64,000 bases of DNA from an uncultured Nitrososphaeraceae archaeon (GCA_963765895.1 CAVXZB010000073.1:1-64000), one strand, 5' to 3'; positions 1 to 64,000 are shown, counted from the stretch's first letter. Notes: a model not told the origin generated them from the letters alone. Translations and numbers: made by a program.

Positions 1-45
1 TGGCAATCGGTGGAATAGCCGGATTTTTGAGAGGTTGAAATCAAT

Positions 46-717
46 TTGAATCTTGGTATATTGGGGAATGTATTTGGGAAAATTTCGGTCCCAAAAAATA
101 ACTTCACTAAAAACTATTCAAAAAGACTGACAGATTATTTGATCCAATTTTTTGGATTTGATGACATAAAAGAGATATTTCAACTATCTATAAATGCAGA
201 CAAACCTGTTCATATTCTGCTAGGTGGACCTCCCGCATCTGCTAAATCGCTAGTTATGAATTGCCTTACCAAGCTGTAACGATCTTATTATGCAGTAGGT
301 AGCACCTCAACAAATTCAGGGATATTCGATTATTTGTTTGAACACCGACCTGCATACTTCATAATAGATGAGATTGGGAGGATTAGTAAAAGGGATCAAG
401 CTAGTTTACTTGGTCTAATGGAATCTGGCTTGCTATCTGAATTAAAGCACAGACAACAGAGAACGACCCTGTTAAAGACATGGGTTTTTGCTAGCTCTAA
501 TGACGCAGACAAATTGTTAACTCCACTAATAACAAGGTTTACAGTCATTCATCTCAAATCATACACTGAAGAGGAATTTGTAGAAATTGCTGTTAATGTG
601 TTCAATAGAGACGAAGGGACTGGGAATGATGTTGCTAAATTTATAGCCAAATTAGTATTCGATAAATTGAGCTCAAATACAGAGAATGTATTAGAATCGC
701 TAGATTGGAGACAATAA
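46..717 (+). pseudogene. AAA+ ATPase (MCM/RuvB-like, mobile-element type), split by a stop at 277-279
   Basis: Walker A ILLGGPPASAKS, Walker B IIDE and SRF-like motif LITRF; the two ORFs are in the same frame. Confidence 0.75.
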
Positions 718-1528
718 CATTGCAAATGCATCACGAGTTGTCTATATGCTAACCATATACGGTAATCGACGAGTAAAAGTAGGGATATGAAGATCTTGAC
801 ATAGTATTTACTTTAGTCTTAAAATGTTACTATATCCGCTTATCGGAGCGGATTCACCTTCTATTTCTCACAAGCTTGCATAGAGAGAATAAGATTTTAT
901 AAACCTAAAAATATAACCTTCTAATTAACTGCGAGGATATCGAATCGGAAATAAATACTTCTATAAGTCGGTAACTACATACTTGTTCCAACTCTTTTAT
1001 TCATCCATCAAAGAATCGTTCCGATGCGATTATTAGAATACTTCAAATGGGCAATATAGTTGGCACTTTTTCATGAACATGGTTAACTATGCATCAGGAG
1101 ATTATGGTATTGGAAATACATTATCATTGAAATGCAAAATCTACGATAGAAAAACCTTATCAGACTCATAAATACTCCGCATGCTATTCACATAAAGCGA
1201 TAATGGGCAGATATCACTAGCTATCAAATTTTATGAATAAATTCCGTCTAAATTTCAGTCAATGGCACATAAAATTTATTTTTTATACTATCTTCTAATG
1301 GAAGTAATACGTGCTAACAATACGTATAGGTTATATATACGGGTATATAATCCGTGTTGGATTATAAATCATTCAGGGAGGCTAGGACATTTGTTAACAG
1401 GTACATTATTTTTGCTACATTGTCATATTGCATATATAGATAAACAATTTCACAAGGTAGGTTTTCTAAATTAGTATAATGGGTTTGGAATACTAACCTC
1501 TTTAATATAAGATGTGATCAATATAGGT

Positions 1529-1802
1529 ATGTCAAATAACTCTACTCAAAATATACCACAAGAAGCAACAAAACTCAAGAAGTTATCCAAAACGACACTA
1601 GATATATGGAAATGGAAGAATTCAAAGACTCCGATCATCATACAGGATATTTCTGTTATAATTGCATTTACTTTATGAAACAACAAATCATTGCGCCATA
1701 GTAACAGATGAAGGAGTAGATGTATACGATAAAAGCTCTGGCGAAATAGCATCACATGGAATATGTGCACTATGGGAGCCAAATAAAGCAGAGATGCGTT
1801 AA
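1529..1802 (+). pseudogene. small HiPIP-like 4-Cys Fe-S protein, frameshifted
   Basis: Manual translation across indels: GYFCYNCIYFMK..HCAIV...IASHGICALWEP; absent from the ORF track. Confidence 0.6.
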
Positions 1803-1838
1803 GCAAGGGACAGTAAATCACATATCAAGTGCAAGAAT

Positions 1839-2907
1839 TTGAGTAATAATAATAAGAATAACACTATAGGGTATTGGGCATCTCAGGAACAATACTCAAT
1901 GCACGATTTGCTCAACTTTGTGTTTGAGGCTGAAAGGGGCGGCTTCAGCAGCTGTTTGACAAGTGACCATTTCCATCCTTGGTGGCATGACAATGGATAT
2001 GGAAATTTTACTTGGATTTGGATGGCTCCTCCTCCTGAGCATACTAAGAAGATGCAATTTACAACAGGAGTTACATCTGCTGTTTATCGCTACAATCCTG
2101 TTATCATTGCTCAAGCATTTGCATCTCTTGATGTACTTTATCCTGGTAGGATAGGCCTTGGTATAGGTTCTGGGGAAGCTATGAATGAAGTTCCCGCAGG
2201 TTTTGATTGGCCATCAGCTGATATTAGACTTGCGAGGACTACTGAATCTATTAGAATCATAAGCAGATTATGGAAGCAGGGAAGAACAACTACACTAAAA
2301 GGAGAAGATAATAACGAAAGATCATAATGGATTTGTAGAATTTTATGGCAACTACTTTAAAGTTAAAAACGCAAAATTATACACACCACCCACAGGAAAA
2401 ATACCATTATACATGGCAGCAATAGGAGAACAAGCAATAGAAACTGCTCCAAAATATACGGATGGTTTAATTACGTTGGCAAAACCAGATAAAGCAAATG
2501 AAACATTTGGGATATTCGATAAATCTGCAATTAAGGAAGGAAAAAATACTGGCTCTTTGAAGAAAATAGCAAAACCAAAAATATCATATTCTGAGGATTA
2601 TGATAAAGCTCTAAAGGTCACAGAATTTTGGAGAGCCTCTCTTCTAGAAGACGCATTTAATCTAGACATAAGTGATCCAAGGAAACTCGAGCAAAAGGCA
2701 AAAGATGAAGTATCAGATGAAAAGTTAAGACAATCAACTCTAATAGTTACGTCAATAGAAGATTGTATTAAGCCATTAGAAGAATACTTCAACGCAGGTT
2801 ATACAACGCTTTATCCTCATAGCACTAGTCCAGATGAAATAAAGTTTATCCAGGATTTCGGCAAAAGAGTATTGCCTTATTTCAATGATCAAAACCCGGT
2901 CAATTGA
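1839..2907 (+). CDS. F420-dependent LLM oxidoreductase (G6PDH-like), frameshifted near 2320
   Basis: SDHFHPW, GRIGLGIGSGEAMNE and LYTPP..KIPLYMAA motifs. Confidence 0.85.
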
Positions 2908-3022
2908 GGTAAGGACGATATAATCTAGTGTTTCAGAATCACTTCGGAACAGCATATGATTTCATAAATCCTAAACCATGTTGACTTATCATTGCAACAG
3001 TTAATTTACATATTATTAATCA

Positions 3023-3403
3023 ATGACAATAATGGGGAGAAGTAGAAGGAAAACTCAAGACCAAGGAAGTTTTAAACGTGCAAAAGATAAGAAGAGCAGG
3101 AAGATTGTCCCATCAAAGATAAGCAGGTTTGCTAGTGGTTTTGCAATTCCTAATGACGCTAAAAGCAAATGTCCTAAATGCTCGTCGGATATGATACGAC
3201 ATCCTTCTTTAGTATCAATGCCTTTGAGTTCATCACCCGATGATACGAATAACGTAGGAAAGATAAACATAGAAATCAGGACGCAAATTTTGTCTTTAAA
3301 TTCAGCTCTTGCAAAACCTGTGGATATAGCGAGTTCTGTCTACATAATAAGAAAAGTGGGACCAGAGTCTAGCCTTTACTACAACTATAGACAATGGCCA
3401 TAA
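3023..3403 (+). CDS. hypothetical basic protein with CxxC
   Basis: 126-aa ORF with KCPKCSS. Confidence 0.35.
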   Translation: MTIMGRSRRKTQDQGSFKRAKDKKSRKIVPSKISRFASGFAIPNDAKSKCPKCSSDMIRHPSLVSMPLSSSPDDTNNVGKINIEIRTQILSLNSALAKPVDIASSVYIIRKVGPESSLYYNYRQWP

Positions 3404-3922
3404 CTATCCTAAGAGTTAAGTGAATGAAGTGTATTAATAACGTACGTAATAGCACTGACAAATAAGGAGACAATGCTGAAGTCCCAAATAACCTAAAGGA
3501 GGAGAAAGAGGAAAGAGGAAAGAATGTGCAGTTATAGCGAATTCCTTAAGTTAGAAGATAAAGAAAAAGAAAAGACCAAAATATATCCACAGTAGACCAA
3601 CCATATCCAGCAATACAAGAAGTGATACTCGGCTGGGAAGGGTCTGTTGATGGGGTTAATGAAAATATTAGAGCCGAGAAAAGACATTAACCCGAAATCT
3701 AGAGAGTTAGTTCACGTTGTATTTTCTGACTTTGTACCTGACCGTACTAGATTGTGAATTGACTACATATCGATAGTCACTATCTCTTTACAACCCCTCT
3801 TGATATTAGCAACGACTTCTCCCTTCACTTCGTGTAGGTTGTCAGTTGCCGTCATATCTACCCCTGATATTTAACTTAATCTACCGTTAAGACGGCATAC
3901 TTATATATCGTTAATACGGTAA

Positions 3923-4168
3923 ATGAATATGGGATTAGAGAGTACAGTAGGTGTCGCTAAAGTCGGCACTAATTCGTTAAGGACTACAGTCCCAGAAGGA
4001 ATAACCGAGTTCTTGGATATTAAAGCAGGTGACAAATTGGAATGGAAAATGGATACGCATAATAATGAACGTACTGCGATTGTCACAAAGAAACCTGTTC
4101 ATATGGGTTCGGTAGAACTTGCTGGTTACAGTATGAAACAGAAACGAAAATCTGCAAGTGATTTTTAA
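3923..4168 (+). CDS. AbrB/MazE/SpoVT-family DNA-binding protein
   Basis: SLRTTVPEGITEFLDIKAGDKLEW signature. Confidence 0.8.
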   Translation: MNMGLESTVGVAKVGTNSLRTTVPEGITEFLDIKAGDKLEWKMDTHNNERTAIVTKKPVHMGSVELAGYSMKQKRKSASDF

Positions 4169-5264
4169 TATGGTCGAATCTGATGAATTTGATAAAGAAC
4201 TTATTAAGCGAACTGAAAGAGTTGGAAAGACGATTAAAGAATGTAGCGAAAGGATAGAATCAGAATTAAAATATTCACTTTCAATCGAATGATAGAGAAA
4301 GTCTTGCTCTCTTAACTCATGTTTCATTAAACGGGCTATCTGAATTATACGAACTGTCTGCATTCAATATGACATTATTCAATGAGATTGTCCACGTCAT
4401 AGATAAACTGCCTGAACAATTTAAAGCGTCAAAAGAACAGTTTATGCAAGCCGTTATACTAAACAAGAAACAAAAAGATTTTGTGAATTGGGGTACACGA
4501 TATACCGAGAAGATTTAGCGAAGGATTTGGAAAAAATTAAGGGTGAGAAATCATAAACGATTTTAAGGCCATTGATAAAATAATGATTTGTATATCATAA
4601 GTTAACCATTTTCAGCAGTCAGAATATATCTATCTCTGGGGTGTCTTGGATTAGGGTGTCTGAAAGCGACACAACGATCCAACGTCTCAATAGATGAGGA
4701 AGTTAAACTTACGCTATAAACAATTAAATTTTTAGATTCCATGTTATTAACATGCATTATCATACTTGTAGAATGAATGTAGAGAAGTTATATAGTACAA
4801 TATTCTATAGTATGAGATGATAGACGCTAAGACAGTGTGTTCGTGTTCCTGTTGTCTTTTTTTCCTCAATTAAATGAGAGGGCATCCTTTATCAAAGAGC
4901 AATCACTCTTGAGGAGGATGCAGTGGATATTGTAAGTATCCTTCAAACTCGCATAGAAATTGACCAAGACAGAAATAGGTATAACTATAACAACAGTGAT
5001 AGCACTTATGAGAATTCCTGCAAACAAGCAATCTATTTCTTAATATGCGGCTCTTTTTGACTGGTGTGCCTCTTGTATCGGGTTGAATGCACCCCTCAGA
5101 TGTCCTTCTTGTGATAATAGTAAAGTAGAAAGGATACCGATCGCCGATGGCGAAATTCAAAGATTTGATGTGATCGTAAGCCATGATATTAGTCGAATTC
5201 TTTTTGATTCATAGGATGGAATTACGCAAAATAAGGATAATAGGGAGGTGAGAAACACAACTAA

Positions 5265-5519
5265 ATGAATATCATAGAGTCAGAGTCTCCTCTTACAATG
5301 GTTGCAAAAACATGTGGATGTGCTCAAATAAATAGACGTAAAATTACATACGCACTTATCGACTCTTACCATAGCCTTTGTCTAGACAAGAAAGACATTA
5401 TAGAGTCTGAATTAATCGCATGTGAAAGGCTGTTAAAGTACACCTCAGAGGAGAACGATAGACAGATCATAGAAAAAGAAATAGCAGATCTGAAGATGAC
5501 GTTGGATCTTCTGTCTTAA
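5265..5519 (+). CDS. conserved hypothetical protein (Nitrososphaeraceae type)
   Basis: Intact 84-aa ORF with upstream GGAGGTG and motif VAKTCGC. Confidence 0.7.
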   Translation: MNIIESESPLTMVAKTCGCAQINRRKITYALIDSYHSLCLDKKDIIESELIACERLLKYTSEENDRQIIEKEIADLKMTLDLLS

Positions 5520-5544
5520 ATGGAGATGGATTACTACTCAACAA

Positions 5545-6350
5545 CTATGCTGGTTTGATTCGGGTTCGGTGGGATGCAATACACAGGTGTATGTAATCCT
5601 CTTTTTTACTCAGGTTTTCGATCAGAGTACTCCGGCGTAGACGGGGCATCAGATCGGGACTCGGCTGTCCAAGTTCAAACGAAAGGACGGATGGCCGCTT
5701 TGCTGGCGCTGTAAACGATAGTGCCAGCAAATCCTTTCAAGCCGGCAATAGAACTATTTAGAATGATTGAACCGCCATCTTTCATAGGTGACAGAGTCTT
5801 TTGAACGGTAAACAAGGTACCGCGAACGTTGACGTTGAACATATAGTCAGCCCTTCTCGGTAATTGAGCCAAGTGGCTTACTGAGCTCGCCAACGTCGGC
5901 GCTCAGACGAGCAATTTATTCATGACAGAGTAAAATTATGAAATCAAATAGAGGATGCATTAAGCAAAAGTCCCCCGCAATAAGGACAATTTTCAATCAA
6001 GTCCATATTCAATCTTTCATTATCGGTGAGCGCATGACAGTGTTGGCATTCTATTATCAATTTTATGTACCATTCTTCTATAGAAGACTCTGATATATAT
6101 AGCCCTTTTAATTGTGCATTATTCGTTATACACTAGCACAAGGGCGTGGTATAGTAAACCGTGCTAGCATAGATGCCGTCGATGCGATCCTTATCCTTTT
6201 TGACCATCTCGAACAGAGGATCAAGGACGGTAAGACTGCCGGCATGCCCGCACCAATGACGTTCTTGCTGATTTCTTTGATTGCTTAGTCGATCTTCTGT
6301 TGACTGCGGCCAGTGATGAAGACGTAAGCACCTATCCTTGGACGAATAAT
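5545..6350 (-). pseudogene. decayed SDR oxidoreductase, paralogue of 18604-19340, interrupted by about 230 bp of AT-rich DNA
   Basis: NVRGTLFTVQK..MKDGGSIILNSS..YSASKAA at 5675-5893; N-terminal part (YVFITGRS, LFEMVKK) at 6150-6345. Confidence 0.8.
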
Positions 6351-6458
6351 TTAGCAAGGACCATCCAGTTCAAAATAGTATTTAGTGATTACAACCATAA
6401 TAAATTTAGTGTATCTATATATATCCATACTAACTTTCTTAGTTGCTGAACAATAACA

Positions 6459-6754
6459 ATGCCAAATTATATCATATTGGTGAACTCGACAAATAAGGGA
6501 TAAAGAATGTTAAAGATACTGTAAAACGAGCTAAATCTTTTGGAAGTGCATTAGAAAAAGTAGGTTGTAAATCTCTCGGCTTCTATTATACGATTGGAAG
6601 ATATGATATGGTATCGGTAATCGAGGCTCCAAATGATGAGGCAGTAGCATCAGTGTTATTCAGGTAACAGGAAGGCGAGGCAATATACGTCCTGAAACAC
6701 TCAAAGCATTTTCAACGGCTGAAGCGAGCTAACGTAATTGAAAAGCTATCTTAA
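6459..6754 (+). pseudogene. GYD-domain protein, frameshifted
   Basis: IKNVKDTVKRA...FYYTIGRYDMVSVIEAPNDE...ETLKAF by manual translation. Confidence 0.75.
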
Positions 6755-7089
6755 TAGATAATTGTAATACATATTGACACATTAGACAAAACCTTGCTCC
6801 TCGTCCTGCCAAGATCGTGGCGCTTTATTAACAGGTATCGGAACCCGCATACCCACAGGCTTAAATGACATAATAACTTCGATTATATACGCTGGTGTAT
6901 TACATCCCGCCGAACTCGCCATAAATTTATAATTGTTAAAGTTATGGTATATAAGAATAGAAATTATAAACGCTAACTTATTGGCTCTGGAGGCAATGAT
7001 TATTACTATTAATTTATACCTGAAATCGTATCAACTGGCTTGGATTGAATGCATAGTAATTTAGTTCCATAATTATAGTAACATTAAGA

Positions 7090-7521
7090 TCGCTAGAATT
7101 CTTTTGTCTTACTAAAACAGATCTCGAGATGATGTTGAAGATGTTATTATCCGATTTGTGTTATCGTAAAAAGAAAGAATTGTGAGAAAGGAGATAACTG
7201 CAGGTACATTTGGAAATTACGTTAAAGCGATCAAGTTATTCTGTAGGATGACTCGTATTCAGATAAATTAGGATTATAGCACACTATCTTCGGAAGGTGA
7301 AACAGTATTCTAACGATAGGATACCTAGCGTCGAAGAGATAAGAAAACTGATCCAATATCCTAAATCGGGGGATCAAGCTAATTATATTATTGTCAGTAT
7401 CGACAGGAATAAGGGTTGGGTTATTAACTATATGAATGGAAGCATATCAAGCCAATAAATGATAAGAAAGGCGACATTATTAGGGGCCAAACTGATCGTA
7501 TACTCAGACGAGCCTGAGTGG
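7090..7521 (+). pseudogene. truncated tyrosine integrase relic
   Basis: NYVKAIKLFC..DRIPSVEEIRKLIQYP..STGIRVG..WKHIKPI..AKLIVY with stops and indels; ends before the HxxR/Y region. Confidence 0.7.
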
Positions 7522-7616
7522 TGGGGGCTTTGTTCTGATCGACCGTAGAGCCACAGTTATATTATATTGATAGTCATATTATTATCTAATTATGACATTC
7601 TATATTTGGTTAGCAT

Positions 7617-8895
7617 ATGACTGATATTAGTGAACATAAGAAAAGTCAATCCATAATTGACAGGCATAAAGGTTTGTCAGGCAGAATCATCTATCAACCA
7701 CGGCCAAGAGCTCAATCAATTGATTTAGTTCAACAAAGGTTCAAAAACAACACGGTAATCAAAAATTTCAGAATTTGCCATCACCATCAGGATCCCCACC
7801 CTATCATCTCAAACTAGATAACATTTTATCGACAGAAATCATGGATAAAATTTGGAATACTGGTAGAATCATATTTCATACTGTTGGAGATACCGGAGGA
7901 ATTGGATTCGAGGTACCTCAGCATATTGTGGAAATGCATATGGAAAGCGATTTTGATGCAACCAATTTTCAATCAAGCCCTTCATTTTTTTATCATTTAG
8001 GAGATGTGGTGTACTGACTATGGTGAGGCAGACAATTACTCTGAGCAATTTTATCGACCTTACACTCATTATCCCGCATCGATCTTTGCTATACCCGGTA
8101 ATCATGATGGTGACGTAAATTATAGAACTCCTGAAAATATTCGTCCCACATCGTTAGAAGCATTTGTTAATAATTTTTGCAACAAGACTCCCACAATCAC
8201 TCCTGAAGCAGCTGATGTTGATAGAGATGCCATGACTCAGCCAAATGTTTATTGGACACTGGAAACGCCTTTTGTAAATATTATTGGTCTATATTCTAAC
8301 GTTCCTGAAGGTGGAGGAATAAATCAAGAACAATTTGATTGGTTTGTCAATGCAGCTTGGTTCTGCACCTATTGACAAAGCACTAATAGTAGCAGTGCAT
8401 CATCCGGCATACTCCCTGGATAATTTCACTTCTGGAAGTGTGGCAATTAAGGATAATCTTGAAAATGCATTTAACAAATCTGGCCGAATGGCAGACATGG
8501 TTCTTTCTGGACATGTTCATAACTATCAACGATTCACTTACGAAGCAAATGGTCATCAAGTCCCATATATTGTAGCCGGTGCTGGCGGTTATCCTAATTT
8601 GACTTGTATGGAGCGTACTAGTGGTTTGCCTAATTTACAATGTACCTGAACAAGAACCCGATGACAGACTAGACGTTCCAACAAATTTGCCAAGCTATAA
8701 CCTGACATTGGAAAACTATTGTGATAATCGTCATGGATTTCTGCATATTGAAGTAACATCTAATCTTATTAAAGGAGGATACTATACATAACACACGGCC
8801 TCAAGAATCATGGAATGCCTCATCCCAAAGAGTAGATAATTTTGAGTCTGATATAAAGACACACAAGTTAACTAAAAAGTACAATTTCAAGATAA
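7617..8895 (+). CDS. calcineurin-like metallophosphoesterase, multiply frameshifted
   Basis: GDTG, LGDVVY, PGNHD, HHP and SGHVHNYQRF motifs. Confidence 0.85.
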
Positions 8896-9367
8896 TATAC
8901 TTCTTACATCCAGAGTCTATCGGCTCTATAGCCGGCTCTTATGATGATCCAACTATACCTTATGTGCTGTTCCCAGACCATGATTAAGATCAAAGCCCAG
9001 GTTATCCTATCATTACTAAAAAGCAAAGGATACTGTACTACGCTTGCATATTATCTAACTACTTCCCATTGTGTGGGGTTTGGTCGTGTGCAGTTTTCCA
9101 CAAGAGATACTTCTGTGATAAAACAGGAACGATTTAAAATATGTATAAAATAAAATGGATAACCTCCAGGATAGAGAATACGGAATGCCATTGTCCACGT
9201 CAAAAATCAGAGAATAGAGTAGCCGGCTTACCGAAATCGAAATCTAACAAGACAGTCAAAGCCGGCGAATATACCAAGAAATACTTCTTACACAAGGGCC
9301 CACCAACTGTGATCGGAGCCTTTGTAAATAAGACACAAAAAATGCCGGAGATTTTTGTCTAATTATA

Positions 9368-9556
9368 CTATAGATCTTGGATCAGACTAGGTCGACGTCC
9401 AGGTGTAAATATAAAATCCCGCAATCTTTGGATTCTTTGTTGTGATAGTATTCCATTGGCAAATACTAAAGCATTACACGTATTGCACCTTAGCATAATA
9501 CGTCTAGTCTTGGTAGGCTTGAGCACAGACATAGAATTACAGAACAAGCAATACAC
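9368..9556 (-). CDS. small Zn-ribbon protein, module copy 1 (intact)
   Basis: CLFC-x17-CNTC; homologues at 28359-28524 and 34524-34694. Confidence 0.75.
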   Translation of the reverse strand: MYCLFCNSMSVLKPTKTRRIMLRCNTCNALVFANGILSQQRIQRLRDFIFTPGRRPSLIQDL

Positions 9557-9615
9557 ATATCGTTCCCATAGGTTGATAACAGATAATTTACTAATGTACA
9601 GTATATCATACCTAG

Positions 9616-9635
9616 GCTATATATAGCGCCAAGAG
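9616..9635. promoter_or_regulatory. conserved GCTATATATAGCGCCAAGAG site, copy 1 (palindromic TATA-like)
   Basis: Same motif at 18143, 28587 and 34443, each about 60 bp upstream of the Zn-ribbon start. Confidence 0.65.
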
Positions 9636-10085
9636 AATTTCGCCAGACAGTTTGGTTTGTTCGCCGGTTTTTCGACTGCATTATAAAATCTTCGCCGGCA
9701 GACCGGTTTACTACATGATAGCACAAATGGCCTGCGAGAATACGCTATGCAAAATGGATGCAAAAACATATGTGCGAATATCTTGATAGAACAGGTAAGA
9801 TTCTGTCTAAAGACATGGCAAGAGAAAAAATCCGGCGAGCAGTATAAGATAGAAAAACTAAAGAAAAGGAAAATGAGACATGAAGTTAACGCCGGCGTCA
9901 TCGAATTATATTCAAAGTCATATTTAATATTCCAACTCGATTTTCGCCGGCTAGATAATCATCCCGCTTCAACAGTACTCTTCAATATCTCACTAGTCAT
10001 AGGAATGATTATGTAGCAGAGAAAAAGATATTCTTATTTCTAAAAATACTACTATTTTATTTTTCTATTTGTACAAGTCTAGATT

Positions 10086-10286
10086 CTACTGTCCTTCGTC
10101 ATTATTCGGAGTTCCCATATCGTCACAGGGTAGTATATGAAATCTAGTCTCATCTTGAGGCAGATATTTGTCTGAGCAATGCCTTTTTTCGCTTTCGTTT
10201 GCGTACACTGTGTTACCATGTGTCAGAACGCCCAACAGTACCAAGCCTGCGAGGATAACCACACTTACCGAGACGATTTTGTTCAT
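10086..10286 (-). CDS. small secreted protein, CxDKYLPQ family
   Basis: Signal peptide from MNKIV; motif shared with 31219-31443. Confidence 0.6.
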   Translation of the reverse strand: MNKIVSVSVVILAGLVLLGVLTHGNTVYANESEKRHCSDKYLPQDETRFHILPCDDMGTPNNDEGQ

Positions 10287-10439
10287 AATATGTGAAACAC
10301 TTTTCGTAAACAAAAGGTTTCTAAACTTTATTTCCAAATAAACTACTATTTTATTTTTCTGCCTCATTCCGAGTTCTACTCTTTGTGATCTTGGTTTGGT
10401 ATTGGTTCATGTTTATGGCGACTATTAATCCCAGGATGC

Positions 10440-10720
10440 GCCAGTAGTTATGCGAACTATCCTTGGATCTATCCACATTATAAGCTCAATAAATGTTAGT
10501 AATCTGATGGCTGGCAGGTTCTTCACTGCATTGCCAGAAAGCCGGCAAAATGCGGCTGTATGGTGCTACAGGATTCTCAAAGAAGCATACCAAAATGTAT
10601 CTTGAACCACATAACAATAAGGAACAGATAATGGAGTGGAGTGCGTTAACACTTTGGTTCTACCAAGCAACCTAGAGGCATGAGAAGTGGCTAATCAAAG
10701 TTTGGCTACACACCATCCTT
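10440..10720. repeat. dispersed repeat R1, partial copy
   Basis: Aligns with 15245-15620 and 23185-23490 (CACxxxATTGyCAGrAAGCCGGC, GTGGAGTGyGTTAACA). Confidence 0.75.
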
Positions 10721-11342
10721 GGAGGAAGGCAAATCTGCCTAAGGCGAGTGAGCCGGCGGAAAAACATTGTGGATTCCTAGGACTACTATGCCTCGTAGAT
10801 AAATTGCAAAGTCTCTTCGGCAGCTCTACAGTAAATCCATCTCTAGGAGTAAAAGTATCTAATATCGGTGGGATAGATTAAATGAAAAAGGAAAATTAGT
10901 TACGGGCAGTCAAATGTTGCTTAATCTGCGTCACTTCCTGTATTTGGCGCTTTGTCACACCAACCCTTTATGTAGTTCTTGTTAAACTCTGGTGAGTGAT
11001 CATTAAAGCCCTTACCAGGCTTTGTTATGTATAGGTGACAGTTATCTGGATCAGTCCAATTAGCTTAAAATTAGTTCGTTTTAGCAGGACTATGTCTAAC
11101 AATGGATTCATCTGGCAAATGATTTAGTCTTTCGTTCCTCTTTAGTAGTTATATTCCAGTTTATTATTCGCTATTCTGATTTATTCAGTTAAACAGTAAG
11201 GATAGTAAAGTCATTACCGTTCAAATTATAAAGTACTTCATTTGATTTGGCTTGATTTCGACAATATGACCAATTAGAAATTCTCTCTGTAGTATCCTTT
11301 AGCCAAGTGAGTTTATATTATTTCAATCAGCTACTATAATAA

Positions 11343-12628
11343 ATGGTCAACCGAGCAAAATCATTTAAGAGAAGAACTTTAGTGACTGTGGTTATCGCAT
11401 CGTTGGCCATCATAATTCCAGTCATATATTTGATTCATAACTCTTCTACTGCTTCGGCAGCTCCTTCTATAACCAAAAGTGCAAAGCTGAAAGTTGAGAC
11501 TCTAGCTAAGGGTCTTTCCTCCCCCTACCAGCATGGCATTTATTGATACTAACAACATACTGGTCTTAGAGAAAGGTGGGCAAGGACGTCTCGTGTCAAA
11601 TGGAGTACTAGAGGATAAGCCAGTCTTGCAAGTATCCGTTGATACAGAAAGTGAACGTGGTCTGCTTGGAATTGCTATTATGAATGATACAAAGACTAAA
11701 GTTGCTAATAACAGCAAGTTTGTATACCTGTACTATACTGAATCGAAAGGTGGAGATCTTAGAAATAGGATTTACAGATATGAATGGAATGGACAAAACC
11801 AAAAACTTGTCAACCCTACTCTGATATTAGACCTTCCCGCTCTTCCAGGTCCTAATCATGATGGAGGGAAACTAGTTATTGGTCCAGACCATTATCTTTA
11901 TGCAGTAATAGGAGACCTTAACCACAGAGGTAAGCTTCAGAATATTAATGATGGACCTGATCCTGATGATACTTCAGTTATATTCAGAGTTAATCCTAAC
12001 GATGGTTCAGCTGTCAAGGACAATCCATTCATAAAGGACGCTAATATTGCAATACACAAATACTATGCCTATGGAATACGAAATGGCTTTGGAATTACGT
12101 TTGATCCCATAACTGGTAATTTGTGGCAGACAGAAAACGGGCCTGATGTATATGATGAAATTAATGTAGTAAAACCAGGCTTTAATAGTGGGTGGACCCA
12201 AGTTATAGGACCTCTTTCAGGAAATACAGGTTTTAAGATGGGCCAATTGGTTAATTTTCCACGCTCTCATTATGCGGATCCTGTATTTAGCTGGAAAAAT
12301 CCTGTTGCAGTTACAGATGTAGAATTTATGAAATCATCAGTGCTGGGAGAGAAATACAAAAATAATATTTTTGTTGGTGATTATAATAACGGTAATTTAT
12401 ATTATTTTGAAGTCAACAGGTACCAGAACAGGAATAAATCTTGATATCAACCAAAAGAAGATTGGATTGTCTGGTTTGGTAGTAGACAATGATAACCAAC
12501 AATCTGCAGTAACATTTGGTACTGGTTTTGGTGGAATTAGTGATATAAAGATCGGACCAACAGATGGCTTTCTATATGTTTTATCAATCAATGATGGAAT
12601 AATCTACAAAGTTATACCAAGTCTGTAA
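11343..12628 (+). CDS. PQQ-dependent sugar (GSDH/aldose) dehydrogenase, frameshifted
   Basis: ERGLLGIA, NHDGG, YAYGIRN and DEIN motifs; N-terminal membrane anchor. Confidence 0.9.
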
Positions 12629-12762
12629 TAAGCTGCAAGGTGAGTTGATAGTTGGTTTTTCCAATAGTACTAGTAGTAGTTAACTAGTGTAGAGGAGCAT
12701 TCAGATATACATGGCAAGATCCGCGAAACCTATAACTGACATGTGCAGCATAGAATAGTGTC

Positions 12763-13116
12763 ATGTCTAAAGCCGATCTTCACCATAGGCTGGATAGTGC
12801 AAATGAAATAACACTCAGTGTTAAAGGTAGAAAATCCGGCAGAGATATTCCTCGCCCAGTCTGGTTTGTGCATGAGGGTAACACTCTGTATTTGCTTCCA
12901 GTTCAGGGCTCTGAAACCAAATGGTACAAGAATCTGCTAGTCGATCCAACATTGAAGATTTCTGTAAATGGCGTAGAAATATCTGTGGGAGGTAAACGAA
13001 TGACAGACAGTGATAGGGTTGATGATGTTATTCAGAAATTCAGGTCTAAATATGGCGAAGGGGAGGTAAAAAAGTATTATAGTAAATTTGATGTGACAGT
13101 TGAGGTTTTGCTCTGA
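12763..13116 (+). CDS. deazaflavin (F420)-dependent nitroreductase-family protein (Ddn-like)
   Basis: GRKSG..PVWF..WYKNLLVDP. Confidence 0.8.
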   Translation: MSKADLHHRLDSANEITLSVKGRKSGRDIPRPVWFVHEGNTLYLLPVQGSETKWYKNLLVDPTLKISVNGVEISVGGKRMTDSDRVDDVIQKFRSKYGEGEVKKYYSKFDVTVEVLL

Positions 13117-13248
13117 CAGCTCTTATCAGAAACCTCTTAGGTTGTGAATTATGTTGTTCAGTCATATGTCTGTGATTCTGAATATTTTTGACGCTTAACC
13201 AATAAAGGAAAATAAAGTTAACAAAAAAAGAATATCATGATGACATCA

Positions 13249-14010
13249 TCACACCGTCTGGCCTCCATCAACGATCATGGTATGTCCGGTGACGAAGGAA
13301 GCCACATCCGAACATAACCAGATGACTGCTGGGGCGATCTCTTCGGGCTGACCCATCCTTCCAACCGGTTCCTGTGAGATCATTGCTTGGCGGCCTTCAG
13401 GAAAGCCCCCGCTGAAGCGTTGGATCATCTGGGTGTCAATCATCCCGGGGGCCACGGCGTTGATGCGAATATTTGACTGGGCGTAGTCGAGGGCAGCTGC
13501 CTTGGTCAGGCCGATCACACCGTGCTTGGCGGCACCGTATGCGGCCTCCTCCTTGAATCCTTTGACACCGGCGCCAGAAGAGGTATTTACGATGGCGCCG
13601 CCTCCTTGCTTGAGCATTAGCGGAATTTCGTGTTTTAAGCACAGGAATACGCCGCGCAGGTCAGTATCGACCACACGATCCCACTCTTCGACTGCAAGTT
13701 CCGCTGTCAGTGCCAGCTTCTGTTCTACACCTGCATTATTGAAGGCGAAGTCAAGTCGCCCGAAGGTTTCGATGGCCTGTCCAAGACAGTTCTTCACATC
13801 TTCTGTTTGTGTTAACATCACACTTGACTGCGAGCGCCCGTCCGCTTGCCTCTTTGACCATCCGGGTCGTTTCGTGGTTCCCTTGCTCTGAAATATCGGC
13901 GACAACAACGCTAGCGCCTCCACGTGCAAAAGCAACCGCAGTGGCTCTACCAATGCCACTTGCTGCTCCGGTCACAAATGCAACTTTCCTTCGAAGTTAT
14001 TACTCTTCAT
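13249..14010 (-). CDS. SDR oxidoreductase, frameshifted, GC-rich
   Basis: [13 protein letters not shown] and YGAAKHG. Confidence 0.9.
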
Positions 14011-14138
14011 AATCTCACTTTCCTACGTTTTTATAATTGATTTTGGTTATCCTGCATTGCTCGTCGTTAACCTTTTCCATCCAGTCTGCCACATAGCCAC
14101 AGGGTTGTTCCTGAATAGCCATCGTTTGTCATGCCTAG

Positions 14139-14656
14139 TTAATGTGATTTGAGCGAAGCCATATCAATAGAAAAGCGATACTTTACATCCGCATGGGAAA
14201 GTCTCTCATAAGCATCGTTGACCTTCTCGATTGGAATAACTTCCACATCAGCGGTGATGTTATTTTTGCCGCAAAAGTCAAGCATCTCCTGCGTTTCGGC
14301 AATACCCCCGATGTTCGAGCCCGAGAGGCTGCAGACGCTTCAATATCAGACTAAAGGCCGCTACTGCATGAGGCTTGTCTGGTGCGCCAACGAGAGTCAT
14401 GTTACCATCGCGGCAGAGTAATCGTAGGTATGAGTTAATGTCGTGTTCGGCTGAAACAGCATCGAGAATGAAGTCAAAGCTGCCTTCATGCTTGCTCATC
14501 TGATCGGTATTTCGCGAAATAACCACCTCATCTGCACCTAGTCGTAGCGCGTCGTGGAATGGTGATTGGGGCAAGTGGCGATTTAGCATTTGCAGCAGCA
14601 TAAGTCTTCGCTTTATACCGACTACATTCTTCAGAGCTAAATTGCGTGGTTGTCAT
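14139..14656 (-). pseudogene. Zn-dependent NADP alcohol dehydrogenase (YahK/AdhC-like) with large internal deletion
   Basis: N-terminal YAAANAKSPLAPITIPRR joined directly to C-terminal DALRLGADEVV...FDFILD...[10 protein letters not shown]. Confidence 0.8.
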
Positions 14657-15109
14657 GGCAGTCTCAGTGTGATATGATATAAAGCCATTTATGAACATGC
14701 AGTTGGGTAGAAGACGGTAATCGCAGCAATGAATCATCAATATTACTGTATTACAAAGCAAAAATTATGAAAAATGGGCTTTTCAAAAGGAACACTTCTT
14801 GTGTAAACAAAGTTCAAGAATGATAAGCTGCGAAATGATACTTAATACACCTAATGCAGAAAAAATCTGGATATCGGTAGCAGAATTGTGGGGATTTGAA
14901 AATCCTGACACACTCACAATAGACACTTCAAGAATAAGGCAAACAATTAGAGCTGATACTACTCCAAAAACAATCCAATAGTTGGACATCATTTTTATAA
15001 ATTTCATTCTTCGACAGAGTCACCGATCAGAGTCATTCGAAAGTCTGGCATACTAAGGTAGATTACGGTGTTTTGAACGTTGCGTTCTCATTGCATCGGA
15101 GCCGAAGCG

Positions 15110-15970
15110 TCGAAGAATAAAGAAAGAAAAAGAGGTTGTTTTCCACCGAGGTGAATGATATGAAATATAATAGATACCGGGAGCCTAAATCTTTCCAGAT
15201 ATCCATATGCTGTCCGCGAAATGCCGGCGAACATATAGACATACCCCTAGGTTATTCTAGCTATCCTGAATATAACTCTGCTATAAGCAACCCGTTACTG
15301 TTATGTAGAAATTTGCTATCTTGCTAGCTACCTATACACTATGCCACCTATCTGCTACTTATTATCTAATTTACCTACTGATTCCTTGAGGATCCGATAA
15401 TGATCCAGGAGAACTGACATAAATATCGGCTGTTCACTATATTGTCAGGAAGCCGGCGAATGCAGCTGGGCCATTCTGCTTGATTCTGAAAGGAGCATAC
15501 CAATATATCTTGGATCACTTCAAAAGAAGGAATTGATAAGGGAAGTGGAGTGTGTTAACAGCTTGTTTTCTACCTAGCATTCGAGAGACAGAAATCGAGA
15601 GCCAATTAAAGTTGGTCTACATGCTATCACCGGATATAAGCAAGAAGCTTCCTATTTGTCAATGTTGAAAGGTATCGATGGATGGCAATCTATTCTTCGT
15701 AATTCAAACCGAGGGGTTAGCATAAATCGTAACGCTACCAGAAGAAATTTCAATATAATTTGCGGTAACACCTATAATAAAGATAATGTAGGTCACTTGA
15801 ATATTGTATTCGATGCCCGCTGGCTTTGACCTAGACTTCTGATGTTACAGCGGTCAGCTTACTAAAAATGAATCTAACAAGAGTATCCTAGCCGGCGAAC
15901 AAATCAAGAAATATTGAAGCCTCGTAAATCATCTCATAATGGTGGTCAGTGGTCAATTACTAGATTCATG
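15110..15970. repeat. dispersed repeat R1, longest copy (three GCCGGCGAA sites)
   Basis: Aligns with 22590-22680 plus 23110-23750, with 10440-10720, and at its 3' end with 9222-9380. Confidence 0.8.
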
Positions 15971-16024
15971 CACTAATCCAAAGTAATCAAGTCAAATAAA
16001 TAACCAAACAAATAAAGGATTTGC

Positions 16025-16682
16025 CTACACTACATTGAAGGCTTTTTGTAACTTTGAATCGTAATTGTCTTTTTTGATTTCTAGATTGGTATTATAAATT
16101 CCACTGTTTGATCGAGGTCCTATTTGTACAGTAAATGTCGTGTGTCCATCCTTATCCGTATATGCCGTTTGAGTAGTTGTTGTTGTTGTTTTGTCTATGG
16201 ATGGATTGAAATTCGGTGGTTCTATGGTCAGTAGAACAAGTACATCGGAGACAGGTTGATCCGTATATTTATCTCTAACAGTTACACTCATGTAAGTTGT
16301 ATCACCTACTTTTACAGGGTCTTTTATTACTGAATAATCGATACTATAGTGATTTGGGTTATTTGAAGACTTGCAGTTAACTATTCCACTAAACAGAGGT
16401 GCAAACTTTCCTCCAGCAATATTATCAACAGTATTACAAAAGCCCTTTCCATCTGAGGATATACTATTTTTACCATCAAAGGCAGGCTGCTTTTCCATTT
16501 CCAGAAGTATCAATATCCACATCAGCTCTGGCAGTTTGAATGATAGTAGGTAAGAGTGATAGTGGTGATGATGATGAAATTGCAGGAAGTATTGAATAAT
16601 TAGATAATAATACCGAAGGTGATGTTATAGTCAAGACTACAAGTAGACAATAATAATGATAAATTTAGATTCCCTTTTCATA
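16025..16682 (-). CDS. secreted Ig-like domain protein, frameshifted
   Basis: Hydrophobic leader at 16560-16680; VTVRDKYTDQPV and AYTDKDGHTTF. Confidence 0.55.
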
Positions 16683-16789
16683 TATCCACTACCTTCTTTA
16701 TTATATACACGTTTATACATACTCATCTATCTCTTTAAAATTAGTTGATTTGAAAAAATATGATTGTATCTTTCCATACTATTCCTAAT

Positions 16790-17168
16790 CCTGCTCACAA
16801 ACACCAACCAATCATCTGCCACCGGCTCCTGCCGCTGTCTGCACTGCCACCGGCTGGCTTGCAGATGACTGCTGCGCTATCGCCAGCTCGCTGCCGCTGC
16901 TGCTGCACTGCCACCGGCTGCCTGCAGATGATGCTGCCACTGCCACCGGCTGTTACAGATGATGCTGCGCTATCGCCAGCTGCGCTGCTGCTGCGGCTGC
17001 GCCATGACTACCATGATGATGTTTATTATTATTATTATGATGACCGTAGTTGTAGTGGTGATGGTTTCTGTGTGCGAACACGGACTGCTGATCTGACATT
17101 GTTGTAGTAATTAGTCCTAGAGCTATTGTCGCTATTGCTATTCCTGATATAACATGACTTAGATTCAT
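16790..17168 (-). CDS. secreted His/Asn- then Ala/Gly/Ser-repeat protein, frameshifted
   Basis: Signal peptide; imperfect tandem units GCTGCGCTATCGCCAGCT and CACTGCCACCGGCT. Confidence 0.55.
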
Positions 17169-17424
17169 ATCTACGCAATGTATAATAGATTTGAGTATAC
17201 TAAGATTATGAACATAAATTACAACTTCTTGATCTGTAATTATTGTCTATAAGATATTTGGTGCAGTTTTTTCTCTATATGAACCGGATGAGCAATAATG
17301 CAACCTTACTTATGGCAGTAATCGCAATGAGCCTCATTGTGATTATCCTAATCCACTCCAAGTGTTATGTAAAGACTTTAGAGTATATGTCCTACCAGTA
17401 TACAATAGCGAACATGGCTTTACG

Positions 17425-18077
17425 TATCCATAGACTATCTTAGTTTATGGGAATTGCATACAAGTTAAAAATATTGTTGCTATATTTATCTGCATAGGCA
17501 AATAATAATCCTGTCTATGATGTTGGAATAGCCTGATATAACTAACCTGATTCATTAATCCGCCTGCCAATATAGCTGGTCTGGATAGACCTTATACTTC
17601 AGGCAGTTAGGCCACATAGAATATCATAGACAGAAGGCCGGCCGTTATAGAATTCAGCAGTCTTAGGGGATCCACATCCTACCTATGACATACACTGAAT
17701 TCATTTAACGTCCGTGTGCATAACTGAATAGTTAGTATGCATTTATCAATATTATACGTTATAGAATACAATTATTCAAGTTAATAATGTACTGTCATTA
17801 TCTATAATTTATCTCTATTTTCTTTATGAAAATACCGCTACATTCAATCTCCGCGGTATTGTTGATAGGAAACTCCAACGCTTTCATATCAATGACTTGT
17901 CCAATCTCTTATGCTCGATATAGCATATTTATGATAGTCATTATTGCCGGCATACTCAACCTCATAAAGGTTCTCTATAAGAGATCAAATCAGATCCGAC
18001 AACCATGCAAGACAAGATCCGTATATGTGAGACAACATGATTATAATATCAAATCGATATTACTTGTAAAAAAGACA
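17425..18077. repeat. direct repeat R2, copy 1
   Basis: Nearly identical to 27676-28325 from 17501 onward. Confidence 0.95.
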
Positions 18078-18142
18078 ATATACCGTTCGTTCCCAGAAGT
18101 CAATAACAGACAATTTACTGATGTATAGTATATTATATCTAA

Positions 18143-18162
18143 GCTATATATAGCGCCAAGAG
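18143..18162. promoter_or_regulatory. GCTATATATAGCGCCAAGAG site, copy 2
   Basis: Exact match to 9616-9635. Confidence 0.65.
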
Positions 18163-18603
18163 AATTTTAAACAGTTTGGTTTGGTTGCCGGTTTTATGGC
18201 TGCATGAGATATTCGCCAGTTTTCCGGCAAACGATAAAATAAAAAATAGATGACCGCCACCTGAAGGTACATACAAAGCAAAGAAGAAGCCTAAGGAATT
18301 TCATGAATGTATTGTTCAAATGAGTAAATTTCCGTGCGAAAGACATGGACAACGGGACCAAAATCCGGCAATCAAGCAGCATTCGAATAGAAATAGAAGA
18401 AATAAAGAAAAATGAAATAATGAAGTTATAGTCAACGTTTATCAGGATCATATTCAAAGTCATATTCGGCAATACGTATCGTGGTTTTGGCCGGCTAAAT
18501 AATCATCTGCTGCTGGTTGTGTAATCATATGGTATGTTCATTGGACTCCGACATATCACATTTCATTATCTTTATTTCAATCATGATGTATCTACCTTTA
18601 TCC

Positions 18604-19340
18604 ATGTCAAAAAAATTAGAGAACAGAGTCGCTGTCATTACCGGAGCTACCAGCGGTATGGCGCTTGCTACCGCTAAATTATTCGTCGAGGAAGGTGCTT
18701 ATGTCTTCGTCACTGGCCGCAGCCAAGAAAGGCTCGATAAAGCAATCAAAGAAATCGGCAAGAATGTCACAGGCATTCGGGGCGATGCCGGCAATCTTTC
18801 CGACCTCGATCTGCTATTTGAGATAGTCAAAAAGGAGAAGGGCCGTCTCGACATCCTCTTTGCGAGTGCTGGCGTTGCCGAGCTCAGCAAGCCGTTTGGC
18901 TCCATTACCGAGAAGAGTTTTGATGATACGTTTAACGTCAACGTTCGTGGCACTCTATTTACCGTGCAAAAGGCTATATGCCGCTCATGAAGGATGGCGG
19001 GTCAATCATTCTGAATAGTTCTATTGCCGGAGTGAAGGGATATCCAGGCACCACCGTCTACAGCGCCAGCAAAGCGGCCATACGTTCTTTCGCCCGAACT
19101 TGGACTGCCGAGCTCAAAGGAAAGATTAGGATCAATGTCATCAGTCCAGGTCCAATAGATACGGCGATATTCGACGGCGCTTATCAAGAAATCAAGGATG
19201 GTTTAGCCTCCATTGTCCCGATGGGTCGAATGGGTCAACCGCCAGAGATTGCAACTGCTGCGCTCTTTTTGGCATCTGATGATTCCAGCTTTGTTACCGG
19301 AATTGAGCTATGCGTCGACGGCGGCGCAGCGCAGGTCTAA
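18604..19340 (+). pseudogene. SDR oxidoreductase copy A, frameshift near 18975
   Basis: TGATSGMA and YSASKAA; near-identical to 33276-34012 including the frameshift. Confidence 0.9.
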
Positions 19341-19574
19341 TTTGAAATAGAAAGCACTAGTCTAACTTCAGGGAATTATTCCATTTTCATCCTGCACTAG
19401 TAGTCGAAATTGATTCTGGTCCCAGTCTACGCTGGCTAGTAAGCCAAGAGAGATACCAACTCCCATGAACTGCGCTATCCAATATTGGCTAAGCAATGGA
19501 TTTCAGATATAAAATCGATAGAAAGTGTGATACTGCATGTAGGTAAAACTTGAACTTAATACGCCAAAACCAAG

Positions 19575-19790
19575 AAAAAACATTGTGGATTTCTAGGACT
19601 ACTATGCCTAGGAGATAAAATCCATGGTCTCTCCGGTAGTCCTATACTAAACCCGACACTATCTCCAAAACTGATACCTTTATCAGCCTAAATTAAGTAA
19701 ATAAAATAAAAAAAGATTATGGACAGCTAAACGTTGCTTGGTCTCCGTCACTACCACCACCACCACCGGCCGCACAGAATCCACTATTGA
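19575..19790. repeat. repeat D: converging 3' ends of two decayed genes
   Basis: Homologous to 10760-10980: KHCGFLGLLCL on + and GSDxDxATFxCP-stop on -. Confidence 0.7.
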
Positions 19791-19984
19791 ACAAGTGGAT
19801 AGTGGGAGGCAGCAGTCATTTACTGGTCCTCCAGCAACGCGTTAACATGCTCTAACGTTGGTATGAAATTTCATAGTAATGTAGGTGTAGAATAAACTTG
19901 GGCATGGAACACAGAATAAACAAATAACTGCTTACGCTCAAAAGTTGAGACTCATAATATGTTGTTACGTTTGTATAATTAGAT

Positions 19985-20098
19985 TCACAATTTTATATTC
20001 TCAAGCTCTTTGTAACACTCATTACAAACAGTCTCATTTTCCTTTGATGTAAACAATTTGCCACATGATGAACACTTTATTGCATGTTCTTCATACAT
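19985..20098 (-). CDS. 37-aa zinc-ribbon microprotein
   Basis: MYEEHAIKCSSCGKLFTSKENETVCNECYKELENIKL; below the ORF cutoff. Confidence 0.6.
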   Translation of the reverse strand: MYEEHAIKCSSCGKLFTSKENETVCNECYKELENIKL

Positions 20099-20718
20099 GT
20101 CTTTATATCATTTACAACAAATTATTAAAACAATTACTATCTTGTAATTTTTGTCAAGCGGATAATACACTTTCAGATTTAGGCGATGCCTCGAGACTTG
20201 ATCACGGTAATTAATAAAAATTACTAAAAAATTGATAGCCAAAGTATCCGAATGTGAAAGTTGCAATAGCAAAGACAATGGTTGTACTGGTGGTTCAATT
20301 TCTGGGCAGCCACAGGCAAGACACTTGCAGAATCCTCCTGCTTCTCTCCTGTGTCACAGGGCATACTTACTACACCTGACTATAGTGGCCTCATTTACGA
20401 CTTTGACGGTCATATAATGTCCCTACAGGTAGCACCAAAACCAAAACCCACAACTTCAAATGCAACATCAATAACGGCATCAACACCATCATCTGCATCT
20501 ACTGGTAGGGATTCATTGACTAGATGGCTAGCGAGCCTGTTTGATTCTAGTGAGTCTTACAAACCCTACTTTTTTGAACTGTTGAAACGATCTCTTTTCA
20601 CTAGAACAAAGCGTGATTACCCGACACGAAACATTGGTATTATGGAGTACATAAGGCAAATTTGACATGTTTTTTTAAATAGTGGCCATACTGCATATAG
20701 AGATGTAAACAAACAAGA

Positions 20719-21171
20719 TTGATGACTGATGATACATATCCTAAAACTATAATCAATACAGCTAGAGTAGCTAGGCTAGCAACGGTCGATTTAGAATGCA
20801 AACCACATCTGGTACCAGTTGTATTTGTATATGATAATGATCATGATTTTTACTTTATACCAATAGATGAGAAGACTAAGCGATCCAGACCTGAAAATCT
20901 AAAAAGAGTAAGGAACATAAAAGAAAATCCAAATGTTGCATTATTGATAGATGAATACAATGAGGACTGGACAAAACTTTATTTCATTATGATTCAAGGA
21001 AAAGCTTCTATAATAGGAGGTAAAAAAAAATTAGATCAAAATGAAATGTCATTTTTAAAAAAAGCTCACAAATCATTGCGCAATAAATATCCTCAGTACC
21101 AAGAAAATCGGTGTTGGGGAACATGTTATAATGATTATGCCACAAAAAGTGATAGCTTGGAAGAACGATAA
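20719..21171 (+). CDS. PPOX-class F420-dependent enzyme (Rv0121-like)
   Basis: RVARLATVD..PHLVPVVF..LKRVRNIKENPNVALLIDEYNEDW. Confidence 0.85.
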   Translation: MMTDDTYPKTIINTARVARLATVDLECKPHLVPVVFVYDNDHDFYFIPIDEKTKRSRPENLKRVRNIKENPNVALLIDEYNEDWTKLYFIMIQGKASIIGGKKKLDQNEMSFLKKAHKSLRNKYPQYQENRCWGTCYNDYATKSDSLEER

Positions 21172-21213
21172 AGTAAATGGTTAATTAATATCCAATACAT
21201 ATCCATATGTTTA

Positions 21214-22161
21214 TTATCTAGCAAGCCTGGCAAGCTGTTTTGTTATATCTAACATATTGTCAAGATCTCTTCCTGTAGGAATAAAGTTATATCCAAATAC
21301 GATATGATCCACTCCAATCTGTTTTATTCTCTCAATATCACTTCCTACCTGATCAATTGTTCCAGTTAATGGGAATCTTTGGCCTTGACTTGTTGTCCCT
21401 GATTGGTTTTTTGAATTAATGTCTACGTTAGGATATGTTAGAAGAATTACTCTAAACCTATTTGGATCCTTGTTTGCTTTATTTGCTATATTCTGTATAG
21501 TCTTTATAGTATTATCAAGGTATTCAAGAGGTCCGCCAATAAGACCCAGCCAGCCATTTGTGTCGTAATTTACAATTCTAGAGTATGTGTTTGGGCTAAA
21601 TCCTCCCATATAAATTGGAGGATGTGGCTTTTGGACAGGTTTAGGTCCTATTTTTGATGCAGGTATATTGTAATATTTGCCTTTAAACTCAACGACATCA
21701 TCTGTCCATATTCTTTTTAGTACTTGAAGAAACTCATTGGCTCTCTCACCTTTGTCTTTAAAGGGCATATTAGATGCTTGGTATTCATCCTTTGACCATC
21801 CAATACCAAGTCCTGCTATAGCTCTTCCTTCTGATAAGAGATCAAGTGTAGCAAATCTTCTTGCCAATATAACAGGACTATGAAAGAGTATATCCATTAC
21901 AGACGTTCCTAATGCGATTTTGTTTGTTTTTGCAGCTACATAGGTGAGTGTCTCTAATGGATCTAGTATTATTTGATATTCATTAGGAAGGCTTCCGTCT
22001 GGTGTGGCAGGATATGGTGTTTGTGGATTTATAGGCCAAAGAAGTCTTTCAAAGACCCATAATGAATCAAAGCCTTCACTTTCAGCATTCTGTGCCATAT
22101 GTATTACATTTTCTCTTGTAGCCTGCTGGCCAGCTTGTGGTAGTGTGATACCTACTTTCAA
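21214..22161 (-). CDS. LLM-class F420-dependent oxidoreductase
   Basis: Intact 315 aa; DPLETLTYVAA, ATLDLLSEGR and PKPVQKPHPPIYMGG. Confidence 0.9.
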   Translation of the reverse strand: MKVGITLPQAGQQATRENVIHMAQNAESEGFDSLWVFERLLWPINPQTPYPATPDGSLPNEYQIILDPLETLTYVAAKTNKIALGTSVMDILFHSPVILARRFATLDLLSEGRAIAGLGIGWSKDEYQASNMPFKDKGERANEFLQVLKRIWTDDVVEFKGKYYNIPASKIGPKPVQKPHPPIYMGGFSPNTYSRIVNYDTNGWLGLIGGPLEYLDNTIKTIQNIANKANKDPNRFRVILLTYPNVDINSKNQSGTTSQGQRFPLTGTIDQVGSDIERIKQIGVDHIVFGYNFIPTGRDLDNMLDITKQLARLAR

Positions 22162-22589
22162 GGTATTTTTCAGATTCTATTACTTCTATTTAAAAGATAG
22201 CATCTCTAGTAGGCGCATTGAATAATAATTCCAGCTCTCACTAATTTCGAATTCTTGAATAACTCCACTTGGAAGCTTTTCTCTGTTATCAGGTGAGGGT
22301 TTCCAAGATATCAAATGCACGATTTATTATTGAGTCAAGTGTAACAAGACAAATCTGGTACCGTTCTGATAAATGATCTGCGACATACCCTTTGATAGAC
22401 TCAGCCTGCAGCGAAATATTGCACATCAGAATTGATTGATTGATTGATTTGAAACTTGGCAGCTCTCGTGCTATTTCTATTTGACTTTCTCTAGCTCACA
22501 TTTCTACTACCTTTGAGCTAGAACCTATACAAAGTATGTTACCTCTTGTTGGTCCAAAGACATGCCAGGATGCCAAAGCTATAGCTTAG

Positions 22590-23750
22590 AATAATAAAGA
22601 AAAGGAAGCGGATTAGAAGAGTTGTTGTTTTCCGTCGGCACAAATGGTATGAAAATGCAATAGAAGCCGGCGAGGTTAACGATATAGGATACAATGACCG
22701 TAGCGTAGTAATTTACTGCTGGGCAGTATTGCTCTAGATGGAAATGGAGGCAATGGTAGATTCTTGGTAGATGGCACTGGCTTTGGTAACTAAAAATTAA
22801 GTATACTTAGTTTAATTATACATATATTCATCTGTGTCTACTTGGTAGACGGCTCGCTCCTTAATTCTGTGACATGGATGGCACAATCGCCGCATATTTC
22901 TAACTGTTGATTCACCTGATAATGCCCACGGGACAATGTGATCTACAAAGTTCGCTATCAAGAAAGTATTGATGACAAAAGTATTGATGACAATAAGCAC
23001 ATCAAGGGGTTATGCATCTCGATTGATTGCTTGTGTCCATTGTAATACCTGCATTCTCAAGATTTGTGTTTTACTAAATGAAAATATTGCACCTTTACCA
23101 CTATAGTAGCTATAGATCGCCCGGCCAGCGTAAATCTTTCTAGATATCTACACGATGTCCGATAATTGCCGGCGAACATAATAGACATACACCATCAGTT
23201 ATTCCAACTTTCCTTGAATCTAGCTGCAGTACAAGCATTCACTAATTCTAGTGTCATCGCTTGCTTGTTATGACTTCAATAAATGTCGGTATTCTGACTG
23301 CAGTTATGCTCTTCACTTCATTGTCAGGAAGCCGGCGAAATCCAGCGAGATAGTCCTATGCGATTCTGAAAGAAGTATGCCAAATATTTCCTAGAACTAC
23401 CGCACAAGAAGGAACTCAGATAGGTGGAGTGTGTTAACACCATGATTTCTGTCTAACAATCGAGATACAGAGGTAGAGCAGCTAAAAGTGTGGGACACGC
23501 TATCATCGGATATAAGCAAGAAGCCCTCCAATTGGTCATGTTGAATGGTATCAATTGATGGCATCTGTTCTTCGTAATTCAAACGAGGTTAGCCTAAGTT
23601 ATAACGCTGATAAGGAGATTCCGATATAATTTGTTGTAATACCGATAACAAGGATAACGCTGGTCACCTTGTTGTATTTGATGCTCGCCGGCTTTAGGCC
23701 AAGGTTCCTGGTGTTATACCGACCGACTTGCTGAATCTAGCAGGACTGTC
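22590..23750. repeat. dispersed repeat R1 copy with about 450-bp insertion (22680-23111)
   Basis: Both flanks align to contiguous sequence at 15110-15890. Confidence 0.75.
22812..23000 (-). pseudogene. HNH endonuclease fragment
   Basis: VDHIVPWALSGESTVRNMRRLCHPCH. Confidence 0.75.
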
Positions 23751-23964
23751 CAAGTTAAGTTGTAGCAAAAACTCTTAAAGACTTGACCATCTGTCTATTT
23801 ATGGTCTAAATTTCAGCGAGTTGACTACAGACCATACACATATTGTTATTTGCAAAAAATGTATATGTCAATTACTGTTCAAACAGTCATTGTTAGGTAC
23901 TAAACCAGCGCCAAATTGTAGCTAAGCCCTATATGTTGATATTACATTAAGTTTTTGATTTGGT

Positions 23965-24396
23965 CTAGTCTGTTTCAGCATATGTTGACTTGACCGCACC
24001 AAGTTGTATTGCTGCAGTAAGTGCGTCAACTACAACCCATCCCTCCTTGATCTTGTTATCTTGAAAATGGAAAATGTTCATTCCTACAGTTTCAAATTTC
24101 TTATTAGTAGCCGGAATGCCACGAAATTCCTTTTCTTGAGTACCTTCTACAATAAAAGCTGAAGCAACTTTACCAGATTCTTCTATGCTATCTACGATTG
24201 TAACTTGGATATCTGGAAATATGCTACGATCTGAGGAAATCCATTCATTATAAGCTTCGATTCCTTCTATATCCTGGCCACGAGCGTGGTATATGAAATC
24301 AGAAGTGACATATCTATCTGTATTTTTCAGATTCCCTTTGTTGTAAGTTTCATCAAGAAATTCGTGAACAATCCGTTTGTGTTCTGTAGAAGACAT
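23965..24396 (-). CDS. SnoaL-like ester cyclase
   Basis: FPDIQVTI, GTQEKEFRGIPATNKKF and KIKEGW. Confidence 0.85.
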   Translation of the reverse strand: MSSTEHKRIVHEFLDETYNKGNLKNTDRYVTSDFIYHARGQDIEGIEAYNEWISSDRSIFPDIQVTIVDSIEESGKVASAFIVEGTQEKEFRGIPATNKKFETVGMNIFHFQDNKIKEGWVVVDALTAAIQLGAVKSTYAETD

Positions 24397-24738
24397 ATGG
24401 ATATTTACTGGAAGTTTTAATTTAACTTTTCTACTGAGAAGGAAATGACGCAAGCACATAATGTTAATTGTTCTAGAGGCATTCGGTCTGATACAATCGA
24501 TGTTTAAGTAACCAAGTACACACGCTCTCCCTTATCAGAAATTTCAAAAGCTTCGTAAGAACATATTATAACATCTTGTGAAGTTTGTCGAGATATACTG
24601 AGTATCATTTTCCGTTAGGCAGCTTTGTCTGCACCATGACGATCAGTCATAAGTATTTCCTTAGTGACATGCAAAGATGCATTCCGTGGAATCTGTGGCT
24701 AGGTAAAAATATATAGTAATCCAAGGTATATCTAAATT

Positions 24739-25077
24739 ATGTTAGGAAGAAGAGTTGTCGTAGGTGGAATGATCGCGGGAGGAACTACAGTCGCTACAGC
24801 CGCTATTGTAGGCCATCATGTTGCAAAAAAGCAATTTCAACGCATGCAACGAGGCCAAGTCAGATAGTCGTAGTTAAACCAAGCCAAGCTCAGGCTGCTC
24901 AGCCCCGCACAAGCAGCATGAGCAGCACAAATACAAGCATATCATACAGCAACTCAATCGCAAGGGCCTAAAGAAGATATTACCAAAGAGCCTGAAAAAT
25001 TAGCTAGTCTCAAACAGTACAGTCTACTGTCTGAAGAGTTTTCAGCATATGAAAACGCGATTATTCTTAAGCATGTA
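24739..25077 (+). pseudogene. SHOCT-domain protein relic
   Basis: GRRVVVGG..TAAIVGH and a Gln/Ala linker followed by EKLASLKQYSLLSEEF. Confidence 0.55.
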
Positions 25078-25262
25078 AGAATAGTTATACCTCATGACTC
25101 CTTATGGCCTGAGCGTCTAGTCACATTTGAATTTATACTTCGCAATGCATCTATTTCGGAAGTATTATCGGCAAAGTTACAGCATAGTTCTCTTATAAGC
25201 AGAGTATCCGAATGCATTAGACTGTTACCTCTACTAATACTTACAATTTGATATTATTATTA

Positions 25263-25847
25263 CTACGAACTTTTTAGCAAATATTTAGCTGCTATACTAA
25301 AAGGAACATGAAATGTGAACTTGTCTGTCTTTGAATCGTAAATAGCATAGATTGACGATAAATCTACATTGTGATAACTCTGACTGGTTGCCTTATTACT
25401 TACATTTACATTATTAGCTAACATAACTGGAAAGTCAATTCTAGTTTTTTTGCTTTGATTGCTTTCACCGCCACCTATTTGCGTAGCATTTGCCTTTACT
25501 CTAATATCTGTTGCTGATATATTAAAGCCTAATAGATTATACTTCAGATAAGGCATTGTGAATTCTGAGGGTCCTGACTTGCTAATTATTTCGTGCTTAA
25601 GAGTTTCATTTGGAAAAATCTGTTTCGCATCGATTTCTATCTGATGTTCAAATGGATTTTGAAAGTTTAAAGTATTGCCTTTGAAAAGGCCAAACAAATC
25701 ATCAAACTTAACTAATATATTCATGCTGCAGTTATCAAAACTGATAAGTTCAGCATCTGCGATTTGTACTATTGGCCAAATACTATGAGCTAGCGATAAT
25801 AGTGGAAGTAACACCAAGAGTAATACTGACAAACGGCAAATCTTCAT
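25263..25847 (-). CDS. secreted hypothetical protein
   Basis: 194-aa ORF with signal peptide. Confidence 0.65.
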   Translation of the reverse strand: MKICRLSVLLLVLLPLLSLAHSIWPIVQIADAELISFDNCSMNILVKFDDLFGLFKGNTLNFQNPFEHQIEIDAKQIFPNETLKHEIISKSGPSEFTMPYLKYNLLGFNISATDIRVKANATQIGGGESNQSKKTRIDFPVMLANNVNVSNKATSQSYHNVDLSSIYAIYDSKTDKFTFHVPFSIAAKYLLKSS

Positions 25848-27099
25848 GGGATTGTAAAATATTTGGATAATTGTACATCCAGACTAGAATGAAAATCCTT
25901 GACAACGTCCTGAACATCCTATACTCAGCGTTATTTGGAGAGAGATTTTGGATCATTAATGTTACTTTACATAATCTCCAGTACTATTAATCGATATCTT
26001 AATTTTGGAGTCCAGTGGTATATCGTAACATCTCCCTATCCATCCACAACATCGCCTTTATCTCGTCGCCTGTTAATTCTGACAATTCAGTTATGTTAGT
26101 TGCTGGATTACTATAAGTCCAGGGTATCTATCTAGACAGGGAGTCATACCCACACGGCAGAGTGCTACGGCTAGTAGTTAACTCAATTCTTTATGTAAAC
26201 TTGATCAGAGTTTGTATCTATGTATTCGTCATTAAATATTGAATCTAGTTTCCCACGAAATAAACTAATATAATCACGAGAATCCCGGTCCTGACAGTCT
26301 AGGTCTGCGTGAAAGAGCCGTTTGTTATAATTGTGCTTGCTCATTGAATTATACTGTTTTTATCCCTACTTATGCGTCTTCGATGAAACTCATAGTATAA
26401 TTACTATATACTTTTACCCTTATCCACAGTTTGTTTGATTCCGAGTTTGATCTTTTATCTCTATTTATACTTCTGCGAGACCTACAAGACAGTCATCTAG
26501 TTTCAACGAAGATATGTACCCGGCCTAAACAGAGAATAAGTCGAAACTCCAAATTGAGTGATAATAGTCTTGACTATGGTGTAATAGAAAAATAAGAAAG
26601 CGATGTAACGTCTATAGAGAAGATTCGAAGCCAATCCTCGTAGTACCTATAATCACTATTTTCATTATACTCTCCTCATCAATACAAACTGCACATGCGC
26701 CTGCGTCTAACAATATCGATCCTTCGAAACTCCATCTATCAGATGCACAAAAATCGATATCACCATATGGAGCCAATATAGGTAGGATAATACTGTATAG
26801 CATCGTAATCGTAATTGTAATCGTTACCAGACTCAGATGGGCCAAACATGGAAGAAGAGTAACGAAGTCAAAAATTATAGCAGAGTATATTTTCTTTTTT
26901 AGTATTAAGTTCTATTGTTGCCTTCGATTCATTTTATGATGTTGGCATTCCAATTTTATATCTTATTCCTTATTTAATATTGTTTCTTGGTTTAACATAT
27001 TATTCTTATTTACACTCAAATCGGCTTATGTCGTTCTGGAAGGAATCAAAGTCTGGTTCTATTTATGTAAAGGGCTGAACACACATTCATCTTGCATAT

Positions 27100-27360
27100 G
27101 TGATAGGAACAACATCACGCATTATAATATCAGTCTTGTTTATTGGCAGTTTGTTTACACCTAGTCGACGGGGATTAATTTACATTGATAATTCAACAGC
27201 AGTACTTGCAACCATAGTATTTGATTTGCTATTAATGATTTCTGTCGGCTTGTTAATAGGAATAAATAGAAGAATACTTATTCGTTACAATCTAATTAGA
27301 AAGGAAAGGAAAACATATCGGAAAAGTAGAATTACCTTACTGATGAGGATATTTGTATGA
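27100..27360 (+). CDS. small membrane protein or fragment
   Basis: Two hydrophobic segments. Confidence 0.35.
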   Translation: MIGTTSRIIISVLFIGSLFTPSRRGLIYIDNSTAVLATIVFDLLLMISVGLLIGINRRILIRYNLIRKERKTYRKSRITLLMRIFV

Positions 27361-27675
27361 CATGAGGGATTAAAAGGACTACACCTCTGCTTGCCTGTAT
27401 GGCAGATAGGATATACCCTATGTACCCTAGTAGTTCCGATAAATGAATTCCATATTCGTACTGTGCACCCCTCTTTCCATTATTAGTTTCATACTGTCCA
27501 ATTCACTATACCAACTATCTATGACATCAAAAATCTAAAAGCCACCTCGCCTAACAAGTGATTTGTTATATGAAGGCCATTAACCATGTCCAACAATAAT
27601 CTTATTACATGATAGCTAACTCTCAGTTGGTCAACAAACCCATACTAATATGATAATGATTTATGCAACAAAGCA

Positions 27676-28325
27676 TATCCATAGACTACTTAGTTCAGGG
27701 GATTGCATATAAGTTAAAAATATCGTTACTATACTTATCTAGATAGCAAAATAATAATCCTGTCTATGATGTTGGAATAGCCTGATATAACTAACCTGAT
27801 TCATTAATCCGCCTGCCAATATAGCTGGTCTGGATAGACCTTATACTTCAGGCAGTTAGGCCACATAGAATATCATAGACAGAAGGCTGGCCGTTATAGA
27901 ATTCAGCAGTCTTAGGGGATCCACATCCTACCTATGACATACACTGAATTCATTTAACGTCCGTGTGCATAACTGAATAGTTAGTATGCATTTATCAATA
28001 TTATACGTTATAGAATACAATTATTCAAGTTAATAACTTTACTGTCATTATCTATAATTTATCTCTATTTTCTTTATGAAACCGCTACATTCAATCTCCG
28101 CGGTATTGTTGATAGGAAACTCCAACGCTTTCATATCAATGACTTGTCCAATCTCTTATGCTCGATATAGCATATTTATGATAGTCATTATTGCCGGCAT
28201 ACTCAACCTCATAAAGGTTCTCTATAAGAGATCAAATCAGATCCGACAACCATGCAAGACAAGATCCGTATATGTGAGACAACATGATTATAATATCAGA
28301 TCGATATTACTTGTAAAAAAAGACA
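27676..28325. repeat. direct repeat R2, copy 2
   Basis: Nearly identical to 17425-18077. Confidence 0.95.
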
Positions 28326-28358
28326 CGTACCGTACGCTTTCTGTTTTACCTCATATTA

Positions 28359-28524
28359 TCAACGTAGAGGTGTAAATCTGAAGTCCCGCAATGTTCTAAT
28401 TCTTTGTTGCGAGAATAATTCCGTTGGCAAAGACTAGAGCTCCGCAAGTGTTGCATCGCAGCATTATACGTCTAGTCTTGGTAGGCTTTAATGTAGCCAT
28501 AGCATTACAGAAAAGACAATACAC
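28359..28524 (-). pseudogene. Zn-ribbon protein, module copy 3 (+1 frameshift)
   Basis: MYCLFCNAMATLKPTKTRRIMLRCNTCGALVFANG / LFSQQRIRTLRDFRFTPLR. Confidence 0.8.
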
Positions 28525-28586
28525 ATATCTTTCCCATGAGTCAATATTTGGCAATTTGCGATAGTATAATAATATATTATTACTCA

Positions 28587-28608
28587 GCTATAGATATAGC
28601 GCCAAGAG
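28587..28608. promoter_or_regulatory. GCTATAGATATAGCGCCAAGAG site, copy 3
   Basis: Variant of the conserved module site. Confidence 0.6.
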
Positions 28609-28743
28609 ATCGAACAATTGGATATTACATCCTGCTGGTAGAGGGGTTCATCTACTTTAGAAAATTCATTAAGCAAGGATATAACAATAATATATGGGGG
28701 GAGAGAGAGAAGCGTTGTCATCGGTTCGATGGAATCCAAGACA

Positions 28744-29264
28744 AATTTTGACTCAAGTTGTAATTTTTTGAATTTAGAAAGTAAAAAATAATATAGTCAT
28801 AATATAGAAAGCAAATAGAGCATATGTCTAATAATGATACTGAGGAAGAGCGATCTTTCCGGGAAAGATATGCACAGGAGCTGCAAAAGAAAAAAAGCAG
28901 CCAGGCACTGGTAGCCATTCTAAAGATGATGAAGATGTCTGAAGAAAGAAGAAATGTGAGTCAGGCAGCAAGGAAAAACACCAGGACGTAGAGGAGAACA
29001 AATAAAACAGCAAGAAATCGACAAGGAAATTATCAGACGCAACAGATTACAGCAGGAGAATGAGAAGAATGGAAATTAAGAATAGAAGAGGTTGGGTTTG
29101 TCATATCGCTTACCGTGTTATTTGTTCGAGCAGTTAATTTATTCCAGAAAATCATTTCTACCATCAATTTGGCCATAGTGCAGTATAAATATAGATTAAC
29201 TACAAATTGCACAATAATAATTATAGGCAGCCAACTAATTGCATTTGCATTGATTTAATCGAAA
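28744..29264. repeat. repeat R4 copy 1, containing a decayed charged ORF (MSNNDTEEERSFRERYAQEL)
   Basis: Inverted homologue at 41510-42038. Confidence 0.9.
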
Positions 29265-29349
29265 TCAATCTCTACATTTCAAAGGAAATAAATGAATCGA
29301 GTACAGATAACATTGATACTGTTGACAATAATGATAACAATGACAGCCA

Positions 29350-29580
29350 TAATCATAGTAGTTTCAGGATTACAGGCGGTACTTCAGATATGAAAGTCTC
29401 CTGGCAGGTTACAGGTATTCGCAAGGATCCTTGGGCTAAGGCTCACCGGGTTCAGATTGAGGAAGATAAGCCTGCTAAGGAGCGGGGCTACTTATATCCA
29501 GATCTAATGGTCGGCCGGCAGAGAGGGGAATAAGCCGCTTGGTATTTCCAGAAGAAATGAAAGTACCGCTCATGACTAAG
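29350..29580 (+). pseudogene. C-terminal fragment of a fibre/collagen-like surface protein
   Basis: FRITGGTSDMKVSWQVTGIRKDPWAKAHRVQIEEDKP. Confidence 0.5.
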
Positions 29581-29967
29581 AATAAATGAACTGTGGGGGA
29601 AATACCTCTCACATTAGGACAAGAAAAAAGAGAGTTACAGAGAAGGCGCGCGAGTCCCTCTCATGATGTATTTCTATTATATGGCTTGATCCGGAGTTAT
29701 TGGTCTGTGGCCCAATCCTTGAGGAAGCTTTGTCCAAATCGGTAATGGCGGTCACAGGTGCAGATGTGACTGGGTCTAGCAGTGGCTTTTACTTTATGCT
29801 TATTTGCTATAGCGCAGCAAATGATTTGATGCTAAACAATAGAGGAATAGAGGAATTATAATCAGGCCGATTATATTGTGCTGATTTAATCAGTAACAAT
29901 ACTCTAAACAGTTTCAGGGATTTTATTGTTCAATTAATGTATACATAATAATAGTAGCAGTTCAAAA

Positions 29968-30900
29968 CTATGAAATTAACCAAATCAATGTTCCTAATGC
30001 TATCAGGATTACTGCGTTAACGCCTCCACTTCTTTCCTGTAGATCTTCCAGTTCATCATATATCTGCACCCTCTCTTTCATCTTTATAGTTGCGTATTGG
30101 AAAAATGCATGGGAGCTAGAATCATCATCTGTAATAGCCTGTTGACACTCTAACTCCCATTTGTGCTCATCCAAATACTCTAACAATATTTGCTGAGATT
30201 CTGGCGTTACCCCATCAAGTTTAACAGGCAAATTATACTCAAGCCTTCTGCTAAAGATTATCATCTCGGCTCGAGTTTCTATGGAATTCCAATCTGTCGT
30301 CGACACCCTCGGCCTATTTTTTGCAAGCAATAGGAGAGTTGATGCCCAAGATGAAATGAAGGTGTTCAGGTTCGTTGTTACGACATCCAGTGCCGAGGCA
30401 AAGATTTGCCGCCCAGTCCCAAGAGAAATGAATACAGGCAGCAATTATTATCATTATGTTTTGAGTGAATACCATTACAATCATAATTGCAATAACCGCA
30501 AACGATATGCCGATTACGGCGGCGCTAAATTTAAAGTATTTAGTCGGCTGTCCAATTAACTTGATATTATACCCCGCTCCTGATTTTGTTCTTTTGCGAA
30601 CAAGGAATATGAATAGAGCATTGACAAATAGCAAGTTAGCAAGGTGCTTTATCATCTCTTTTATGACAAAAGTTACTCCGGGAGCATTTTTGCATGATGA
30701 TTTATTTTGAGTAATTCACTACTTAAAAAATGTTGTATGTACGCATGATATAACTGAGATTCCTATTTCAACTAATCCATATCATTCATTGTTATAAGCC
30801 GTTACTGCAGTATGAAAAGTAAAGTTAGCTTCAACAGGACCATTGATTCTACCTGCCGCTGTAGTCACAACGCCTATCACGAATATTCACGCACTGCTTG
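29968..30900 (-). pseudogene. fragmented multi-pass membrane protein
   Basis: Overlapping hydrophobic ORFs 29968-30444 and 30314-30655. Confidence 0.4.
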
Positions 30901-31218
30901 TAGTGCATGACGATAATGCACATTTATTATTCTAATTGAAAAAGATCTTCAAGATCTTTTCTAACCACAAATTGATTTCCTCTGAAAAGATAGAAACAGT
31001 TAGTACCGTTGCTACTAAAAATATTTACTCGTCAGGAGATTCCAATAGTAATAATATTGATACCATAAGTATTATCATAATGATAACAAAGCTCATTAAT
31101 TAAACAATTTCAGACTCAAAGATTGAAGGTTTTGCAATTGACAGCCAATATAGTTCACGAAGTTAAGATTATATTCTCAGAGAAAACTTTGGCATAATAT
31201 ATGTGGAAAAATAGGGGT

Positions 31219-31443
31219 CTATAACCTATGATTAAGGTGTATTCTTGAACCATTATCATTTGGCCCCATTCCTCCAATGCAAATATCATATTTTGTAGTA
31301 TTCTGAGGAAGGTATTTATCGGCACATGCCTGCCGCTGTTGGAAAGTGCTTGCATATGCTGCATTGGTATATGATACATTTCCTATCAGAATTCCTGTAA
31401 TTGTTCCTACGACTAGCAGTATCATAAGTATATTTTTGTTCAT
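31219..31443 (-). CDS. small secreted protein, CxDKYLPQ family
   Basis: Signal peptide followed by ACADKYLPQNTTKYDIC. Confidence 0.65.
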   Translation of the reverse strand: MNKNILMILLVVGTITGILIGNVSYTNAAYASTFQQRQACADKYLPQNTTKYDICIGGMGPNDNGSRIHLNHRL

Positions 31444-31619
31444 TACGTTATCCTTATAGAAGGGTTATAGTAATATATTACTATAATACAAATTGGCAAC
31501 CTAGAGAAAATTACACATAAGTGAAGAGTTCGAATTTACTAAATATGAAAGCGTGAAGTTTATTTCAATTAGAATTATTATCAAAATAATAACAATAGCC
31601 AGCTGCGTCAACACCATTG

Positions 31620-31800
31620 CCTTATACATGATCCTTAGTATAGACTTTTCAAGGTCAAATACTGTCTTATAACCACATATGGAGTATCTTATGAAACATT
31701 GAAGAAAAATTATCTTGGATTAAATGTTGATTGGTTTATCAGAAAGCCAATAAATACTGAGGAGTTAGTAGAGGAGATTAAATCAAAGCTAAACCCATGA
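31620..31800 (+). pseudogene. response-regulator receiver C-terminal fragment
   Basis: FIRKPINTEELVEEIK. Confidence 0.55.
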
Positions 31801-31821
31801 GCTTGCGAAATTTTAATATTC

Positions 31822-32772
31822 TTACAAACGTTGTATTTTCATGAAATATAACGAAATTCGTGCACCAAACTTCTGTGCCTGATTATATGCTCTAGCTGCC
31901 AGTTCCTGGCCAGAAATACCTGTAGGAAATCCCAAGTAATTTTCGATCCTTGAGCTTGAACCTGCTTGACCACCAGGGGAACTTGTCTCCAGCATTAGGA
32001 CATCTAGTCCTTCTGAAGCGCCATATATGCGGTCCATCCTGAGGGACCAGCTCCGATGATGACAAGAATCTCGAACATGGGTTTGGTCAATAGACTCATT
32101 AAAGCCAAGGCAGTCTGCAATCTCTTGGTTATTGGATTCCGAAGTGCAAGCTGGCCTCGACAGATTAATACTGGTATTTCACTGGCAGAAATTTGGAAAC
32201 TATCCAACAGATTCTGTACGTCAGGGTCGCGTTCTAAATCTATGTAGGAGTATGGATGTCCATTGCGCATAAGAAACTCTTTGATCCGTAACGTACCTGC
32301 AGAATATGCTGACCCAACAAGGACAATATCTCCAACGCCAGCAGATATTAGCTCTACCCTACGAAGAATAAAAGCCCTCATCAAATAGATCGAGGAGCTC
32401 AGCATCAGTCTGTACCAATCCGAGCATTTGTTGAGGATCCAGTTCAATTACCTCACCTGGCTTGGGAACACGTGCCCGAACTAAAGACCGTCGACCAGAG
32501 AACATGTTAACCTCTCCTGTGAATTCACCAGGACCATGGACAGTAATAAGGGTCTCCTGGGCCCCTAAGGGACTTACAATCTCGACTTCGCCTGTGGTTA
32601 CGATAAAGAACGGGACCGATGTATCCCCCTGTTCTATTATTACTTCGCCAGACTGCACCGAACTTACATGTCCATGCACTGCAATGCGATCAATCTGAGC
32701 TGGAGTTAATTTCGGAAATATCTTCTCAATACGAGAGCTGGTTAGAGGAAGTCCTCTTCGTGCATTGCTCAT
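31822..32772 (-). pseudogene. cNMP-binding domain plus thioredoxin reductase fusion, 3'-truncated and frameshifted
   Basis: GPGEFTGEV (cNMP domain), IIGAGPSG and GGQAGSSSRIENYLGFP; breaks off after QAQKFGA. Confidence 0.85.
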
Positions 32773-33275
32773 AGAAGTAGTTTCCTGTACGATTGCTCTT
32801 CGCAAATCATCGCTAGAAACTTTCTATCATATTCCATAGCGACAAGGGATATAGATATCATCGATTCTGTGATATGGTTCTATAGTCTAATATGCTTGCT
32901 GTATATCAAATTGTATAGATTGTTGTAAGTACGATGGTTTAAATCAACTTGCAAAGCGGTTCTAATATAACGAATCATTTGCCCTCACATATATTGCTCT
33001 CGCCAGCCAACCACGCCTAGATTAATGGTCGTCTTGTAATAAATATCACCATAGCATACACCGTCGTCAACTCCATCTACGTATGACATTCTAGGTGTGA
33101 CATATTAACGGTCCACCCACCAGGCAAACAGCCTTCTATGTGTTACATGTCTAATCGATGTATGATCTTTTTTGCATTCTATCATATCATGTTACAGAAA
33201 CAAATTATGAAAGGTGAAACTTTTAGAACACAAGGTCTCTGATAGATAATGATTGTGTGTTATTGGTGCTTTAAA

Positions 33276-34012
33276 TTAGACCTGCGCTGCGCCGCCGTCG
33301 ACGCATAGCTCAATTCCGGTAACAAAGCTGGAATCATCAGATGCCAAAAAGAGCGCAGCAGTTGCAATCTCTGGCGGTTGACCCATTCGACCCATCGGGA
33401 CAATGGAGGCTAAACCATCCTTGATTTCTTGATAAGCGCCGTCGAATATCGCCGTATCTATTGGACCTGGACTGATGACATTGATCCTAATCTTTCCTTT
33501 GAGCTCGGCAGTCCAAGTTCGGGCGAAAGAACGTATGGCTGCTTTGCTGGCGCTGTAGACGGTGGTGCCTGGATATCCCTTCACTCCGGCAATAGAACTA
33601 TTCAGAATGATTGACCCGCCATCCTTCATGAGCGGCATATAGCCTTTTGTACGGTAAATAGAGTGCCACGAACGTTGACGTTAAACGTATCATCAAAACT
33701 CTTCTCGGTAATGGAGCCAAACGGCTTGCTGAGCTCGGCAACGCCAGCACTCGCAAAGAGGATGTCGAGACGGCCCTTCTCCTTTTTGACTATCTCAAAT
33801 AGCCGATCTAGGTCGGAAAGATTGCCGGCATCGCCCCGAATGCCTGTGACATTCTTACCGATTTCTTTGATTGCTTTATCGAGCCTTTCTTGGCTGCGGC
33901 CAGTGATGAAGACATAAGCACCTTCCTCGACAAATAATTTAGTGGTAGCAAGGGCCATCCCACTCGTAGCTCCGGTAATGACAGCGACTCTGTTCTCTAA
34001 CTTTTTTGACAT
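33276..34012 (-). pseudogene. SDR oxidoreductase copy B
   Basis: Same 737-nt length and same frameshift as 18604-19340. Confidence 0.9.
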
Positions 34013-34442
34013 GGATTAAGGTAGTTACATAATGATTGAAATAAGTTAATGAAGTGATATGTCTTAGTCCAATGACCCATTGTCTATGCAAGTGCATCCA
34101 ATGGATGATAATATTGCGGGCAGAAAAGTGAAATGAACAATGCCGAACATGACTGTGGGGGCATGACATCTATGACGCAGGTGATAATTTCACATTTCTG
34201 CTTCATTTCCTTTTTCTATTTCTATTCCAATACTACTAATCACCGGATTCTTATCTACTGTCAATGTCTTTCGATGAGACACATGTTCTATGGATGTATC
34301 TGCATCTGCATCTGCATACTTGCTTTGCTTTCTTATCGCCTATCATGTACCTGACAGCCGCTGTTTTATTTTGTTATTAGCCTGTTTGCCGGCGAAGATC
34401 TAAGTACTTGTAAGAGCTTATGAATAAGCCATGTCATTCACC

Positions 34443-34464
34443 CTCTTGGCGCTATATATATAGC
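34443..34464. promoter_or_regulatory. module site, copy 4 (inverted)
   Basis: CTCTTGGCGCTATATATATAGC. Confidence 0.65.
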
Positions 34465-34523
34465 TTAGATATGATGTATTATAGTACAGTAACTTGTCGG
34501 TTGTTGGCTCATGGGAACGATAT

Positions 34524-34694
34524 ATGCATTGTCTTTTTTGCAATGCTATGGCTACGTTAAAGCCTACCAAGACGAGACGAATAATGCTGCGCTGCAACAC
34601 TTGAGCTCTGGTGTTTGCCAATGGATTATTCTCGCAACAGAGAATTAAGACGTTGAGAGATTTCAGATTTACACCTGTGCGTGAAATAGTATAA
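34524..34694 (+). pseudogene. Zn-ribbon protein, module copy 4 (in-frame stop at the fourth Cys)
   Basis: MHCLFCNAMATLKPTKTRRIMLRCNT*ALVFANGLFSQQRIKTLRDFRFTPVREIV. Confidence 0.8.
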
Positions 34695-34762
34695 AGCAAT
34701 GTACATAGTATGGTCAATTATCGCTTAAGTCACCATGGGAGCTTTGCCGATAGGCAGTTTTA

Positions 34763-34990
34763 TTAACTCCTGCCTATGAGTTGCGAGAAGATGATTACGA
34801 AGATCGAATTCAATAGGTCTTTATAATCACACCAGACGCAAGGTAGCGAGGGCAGCCTCATTGCCTCAGTTTTGTTCTTCTTATCTAGATCCGGTTTTGT
34901 AGTTTGGTGGATCTTTCTATTCTCATTATGCTTATCTGCGACACTTGCGACACTTGTAGAGAACGGAGACACCTCTAGAGCCTTCTCCAT
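34763..34990 (-). pseudogene. C-terminal fragment with TSVASVA and a CxxC zinc finger, possibly from a mobile-element protein
   Basis: TSVASVA and PCVWCDYKD. Confidence 0.4.
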
Positions 34991-35115
34991 CCCCTATCGC
35001 AAAGGCTAGGCAAGAGAACAAAGTTGACGATTGGATGAAGCCGAAAAAGGTTATTTCTACCGGTTTAGACCGGAAGAATATGCATATATACACGTACCTT
35101 TAGTATTGATTAGCA

Positions 35116-35577
35116 ATGATCAATTACCAATCCGCAATAACGATTAGCGCAATTGCGGTAATTGCTGCAATGATGATTTCGGTTCCTGTGGCTTCAGCTT
35201 TACCCCAGAAGTACTTTCAAGAGATATTAAGCCGATCGCTGTTACTGCCAGTAGCAGTATCCGGTAATAATATCTATGCAGCATGGAATAATGCTAGTGC
35301 TGCTCTCCATGGCGTTGCCATATTCTTCACAAAGAGTAATGATGGTGGAAAAACGTTTGCAAAGACAATGGTTCTCAGCCCCCCTAACACAAATCCAAAG
35401 ATAGATGTTGTATATGGGAACGTAAGTATAAGCGCGTCAGGTAGTAACGTAGTCGTGACGTGGTGGACAAACGCAACAGGAGCACTTAATCCCGTAATGA
35501 GGACAAGTAGTGACGGTGGGAATACTTTCGCGAATTTAGTAAGGCTGAACAGCACTTCCGGTGGAATTAATAAGTAA
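35116..35577 (+). CDS. secreted BNR/Asp-box repeat protein
   Basis: Two SxDGGxTF boxes and a signal peptide. Confidence 0.8.
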   Translation: MINYQSAITISAIAVIAAMMISVPVASALPQKYFQEILSRSLLLPVAVSGNNIYAAWNNASAALHGVAIFFTKSNDGGKTFAKTMVLSPPNTNPKIDVVYGNVSISASGSNVVVTWWTNATGALNPVMRTSSDGGNTFANLVRLNSTSGGINK

Positions 35578-36372
35578 ATCCCGTAGCTAACAACACCACA
35601 CACGACCTGCATGCGGGTTTGTCGTTGCTTCATCAATTACGGAGATAGTATTATCACCGGAATTAGCGACATATACTTTGTCTCCAGATGATCTTTGGTG
35701 CCAGCAGTACAGCAATAAGTGGCATGTAGTGTTCGCCGGCAACAACCATATCGATGATGGAGGGTCACACCAACTTATTTAGTAACCTGGGGTCAAAACA
35801 AGAGCAATTAGTTAGTTCGATTGGTATTCAGTCAGTCACTCAGTCAGTAACTATAGATTCATTACTTGTATCACTATTAGTAGTATGTAATTGTTTTTCC
35901 TTCCTGGTTTCCTAACCGTCTCATTGTAACTCTCCAATGGGTCGATATACAGGCTAATCTTGAGACATTAATAAAGAGCAGTTAAACTAAGAATAATTGG
36001 GTCCGATTATATCAGTATCAATCTAGCCTGCTCAAATAATATGAAGATTGGTCAATGTTATGATTGTATGCTGCATTTTGGCAGCAAAGGCCTTGGTTAT
36101 CATGAAAGCGTAACGGCTCCGACCATGCTGACTACGATAGCACAATAAAATGATGTTTGTTTAGCTGGCAGAAAGCTACGTATATAATGCCGAATATGAC
36201 TTTGAACAGGGACCATATTGTGAAACGTTGTCCGACTATGTTCCACACCATAGTTACAGGGCTGGATAAATAAATGACATTTCGTTTCCAATCGACTGCA
36301 ACTAGAATCTTCTCCTAGAAAAATGTAACTGAATGTCCAATAATATGAGTCTATAATAGATATAGTAACAAG

Positions 36373-36636
36373 ATGAAAAATCTAATTACGTTAACCATAC
36401 TCATAGTAATGGTAGCAGGTATAGCAACGGCAACGGTAGCGACGGCAACGGTAATGGCAAAGAAACATCATAGTAAGGGAAATTCGCTAGAAAGAGGGGC
36501 AATTGATGCATTTAGAGACACGAATGGTCTAAATGGTCATGGATATGATGATTCATGTCCTTCAGGACATTCGAGCGCATTCTGTTCCAACTATAAGCAT
36601 GCATATCAAAACCAATTTGATAACGGCGAAGACTAA
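36373..36636 (+). CDS. small secreted protein with CPSGHS..FC motif
   Basis: Signal peptide and two Cys. Confidence 0.65.
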   Translation: MKNLITLTILIVMVAGIATATVATATVMAKKHHSKGNSLERGAIDAFRDTNGLNGHGYDDSCPSGHSSAFCSNYKHAYQNQFDNGED

Positions 36637-37451
36637 CTTCTTTTTCTTTTTTAACTTATGGTGTTATTACCGGAATTTTTAACCCTTCTGTCGCAATCTC
36701 TGGTTTTGGCACACTAGCCGCATCTTCCATGTTCCCGCCGGTCTAAGTCCTAGTAAATTCTTTAAACTGCATATAGGGTTCTGGAGCTTGAATAATCCAA
36801 GATCAATTGCATCACAACTCTGGCTTTAGTGCTGCCGGTGCTGCGGGTTTATCATTATTAGTATTTCTTGGTTTCTTATTATCCGATTTCTTTGATCTCT
36901 GAGTCTTTGATGGAGTTGTTAATGACTTTAATAGATCATTTAGTAGTATTCCTTTACTGCCGGTTGTAGGTTTTCCGGTAGTCGTTGACTTTTGAAGATT
37001 TACTAAGATACAGTCATCAATTAGTCTCATGATTCTCTTTCTGACACGCATTGAATTAGGTTATAGTGATTTCTAATTATGACCAGTATTAATCAAATCG
37101 GCTTATGATGTAGAATCACACGAATACGACAGAAGAGAGTATAGCGTTGGAAGACGACATGTTGGCCTTTCACGATCCCTATGCAGCATCCTATTATGCT
37201 GCCTATATAATCGTAAAGAAATTGGTTGCTATGATCGGGGCTCTCATAGCCGGCAGATTAGGAATAACCGTTTCTACATGTCTGTGAGAATAATCTGGAC
37301 TCTTATCTAAATGGATAGGCTAGCCTCCTATCCATGTCAGAAGCACTACAATGTGGTCCCAGTTTGTTTACAGATGGGGAATGACTGAGAATAATATGTT
37401 AATATCATCGATAAATGAAATAGCAAAACAAGGCAAATGAGGAGATTGTCA

Positions 37452-37670
37452 TTAATTCTGATACTCAATTAATCTTACTATAAACAGAATCACATAAGCG
37501 TCAGATTCAAATATGATATATTTTTGTTTACCTTCTGATGTCATATTTTGATATGATGATTGTTGATTTCTATCGATATCCTCAAGTAGTGACTTTAACT
37601 GCAGTTTAGTTTGTTCATCAAATTCGTCTTTCAGTACTACTTTATTACCTCTATTTTGTACCGTTTCCAT
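37452..37670 (-). CDS. hypothetical protein
   Basis: 72-aa ORF with ATG start. Confidence 0.4.
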   Translation of the reverse strand: METVQNRGNKVVLKDEFDEQTKLQLKSLLEDIDRNQQSSYQNMTSEGKQKYIIFESDAYVILFIVRLIEYQN

Positions 37671-38337
37671 ACTTTATCAGTATAATTTAGAATAAATACT
37701 AGCTATATACGTTACTACATAAAAGGCTCTAGCTTTATTAGTCATTACTCTATGTGAAACTAAATTCAATTGCAATATTATGTCAACATAGTTTAAGATA
37801 ATTCCCGATCAACGTCGTACTATGCGTATGCATTTCGATGAAAAAGACCCTAAATAGATAAATATATCGTTTTACTTTGCCGATGGAGTTATTACGAAAT
37901 CGGCAGAAGGTAAAAATCTTTATGGTTTACAACAATGGAAGACAGAACCATATTATGTAGGTTTTCGATTCCAAAAATATCGTTTCGTCTTATTCGGCAG
38001 ATCATAAGAGACGAACTGTGAATAAGAGTTATCGATTAATATGCATTATTATATAGTTAAGTTTTCATGCGGCACATTTGGTATATTAAGTAGAGTACCG
38101 ATTAGTGGACTCGATCGGTCCTACAAATTCGGCCTCTAGAATCAATTAACAATTAATAATATAAATCACTTCATTATACCACTGTTTCGTGTCCTAGGAG
38201 TTTACTTTACTATAAAGAGAGATCGTTTTAGCCATTGAAAAATGGACAGCTACGAGTAGTCCAAGGATTATTAGAACAGCCTACACCTAGCATAAGTCCA
38301 CATCCAAGTGAGACAGCGTTGATAATAGCAACTTTAT

Positions 38338-39227
38338 ATGTCGAAGTATGATGGTAATCAAATGGCTTCTTCGACCTTTGATTCTAATCAGTTTAAAATG
38401 GATCAACGTGAAGGCTGGAATTGTGTTGCAGAAGGGTGGAAAGAGTGGTGGCAGCCTATTGAGAAAGGAGCTCAAAAGCTCAGCCAGCGATTAATCGAAC
38501 TTGCTGAAATTAAATCCGGACAAAGAATATTGGATATAGCAACCGGCATCGGAGAACCATCAATTACAGGCAGCAAAAGTTGTCGGAACCAGCGGTTATG
38601 TTTTGGCTACAGACATTTCAAGACAAATGCTAGCCATTGCAAAAGAAAGAGCTGCATTGCTGAGATTGCAGGACATAATTGAGTTTAAAGAAAGTGATGC
38701 CGAGAATTTAGACCTGGCAAACTCATCGTTTGATGCAGCACTATGTCGCTGGGGACTAATGCTATTGCCAAATCTAGATGCTGCGATAGGAAAAATATAT
38801 AGTTCGCTAGTATCAGGTGGGCGATTTGCAGCTGCAGTTTGGGCTGATGCGCCTAAAGTCCCAATTATTAGCTTGGCTACCAGAATTATAGGCAGTCAAG
38901 TGCAAATGTCTAGGCTTCCAGGAACTCCAAACCCGTTTAGCCTAGCTGATACAAATAAGCTTGAAAATTCTCTAGCCAGAGCAGGATTGAGATATTCATA
39001 TTGAAAAGGTAATTGTAACATTTGAATTTGCGTCAGGTGATGATTATTGTCGTTACTGTCAAGCAGTTAGTGCATCTGCTCATATTGTGTTATCTAAAGA
39101 AACTGAAGATAGAAGAGAAGAGATCTGGAGAAAAGTGGCAGAAGAAGCAACGCGCAGTTACGGAACTGCTAACGGAGTTATAAAAATGGATAATGAATCA
39201 ATATGTATTGTTGGAACACGACCATGA
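38338..39227 (+). CDS. class I SAM-dependent methyltransferase, frameshifted
   Basis: ILDIATGIGEP, DAENL..SFDAALCRWG and LVSGGRF. Confidence 0.85.
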
Positions 39228-39289
39228 TAGCAATCTAACTTGCACATTGATGGGTGGAGGAGTACCTGTCATGGTTGTTATTTGGATTA

Positions 39290-39781
39290 CTAATTTCCTT
39301 CATATGCTTGCTTTAGAGTTTTTATGTCGAGCTTATGCATCTGAAGCATTACCTTCATGACTCTCTCTGATTTCTCAGTGTCTTTGTCCTTTAGCATCTG
39401 GATCAAAGCTGTTGGAACAATTTGCCACGAGACTCCATATTTATCCTTGAGCCAACCACACTGCTGCGCTTTTTCATCGCCACCCTCAGAAAGTTTCTTC
39501 CAATAATAGTCCACTTCTCCTTGAGTCTCACAATGAATCTGAAATGAAATGGCTTCGTTGAACTTAAATACTGGGCCACCATTGAGTGCTACAAACTTTT
39601 GTCCTTCAATTTCGAATTCCATAGTCAAAACTGAACCTTCTTTTCCTCCATGAATCTTGTATCACTCTTTCCCATAGTGGGTAACGTCACCAATCTTTGA
39701 ATTTTTGAAAATGGAGGCATAAAACTTTGCTGCCTCCTCTGCTTTATAATCGAACCACAAGCATGGAGTTATTTTCTGCAT
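39290..39781 (-). CDS. VOC/PhnB-like (3-demethylubiquinone methyltransferase family) protein, frameshifted
   Basis: [17 protein letters not shown] and [16 protein letters not shown]. Confidence 0.9.
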
Positions 39782-39861
39782 ACTCGCAATAATATATAGA
39801 GTACAGTTTATAAATACACAAGGGATCAAAAGTATAGTGAATGTAGTTATCGCTAACTCTC

Positions 39862-40145
39862 AGAATCTCTCTTTCATTTGATCAGAAAAGAATACGCTCG
39901 AATACGAATCGTCATATGAATTCAGATATTTTCATTAGTTCTCTTGCATCGATATATTATATCAGATAGTCTTTCATTATGAATCTGGTTTCTGGTAATG
40001 AGTATGTAGTTCCCCCGACAAACTGCTTGTGAATCGCTATGCGTAGATGAATTACCATGAATAACTGCAGCCAATAATATGTCTAACAAGATCAGAGCCA
40101 TAAGGTTTTTACAAAGTTTTATTTGGTATTGTTCTACTGGTAGAC
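39862..40145. repeat. dispersed repeat R3, copy 1
   Basis: 5' part matches 56236-56400; 3' part matches 42080-42255. Confidence 0.85.
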
Positions 40146-40313
40146 CGTTCGTCCTACAACCGTAGTCATCATATTATACAAATTGGTTCCGTACCTCATG
40201 TGCACGAAATTGGCTGCTGTCATTCGCATTATCATCGTCTCCGCTGACGGTATTCTAATGCATTAGTCACTATGCTCGGCTGAAGGCTTAAGGTAGTTTA
40301 TTGACGCATCCTA

Positions 40314-40586
40314 GTGCAAATGCCAATAGATGACAGATTGAAGCATATTCTTGAAATCATAGCGAAGAATTCAAATTTTAAGACGGACAATAGTGTATTT
40401 GATAATGCTATTGTTGAGGAGAGCAGCTTACCAAAAGAGGAAGCTTACCGTTATCTGTCTCAATTAGAATTAATAGGATTAGTAAAGATAGGCGTAAGGC
40501 CATCAGGTTCAGATCGGAGGTTAATCAATATAACAAAGCTGGGTATTGATGAATGTTATGTGCCAACTGACCGAGATATAGCCTAA
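40314..40586 (+). CDS. winged-helix protein
   Basis: YLSQLELIGLVKI..INITKLG. Confidence 0.55.
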   Translation: MQMPIDDRLKHILEIIAKNSNFKTDNSVFDNAIVEESSLPKEEAYRYLSQLELIGLVKIGVRPSGSDRRLINITKLGIDECYVPTDRDIA

Positions 40587-41204
40587 AATAGTAAGCATTA
40601 GATATTTTCTCGAAACTATCCGATTAGTTTCATCATAACGCTCGTGTCGTTTCTTGCCAAAAATGTTCCAACCAGATCAGTGTTTAGACAATCCTTTCAT
40701 GATTTATTATTAATGTTTATATAAAAAGAAGCTTTAACCTAGCCACCAAAAAATGTGCGGCGGTATCTCCTTGATGAGTCTATTTATGATAGCAGCAGGA
40801 TTAGCTGCTACATATGCTATTACAACATTTGGCCCGAAATTATCTTTGCAGAATAAGACAAGGTTCATGAAAGCCAGAATGAAAGAGCTGATGCTAGCTT
40901 ATAATAATCGGGTCACACCATAAGATATAATGTAGAATAATAAATAAATAAATAAGAAAATAGACTTTATTTAACAAAGTGCAATCTAAAGTGGCTACAA
41001 ACCAGAAGCAGACCACATGGCGATCGTAAATGGTCTATGGATATCTTGTTACGCTATTAGTTTCTGAACATCCACTTATCAGACCAGGGATTCATTCTTG
41101 TCTTTGTCTTTATCGTTTATTATATAACATAAATATTTCTGATGGAACAAGGTAATCCTTATGAGCTACAAAGATGATCTTTATAATTTGAAGATATATG
41201 CGTA

Positions 41205-41495
<291 letters not shown>

Positions 41496-41509
41496 TGACG
41501 CGCCTGCTG

Positions 41510-42038
41510 TTTGATTAAATCCATACAAAGGCAATTAGTTGCCTGCCTGTAATTATTATTGTGCAATTTGTAGTTAATCCACATTTATACTGTACTATGG
41601 CCAGATTGGTGGTAGAAATGATTTTCTGGAATAGATTAACTGCTCGAGCAAAATGACACGATAAGCGATATGATAAACCCATCCTCTTCTATTCTTAATT
41701 TCCATTCTTCTTATTCTACTGCTCTACTCTATTGCGTCTGACAATTTCCTTGTCGATTTCTTCCTGTTTTATTTGCTCTCCTCTACGTCCTGGTGTTTTC
41801 CCTTGTTGATGACTTACCTTTCTTCTTTCTTCAGACATCTCATCACCTTGAAAATGGCCACCAGTGCCTGGCTGCTTTTTTTCTTTTGCAACTCCTGTGC
41901 ATATCTTTCCCGGAAAGATTGCTCTTCCTCGGTATCATTATTATCATTATTAGACATATGCTCTATTTGCTTTCTATATTATAGCTATATTACTTTTTAC
42001 TTTTCTAAATTCAAAACATTAACAATTTGAGTCAAATT
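41510..42038. repeat. repeat R4 copy 2 (inverted)
   Basis: Reverse-complement homologue of 28744-29264. Confidence 0.9.
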
Positions 42039-42079
42039 TAACTATCAAAGAGATATTCAGCCAATAAGTTGAATCTGTC

Positions 42080-42255
42080 ATGAAGGCCTGCAGATACTTT
42101 GGTAGAGAGTACTTTATTTCGCCGGCGAACTGCACCTGAATTACTATGCATAGATGAATTACCATGAATAACTGCAGCCAATAGTTAGGTCTATCAAGAT
42201 CAGAGCTATATGTTTTTATTAAATCCTATTGGATTTTGGTTTTCTAAGTAGAATG
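42080..42255. repeat. dispersed repeat R3, copy 2, with TTCGCCGGCGAA at 42118
   Basis: Shares TAGATGAATTACCATGAATAACTGCAGCCAATA with 40045. Confidence 0.85.
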
Positions 42256-42713
42256 AATTGAGACATGATAAATTATGATGTTGAGTAGAAGTAGTCATTA
42301 CCTCGACTGACGCGGTCACCTCATATTGCTTTCATATACCAGTTTTTCTTTATTGGCGGCATTCAAATACACTAGCCGATAATAGAAGGGTTGTCATTAA
42401 TCGATCTTTGGGTAGACCTGCTGCGAATCGCTGTATGGCGAGAGTAGAGATTTATATGCCAAACATGAATGGGGTTCCAGTTATGTGAAAGGCTATTGGA
42501 ATTAGATTATGTTTTATGTCTGCATTAGAAGTAAATATCCATGCTCTAAGAAAAGTATGCCCGAATGTAAGCTTTGGATGTCTTATTGAAAAGCCAGTAT
42601 CAATAAAATATTTAATTAAAAGATTATCGGCAGATTTAGAATAGTAGGATAGAAAGCTTCGTATATTAATGAATCTAATTCTAACAACGTATCTGTGATC
42701 TGCTAAAGCCAAC

Positions 42714-43780
42714 GTGTGGAAGAGTGGCTGCTTAGTTTCATTTATAAACATAAATAACTTACCCACAGTAAACTTAGTCTTAGGCTTGGAAGGAAGCAAT
42801 GCCAGAACAGAAATAATTTATGGAACTCCGAACATTATTAAGGGAACATTACAAAGACTTTCCGCTGCTGTAAATAAGATAGATGTTTGCATATCATCAG
42901 CAGCAGTAGAGGGAACTGTTAAAGCAGAACCCATTTTTAAGGAAACACTAAGACTTAAAGAAATTGGTATCAAGATTAGATACATTTCAGAAATCACTAA
43001 ACAAAACATTCCATATTGTAAAAGTTTGATGTTGACTGCAGAATTCCGCCATATGGACGGTATAAAGGGGAATTTTTCTATAGTGGATGGAAGAGACTAT
43101 CAAGCTACAGCAGCTGTTAACGAAGGAGATCCACCTAGTGAAAGTGTTTTAAGTACTGCTAGGGCATTTGTGGACCAGCAACAATTCATATTTGATATGT
43201 TATGGCATAAGGCAATTCCTGCAAAACAGAGAATAAAAGAAATCGAGCAAGGCCTGAAAAGAGAATTTATTGAAACTATACAAAGACCCTTACGAGACGC
43301 AAAAGACTTTTAGTGATATATTAAAGTCTGCAAATGAGGAAATTCTAATTTCACTTCCAACTAAAGCTACTGCTAAAAGCGATGCAGTATATCGTTATGT
43401 GCACGAATATCTGCTGCCACTACTAAGAAATGCAGCGTCAAGAGGTGTAGAGATTCTGGCTTCTGGATGGGCAATCCACAGATGAAAACCAAGATATGAA
43501 ATCACTAATAGCTGAGAATAACTCGGATGTAGTGAAAATTCATGTTCTCAAATCCCATCACCAAAATAAAATCATAACTGCAATAGTAGATAAGGAACTA
43601 TGCTTAACGGTAGAAGTAAGGGATACTAGCGATTATGAAGATGAAAATGATGCATCTATTGAAGTGCTAGGACTAGCAACTTATTCCAACAGCGAGTCAA
43701 CGATATTGTCATATGCTTCTATATTTGAAACGTTATGGACACAAGCAGAGTTAAGGAGCAAAACAAAGAAGAATATCTAA
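42714..43780 (+). CDS. Nitrososphaeraceae histidine-kinase-type N-terminal sensor without kinase domain, frameshifted
   Basis: RHMDGIKGNF, FVDQQQFIFDMLW and ATYSNSESTILSYASIFETLW. Confidence 0.7.
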
Positions 43781-43810
43781 ATTGCCTAACTGATTGCTAG
43801 GTTAGTCTAT

Positions 43811-44664
43811 TCATTTTAAAAAATCTGATAGACTAGTTTGTTTTGTGTTACCAGATGTTCTCACTCCGGTATCTGGAATCTCAACATTGTCCCATGCCAC
43901 TTCTGATAAATCCAACATTTTCCTGAATGTGTTAACAGTTCCTGGACCGAATCCGGCATAATGATTGTTTGCTGCCTACAATTGCAAGGTTTAGTCTATC
44001 CCGTTGCTCTTCTCTGGCTCTTTTCAGAAATCTAGCCCATTTCATCATCTCTGAAACTCTATCTTTTTGTATCTTGCCAAAATCTTTTTCTTGTATGGTC
44101 CTATCTCCAATGAATCTAATATACAGAAAATCTGTTGTAACTATTGGAGGAGTTCTTATACCAGCAAGTTGACTCCAGACCATACACATATTGTTATTTG
44201 CAAAAAAACTGTAAGCAAAATCTTTGAAACCATGAGCTGTCTCTAACTTCTACTGCATATCTAAATCTCTTATCTAATTCAGGTATAATATCTCTTAGAC
44301 CATTCATACCTTCAACTATACCCATCGAAGGTGGTAACTGTATCAATAATGCTAAAACCTTGTCTTCAAGGTAAATCATGGAAGAAAAGAATAACTCTAG
44401 CTCTTTTCCTACATCTTTTAGTCGTTTATCATGAGTTATAACTTTTGGAAATTTAGCGGTAAATCTAAAATGTGCTGGAGTCTTTTTGCACCAGTTCTTT
44501 ACCATAAATGCATTAGGCGTCCTGTAAAAAGAAGAATCTATCTCGACAAAGTCAAACACGTGAGAATAATAGCCTAACCATCTGGAATTATCTAGACTAG
44601 GAGGATAAAATGGTCCTTGCCATGCTGAATAACTCCATCCAGAGCAGCCAATATGGTATTGCAA
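43811..44664 (-). CDS. DUF72 (YecE-like) protein, frameshifted
   Basis: IGCSGWSY, VEIDSSFY, LIQLPPS and YIRFIG. Confidence 0.9.
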
Positions 44665-44790
44665 GTGTATGACGTTATACTAAAACACTACTGTTTTGGA
44701 TAAAGATTATGAAGCTTTTATCGTCTTTTAATTACTATAAATGAATAATTGATATAACTAGTATACAACAGCAATTTGCATATAATAGAC

Positions 44791-45697
44791 ATGCAAGGAA
44801 ATATTGTATTGGGTTGTTCTGGATGGAATTATCCTGATACTCCTGATAAGGGTGGAGGATGGACTGAGATTTTTTACCCTGATAAATCTACAAAAAGACT
44901 ACGTTACTACTCTCAATTCTTTGATACTGCAGAAATGGATTCTACCTTTTATAACAGATTCTATTCCAAAATGACTAAAGGCACTTTTGTTGGAATGGTA
45001 AAAGCTACCCCAGAGAAATTCCAGTTTTCGATAAAGGTACCTGAAACAGTAACTCATGACAAGAGATTAAACATCGATAAGGGTGCAATAACAGATCTTG
45101 AGGAGTTCTTAGATAAAATATCACCATTAAAGGACGCAAATAAACTTGGTGCAGTACCTAATCCAGCTCCCACCAAGCTTTACGGTTAATGAATTTAGAA
45201 ACATAGAATCTTTTCTCGAAAGATTGCCTAAGCTTAACTCCGATAATCACCACAATTATCAATATGCCATTGAATTCAGACATCCATCATGGAAGACTGA
45301 AGGACCTTGGGAAATGTTAAAGCAATATAATATTGCCGCAGTAATTACGGATTCACCTTCAAAAGAAAATCTGCAATTCTTATCTGATATTATAATAACT
45401 GCAGATCATTCATTTGTGAGATTTCATGGTAGAAATATTAAAGACCATTATTGGTATAATTATTTGTATTCACAACAAGAACTCGATCCCTGGGTTGATA
45501 AGATTAACCAAATTAGAAATCAAACCAAAATTCTAAGAATATATTTTAATAATCATTACGGTGGAAATGCTGTCGTAAATGCATTGCAATTTAAGGAAAT
45601 GATAACAGGTACAAATCTGTCTAAAAGTGAACAGAAAGTATTGAAGCATGCAGAAGAATATATTGCTGAACAGAAACGACAGTTGAAACTGAACTAA
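44791..45697 (+). CDS. DUF72 (YecE-like) protein, frameshifted
   Basis: LGCSGWNY, EMDSTFY, IEFRHPSW, VRFHGRN and YFNNH. Confidence 0.9.
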
Positions 45698-46919
45698 TTA
45701 AGTGTGAAAATATTTCTTGGAATATCTTTAACCATCTGGATTACACCGGTAAAAGTACCTGATCGAACTTCATTTGAGCACGATAAAGTCCCAACAATTT
45801 TTCTGTGAAGCAGAAGAGGCCTTTAACATAATATGTACTTCAATTCCCCGAATAAGGTTTATTGACTTTCCTCCAAGCCACATATGAAGCGGCAGCAATT
45901 TGCGCCAAATGGGATAGAAAAGCATTGGAACGAATTTAGTAGAAACGTTGACTCTGAACTTGCACAGAAATATTGTCTTCATATTCTACTTCGGCTTTGT
46001 CCAGAGTTATTTTAATTCTCATTTACATATTTATAAAGCATTCTAAGGCTCGGTATCAAATTAGACTTGATTATGATATAATAGACCTAAGAATCCAGAG
46101 ATTAAATTGGGGGCTGTCGTTTGCATGAGATTCTTTGCGCCTTGTCTAATGTTCACACTGTGGCATTTATGAGAATGATTACCTTAGTTATTGTAAATAG
46201 ACACAATTAGTTGTCGATTGGTAGACCTGCATTCCTTTTTGCATAAGAGGTAAATATTTTGGTGTCGTCACCTCGCCAGATTCCAAAATAGGATGACCTT
46301 AATTTTTTTTGAAGATTATATGGCGCAGGTCTACCATGACTTTTAAAGAGATTTGGATTATTCATTAATGACTAATCAGTTAACCAGAGATAGATAGTAA
46401 GATATTACCAGTTCGCTCTAAATATTGTCTTATCATACATTTTCTGGGTTATTTACTCGGTTTCATTGCGTTATAATTTCTCGTCATAGGTTAGTTTAAC
46501 TTTAGCATTTATGGTATTAATAATCGTCATTGCGTTCAGACCTGCTATCGACGGCTTCGTTATAGAGATATAATTTGTTGCTGGCATGGTTGTTTTATTT
46601 TGTGCATAGATAACAGCTACAGCATACACTATCATAGCAGTAATTAGAGCCACAGATACTACTACAATTACCACTATTCAGTACGCAAAGGATTAATGCA
46701 TACAAAAGTCTTTAGTGGTATCAGATAAGACAGGCTGATTCCTCAATCTGGCAACGTCAACTTTGAAATTTCAATGAAAATTATAAAGAATACAGGACCG
46801 GTCAGTTATAGGTTAGTACATCATATAGTACTAGACAATTGAATTATGTTCCTAGTTGTATAGCAACATTCGTAAAAATCAAAAATCAAGATAGTATGGA
46901 GGTAGCAGAATTATCTTTG

Positions 46920-47484
46920 CTAACAAGTTTAGACTTAACATTTATCGGTAGATGATGATGCTCTATCAATTTATCTTTTTCATGTTTTTCAAATCTGTCA
47001 AATCTCCATTATGATAAGGTACAAAATTCTTTTCACATTCATATCCAATTTGGGGAGTAATAATGATTCAAAATCTATTAAGGCATATTTACTATTTTGA
47101 AAATGAAAAAATACACCCGTATCTGCAATAACAGATAATCCATTTTTACCTCGTTTCTCTTGTAGTTTATCAAGAGTTTTAGTAAAGACAGAAAATCCTT
47201 AGTATAGCCAGAGTGTTTCTCAATGCTATCCTCTAATATAATCAAGTCATTTTCCTTTTCATACTTTTCTACATCCATATCGAGCTCTTTCAAAGTTTGC
47301 CAGATACACTCTGCTGTCTGATAGTACGTGAGTATCAATACCAATTCATTGCTTTTCAATGAAATATCACAGTAATGTGAATAAATTTCTTCTAATGCAC
47401 AGAGGTCAGGGTAAATCGGGATATTTGTTCTCTTTGTACTATTTTATCTAATCTGTCTATACCTTCTAAACTGGCACCAGTCAT
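46920..47484 (-). pseudogene. MEDS-domain protein, fragmented
   Basis: IYPDL..LEEIYSHYC, DVEKYEKENDLIILED and KLIEHH. Confidence 0.6.
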
Positions 47485-47734
47485 TTCATTATAGTCATTT
47501 CAATATCAGGATTTATCGACATTTCAGATATTAAAGAAAGTTTGTCATGATAGTTAACAATTGTATATTCCTTGCTACTTGGATTTCAGTATTAATTTAG
47601 AATGCAAATTCATTAATTCAAACTAAACCGAGATAAATATACACTACTGAAATTTCCATTTTACAAGTTAGATATTTTCATGAAATATTCATACATATAA
47701 AAACAACCACTAGGTTGAGGCAAACTTTCCACTG

Positions 47735-47842
47735 TTATTTTTTATGCTCGATTTGCTTATGTTGTTTGAGATCTTCTTCAGTCTTGAATTTTTCTCCACA
47801 GGAGATACATTTAAAATTCTTCCGGAAGAAGTTAAATTTCAT
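47735..47842 (-). CDS. C2H2 zinc-finger microprotein, frameshifted
   Basis: FKCISCGEKFKTEEDLKQHKQIEH. Confidence 0.7.
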   Translation of the reverse strand: MKFNFFRKNFKCISCGEKFKTEEDLKQHKQIEHKK

Positions 47843-48136
47843 TTCCTTACACTCAATAGACTTAAAACTACATAAATATATCATATTTATTAAAGAATGT
47901 ATGATAAGATCTCGTCTATTTTATTTTCAGATCAGGTATGTTTTGTAATGCAATGATATTACACTACAGAACTAATAAGGCGGTTCCATATATTAGATAA
48001 AATATATCATTGGCTCAGGTTAAAATGATCTAACAATTCAGATTTCAATTTCAAGATGGACCATTTCTGAATTGTTGCTATTTTTCCATTTTAAATATTG
48101 TATTGATGGCATACCGATAGGACGAGCATTATGTAG

Positions 48137-48757
48137 TCAAGATGTCATTTCGGTACCTGTTATTTCCATCATTCTGTCGTTTTTGGCAAAGTCGATTTGT
48201 AATATCCTAGCATTGAGGTTAGTTCCTACTTCTTTATAATCCACATCCTTGTTATCGATCTTGATATTAAATTTGGTGTCAGTATTTCCTTGACCCTTAG
48301 AATCTATTACAGTTCTTGGAAGTTCAACTGTTAGTTTACCATTATCTGCGCTTGAGCCAAGTAAAAGAACCAACGTCGTCTTATCTTTGTCACCAATTAT
48401 TCCTAAAAGTTTTCCATTTGTTATGTTATATTTAATCGGAAATGTCTTGTCTTTGATCATCAGGTTTGAAATATTAGCAAATCCAGTTCGATTATTACCT
48501 TGTGAATTGTTGGTCTGACCAGCGGCTCCAAGATTTGCTGTTGTTACCGTTGCCTTACTACCTTGTGGAATTGTTATTGTCTTATTAGATGGGTTTAGAG
48601 TGGTAGTTTTACTGTTATTGCTATTATTCAAAGGAAATAGATTTTGAGCTGACGCAGCTGCTGGAGCGTATGCTGAAAACAGCAGTACTGCTGTAATCAA
48701 CAGTGGCAAGCCTATAATTTGTATTAGCCTAAATTCACTTTTACGTATTTTCACCAA
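48137..48757 (-). CDS. secreted protein with PEFG-CTERM-associated domain
   Basis: YNITNG, GKLTVELPRTVIDSK and EITGT. Confidence 0.7.
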   Translation of the reverse strand: MVKIRKSEFRLIQIIGLPLLITAVLLFSAYAPAAASAQNLFPLNNSNNSKTTTLNPSNKTITIPQGSKATVTTANLGAAGQTNNSQGNNRTGFANISNLMIKDKTFPIKYNITNGKLLGIIGDKDKTTLVLLLGSSADNGKLTVELPRTVIDSKGQGNTDTKFNIKIDNKDVDYKEVGTNLNARILQIDFAKNDRMMEITGTEMTS

Positions 48758-48934
48758 ATATTAATCCTATATTTGCATATACGATATAATATAAAATTCT
48801 TTTTAAGAGTATCGAGATTTTAATGCTAAAGCGAGGCAGTAATTGATCATAAATGATGATCACTTCGATATTCACTCATTCATCGATTAACTTGTATTTC
48901 ATTGATATGTCATAGGACTATACATATCATCACC

Positions 48935-49646
48935 CTATACACTACTTCCAGCAGTAGATTTACCAGGCTTTTCTTGTCCTAATCTTTCCAACTCTTCTGG
49001 TGTAGGGTCAGTATCTCTTGCAAACTTGGCAGCAACTAATCCACTTGGTACCGCTACGTCCAAGCAACTCCCATCGTAGTTGTCAATATAGGATTTAGGG
49101 ATATAGTATAGAGTTGACTTTGCTACTCCCTGTCTTACTACAATGAATCCATTTCCAACTTGGTCAACATCACCTATATCAATAGTATCACTTGTCATGA
49201 CACGCTTGTGTACCACCTGTTCCCAGGCTATGTGTAGCGGCTCATGTGTAACAGGTGTCTGTAATGCCACTCCAGGTTCTTTGGCCATCCATGGGATACC
49301 ATGTAAGAATTGAGGATATTGGGTATCCATCTGTCGTTTATGTTCTAGATATTCTGATGTTTCAAACTCTGATTCTAGTGGAGGATTTTCTCTTTCATAC
49401 TTGTGTTTAATTTCATCTTTTGTTAGTGAAACCCATAACTTGTGTCCATCGTATCCTTGGATATAGTATTTTGGAATAAAATAATAATTCTTACTTATTG
49501 TTCCATCCTTTGTCTGAATATATTCATTGGTTAGATTGAATTTTACCCAGATCCTTATCGTCTTTAGACTTGACTTTTTTTGTCAATAGCTTTATCCAAT
49601 GAAATTATATCGGACAAGATGGCTGTTCAAATATTGTCAGCAGCAT
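48935..49646 (-). CDS. tandem PRC-barrel-like stress protein, frameshifted
   Basis: Two KxVxxxDxxDxG...YxIPKxYIxxYDG units. Confidence 0.7.
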
Positions 49647-49784
49647 ATAGAATCTATCAGAAAGGCTTATCTAGCAGATGGTAGACCGATGCTATCACAT
49701 CTTCTATAATGTCATAGCTCATTTTGTATAGATAGAACGTTCATTAATTAGATTTTAATTATATATGTATCTATATGCATCTAT

Positions 49785-50189
49785 ATGTCTTCTAATAATG
49801 CTGATAACAATAGGATAGGTCCTACCATTTTATGGAGCATGCTTAAAGGTAAAAAAGTGGTAACAAATGACGGAAAGGATATTGGAGAAATAAAGGATAT
49901 ATCTGATAATTACATTCGTTTAGAAAAGGGCACAATAAAGAAAAATAAGTTTTGGATTACAAAATATACTGCTGATGCGTATGATGGCAAGCATCTGTGG
50001 CTGTTGATAAACGAGGAAGAAGTTCATTCAAAGCATGTATATGGAGATGAGTCACCTAGAGGAGTCGAATATGCAAAAGGTTTCGAGTCCTTTAAGAGCT
50101 CGCCTTCAGGCCAGAAAGGTGAATATAGCCCCGGCTTTGAAGAAAGAATAAAGATTATAGAAAATTGTAAAATTAGAGATTTAAAATAA
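49785..50189 (+). CDS. PRC-barrel-like protein
   Basis: GKKVVTNDGKDIGEIKDI..AYDG. Confidence 0.75.
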   Translation: MSSNNADNNRIGPTILWSMLKGKKVVTNDGKDIGEIKDISDNYIRLEKGTIKKNKFWITKYTADAYDGKHLWLLINEEEVHSKHVYGDESPRGVEYAKGFESFKSSPSGQKGEYSPGFEERIKIIENCKIRDLK

Positions 50190-50291
50190 ATAAAGCAATA
50201 GAAATAAACCAAAAGTTATCTTATTCTTTCGAACCGCAATTGTTATCTGTTATCTGTTATCTGTTAGCTGTTAGCTGTCCAATAATAACCC

Positions 50292-50627
50292 TTAGCTGTT
50301 TGTCCCTGCCGCTCCTTGTTCGTAATCGTCACCAGTTTCAGTAGAGCCAGCCGTTCCTTCTGTCATTCCACTTCTCCTTAGTCTTTCTTTAGGATCTTGA
50401 CCTGAAGAAGAACCAGAACTTGAGGTATCATCTTGTCTTCTTACTGCAGTTGGTTCGTGTTCCTTTATCTTGGCTGGCGACATTGGTTCATTTGCTTCAT
50501 ATTCCATAGTTGGATCGCTTTTTGTTGAACTAGTATAACTCACTTCTCTTTCTTTATTGTCGGATCCTACAGCCTTATCTTTAACATCTACAATTTTGTC
50601 TTTAACCTTTTTGGCAATATCGCTCAT
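50292..50627 (-). CDS. hydrophilin-like stress protein
   Basis: Highly charged and Ser/Gly/Thr-rich; EPMSPAKIKEHEPTAV. Confidence 0.6.
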   Translation of the reverse strand: MSDIAKKVKDKIVDVKDKAVGSDNKEREVSYTSSTKSDPTMEYEANEPMSPAKIKEHEPTAVRRQDDTSSSGSSSGQDPKERLRRSGMTEGTAGSTETGDDYEQGAAGTNS

Positions 50628-50721
50628 TATTTTTACATAGATTTTATAGAATAATAAGGTTAATAATATTATACAAAAACTTCTATAATTATTATAAGGT
50701 ATTAATATCTTAAGTAGTAGC

Positions 50722-51390
50722 AATATCTACTAGCAACATAGATTGGGATGATGTAATAAAAAAGAGGCACGAGGTAGCGGAGATGAAGATTTGGGAGAAG
50801 TGCAAGAAGTTGGTCCAAATTATGTCTTAGTACAGAAAGGATTCTTAAACAAAGAGAAATTCTATATTCCAAAGGACCAGGTGGAAAGCTACGATGGTGA
50901 TACACTACGATTTAGAATATCTGAAACAGAGATGAAATCAAAATATATGGGAGAATATCCACCGTCGTCACTTACAGGTAAAACACAGAATACTGCTACT
51001 GATAAATCCAGAGTAGAGGAAACGACTGTTCCGGTAACAGAAGAAAGACGGGGTGTATCAAAAAGTCAATCTACAAAGGAAGCAACAATTACAAAAACAC
51101 CTGTTACCGAGACAAAGACTGTGGAAGTGCCAGTAACACATGAAGAAGTCTCCGTAGAAAGAAGACCTGCTAGCGGAACAACAGCAGCATCAGATAGACC
51201 TGTAGAATCTGAACAAGAAATTAGAGTTCCATTAAAGCAAGAACAAGTGCAGGTAACAAAGCAGCCATATGTAAAGGAGGAGGTAGCTATCAAGAAAGAA
51301 CCAGTGACAGAGACTAAAATAGTAAGTGATCAAGTAACTAGTGAAGAAGTTAGAGTAAAAGGTACCAATAGAGAAGACGAAGAACGATAA
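50722..51390 (+). CDS. PRC-like plus YsnF/AvaK (DUF2382) protein
   Basis: VEVPVTHEEVSVERRP and KQPYVKEEV; 5' frameshift in an A run. Confidence 0.85.
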
Positions 51391-51510
51391 AAATAGAAGC
51401 AGCCTTTAAATTTTTATCTTGTTTATTTATTGCAGCCCTTCAGAATAGTAACTTGTACTGTAGTTTGATCATAATTATTCATAATCATAGCACGCACACA
51501 AGGGTATTCT

Positions 51511-52080
51511 ATGGCAAAAATTAGCGATATTTACCGGTGGTTGTACGGTCTGATAAGAGGCAGACCTACTAATTTTAATTGGATTATTGAAAGGAAATTA
51601 GCTGGAAGTGGAGTACCAATGTCTAAAAGAGAAGCAAGATGGTTAATTAATACGCAAGGTATCAGAACCATTGTTACCATAAAAGAAAAGCCTTTATCGC
51701 AAGAATGGCTTAACTATAACAATGGGGCAAATACTGGTGATAGCGACAGAAAGATTGACTATTTGCATATAAGTGTACAAGACTATGGCACTCCATCATT
51801 AAAGGAGTTAGACTATGTAGTTAATTATATTAGTCAGCAAATTGATAGAACAAGACCAGTTATGGTACATTGTTCAGCAGGGAAAGGAAGAACAGGCACT
51901 ATACTTGCTGCATACCACATCAAAAAAGAGAATGATATGACTGCAGATAAGGCTATCGGTAGATTAAGTAGGATTAGAGGAGAATCGATTCAGTCAAAAG
52001 ATCAAGAAAAGATCTTGTTTGATTATGAAGAATACGTAAAGAACCAGCAGGATCAGAAAAAAGCAGATAGAAGATCGTGA
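51511..52080 (+). CDS. dual-specificity protein phosphatase
   Basis: HCSAGKGRTG P-loop. Confidence 0.9.
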   Translation: MAKISDIYRWLYGLIRGRPTNFNWIIERKLAGSGVPMSKREARWLINTQGIRTIVTIKEKPLSQEWLNYNNGANTGDSDRKIDYLHISVQDYGTPSLKELDYVVNYISQQIDRTRPVMVHCSAGKGRTGTILAAYHIKKENDMTADKAIGRLSRIRGESIQSKDQEKILFDYEEYVKNQQDQKKADRRS

Positions 52081-52903
52081 TGGTACTTAAAGTGATATTT
52101 GATCTCATAATATATACTGGCTATTCGTATCTGTACGCACTGTTATGGTATTGATGCCAATTGTCAGGCAAACGGCAACGAGCATCGACAACAGCCGAAC
52201 ATGCACTCGTTCCGCATCAATCTTGTTGGTAAAGGTATAGATGCAGTTCTAGTATGGTCGACTTCTTATTTTAGCGATAGCCGTTTTATCCAATAACCAT
52301 TTATTCTTTATTTTACTCATTTTACTTATCAAATTCCGCGAAACTTCGGGATATACAAATGCTACATTCTACAATATACGATTGTTTTTACTATGATTGC
52401 AGGTGCCACGCGGGAATGAAATCATACTAAGAGTAAGTTGGATATTAGATTATGAATTTGGTTGACAGAGAACAAGGCATAAGGCCCCATCTGCTTTTCA
52501 AATGTTCTTTTGCTATAACACTATCGCTAGGATTATAGTGCATAGACCTGACGCTAACCAAACTTGACATCATTGTGCTCTTTTTAAACACGCAGTAGTA
52601 TCAAAATAAGAGGGCCAGATTCATCTAATACTTTTTCTTAATCTGACGGATAATCAGCGCCGTAGCAACTGCTGCAACAGTCTTAAATGCTGTGTACAAT
52701 AGCCATTTTTTCACTACCATTTCTAGACTATCACTGTCGTGCGATTATCCTTTGGACTTTTTTTAATATAACAGTTTTTCGTCATAGTGAGATGGTCATC
52801 GAAAGCCGGAGCTAAAACCACACTGGGCAATAAAAAAGGTCTACGGTTATTGGTTAGCGACCCGGAAAAAATGTGTACGTCGATAACAATTTAAATCAAA
52901 TTC

Positions 52904-53374
52904 TTATGATACTGCAATCTGTTTAGCCAATCTTGTACACAATTGTAGATGTCTTTTTTCTTCTCTGAGAATTGAATTAACTGTATTTGAAAATTGTTTG
53001 TTTTTGACCTTTTTTAATGCTAAGGCACTCAGAGCCTCATAGTGTGTCACTTCGCCACCTTCTGCAAGACACAAGAATTCTATTGCTTCAGATGAATCAG
53101 GATCCTGGCTAAGATAAGTTTTCATCATCTCAGATGCTTTCTGTTCTGTTTCTTGAGCTGCTTCTTGTATTGTTGCAGAATTTAGTGATCCGGATAATTT
53201 CTGAACCAGCTGCTCAAGCTTTGATTGATGATTTCCTGCTTCCTTTTGCATATTCTTAAGCTTCGATAACATCCCTCTTTTATCTAGTAATCCCATTGAG
53301 GATAATTCTTGCACTGCATTTTGCGCGGCCATTTCCAAACCTAGACATTCTCCTAACTTTTGTTCAAATTTTTT
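52904..53374 (-). CDS. ferritin-like (DUF892-type) protein, start unclear
   Basis: EAGNH, EGGEVTHYE and EEKRH di-iron motifs. Confidence 0.7.
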   Translation of the reverse strand, partial: KKFEQKLGECLGLEMAAQNAVQELSSMGLLDKRGMLSKLKNMQKEAGNHQSKLEQLVQKLSGSLNSATIQEAAQETEQKASEMMKTYLSQDPDSSEAIEFLCLAEGGEVTHYEALSALALKKVKNKQFSNTVNSILREEKRHLQLCTRLAKQIAVS

Positions 53375-54019
53375 CTACAGAGAAGTATCTCTTGCAAAAT
53401 ATCTGTCTGGGACGAGCTCTGGAATTAGAACTAGTAACAAAAGAAACCAACTAACGGGTAGATATATGAATGAAAATATTATTGCTACTGAGTACGTTAA
53501 TGTTGTGGCTACTATCCGTCTACCAGATCTTTTCCCAATCAAAACAGGTACTGTCTTGTCAAGTAATTCTGGATTCTGTTTAGTATAATAGTATAGTGCA
53601 TATACTATTGCGCCAGCAAGAACCGCATTGAATGAATACACAAAGATCGAAATTTGCTGGCCTAAATATTGTGTAAGTAAAGTAGTTGAAAAAGGTATAA
53701 ACCCAATAGTCATTAGGAATGAGATATTTATCCAAATCAAAGGACGGTCTACATAGAGTATCCAGCGAAAAATTCTATGATGTGTAATCCAGAAAACTCC
53801 AAGGGTTGTAAAGCTAATTATGTAAGCTAAGATATCCGGCCATAAACTAGCAAATCTATGAGAAAGTCTCTCTTGAGCGTGCTGTCCCTCTGCGAATAAT
53901 ATGAGTTCAGGTACGCTAATATTAAACACTAATATTGTCATAAGGATTGCAAATACTCCGTCTGTAAGCGTCTCAAGCCGTCCCTTACTAAAAATTAAAC
54001 CCTTTCTTTCGGTATCCAT
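53375..54019 (-). CDS. TMEM175 (DUF1211) K+ channel-family protein
   Basis: RLETLTDGVFAILMT, WITHH and IPFST. Confidence 0.9.
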   Translation of the reverse strand: MDTERKGLIFSKGRLETLTDGVFAILMTILVFNISVPELILFAEGQHAQERLSHRFASLWPDILAYIISFTTLGVFWITHHRIFRWILYVDRPLIWINISFLMTIGFIPFSTTLLTQYLGQQISIFVYSFNAVLAGAIVYALYYYTKQNPELLDKTVPVLIGKRSGRRIVATTLTYSVAIIFSFIYLPVSWFLLLLVLIPELVPDRYFARDTSL

Positions 54020-54179
54020 TCTAAGTCAGTCAATTGATAGACAACTACGACAAGTTTGATAAATATTAAAAGAATATTCGGATTCGAAATATATGCACAA
54101 ATCGATGACTACGTAAAATGATACTTATTAATAAATCATTAGTCAAAATAATTATTTGTCGTCAGTATTCAGATTGGTT

Positions 54180-54890
54180 TAGAAATTAATAAGCGATGCA
54201 GACAGGTGTTCAATATGTATCTGCCTATCTGCAATCCAACTCATGCGCTTGATCTTGTGCGGAGTTCACTTGTTAAGATCTTATGTTATTTCCATTACTG
54301 TCCAGCCTTGACCATTGTTAACTTGTGTCGGTCCTTGGATACATTTTGCGTGAGCCTGTGACAAGTCATTCTTGCTCCGGTAATGTTAGTAAATGAAAAG
54401 TAGAGCATTTAACCATCATGCTGGAGCTATGAGCGCTGCGCCTGAAGAAGCTCCATCGTCTGCCAAGACTGCGGTTTTACCTTTAATTATAATATTGTAT
54501 ATAGAACTGGAATTGTCCTTACTACTATTACTTCGATAAAGTGAATGTCTCTGTTTTATTTCCTCAATCTGTCCGGATTTAGCCTCATCTATATATTCTG
54601 AAGAAACATTCAGTACTCTGATACGTTTTGTCATTCAAATATGTAGTGCCATCTTCCATTGCCGCACCTATAGCTAGTTCTTCGTTGTGATGTACTGCTA
54701 TTTTTCTTCGAATTACAATATCAAAGGATTCCATTAAGCTTTCGTGTAATAAATGTCTGCAGTTACTACTTCACCTCGTGGTATGCCTAAAACAACTATC
54801 TTATCCTTATCCCTATTTTCCTTTTTTATTACAACCTTAGCTAGTACATTTGCTAGCCCATTCGATTCTTGAATCTTTACATGAAATACC
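54180..54890 (-). pseudogene. phosphoribosyltransferase relic
   Basis: VLGIPRGEV, EELAIGA and VLADDGASSGA. Confidence 0.7.
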
Positions 54891-55019
54891 ATTAGTAGGA
54901 GGGATAAACGAACTGCAACTTGCGCTGCTTATAAACCGATAAATCTAGGCACTAATAACTATCAGAAATATAATTACGATAATCAAACTGATAATAAGAA
55001 GAATAATAGAAATATAGAT

Positions 55020-55640
55020 ATGAGCATAGGGCTGGGAGAAGAGAAAAAATCAAGGTCTAAGACGAAGGATCAAAAGGAAGAAAAACCATCTTTGCCAAAA
55101 GAAGATGTCATATCATCACGGCCGCTTCAATTAGAAGTATTTGATTCGTCTAGTGATAATGCGATGTCAGAAATGAAAAAAGTAGCAGACATGGGACCAG
55201 ATGAGATAACTAAGGTATTTCTAGATGTAGATGGAAATCAACGTCTTGATCCTTTAACTACAAGTATCAATGATATTATTAAAAAAGCCGATTCTGACCC
55301 CACTAGTTCTCACAGATGGTGGAGCCTACCTTACAGGAGAGAGATCCTGGCTCAAAATCATAACAATATAATATAAGCCCAAAACAGAATGCGACATCCG
55401 AAGTTTCTGAAGTTCAGAGTGACTCAACCGACCGAGATTATTTAGAAGAATCAGCTACGATTTATGATAGCGAGAATAAAGTATTACAATCTAGTTCTTC
55501 AAATAATGATATTTATAACCCGTTCATCTCAGGAATAAAATTTTGGTAAGCCCATAGTATTGCATGGATAAATGCATATGATCAATTCTTGAAATCTTGG
55601 ATTGACAATATTAGATTATCTCAGATACCAAGTTAAACAA
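55020..55640 (+). pseudogene. acidic hypothetical protein, fragmented
   Basis: ORF 55020-55376 plus a downstream continuation. Confidence 0.4.
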
Positions 55641-55737
55641 CTGATTCACTTCAGGATGCTGTCGAGGAATTGAACCAGTAAATCCGCCCATATCTAGTTG
55701 CAATGTCAGCTACATATGTCATATTATCGCTGATGTC

Positions 55738-55986
55738 TTAAAAGTTAAACAAGTCACCAAAAAATCCTCTGCTTCTTCTTCTGTTATCATAATAGTCATC
55801 AACATACTCTCCATTTCTATAATGGTAATTGTTATAATGTTCGTCTTCGTAGCTACTTTGGATTTGGGCTATCTTGTCTATCTCCCCTCTGTCTAACCAC
55901 ACTCCTTTGCAAGAAGGACAGTAATCAACAAACGCCCCGTACCTTTGCATTAGCTGCATTTGAGTTGAACATTTTGGACATTGCAT
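55738..55986 (-). CDS. zf-TFIIB domain protein
   Basis: CPKC..VDYCPSCKGVWLDRGEIDKI..FFGDLF. Confidence 0.9.
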   Translation of the reverse strand: MQCPKCSTQMQLMQRYGAFVDYCPSCKGVWLDRGEIDKIAQIQSSYEDEHYNNYHYRNGEYVDDYYDNRRRSRGFFGDLFNF

Positions 55987-56235
55987 GTTTGAATATTTAT
56001 CGCCTCTTTTGTTATTACGTAAAGAAAAGGTGCCGTTTAAGATTAATGTTTGCCTTGCCTTGCTTTTTCTTTTATTTTGTTTTGTTTTGCATGGTTCTAC
56101 TATCTATCTTATTTCATCCGATAATTCATCAGGGATTCTTTTGACAGTTGAAAGATACTTGACTTTATCGTAGACCACACTTATGAGCAGGACAGCCTCA
56201 AGCTATATGTCTATCTATTTTTGAGATGAGTTCGT

Positions 56236-56400
56236 AGAGTCTCTTTAATTTGATCCAAGAAACAATGCACTCGAATACGAATCATCATATGAATTCAGAT
56301 ATTTTCATAGGTTATCTGGCATAAGTATATTCTGTTAAACCGTCTTTCATTATGAATCTAGTTCTTGTAACCTAGAGTGTGTAGTTCGCCGGCGAAATGC
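56236..56400. repeat. dispersed repeat R3, copy 3, with TTCGCCGGCGAA at 56385
   Basis: Matches 39862-40025. Confidence 0.85.
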
Positions 56401-56639
56401 GCATCGATTGTCAGTAGGAATTTTAGTATATAAAAAAGAATATTAACTGATTATGATCCCTTAAACATTTGTTGCCGGCGAATATGAATCATCATCTCGT
56501 CAGCTTCGTGTAGGCAGACTGATCACATCGCGGCGTACTCGAGGTACAACAAAGTTGTTCTCCATGTTAGACTTCATTATATAACAATAGGACATGGAGA
56601 CACACAAGGCCGGCGAACAACATATTTCCTTCGTCATGA

Positions 56640-56900
56640 TTATGATGAGCCTAAAGCATTTAGCTTCTCTTCAATGGCTTCAAATCTTTTATTTGAATAT
56701 TCTTGACGTTCGGTCCTAATTCTGATTCCTTTTCCATCTTTCAAATCTTTTGTGTATATGCGCATTAGAGCATTTTCTCCATCTTCCCAAGCAACTTCAA
56801 ATTCCTTGCCGGCATATTCGACAAGAGAATCTTGCCGAAATGCCACATTGTAACAATCCAAGAGTTGTGGTTTGTGATACAACTAGGTGATGGTTGGCAT
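56640..56900 (-). pseudogene. C-terminal fragment of a Rep-like protein, distant paralogue of 57277
   Basis: WIVTMWHFGKD..RIYTK..RTERQE across a frameshift. Confidence 0.5.
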
Positions 56901-58227
56901 GTTGTATGTGGGCAGCCTGTTACTAGATCTGATATTTTCCCTGACCTGATGTCAGGATATTTGACAATCCGATAAGACCTCCATGATCAACTACTACTGG
57001 CTTCATAGAACACGATATGATGATGATACTGATGAGAGTGAATGAACTATTATAAGGAATATTTGTGCGCACTCATATCCAATCTACTATGTATAGAGTT
57101 TAGTCTCCAACGTCTATGTTTTTATGAAGTGCATTATATTAAACGCATAAGCGCCGGCGAAATACATCATCTAATATGAATACAACTATAATAATACAAC
57201 GGACAAAGAATCGAATAGAGGCTATATCGGATGTCTTATGTTTTATAATCATAGTATACAAAAAAGAATATTGGAATTACTGTTTTGACAGCGAATCAAT
57301 CTTTTGTCCTAACTGTAGGACCATATTCATTAAATCCTTGATCGTCCTAACAGGCATTATTATACTATCTAATGCTTTGGGTAAGGGAAAATCCAGGGTC
57401 AATGACTTCTCTCCCCTGCAAACAGCCCTATCATGCAACGATTTAATGTACATTCTGAATACCTGACCTGCGTGTTTTAATTGGATATCTGGTAGATGTA
57501 ATTGAGCTTTCTCGTTTATTTCAACATCTCTATTAAGATCACATCCCTTTAGAATCCAGTCTGTAATTACTGGAACTTCTCTTTCTCGAATATCTATTAC
57601 AAGATGTATCAATCTGTCTCTGACTTGTCCAAAGAATGAGAATAATATAGCCTCGTCTTCATCCGTTTCTAGTCTGAAGGGTGTATCGCTACTTCGAACT
57701 GCAATTTCAACTCGTCCATTAGGAGAGAAGGTATAAGTGACGTGCCTTCGTCCTATGTGTTCCTCATGGCGTTTAGCTCGGTTTATTGGTTCGACTTTGT
57801 TTGCCAATCTTTGGTAGCAATCCTTGTCAATGGATAACATCAGTTGTAGCCTGTGAATGTGCAGTTGTGCAAATGGCAGCTGGATTAATACATCAAAGAA
57901 GCTTTGAGCCTTTTGGTATCCAAGAACGCTGGATAGGGCATTACCATAGTTTGAGACGTTCGATAGGTTACTGTTAGATAGGTTAGACACCGTGGGTTCA
58001 ACTAGTACACTTGATCTATTCTTGAGATCTTCAATTATATCAGCCTTGAAACATGAAGGGAAGTATTGTTGCGGATTGGTATTTTCTATAAGGTAGATTC
58101 CTTGAGAATTGAGATCTCCTGCAGTAAATAATATGCAGCCATCACGAAAATGCTTCAGGCTTCTTTGAGCATGACTTTTTCTAAGTGAAAACCTTTGTAG
58201 TAGATCTTCAAATGTTATACCCTTTCC

Positions 58228-59178
58228 GGCTGTGTAGAAACCATCTCATACAGTCAAAGCTTTGTAAGAGTATAATACCAATAGTCTATTGAAAGAATCA
58301 ATGTACGTCAGACTTGCAGGTACTATGTTCCGTGTTTTGAAGCATGCAAGGATTCCTCTATTTTCTAACAGGAAAAGTAATCACATATTTACAATATGGC
58401 AGCACATAGTTCTAGTTGCTATACGACAGTATGAAGGTAAGAGTTATAGAATGTTTGTCGAGTGGTTAATTGAAGCCTATTACCTAAGGTCATTTCTACG
58501 GTTGTCACGTATTCCTCATTTTACAACATTGCAAAAGTTTACAGATAGAATTAATAATTCATTGCTTGAAAAGATAATTTCATCATTCATTGTGATTAGC
58601 GGTACCACGCATATCTTTGCAGGAATAGATTCAACAGGATTTAAGATAACTCATGCATCACAATATTATACTGATCGAACAGAATTGAGAAGAAAATATG
58701 CGAAATTATCTATTGGAGTAGATGTATTACAACAAATCATAATATGTACAATTAAGATAAGACGAGCTCCAACAAGGCATGATAATGTAGATTTCAGGCC
58801 AATTATAACAAGGACATCAAATATTCTTCCATTATCTGTAGTTACAGCTGATAAGGGTTACGATAGTGAAGATAATCACCTTCTCGTAAGAGAGGACTTA
58901 CATGCATTCAGTATTATTCCTGCTCGATATGAACATGTACCGATGTGGAGAACACATGGTAAGTACAGAAAGCAGATGAAGCGTGGTTACTCCAAATTGC
59001 TGTACAATCAACGAAACAAAGATGAAACCATAATATCAGTCATAAAACGACTATTTGGAGAGAATCTTATGTCTAGATTGACTAGAATGCAGAACAGAGA
59101 GTTATCATTTAGATGTATCACCTACAATATGCATAGACTGACTAATCTTGTAATATTGATGGTGTTTTCTACATAGCC
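58228..59178 (+). mobile_element. IS5-family insertion sequence, 951 bp
   Basis: TIRs GGCTGTGTAGAAA / TTTCTACATAGCC; 9-bp TSD ACCCTTTCC at 58219-58227 and 59179-59187. Confidence 0.92.
58289..59176 (+). CDS. IS5-family DDE transposase
   Basis: IDSTG, ADKGYDS and YNQRNKDET..SVIKR; intact ORF. Confidence 0.92.
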   Translation: MKESMYVRLAGTMFRVLKHARIPLFSNRKSNHIFTIWQHIVLVAIRQYEGKSYRMFVEWLIEAYYLRSFLRLSRIPHFTTLQKFTDRINNSLLEKIISSFIVISGTTHIFAGIDSTGFKITHASQYYTDRTELRRKYAKLSIGVDVLQQIIICTIKIRRAPTRHDNVDFRPIITRTSNILPLSVVTADKGYDSEDNHLLVREDLHAFSIIPARYEHVPMWRTHGKYRKQMKRGYSKLLYNQRNKDETIISVIKRLFGENLMSRLTRMQNRELSFRCITYNMHRLTNLVILMVFST

Positions 59179-59355
59179 ACCCTTTCCATAAGATCGATAC
59201 TTTTCAGTAGCGAGGTCTTCAATTGTGTCTCTTGTTACCCGTCGGCTAGCTATTGGTACATGTGCTACTTGGTGATTTGGTACATTTAATTTGTAATCAG
59301 GTATTACACTCTTTCCTAGTTGGGGATATGAATAACCGTTACCAGCAGCCATATA

Positions 59356-60075
59356 CTAATTTGTCTTGAAATTGTCCGGTACCACTCTTACCATGGTCCC
59401 ACTCTTATCAAAAATCATGTAGCAGAAGTACTTGCTGTCAACCATGGCCTCTTCGATTTCGTTATACCTCTCCTTAGGAATTTTAAACTCCATTTCGGTA
59501 GAAGCAATCTGATCGCCCATGACCATTGCTGTTTGCCTCTTTAATGCCTCCTTTAATTCTCTATTTTCCTCATATAATTCATGATCGGGATCTATGTTGT
59601 CAATCGATGTTTCATAACCTTGTCTTTCAAACCCTCTTGAATTTGGTACATCTATCGATATATTTTCTCTATTAGTATTAGAAAAAATTATTATTCTCCG
59701 TGTCACGGTTGATTAGTAATACGCTTCCATCTCTATTATCTACTATGTCTATTACCTTGCTCTCTTGAACCTTATTATTCTCTACTTTTTTCAAAAGCTA
59801 ATTGAGTTCGCTTTTGGACCTGTAGCTTCTTTTATATTCTTGTGGAAGGCATTCTTCAATCCACTTTACAGTAATTTTGTGATCTCTTATCTTATCTGCC
59901 AATAATTTTTTGATCTTTGCGGATATTTCATTTTTCTTGCACTTGCCTGCCTCATCTAACCTTCTTGCTAGTTCTTGTATCAAAGTTTTGGCCCGCACAA
60001 AGTTACTATTAATATGATCTATTAGAGATCTTAAGTCTGCAATTATCTCGTCAAGGGCGAACTCTTCATCACTCA
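59356..60075 (-). CDS. integrated-element hypothetical protein, probably one frameshifted gene
   Basis: Adjacent ORFs 59798-59998 and 59356-59706; WIEECLPQEYKR. Confidence 0.5.
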
Positions 60076-60489
60076 GTTTTAATCCTCACCTAGTTTCTTC
60101 ATAAGCTCTAAAAGCACGATCCACAACAGAATCCAGTGTCATCTTGAGTAGACCCTCAGCCGGTGGTAATGCTATACTTTTTGTTTTATTCTTGGATTTA
60201 TCTCTGGCTGGGACATCTGATCCACGTTCCTATATCGCCTCTGGTCCTTATTTCATTCAGTTTCATATAATATTATCTCGAATAGAGAGTAGTAGTATTC
60301 AGAATTTATAGTTTGCGAATAGTCTCTATTTGTCACATATACATGGTATATGTATGTTTATATATGTTTCTATAAATAGTTCTATTTTACAATAGCCTAC
60401 ATCTTTCCCATAAGGTAGAACATAGAATGGATGACGCCTGCGAAGCCATATCGATGTAATCCAAATAGTGATCATTCTTAGAATTAGAT

Positions 60490-61882
60490 TTAATGTGCTT
60501 TCACGGCTTCTGCGAGTCTGATCGGATCTCTTAGCAGATCTAGAATTTCCTTATATGCTTCTTGCATTGCTGTCATCTGTTCCCTTAGATTTTTTACCCT
60601 TGTTTTCTCTTCTTCGATCTTTCCTTCTAATACCCTTAATCCTTCCTGATACTCATCTTGTAGGACTTTGAACTTTGCGTCTTCGGCCGATTTAATTTCG
60701 TCATAAGATTCAGGAGATAGTGGATAAGAACACTTTGAACATACTTTATTATCAATTGCATTTACATCGTCACAACGTGGACAGACAAGGATTTGGCGTC
60801 TCTTCTTTATTTGATCCTCAATAATGATTCCCGAATGTACAAGTATCTTTTGTTTTAACTCATCACCCATCCTTGTCTTAATGTATCTAGATGGCTCGCT
60901 TTGAATTCATGCTCCATCTTGCCTTTTTCTTTAGAGCATAGTCTGGGAGATAGTCGCTATCAGAAGTAATAGCCGAATGACGAATACAATATGGATTCCA
61001 CTTTTTTGTCATAAGAAGATAATCTAATTTCTGTTGTTCTTTGGCATCTGTAATGCAACCACTATCACGAGGACGGACTATCCTTTCTTTAAGGCATTTC
61101 ATCATTGTCCACAACGCTTCAGGCTTAACTGGCGCTCCAGTCATAAGATTGCAAATTAACCTGGAGTCAGGTTGATTCCTGAATGGATGTTCGTTAAGCC
61201 AATCTCTAACATACGGAAACGAACAAGTTAGTATGACTGGCCCAGATCCAGTCTTGGATTGATGTGGTATTTCACCTTCTCCATATTTTTCTTTTAGTCT
61301 GATATGTCTTAGTCTTAATAGAGTTATCTCATGGTTGCGCCCACTTAGATCCCACATTAAAGCCAGGGCCGCTTTGTTCCGCTTATGAGGCTCGTACTTT
61401 ATGATGGTCTGAAGTTCATCTAGCTCCCAAATCTCGTTCTCCCCATATGGACTTAGTCTCTTAGTTTTCTTTTTTCTAATCTGAGCAAATGATGGGGTCT
61501 CCCATTCTGATGGGCTAGAGTTAGGTTCTAGGGCCTGGTCTAGCCTTAGCTTGTAATTGTGTAACCATCTAAACAGATACTTTAAATCTCCAAGGTAATC
61601 ATTCCAAGTTGTTATCCATCTCTTGTCTGGGTCAGTAACATTATCCTTTATCTTTGTATCCAGAAAGTCAGTAATCTTATCCTTTGTTCTAATATCATAA
61701 AATGATCGGTCAGGACCTAAGTAGCGTGCAAATGCTATCGCTGTCTCCAAGGTATTATTACAGTGGCTTTCAGATGCACCTGTTGACTTCATAAAGGCAT
61801 AAAGCCCATCCAGCAGATCAGCATTAGTGGAATTTGGCATTGAGGATATCTTTGACAATGTTGTACTCAGTCTAACAGGCAC
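60490..61882 (-). CDS. tyrosine recombinase/integrase with C-terminal Zn ribbon, +1 frameshift near 60895
   Basis: LSGRNHEI, SKTG and IRHSAIT; removing one base restores SKQPSRYIKTRMG (catalytic Tyr); CPRC..CSKC. Confidence 0.88.
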
Positions 61883-62149
61883 AGCAGTTTATCGCTTCTC
61901 CATTTACCGTTTTTCCTATAAGCGGTTGCAATATATGAATTCCGATATATGATGGACTGGGCAGGGGGAGTTAATAATAAGATTTTTTTATGCTCAAAAG
62001 AATATACAAAATAAGCACGAATCTGAATAAGAGTATGAATAAAATTTATGCGCTAACATACGACCAATATTAGGATATAGAGACAATAGACGGTGGTCGT
62101 GGAGCTAACCATATTACCTTGAAACGCTCTTCATAATTACAGCATAAGT

Positions 62150-62683
62150 TTGAAAGAAGTTATTAATCCTAGAGCAGACATTACAGCAAAAAAGTATAGA
62201 CAACAGATAGAGTGGAGAAGAAATAAAGTAAAGGAAATGCTAATCAGAGGGTATTCACAGTATGAAATCTCTAATACCTTGCGTATCAGTCAACCAACAA
62301 TATCTAGAGACATACACTACCTATATCAAGAGAAGAAAAGACGACAAAAGAAACATGGCGATGAATTATTTTTGGAGCTCCGAAACACAGTAGCTGGCTT
62401 ATCAGAGCTCGTTAAAAAGTCATGGACCATTGTTGATGATGCCAAGACAGACTACAAGGAAAGAATGAAGGCAATGTCATTAATAATGCAATGTTATGAT
62501 AAGAAATTAGAGCTTCTTAATCTAGAACCAGAAATTAACAATTACAAAGAATATGTTGATGGTATAATCAATAAAGAAAATGAACTATTAGTTAAAGAGA
62601 AAATGTTGGATGCACATCGTGAAGGCACAAAATTGTCATGGCATGAACTTAGGTCTGCTGTAGATAGCAATAGAGTATTTTAA
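62150..62683 (+). CDS. HTH protein (small-terminase-like N-terminus)
   Basis: RRNKVKEMLIRGYSQYEISNTLRISQPTISRDI. Confidence 0.7.
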   Translation: MKEVINPRADITAKKYRQQIEWRRNKVKEMLIRGYSQYEISNTLRISQPTISRDIHYLYQEKKRRQKKHGDELFLELRNTVAGLSELVKKSWTIVDDAKTDYKERMKAMSLIMQCYDKKLELLNLEPEINNYKEYVDGIINKENELLVKEKMLDAHREGTKLSWHELRSAVDSNRVF

Positions 62684-63346
62684 TAGAATTGATTCTTTAT
62701 TTTGCAATTTCAATTTGTAGAAATTATTTTGAATTCAAGTCTTATCCGTATAACTCGATTATATATTTACTGAGATAGCCAGTATCATATTGTGTTTGGA
62801 TGATTAGACCAACTAACAAGAAGTTCAAAAAAAATTAAAATTAAAGGCTACAATATTAAGTATTGTTCCTTTTTAGGGATTGTTGACAATCAACTAATAC
62901 TTAATGGTAGGATACTTTCTTACATTAGTATGCAGGCCCCAAGTAGTCGAATAGGAGAAGTATATTTCCATGATCTTATAGGAATGAAATCTAAGAGTAT
63001 ACAAAAATATACTCTATTCATTTCGGAGACTGATTCATTGCAGACTGAATGAACATCATTATTAATTTCCGATTAATCATTGAAAATCAATATTCAAATT
63101 GAGCCAACATTGGAAACCAACATTGGAATAATCTACGATTTTTATGCTATAGTATGAGATAGACTGATCTGTTTTGCAGGCACGAATCACTTTATTAACT
63201 CCCCATATTTCACTATAGCATAACATCCAAGTTTTGTGATATTTGAACCCATTAAGCTTGTCTTAATATACCTAAGCTAATATCTAGCAAAATATATGAT
63301 ATTAGATCAGTTATGACACGGTATAGTAATAGATAAGATATATCTC

Positions 63347-63822
63347 TTATCTTAGTTCAGAATGCATGGATAGAAGGTTATCTTTTGAAGATGAAATAAT
63401 ATATACCTCCTCTGACCATGCAATCCTTTGGATTCCCTCTATTCCTTTGATCTCAGATATAATGCCCATCAATTGTTTAATATTTTTATAGAGAAAAAAA
63501 CAAAGGATATTGGAATTGCCTGTATGCAGTGAAACTGATTGAACTCCATCCATCTTTGAAAATTTTTCTGCTATTGAATAGATATTATCATTGGCAACGT
63601 ATATATGAATGAAGGCAGTCTTCATGCCTAGCTTTTTGTAATCGGGTTCTTTTCTTATGGCTATCAAACCCTTTCTAATTACCTTTCTTGTTCTTTTTTA
63701 TACTGTACTTAATGGAATTTTTACTTTTCAAAAATTTCCCTATTAGTGTATCATGACACAAGCAAATCGATTATCCTGAGATCTAGTTCATCTATCTCGA
63801 TATATGTTGAGATCTTTCTCAT
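63347..63822 (-). pseudogene. Lrp/AsnC-family regulator, disrupted
   Basis: IDELDLRII, IPLSTV and PDYKKLG..GNSNI. Confidence 0.75.
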
Positions 63823-64000
63823 AGTATATAGCTTGTGCTCGCTTGTCTACTGGCATTCGTATTGATGAATCTACTCGTAAAGGATCTCTTCTATTATTCA
63901 TAGAATTAGCTCTTTAGGAAATAAAGTAGCCGAGGAATAACTATTAAACTAACAGTCCGGCTTCCGTGAAATATTTTACTCTCTTTCCTTAAGGTCTTAC

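Follow-up and report, generated by a model that had tools for sequence, protein, structure and literature searches.

The window, i.e., the entire 64-kb stretch of DNA analyzed here, consists largely of decayed paralogous genes, among which the 9-mer GCCGGCGAA or its reverse complement recurs at 15 loci, representing 17 strand matches in an exact search. In 100 dinucleotide-preserving shuffles of the window the mean number of matches was 0.09 and the maximum two, in agreement with the approximately 0.1 sites per window estimated in the initial annotation, all fifteen positions of which were recovered. Exact copies are located on the + strand at 9261, 15223, 15452, 15891, 23168, 23331, 34388, 56474, 56609 and 57153, on the - strand at 9691, 9943 and 35732, and on both strands at 42118/42121 and 56385/56388, where they form, as had been claimed, the full 12-bp palindrome TTCGCCGGCGAA; a one-mismatch copy of this palindrome, TTTGCCGGCGAA, begins at 34385 and includes the site at 34388. 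With up to one mismatch to GCCGGCGAA, 28 matches are found in the window against 3.1 expected. Of the seven near-matches listed previously, five are indeed one-mismatch sites (9660, ACCGGCGAA; 10541..10549 (+), GCCGGCAAA, at a homologous position in a B-type module; 10752, GCCGGCGGA; 22666..22674 (+) and 23684-23692 (-), both GCCGGCGAG), while those at 9831 (TCCGGCGAG) and 9891 (GCCGGCGTC) are, when read in the sequence itself, two-mismatch variants.

Many of these sites stand at the boundaries of modules. B-type modules start at 15452..15460 (+) and 23331..23339 (+), and seven alignment ends fall 19-24 bp ahead of the former site, one of whose partners, C84:69934, loses homology exactly at the motif. 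The C-type sites at 15223..15231 (+) and 23168..23176 (+) are homologous to one another, the former also to C59:15072, and the 23168 site shares homology with its partner C84:64516 on the GAA side only (left 4 bp, right 309 bp). At 15891..15915 (+) a solo A-type cassette end is present, comprising GCCGGCGAA and approximately 17 bp (caaatcaagaaatatt), with no zinc-ribbon (ZR) gene behind it. The site at 35732..35740 (-) is a weak member of the D-type module family, and the E-type full palindrome at 42118..42129 is flanked on both sides by sequence homologous to other copies. The other full palindrome (56385..56396) is the first of four sites within 780 bp, the remaining three of which, at 56474..56482, 56609..56617 and 57153..57161 (the last preceded by C, i.e., CGCCGGCGAA), share the same orientation (+). 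It lies approximately 3.7 kb from the end of an integrase-like gene (60887-61882), and C68 holds an arrangement homologous to this region, with sites at 37662/37810 and an integrase gene at 42683-43792.

The zinc-ribbon cassette

The repeats surrounding the motif had been assumed to hold no genes, but the commonest of them is a real small gene, encoding a previously undescribed zinc-ribbon protein of 64-67 aa. The genome contains approximately 34 copies, which are 70-87% alike and under purifying selection. The ZR cassette measures approximately 410-440 bp, is bracketed by inverted copies of the motif and, followed in the direction of the gene, consists of GCCGGCGAA(gatct), ~55 bp, a TATA box, the ZR gene, 85-120 bp and (agtatttcttgatctg)TTCGCCGGC. 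Its upstream site is positioned ~55 bp from the end of the ZR core and ~65 bp from the TATA box in varied sequence backgrounds, and in G003 and G004, which represent other species of the genus, the coordinates place sites 57-65 bp from the core end. When at most one mismatch is allowed, a site is present upstream in 11 of 30 ZR rows and downstream in 12 of 29; about one third of the copies thus retain a good site at either end, and in several copies the cassette ends extend to GCCGGCGAA(--)GATC versus GCCGGCGAA(ca)GATC. Genes for an SDR, a MEDS-domain protein and other accessory functions are located a few hundred bp past the sites, divergent from the ZR gene. Within the genus the numbers of ZR copies and motif matches rise together (34/87, 20/33, 8/15, 7/13, 6/23, 3/13 and 2/12). 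The ZR protein belongs to no recognisable DNA-binding family, and its structure model is poor (pLDDT 60.7).

The longest form of the repeat unit (~750 bp, 9215..9964) carries motif-like sites at 9222, 9261, 9660, 9691, 9831, 9891 and 9943 around a ZR gene, whose open frame at 9368..9616 (-) retains the full protein sequence, with a TATATATA box at ~9620-9627; this copy may nevertheless be inactive because the usual start-codon position reads TTA. The A-type site at 9261..9269 (+), near an extra GCCGGC at 9222, forms the outer cassette end ~100 bp past the 3' end of the ZR frame, and the site at 9691..9699 (-) precedes the promoter end of the ZR core by ~55 bp, the two constituting a 9-bp inverted repeat around a 439-bp cassette. 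Several alignments to other copies stop at 9963-9964, 12-13 bp past the site at 9943..9951 (-). A further upstream site, GCCGGCGAA(gatct) at 34388..34396 (+), stands 55 bp before the promoter end of the ZR copy at 34443-34711, a pseudogene (34485..34694, +) with an in-frame stop codon where the last zinc-binding Cys stands. The copy at 28396..28587 (-) has a truncated C-terminus, its frame leaving the family after FANG, and no 9-mer adjoins it, a GCCGGC being present at 28193. Finally, a partial core retaining the promoter-proximal part only (18076..18163, +) is situated upstream of a frameshifted SDR gene (18517-19340).

Genome-wide distribution and the ends of homology

Across the whole 4.9-Mb assembly of this soil archaeon, GCCGGCGAA yields 87 matches at 77 loci versus 6.9 expected under an order-2 Markov model. 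This count against a Markov background, proposed in the initial annotation, places it third to fourth in over-representation among the 83,490 9-mers with at least 40 counts, below only the overlapping TCGCCGGCG/CGCCGGCGA. In ORFs of at least 150 aa the observed and expected numbers of loci are 5 versus 3.0 (unique DNA) and 2 versus 0.9 (repeated DNA), giving 7 versus 3.9, while in DNA without such ORFs they are 18 versus 1.75 and 52 versus 1.31, respectively, giving 70 versus 3.1. The claim that no site lies in an intact gene is therefore sound for the window, where only the 9691 site falls inside an ORF, an unconvincing one of 94 aa, but not strictly so for the genome, where 7 of the 77 loci do lie in long ORFs, at chance level. 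The longest open frames across the 87 oriented genome sites occupy all six frames (24/15/15/12/11/10), as the mention of different reading frames had implied; most sites lack an open frame, and the B, C, D and F modules are without a conserved frame running through them. Together with the lack of excess in long ORFs, this excludes a coding motif and supports a signal at the DNA level.

The excess survives the collapse of homologous copies: the sites fall into 25 single-linkage flank groups, the largest with 36 loci, 86 oriented sites represent 60 distinct flank contexts, the unique non-ORF loci remain in excess, and the same 9-mer heads mutually unrelated module families. The loci are concentrated in a few repeat-rich contigs or accessory islands of one Nitrososphaeraceae genus, and the islands carry integrase and primase-helicase genes. 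Most sites are hundreds of bp from any ORF of at least 90 aa, and among 60 sites classified by flanking-gene arrangement 7 are divergent, 19 convergent and 29 tandem, a weak classification given that small genes had not been called. Beyond the 9-mer, conservation is limited to a weak TTC at -3 to -1, and GCCGGC as such is slightly over-represented genome-wide (954 versus 783 expected, both strands counted). In homologues found with the motif masked in the query, motif columns are identical in 181 of 207 cases (87%) compared to 1072 of 1380 (78%) for the flanks, so that the motif is, by a modest margin, kept at homologous positions as previously described.

Homology between diverged copies often starts exactly at the first G and runs toward the GAA side. 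Among 89 in-register site pairs, derived from 84 oriented sites with 400-bp flanks and excluding pairs above 97% identity, homology extends no more than 10 bp past the G on the 5' side in 29 pairs; on the GAA side it stops within 10 bp in only five and runs for at least 100 bp in 51. In a genome self-alignment (15,734 alignments kept, those of at least 98% identity or shorter than 80 bp being dropped), 103 alignment ends within 40 bp of the motif extend into the GAA side, and 20 of them are placed at offsets -1 to 0 (binomial p ~1e-12, though the ends are not independent); ends extending away from the GAA side show no peak. The proposed proximity to homology breakpoints, which a rough test confined to the window did not bear out significantly (p ~0.08-0.18), is thus clear genome-wide once strand orientation is considered.

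Three junctions illustrate this pattern. C84:531224 and C85:2318 share 91% identity across 581 bp of the GAA side and 26%, i.e., random level, on the other, where C84:531224 runs into a response-regulator gene fragment; C84:69934 and C84:64364 are 94% identical on the GAA side and lack homology on the other; and C9:596 and C68:20950 are 98-99% identical up to GCCGGCGA, identity falling over the next ~25 bp before homology ceases. With 91-99% identity on one side, these junctions are too recent for decay to account for them, and a word of 9-12 bp is presumably too short to have caused assembler mis-joins. Among high-similarity pairs, 60 are concordant on both sides and five discordant, some of the five being dubious.

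A candidate junction core and its alternatives

The enrichment, its restriction to non-ORF DNA, the oriented pile-up of homology ends, the three high-identity junctions and the anatomy of the ZR cassette are all direct observations, and they lead us to favor, tentatively, the view that small mobile modules carry the motif at their ends as a core for recombination or attachment; among the recombination, methylation and binding sites suggested initially, a recombination site fits best. The palindromic GCCGGC would be the crossover core, or a duplicated target, and the GAA arm would represent the conserved first three bases of each module, the far-side arm being weakly TTC-like. A ZR cassette joined end to end would restore the palindrome, the remnant expected if small circles integrated by site-specific recombination within GCCGGC. 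A recombinase would make the junctions, and the genome contains approximately 21 tyrosine-recombinase matches; a link between the sites and a recombinase or transposase was not found, and of 22 ORFs of the integrase family only one is closer than 2.5 kb to a site.

Several findings count against a recombination core. The arms of known tyrosine-recombinase core sites measure 9-13 bp, compared to the 9-mer and weak TTC conserved here; recent duplicates are mostly concordant on both sides; motif columns are only moderately better conserved than flanks; and a good site survives at either end of only about one third of the ZR copies. Many motif-bounded modules (80-440 bp) are geneless and lack the TTC end. 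A delimitable insertion of 347 bp has GCCGGC 10 and 28 bp inside its ends rather than at them. Neither an empty site nor a motif-bounded presence/absence polymorphism was found among the window paralogues, and the homology of relatives ended elsewhere; no inverted cassette occurs among the ~7 copies sharing the conserved left flank of the A-type site.

Comparison with known systems yields partial likenesses. Integrons, which were reportedly recognized in archaea in 2022, similarly possess a short conserved core as the exact module boundary and an accessory-gene neighborhood, runs of same-orientation cores occur here (15223/15452/15891 and 56474/56609/57153), and a free cassette circle would hold one complete site. 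However, the integron core is GTTRRRY rather than GCCGGCGAA, no 57-141-bp imperfect-palindrome attC, integron integrase or attI lies beside the runs, most modules are geneless, and the single clear cassette carries a promoter of its own. Xer-dependent modules (the pdif modules of Acinetobacter plasmids, and IMEX) share one- to two-gene modules, inverted short sites with a 6-bp central region, homology between copies that ends at the site and an enzyme supplied in trans, yet their sites have 11-bp arms on both sides, while conservation here reaches no more than 3 bp beyond the core, on one side; no link between the motif sites and a Xer-type recombinase was found. The ~440-bp promoter-holding segment between 9-bp inverted repeats recalls fimS-type invertible promoters, from which it differs in that no inverted copy was found among the paralogues, no recombinase adjoins it and the motif is additionally present as single sites and direct runs. 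The analogy to HIP1 or Neisseria uptake sequences drawn in the initial annotation was not sustained. HIP1, DUS/USS and REP are likewise short, GC-rich, partly palindromic, far above expectation and often intergenic, but they number hundreds to thousands of copies chromosome-wide, HIP1 and USS also inside genes, whereas the present motif has 77 loci, in accessory islands only and at chance level in genes. Unlike REP, it forms no hairpin of REP length and is accompanied by no Y1 (RAYT) transposase. The attachment sites of thaumarchaeal integrated elements, as summarized by Krupovic et al. (2019; PMC6563490), come from the same host group and are unusually short (down to 8 bp, median 17 bp), which brings a core of 9-12 bp within the known range, and these elements carry integrase and primase-helicase genes, as do the islands here. 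Their sites are, in that account, element-specific direct repeats flanking kilobase-sized elements, in contrast to one word that bounds modules of 80-440 bp at 77 loci.

The main rival, which we consider possible but rather unlikely, is that a dimeric DNA-binding protein recognizes the motif as an operator, iteron or centromere-like site of integrated elements, in which case the binder may be the small basic ZR protein encoded beside many sites. A palindrome of just 12 bp, strong in one half and lacking extended arms, is of typical transcription-factor site size, the sites cluster (seven motif-like ones in 9215-9964, four in 56385-57161), and the fixed distance upstream of the ZR gene in several species, the joint rise of ZR copies and motif counts and the diverse, divergent accessory genes past the sites would all be in keeping with regulation by binding. 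Selection for binding would then preserve the motif, the junctions being a by-product of fragile bound sites or of the last constrained base. This leaves unexplained the fall from 91-99% identity to random level at the exact motif edge and the strand-oriented asymmetry of homology ends; moreover, divergent intergenic regions are not enriched, within the limits of that weak classification, most sites are far from any ORF, and the ZR protein shows neither a recognisable DNA-binding family nor a good model.

It is less plausible still that the modules are miniature inverted-repeat elements mobilized by a transposase in trans, with GAA...TTC termini and GCCGGC as a 6-bp palindromic target duplicated on insertion. 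Like such elements, the ZR cassette is short, multi-copy and without internal transposase, and has an exact terminal inverted repeat (9261/9691), with the GATC-extended ends noted above; solo ends of ~25 bp remain at 15891 and C68:20950, and insertion sequences are abundant, one DDE transposase ORF cluster having 87 members. Nevertheless, the inverted repeat is just 9 bp, apart from the motif itself there is no sign of a target duplication, inverted site pairs enclose no transposase, the genome has no Y1 transposase, and the only insertion sequence with ends read (58227-59179, ~74 copies) has unrelated ends. The modules of direct-repeat runs lack a TTC end, and the divergence of the ZR copies, with purifying selection on their gene, is more in keeping with an old, maintained gene family than with a burst of non-autonomous elements.

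A role in DNA modification seems very improbable; the motif would then be targeted, directly or as an extended context, by a GCCGGC-specific methyltransferase or restriction system, and repair coupled to methylation would have created or preserved it. GCCGGC is a classical restriction target (NaeI/NgoMIV) with the slight genome-wide excess given above, and the genome holds eight matches to N4/N6 methyltransferases of unknown specificity, yet the 88%-complete assembly contains no match to a cytosine-5 methyltransferase or Vsr, which leaves the earlier methylation proposal unsupported; a search for NgoMIV-family endonucleases returned no matches and was uninformative, its control likewise returning none in any genome. 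A modification target should furthermore act alike inside and between genes, whereas this motif exceeds chance only outside long ORFs, and neither the GAA arm nor the junctions would be accounted for. A functionless word, inherited within a few expanded repeat families or as a codon pattern of decayed genes, could draw on the 52 of 77 loci in repeated DNA, the flank-linked group of 36 loci and the decayed content of the window, but this highly unlikely reading is already contradicted by the collapsed counts, and the use of six frames, the presence of one 9-mer at the head of unrelated module families and its better conservation than the flanks all speak against it.

Under the tentatively preferred reading as a recombination or attachment core, GCCGGCGAA, in its full form TTCGCCGGCGAA, would be the junction at which small modular segments were relocated and joined anew inside the accessory islands of the genus.

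Genome-wide excess of the motif and its accessory-DNA setting

The 9-mer GCCGGCGAA, i.e., a GCCGGC core with a GAA arm, or its reverse complement was found to be exact at all fifteen window positions at which the initial annotation had placed it, and the sites at 42118 and 56385 indeed represent the full 12-bp palindrome TTCGCCGGCGAA. The window contains 17 strand matches, versus 0.09 per window in dinucleotide-preserving shuffles, and 28 versus 3.1 expected when one mismatch is allowed; five of the seven near-matches proposed earlier are such one-mismatch sites, while the remaining two are two-mismatch variants. The claimed over-representation also holds for the assembly as a whole (4.91 Mb, 88 contigs, 36.8% G+C, 88%-complete, with the window as the first 64 kb of contig C73), in which 87 strand matches at 77 loci were counted against 6.9 expected from an order-2 Markov background. 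Among 83,490 9-mers with a count of at least 40, the sole more over-represented 9-mer is the overlapping TCGCCGGCG/CGCCGGCGA. The matches are concentrated on contigs C73 (17, all inside the window), C68 (13) and C84 (12), with 3-5 on each of several small contigs and zero on the majority. Near-identical reversed duplicate contigs (C71/C77, and also the ends of C41/C43) were observed, and these slightly inflate the raw counts. Proteins homologous to one encoded in the window bear only the label 'Nitrososphaeraceae archaeon', in agreement with the lineage already given for this DNA.

When the genome was partitioned into ORFs of at least 150 aa versus non-ORF DNA, and into unique versus repeated DNA, ORF DNA was found to hold 7 loci against 3.9 expected (unique, 5 versus 3.0; repeated, 2 versus 0.9), while non-ORF DNA held 18 against 1.75 in its unique part and 52 against 1.31 in its repeated part. 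These counts indicate that inside genes the motif is an ordinary word, and that the entire excess lies in DNA without long ORFs. The analogy with HIP1 or DNA uptake sequences that had been drawn for the motif consequently fails on copy number and distribution, as HIP1 and DUS/USS elements are present in hundreds to thousands of copies chromosome-wide, including coding DNA, whereas the present motif occupies 77 loci in 4.9 Mb and shows no such abundance in ORFs.

The excess survives the collapse of homologous copies, as 25 groups remain when 200-bp flanks are linked, and 60 distinct 30-bp flank contexts are found among 86 oriented sites. The use of several reading frames was likewise borne out: the longest open frame over the sites falls in all six frames, and it reaches at least 150 codons at only 10 of 87 oriented matches. 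A coding motif is ruled out because six frames are used, most sites lack an open frame and ORFs show no excess; furthermore, tblastx revealed no conserved frame in the repeat modules labelled B, C, D and F. These results contradict both a coding and a purely inherited origin of the motif. Six other species of the genus exhibit a milder excess (12-33 matches versus 4-15 for a reversed control word), while outside the genus the motif is mostly at control-word level. The exceptions are genomes G008 (28 versus 6), G027 (22 versus 12) and G009 (5 versus 0, small numbers), of which the first two probably reflect codon usage in richer G+C.

When the window is divided into 500-bp bins, diverged copies of nearly all of them, from one to several per bin, are found in other parts of the genome; ORFs of at least 150 aa cover 14-31% of the window's first 48 kb, versus 49% genome-wide. 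Most genes that can still be recognised in it are fragmentary or are frameshifted paralogues, including short-chain dehydrogenases, luciferase-like monooxygenases, DUF72, a glucose/sorbosone dehydrogenase and methyltransferases; the window further contains an IS5-like transposase, an integrase-like gene and an MCM fragment. The motif is located between such genes, where it belongs to short repeat families that were named A to G according to their flanking sequences.

Other features of this DNA were also recorded. An IS5-like insertion sequence at 58227-59179 encodes a 295-aa DDE transposase and is present in ~74 genome copies; its inverted ends start with GGCTGTGTAGAAA, it has CCCTTTCC on both sides, and an empty site is found at C68:38876-38882. 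A 3.6-kb segment (10377-14000) comprises part of a GSDH gene, a small F420/PPOX-like ORF and an SDR gene of high G+C content (43.5% G+C at 12-14 kb). Both a 93-94% identical paralogous region (C59:11245-11251) and contigs from two metagenome runs of soil lack this segment, and in view of the 7-bp overlap at its joint it was apparently inserted independently of the motif. One SDR gene is present in two inverted copies, 18517-19340(+) and 33276-34012(-), each of which is broken into two ORFs at the corresponding position; the shared break and identical second parts (120 aa) indicate a pseudogene duplicated after breaking. A low-complexity run with a poly-Leu frame (41159-41584) aligns up to 86 times with other parts of the genome. 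Compared with a 95% identical copy on C78, positions 8919-8936 contain a tandem duplication of 12 bp (GGCTCTATAGCC GGCTCT), which creates a GCCGGC at 8931, so that the hexamer can arise by slippage. Finally, a ~125-bp repeat on contig C16 (5183-5307), of which genome G005 has dozens of copies at 80-90% identity and the remaining genomes of the genus several, possibly represents a miniature element in its own right.

Homology junctions at the motif

Homology breakpoints had been suggested to lie near the motif, and this association was not significant in an unoriented, window-only test, while it was clear in an oriented, genome-wide test. In a pairwise, in-register comparison of 89 pairs from 84 oriented sites with 400-bp flanks, from which pairs above 97% identity were dropped, homology ends within 10 bp of the 5' G (the motif edge opposite the GAA arm) in 29 pairs, often within 0-1 bp, versus 5 pairs in which it ends within 10 bp of the GAA side, i.e., the flank that is read past the GAA arm into the module. 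Homology continues for at least 100 bp into the GAA side in 51 of the 89 pairs. In agreement with this comparison, a whole-genome self-alignment that requires no selection of pairs (15,734 alignments kept, those of at least 98% identity or below 80 bp being dropped) placed 20 of 103 alignment ends, at most 40 bp from a site and extending into the GAA side, at offsets -1 to 0 (binomial p ~1e-12, for ends that are not independent), and a peak was absent among ends extending away from the GAA side.

In principle, old duplicates could show such a junction pattern where selective constraint ends. Three discordant pairs of high identity exclude that explanation for at least some events. The sites C84:531224 and C85:2318 are 91% identical over 581 bp of GAA side, and their identity falls to 26% on the opposite flank, where C84:531224 has the start of a response-regulator gene that is 91% identical to C59:16531-16691 until 9 bp before the motif; as this gene is broken at C84:531242 without resuming nearby, the event amounts to a replacement rather than a simple insertion. 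The pair C84:69934 and C84:64364 has a 94% identical GAA side and an unrelated other side. For C9:596 and C68:20950, it is the outer side that is 98-99% identical, up to GCCGGCGA, followed by ~25 bp of a differing 'A-type' end and unrelated DNA beyond, with the zinc-ribbon (ZR) cassette described below at only one of the two. In flank clustering, one outer flank is joined to differing inner flanks, and vice versa, and recent duplicates comprise 60 that are concordant on both sides versus 5 that are discordant. Many motif-bounded modules possess neither a gene nor a terminal TTC.

With the motif masked in the query and homology needed on both sides, 23 homologues were obtained for 10 of the 15 window sites, and none for the other five. 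The motif columns are better kept than the flanks (181 of 207 positions identical, or 87%, versus 1072 of 1380, or 78%), but the margin is undramatic. None of the insertions among window paralogues is bounded by the 9-mer, and no empty sites were found among paralogues or in other species; homology to genomes G004 and G006 and to contig C78 stops 230-390 bp from the motif. An insertion of 345-347 bp, relative to C29:15985, is present in two copies (17609-17955 and 27858-28202), both with a GCCGGC 10 bp inside the right end; a second GCCGGC lies 28 bp inside the left end of the first copy only, the second copy having GCTGGC, and neither inverted ends nor a target duplication were seen. Words matching the window were present in the 20 public runs listed, none of them RNA and all soil or rhizosphere metagenome contigs sharing at most 0.15 of the sampled words, and joints in four of these runs (e.g., 15221 to 23167) that might have represented rearrangements are explained by paralogues such as C59:15072 and C84:64364.

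The zinc-ribbon gene family and its cassette

The commonest repeat contains a core of 250 bp, of which this genome possesses 34-35 copies at 67-87% identity, including those at 9386-9636, 28359-28609 and 34443-34711 and a partial copy at 18076-18163 in the window. Between 2 and 20 copies are present in each of six same-genus genomes, and zero in the 14 genomes outside the genus that were searched. On one strand the core encodes MSxIDSWERxVxCLFCNSMATLKPTKTRRIMLRCNTCGALVFANGxLSQQRIxTLRDFRFTPxR, a CxxC-17-CxxC zinc ribbon of 64-67 aa. That the core is a real gene is supported by its start-codon column, which is TTG/GTG in 12 of 16 intact frames (with ATG by eye in one further copy); by a nearly invariant TATA box, TATATATA, ~33 nt upstream of the start; by the intact frame in 16 of 26 distinct copies; by the distribution of differences over codon positions among 13 distinct intact cores (577/304/1289); and by 23 homologues in a large protein collection, all unnamed or 'hypothetical' and most called at 64-67 aa. 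Synonymous versus non-synonymous codon differences among the same 13 cores number 1079 versus 528, and the family is, judging from these substitution patterns, under purifying selection. The three window copies all look damaged, with an altered start codon at 9368-9616(-), a shifted C-terminus at 28396-28587(-) and an in-frame stop at 34485-34694(+).

No Pfam or NCBIfam family was returned for the ZR protein at E < 0.01, a protein atlas yielded matches only to unnamed clusters, and its AlphaFold model is poor (pLDDT 60.7). ZR represents a new protein family whose range at the DNA level is one genus, and which is annotated elsewhere just as hypothetical. A structured RNA or omega-RNA-like scaffold was also considered for the 250-bp core and is ruled out, as the core codes for protein and has no consensus structure (consensus fold of -2.4 and -1.9 kcal/mol, 23/26 rows, with no supported helices); no Rfam or tRNA match was found within the window.

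In many copies the ZR cassette, a module of ~410-440 bp around the gene, has the following layout in gene direction: GCCGGCGAA(gatct), ~55 bp, TATA box, gene, stop, 85-120 bp, (agtatttcttgatctg)TTCGCCGGC. The window cassette at 9261-9699 comprises 439 bp between exact 9-bp inverted repeats (9261/9691), and no target duplication was seen beside it by eye. Allowing one mismatch at most, a site was identified at the upstream end in 11 of 30 rows and at the downstream end in 12 of 29. In genomes G003 and G004, the coordinates place motif matches 57-65 bp away from the core's promoter end, which is the same spacing as here. Varied accessory genes are located past the upstream site on the opposite strand, for example an SDR gene, or a gene for a MEDS-domain protein followed by that for a hydrolase.

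Candidate mechanisms and known systems

The palindromic 6-bp centre, the strong module-side arm and weak outer arm, the exact junctions, the cassette ends that would close into the full palindrome and the runs of sites in one orientation point to the motif as a sequence at which small modules, mobile or recombining, are joined. Site-specific recombination within GCCGGC would be the simplest mechanism for these junctions, with small circles or segments being integrated and exchanged by a putative enzyme acting in trans. The genome encodes ~21 tyrosine-recombinase (PF00589, Phage_integrase) matches and one serine recombinase, and attachment sites of thaumarchaeal integrated elements have been reported to be very short (PMC6563490). 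On C73 and C68, same-orientation runs of sites lie at a distance of 3.7-5 kb from integrase genes; a recombinase is not regularly found near sites (one of 22 integrase-cluster ORFs within 2.5 kb of a site), and no element delimited by a pair of motif sites could be defined. Since nothing is conserved past the 9-mer except a weak T, T, C at -3 to -1 (0.48, 0.55 and 0.38), the site is far smaller than known tyrosine-recombinase or transposase sites. An integrase-like ORF of 331 aa at 60887-61882(-) adjoins a small zinc-ribbon/coiled-coil ORF and an HTH regulator, and its absence from the 21 PF00589 matches indicates a divergent recombinase or one of another type.

We consider it conceivable, if rather doubtful, that the motif belongs to a new cassette-shuffling system with a recombinase that needs just the 12-bp palindrome and crosses over in GCCGGC. 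Mini-cassettes and intervening accessory genes would then be moved and re-joined, and the ~34-copy ZR gene would be a selfish passenger or a site-recognition factor.

The main alternative is that the motif is possibly the binding site of a dimeric protein, for which the ZR protein itself is a candidate. Such a role accounts for the small size of the site, its clustering and its fixed distance from the promoter, but leaves the junctions unexplained; binding site and junction sequence may also both be true at once. A transposase with GCCGGC as its duplicated target would yield the same end product as recombination in GCCGGC, but no transposase lies between inverted site pairs and the ends of the IS5-like element are unlike the motif. 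The motif as the ends of that abundant element is excluded, these being unrelated; a full-length transposase-coding element with motif ends was thus not found in the comparison, which covered the IS5-like element. A methylation or restriction role is conceivable but unsupported: the 88%-complete assembly has no match to PF00145 (cytosine-5 methyltransferase) or Vsr, which speaks against cytosine-5 methylation with Vsr-type repair, none to PF09015 (NgoMIV-type endonuclease, for which the control was likewise silent), and eight N4/N6 methyltransferase matches without assigned specificity.

The closest working analogies to motif-joined modules are integron cassettes, Xer-dependent pdif modules and miniature inverted-repeat elements, each of which fails at least one defining feature. 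Integron attC sites have GTTRRRY/RYYYAAC ends in an imperfect inverted repeat of 57-141 bp, whereas the core here is the 9-mer and no conserved inverse core or dyad is present in its flanks. Xer/dif (pdif) sites span 28 bp, with two 11-bp arms and a 6-bp centre, whereas the motif keeps 3 bp on one side and a weak TTC on the other. In a miniature inverted-repeat element, terminal inverted repeats enclose a short non-coding unit; here, an exact 9-bp inverted pair lies at 9261/9691, and the unit between its members contains the ZR gene. REP/BIME elements are imperfect hairpin palindromes of 20-40 nt, whereas the motif holds no information beyond its 12-bp palindrome; moreover, no RAYT/Y1 transposase (PF01797) match was obtained in the 88%-complete assembly (the control matched 6 of 14 genomes), which rules out an IS200/IS605 or REP/RAYT system. 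A full-text literature search for the motif strings returned no archaeal description among the 20 papers listed of 262, which are unrelated and presumably reflect primer use. The motif appears to be of a known kind, namely a short core for recombination or attachment that sits at the ends of modules, with a new small gene family attached.

The genomes of this genus are unusually large and gene-poor, and the present assembly is full of decayed oxidoreductase, sensor and mobile-element paralogues. A defined joining word of 9-12 bp offers a handle on how such accessory islands are built and reshuffled, and a site that can be tested directly with the numerous orphan integrases of these archaea; if it is only a binding site, it would still be the first candidate cis-element for these islands. 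If cassette shuffling is true, it would be the equivalent, in archaea, of what integrons or pdif modules do, with a far smaller site, and would help to explain the large, gene-poor and paralogue-rich genomes of this genus of soil ammonia-oxidising archaea.
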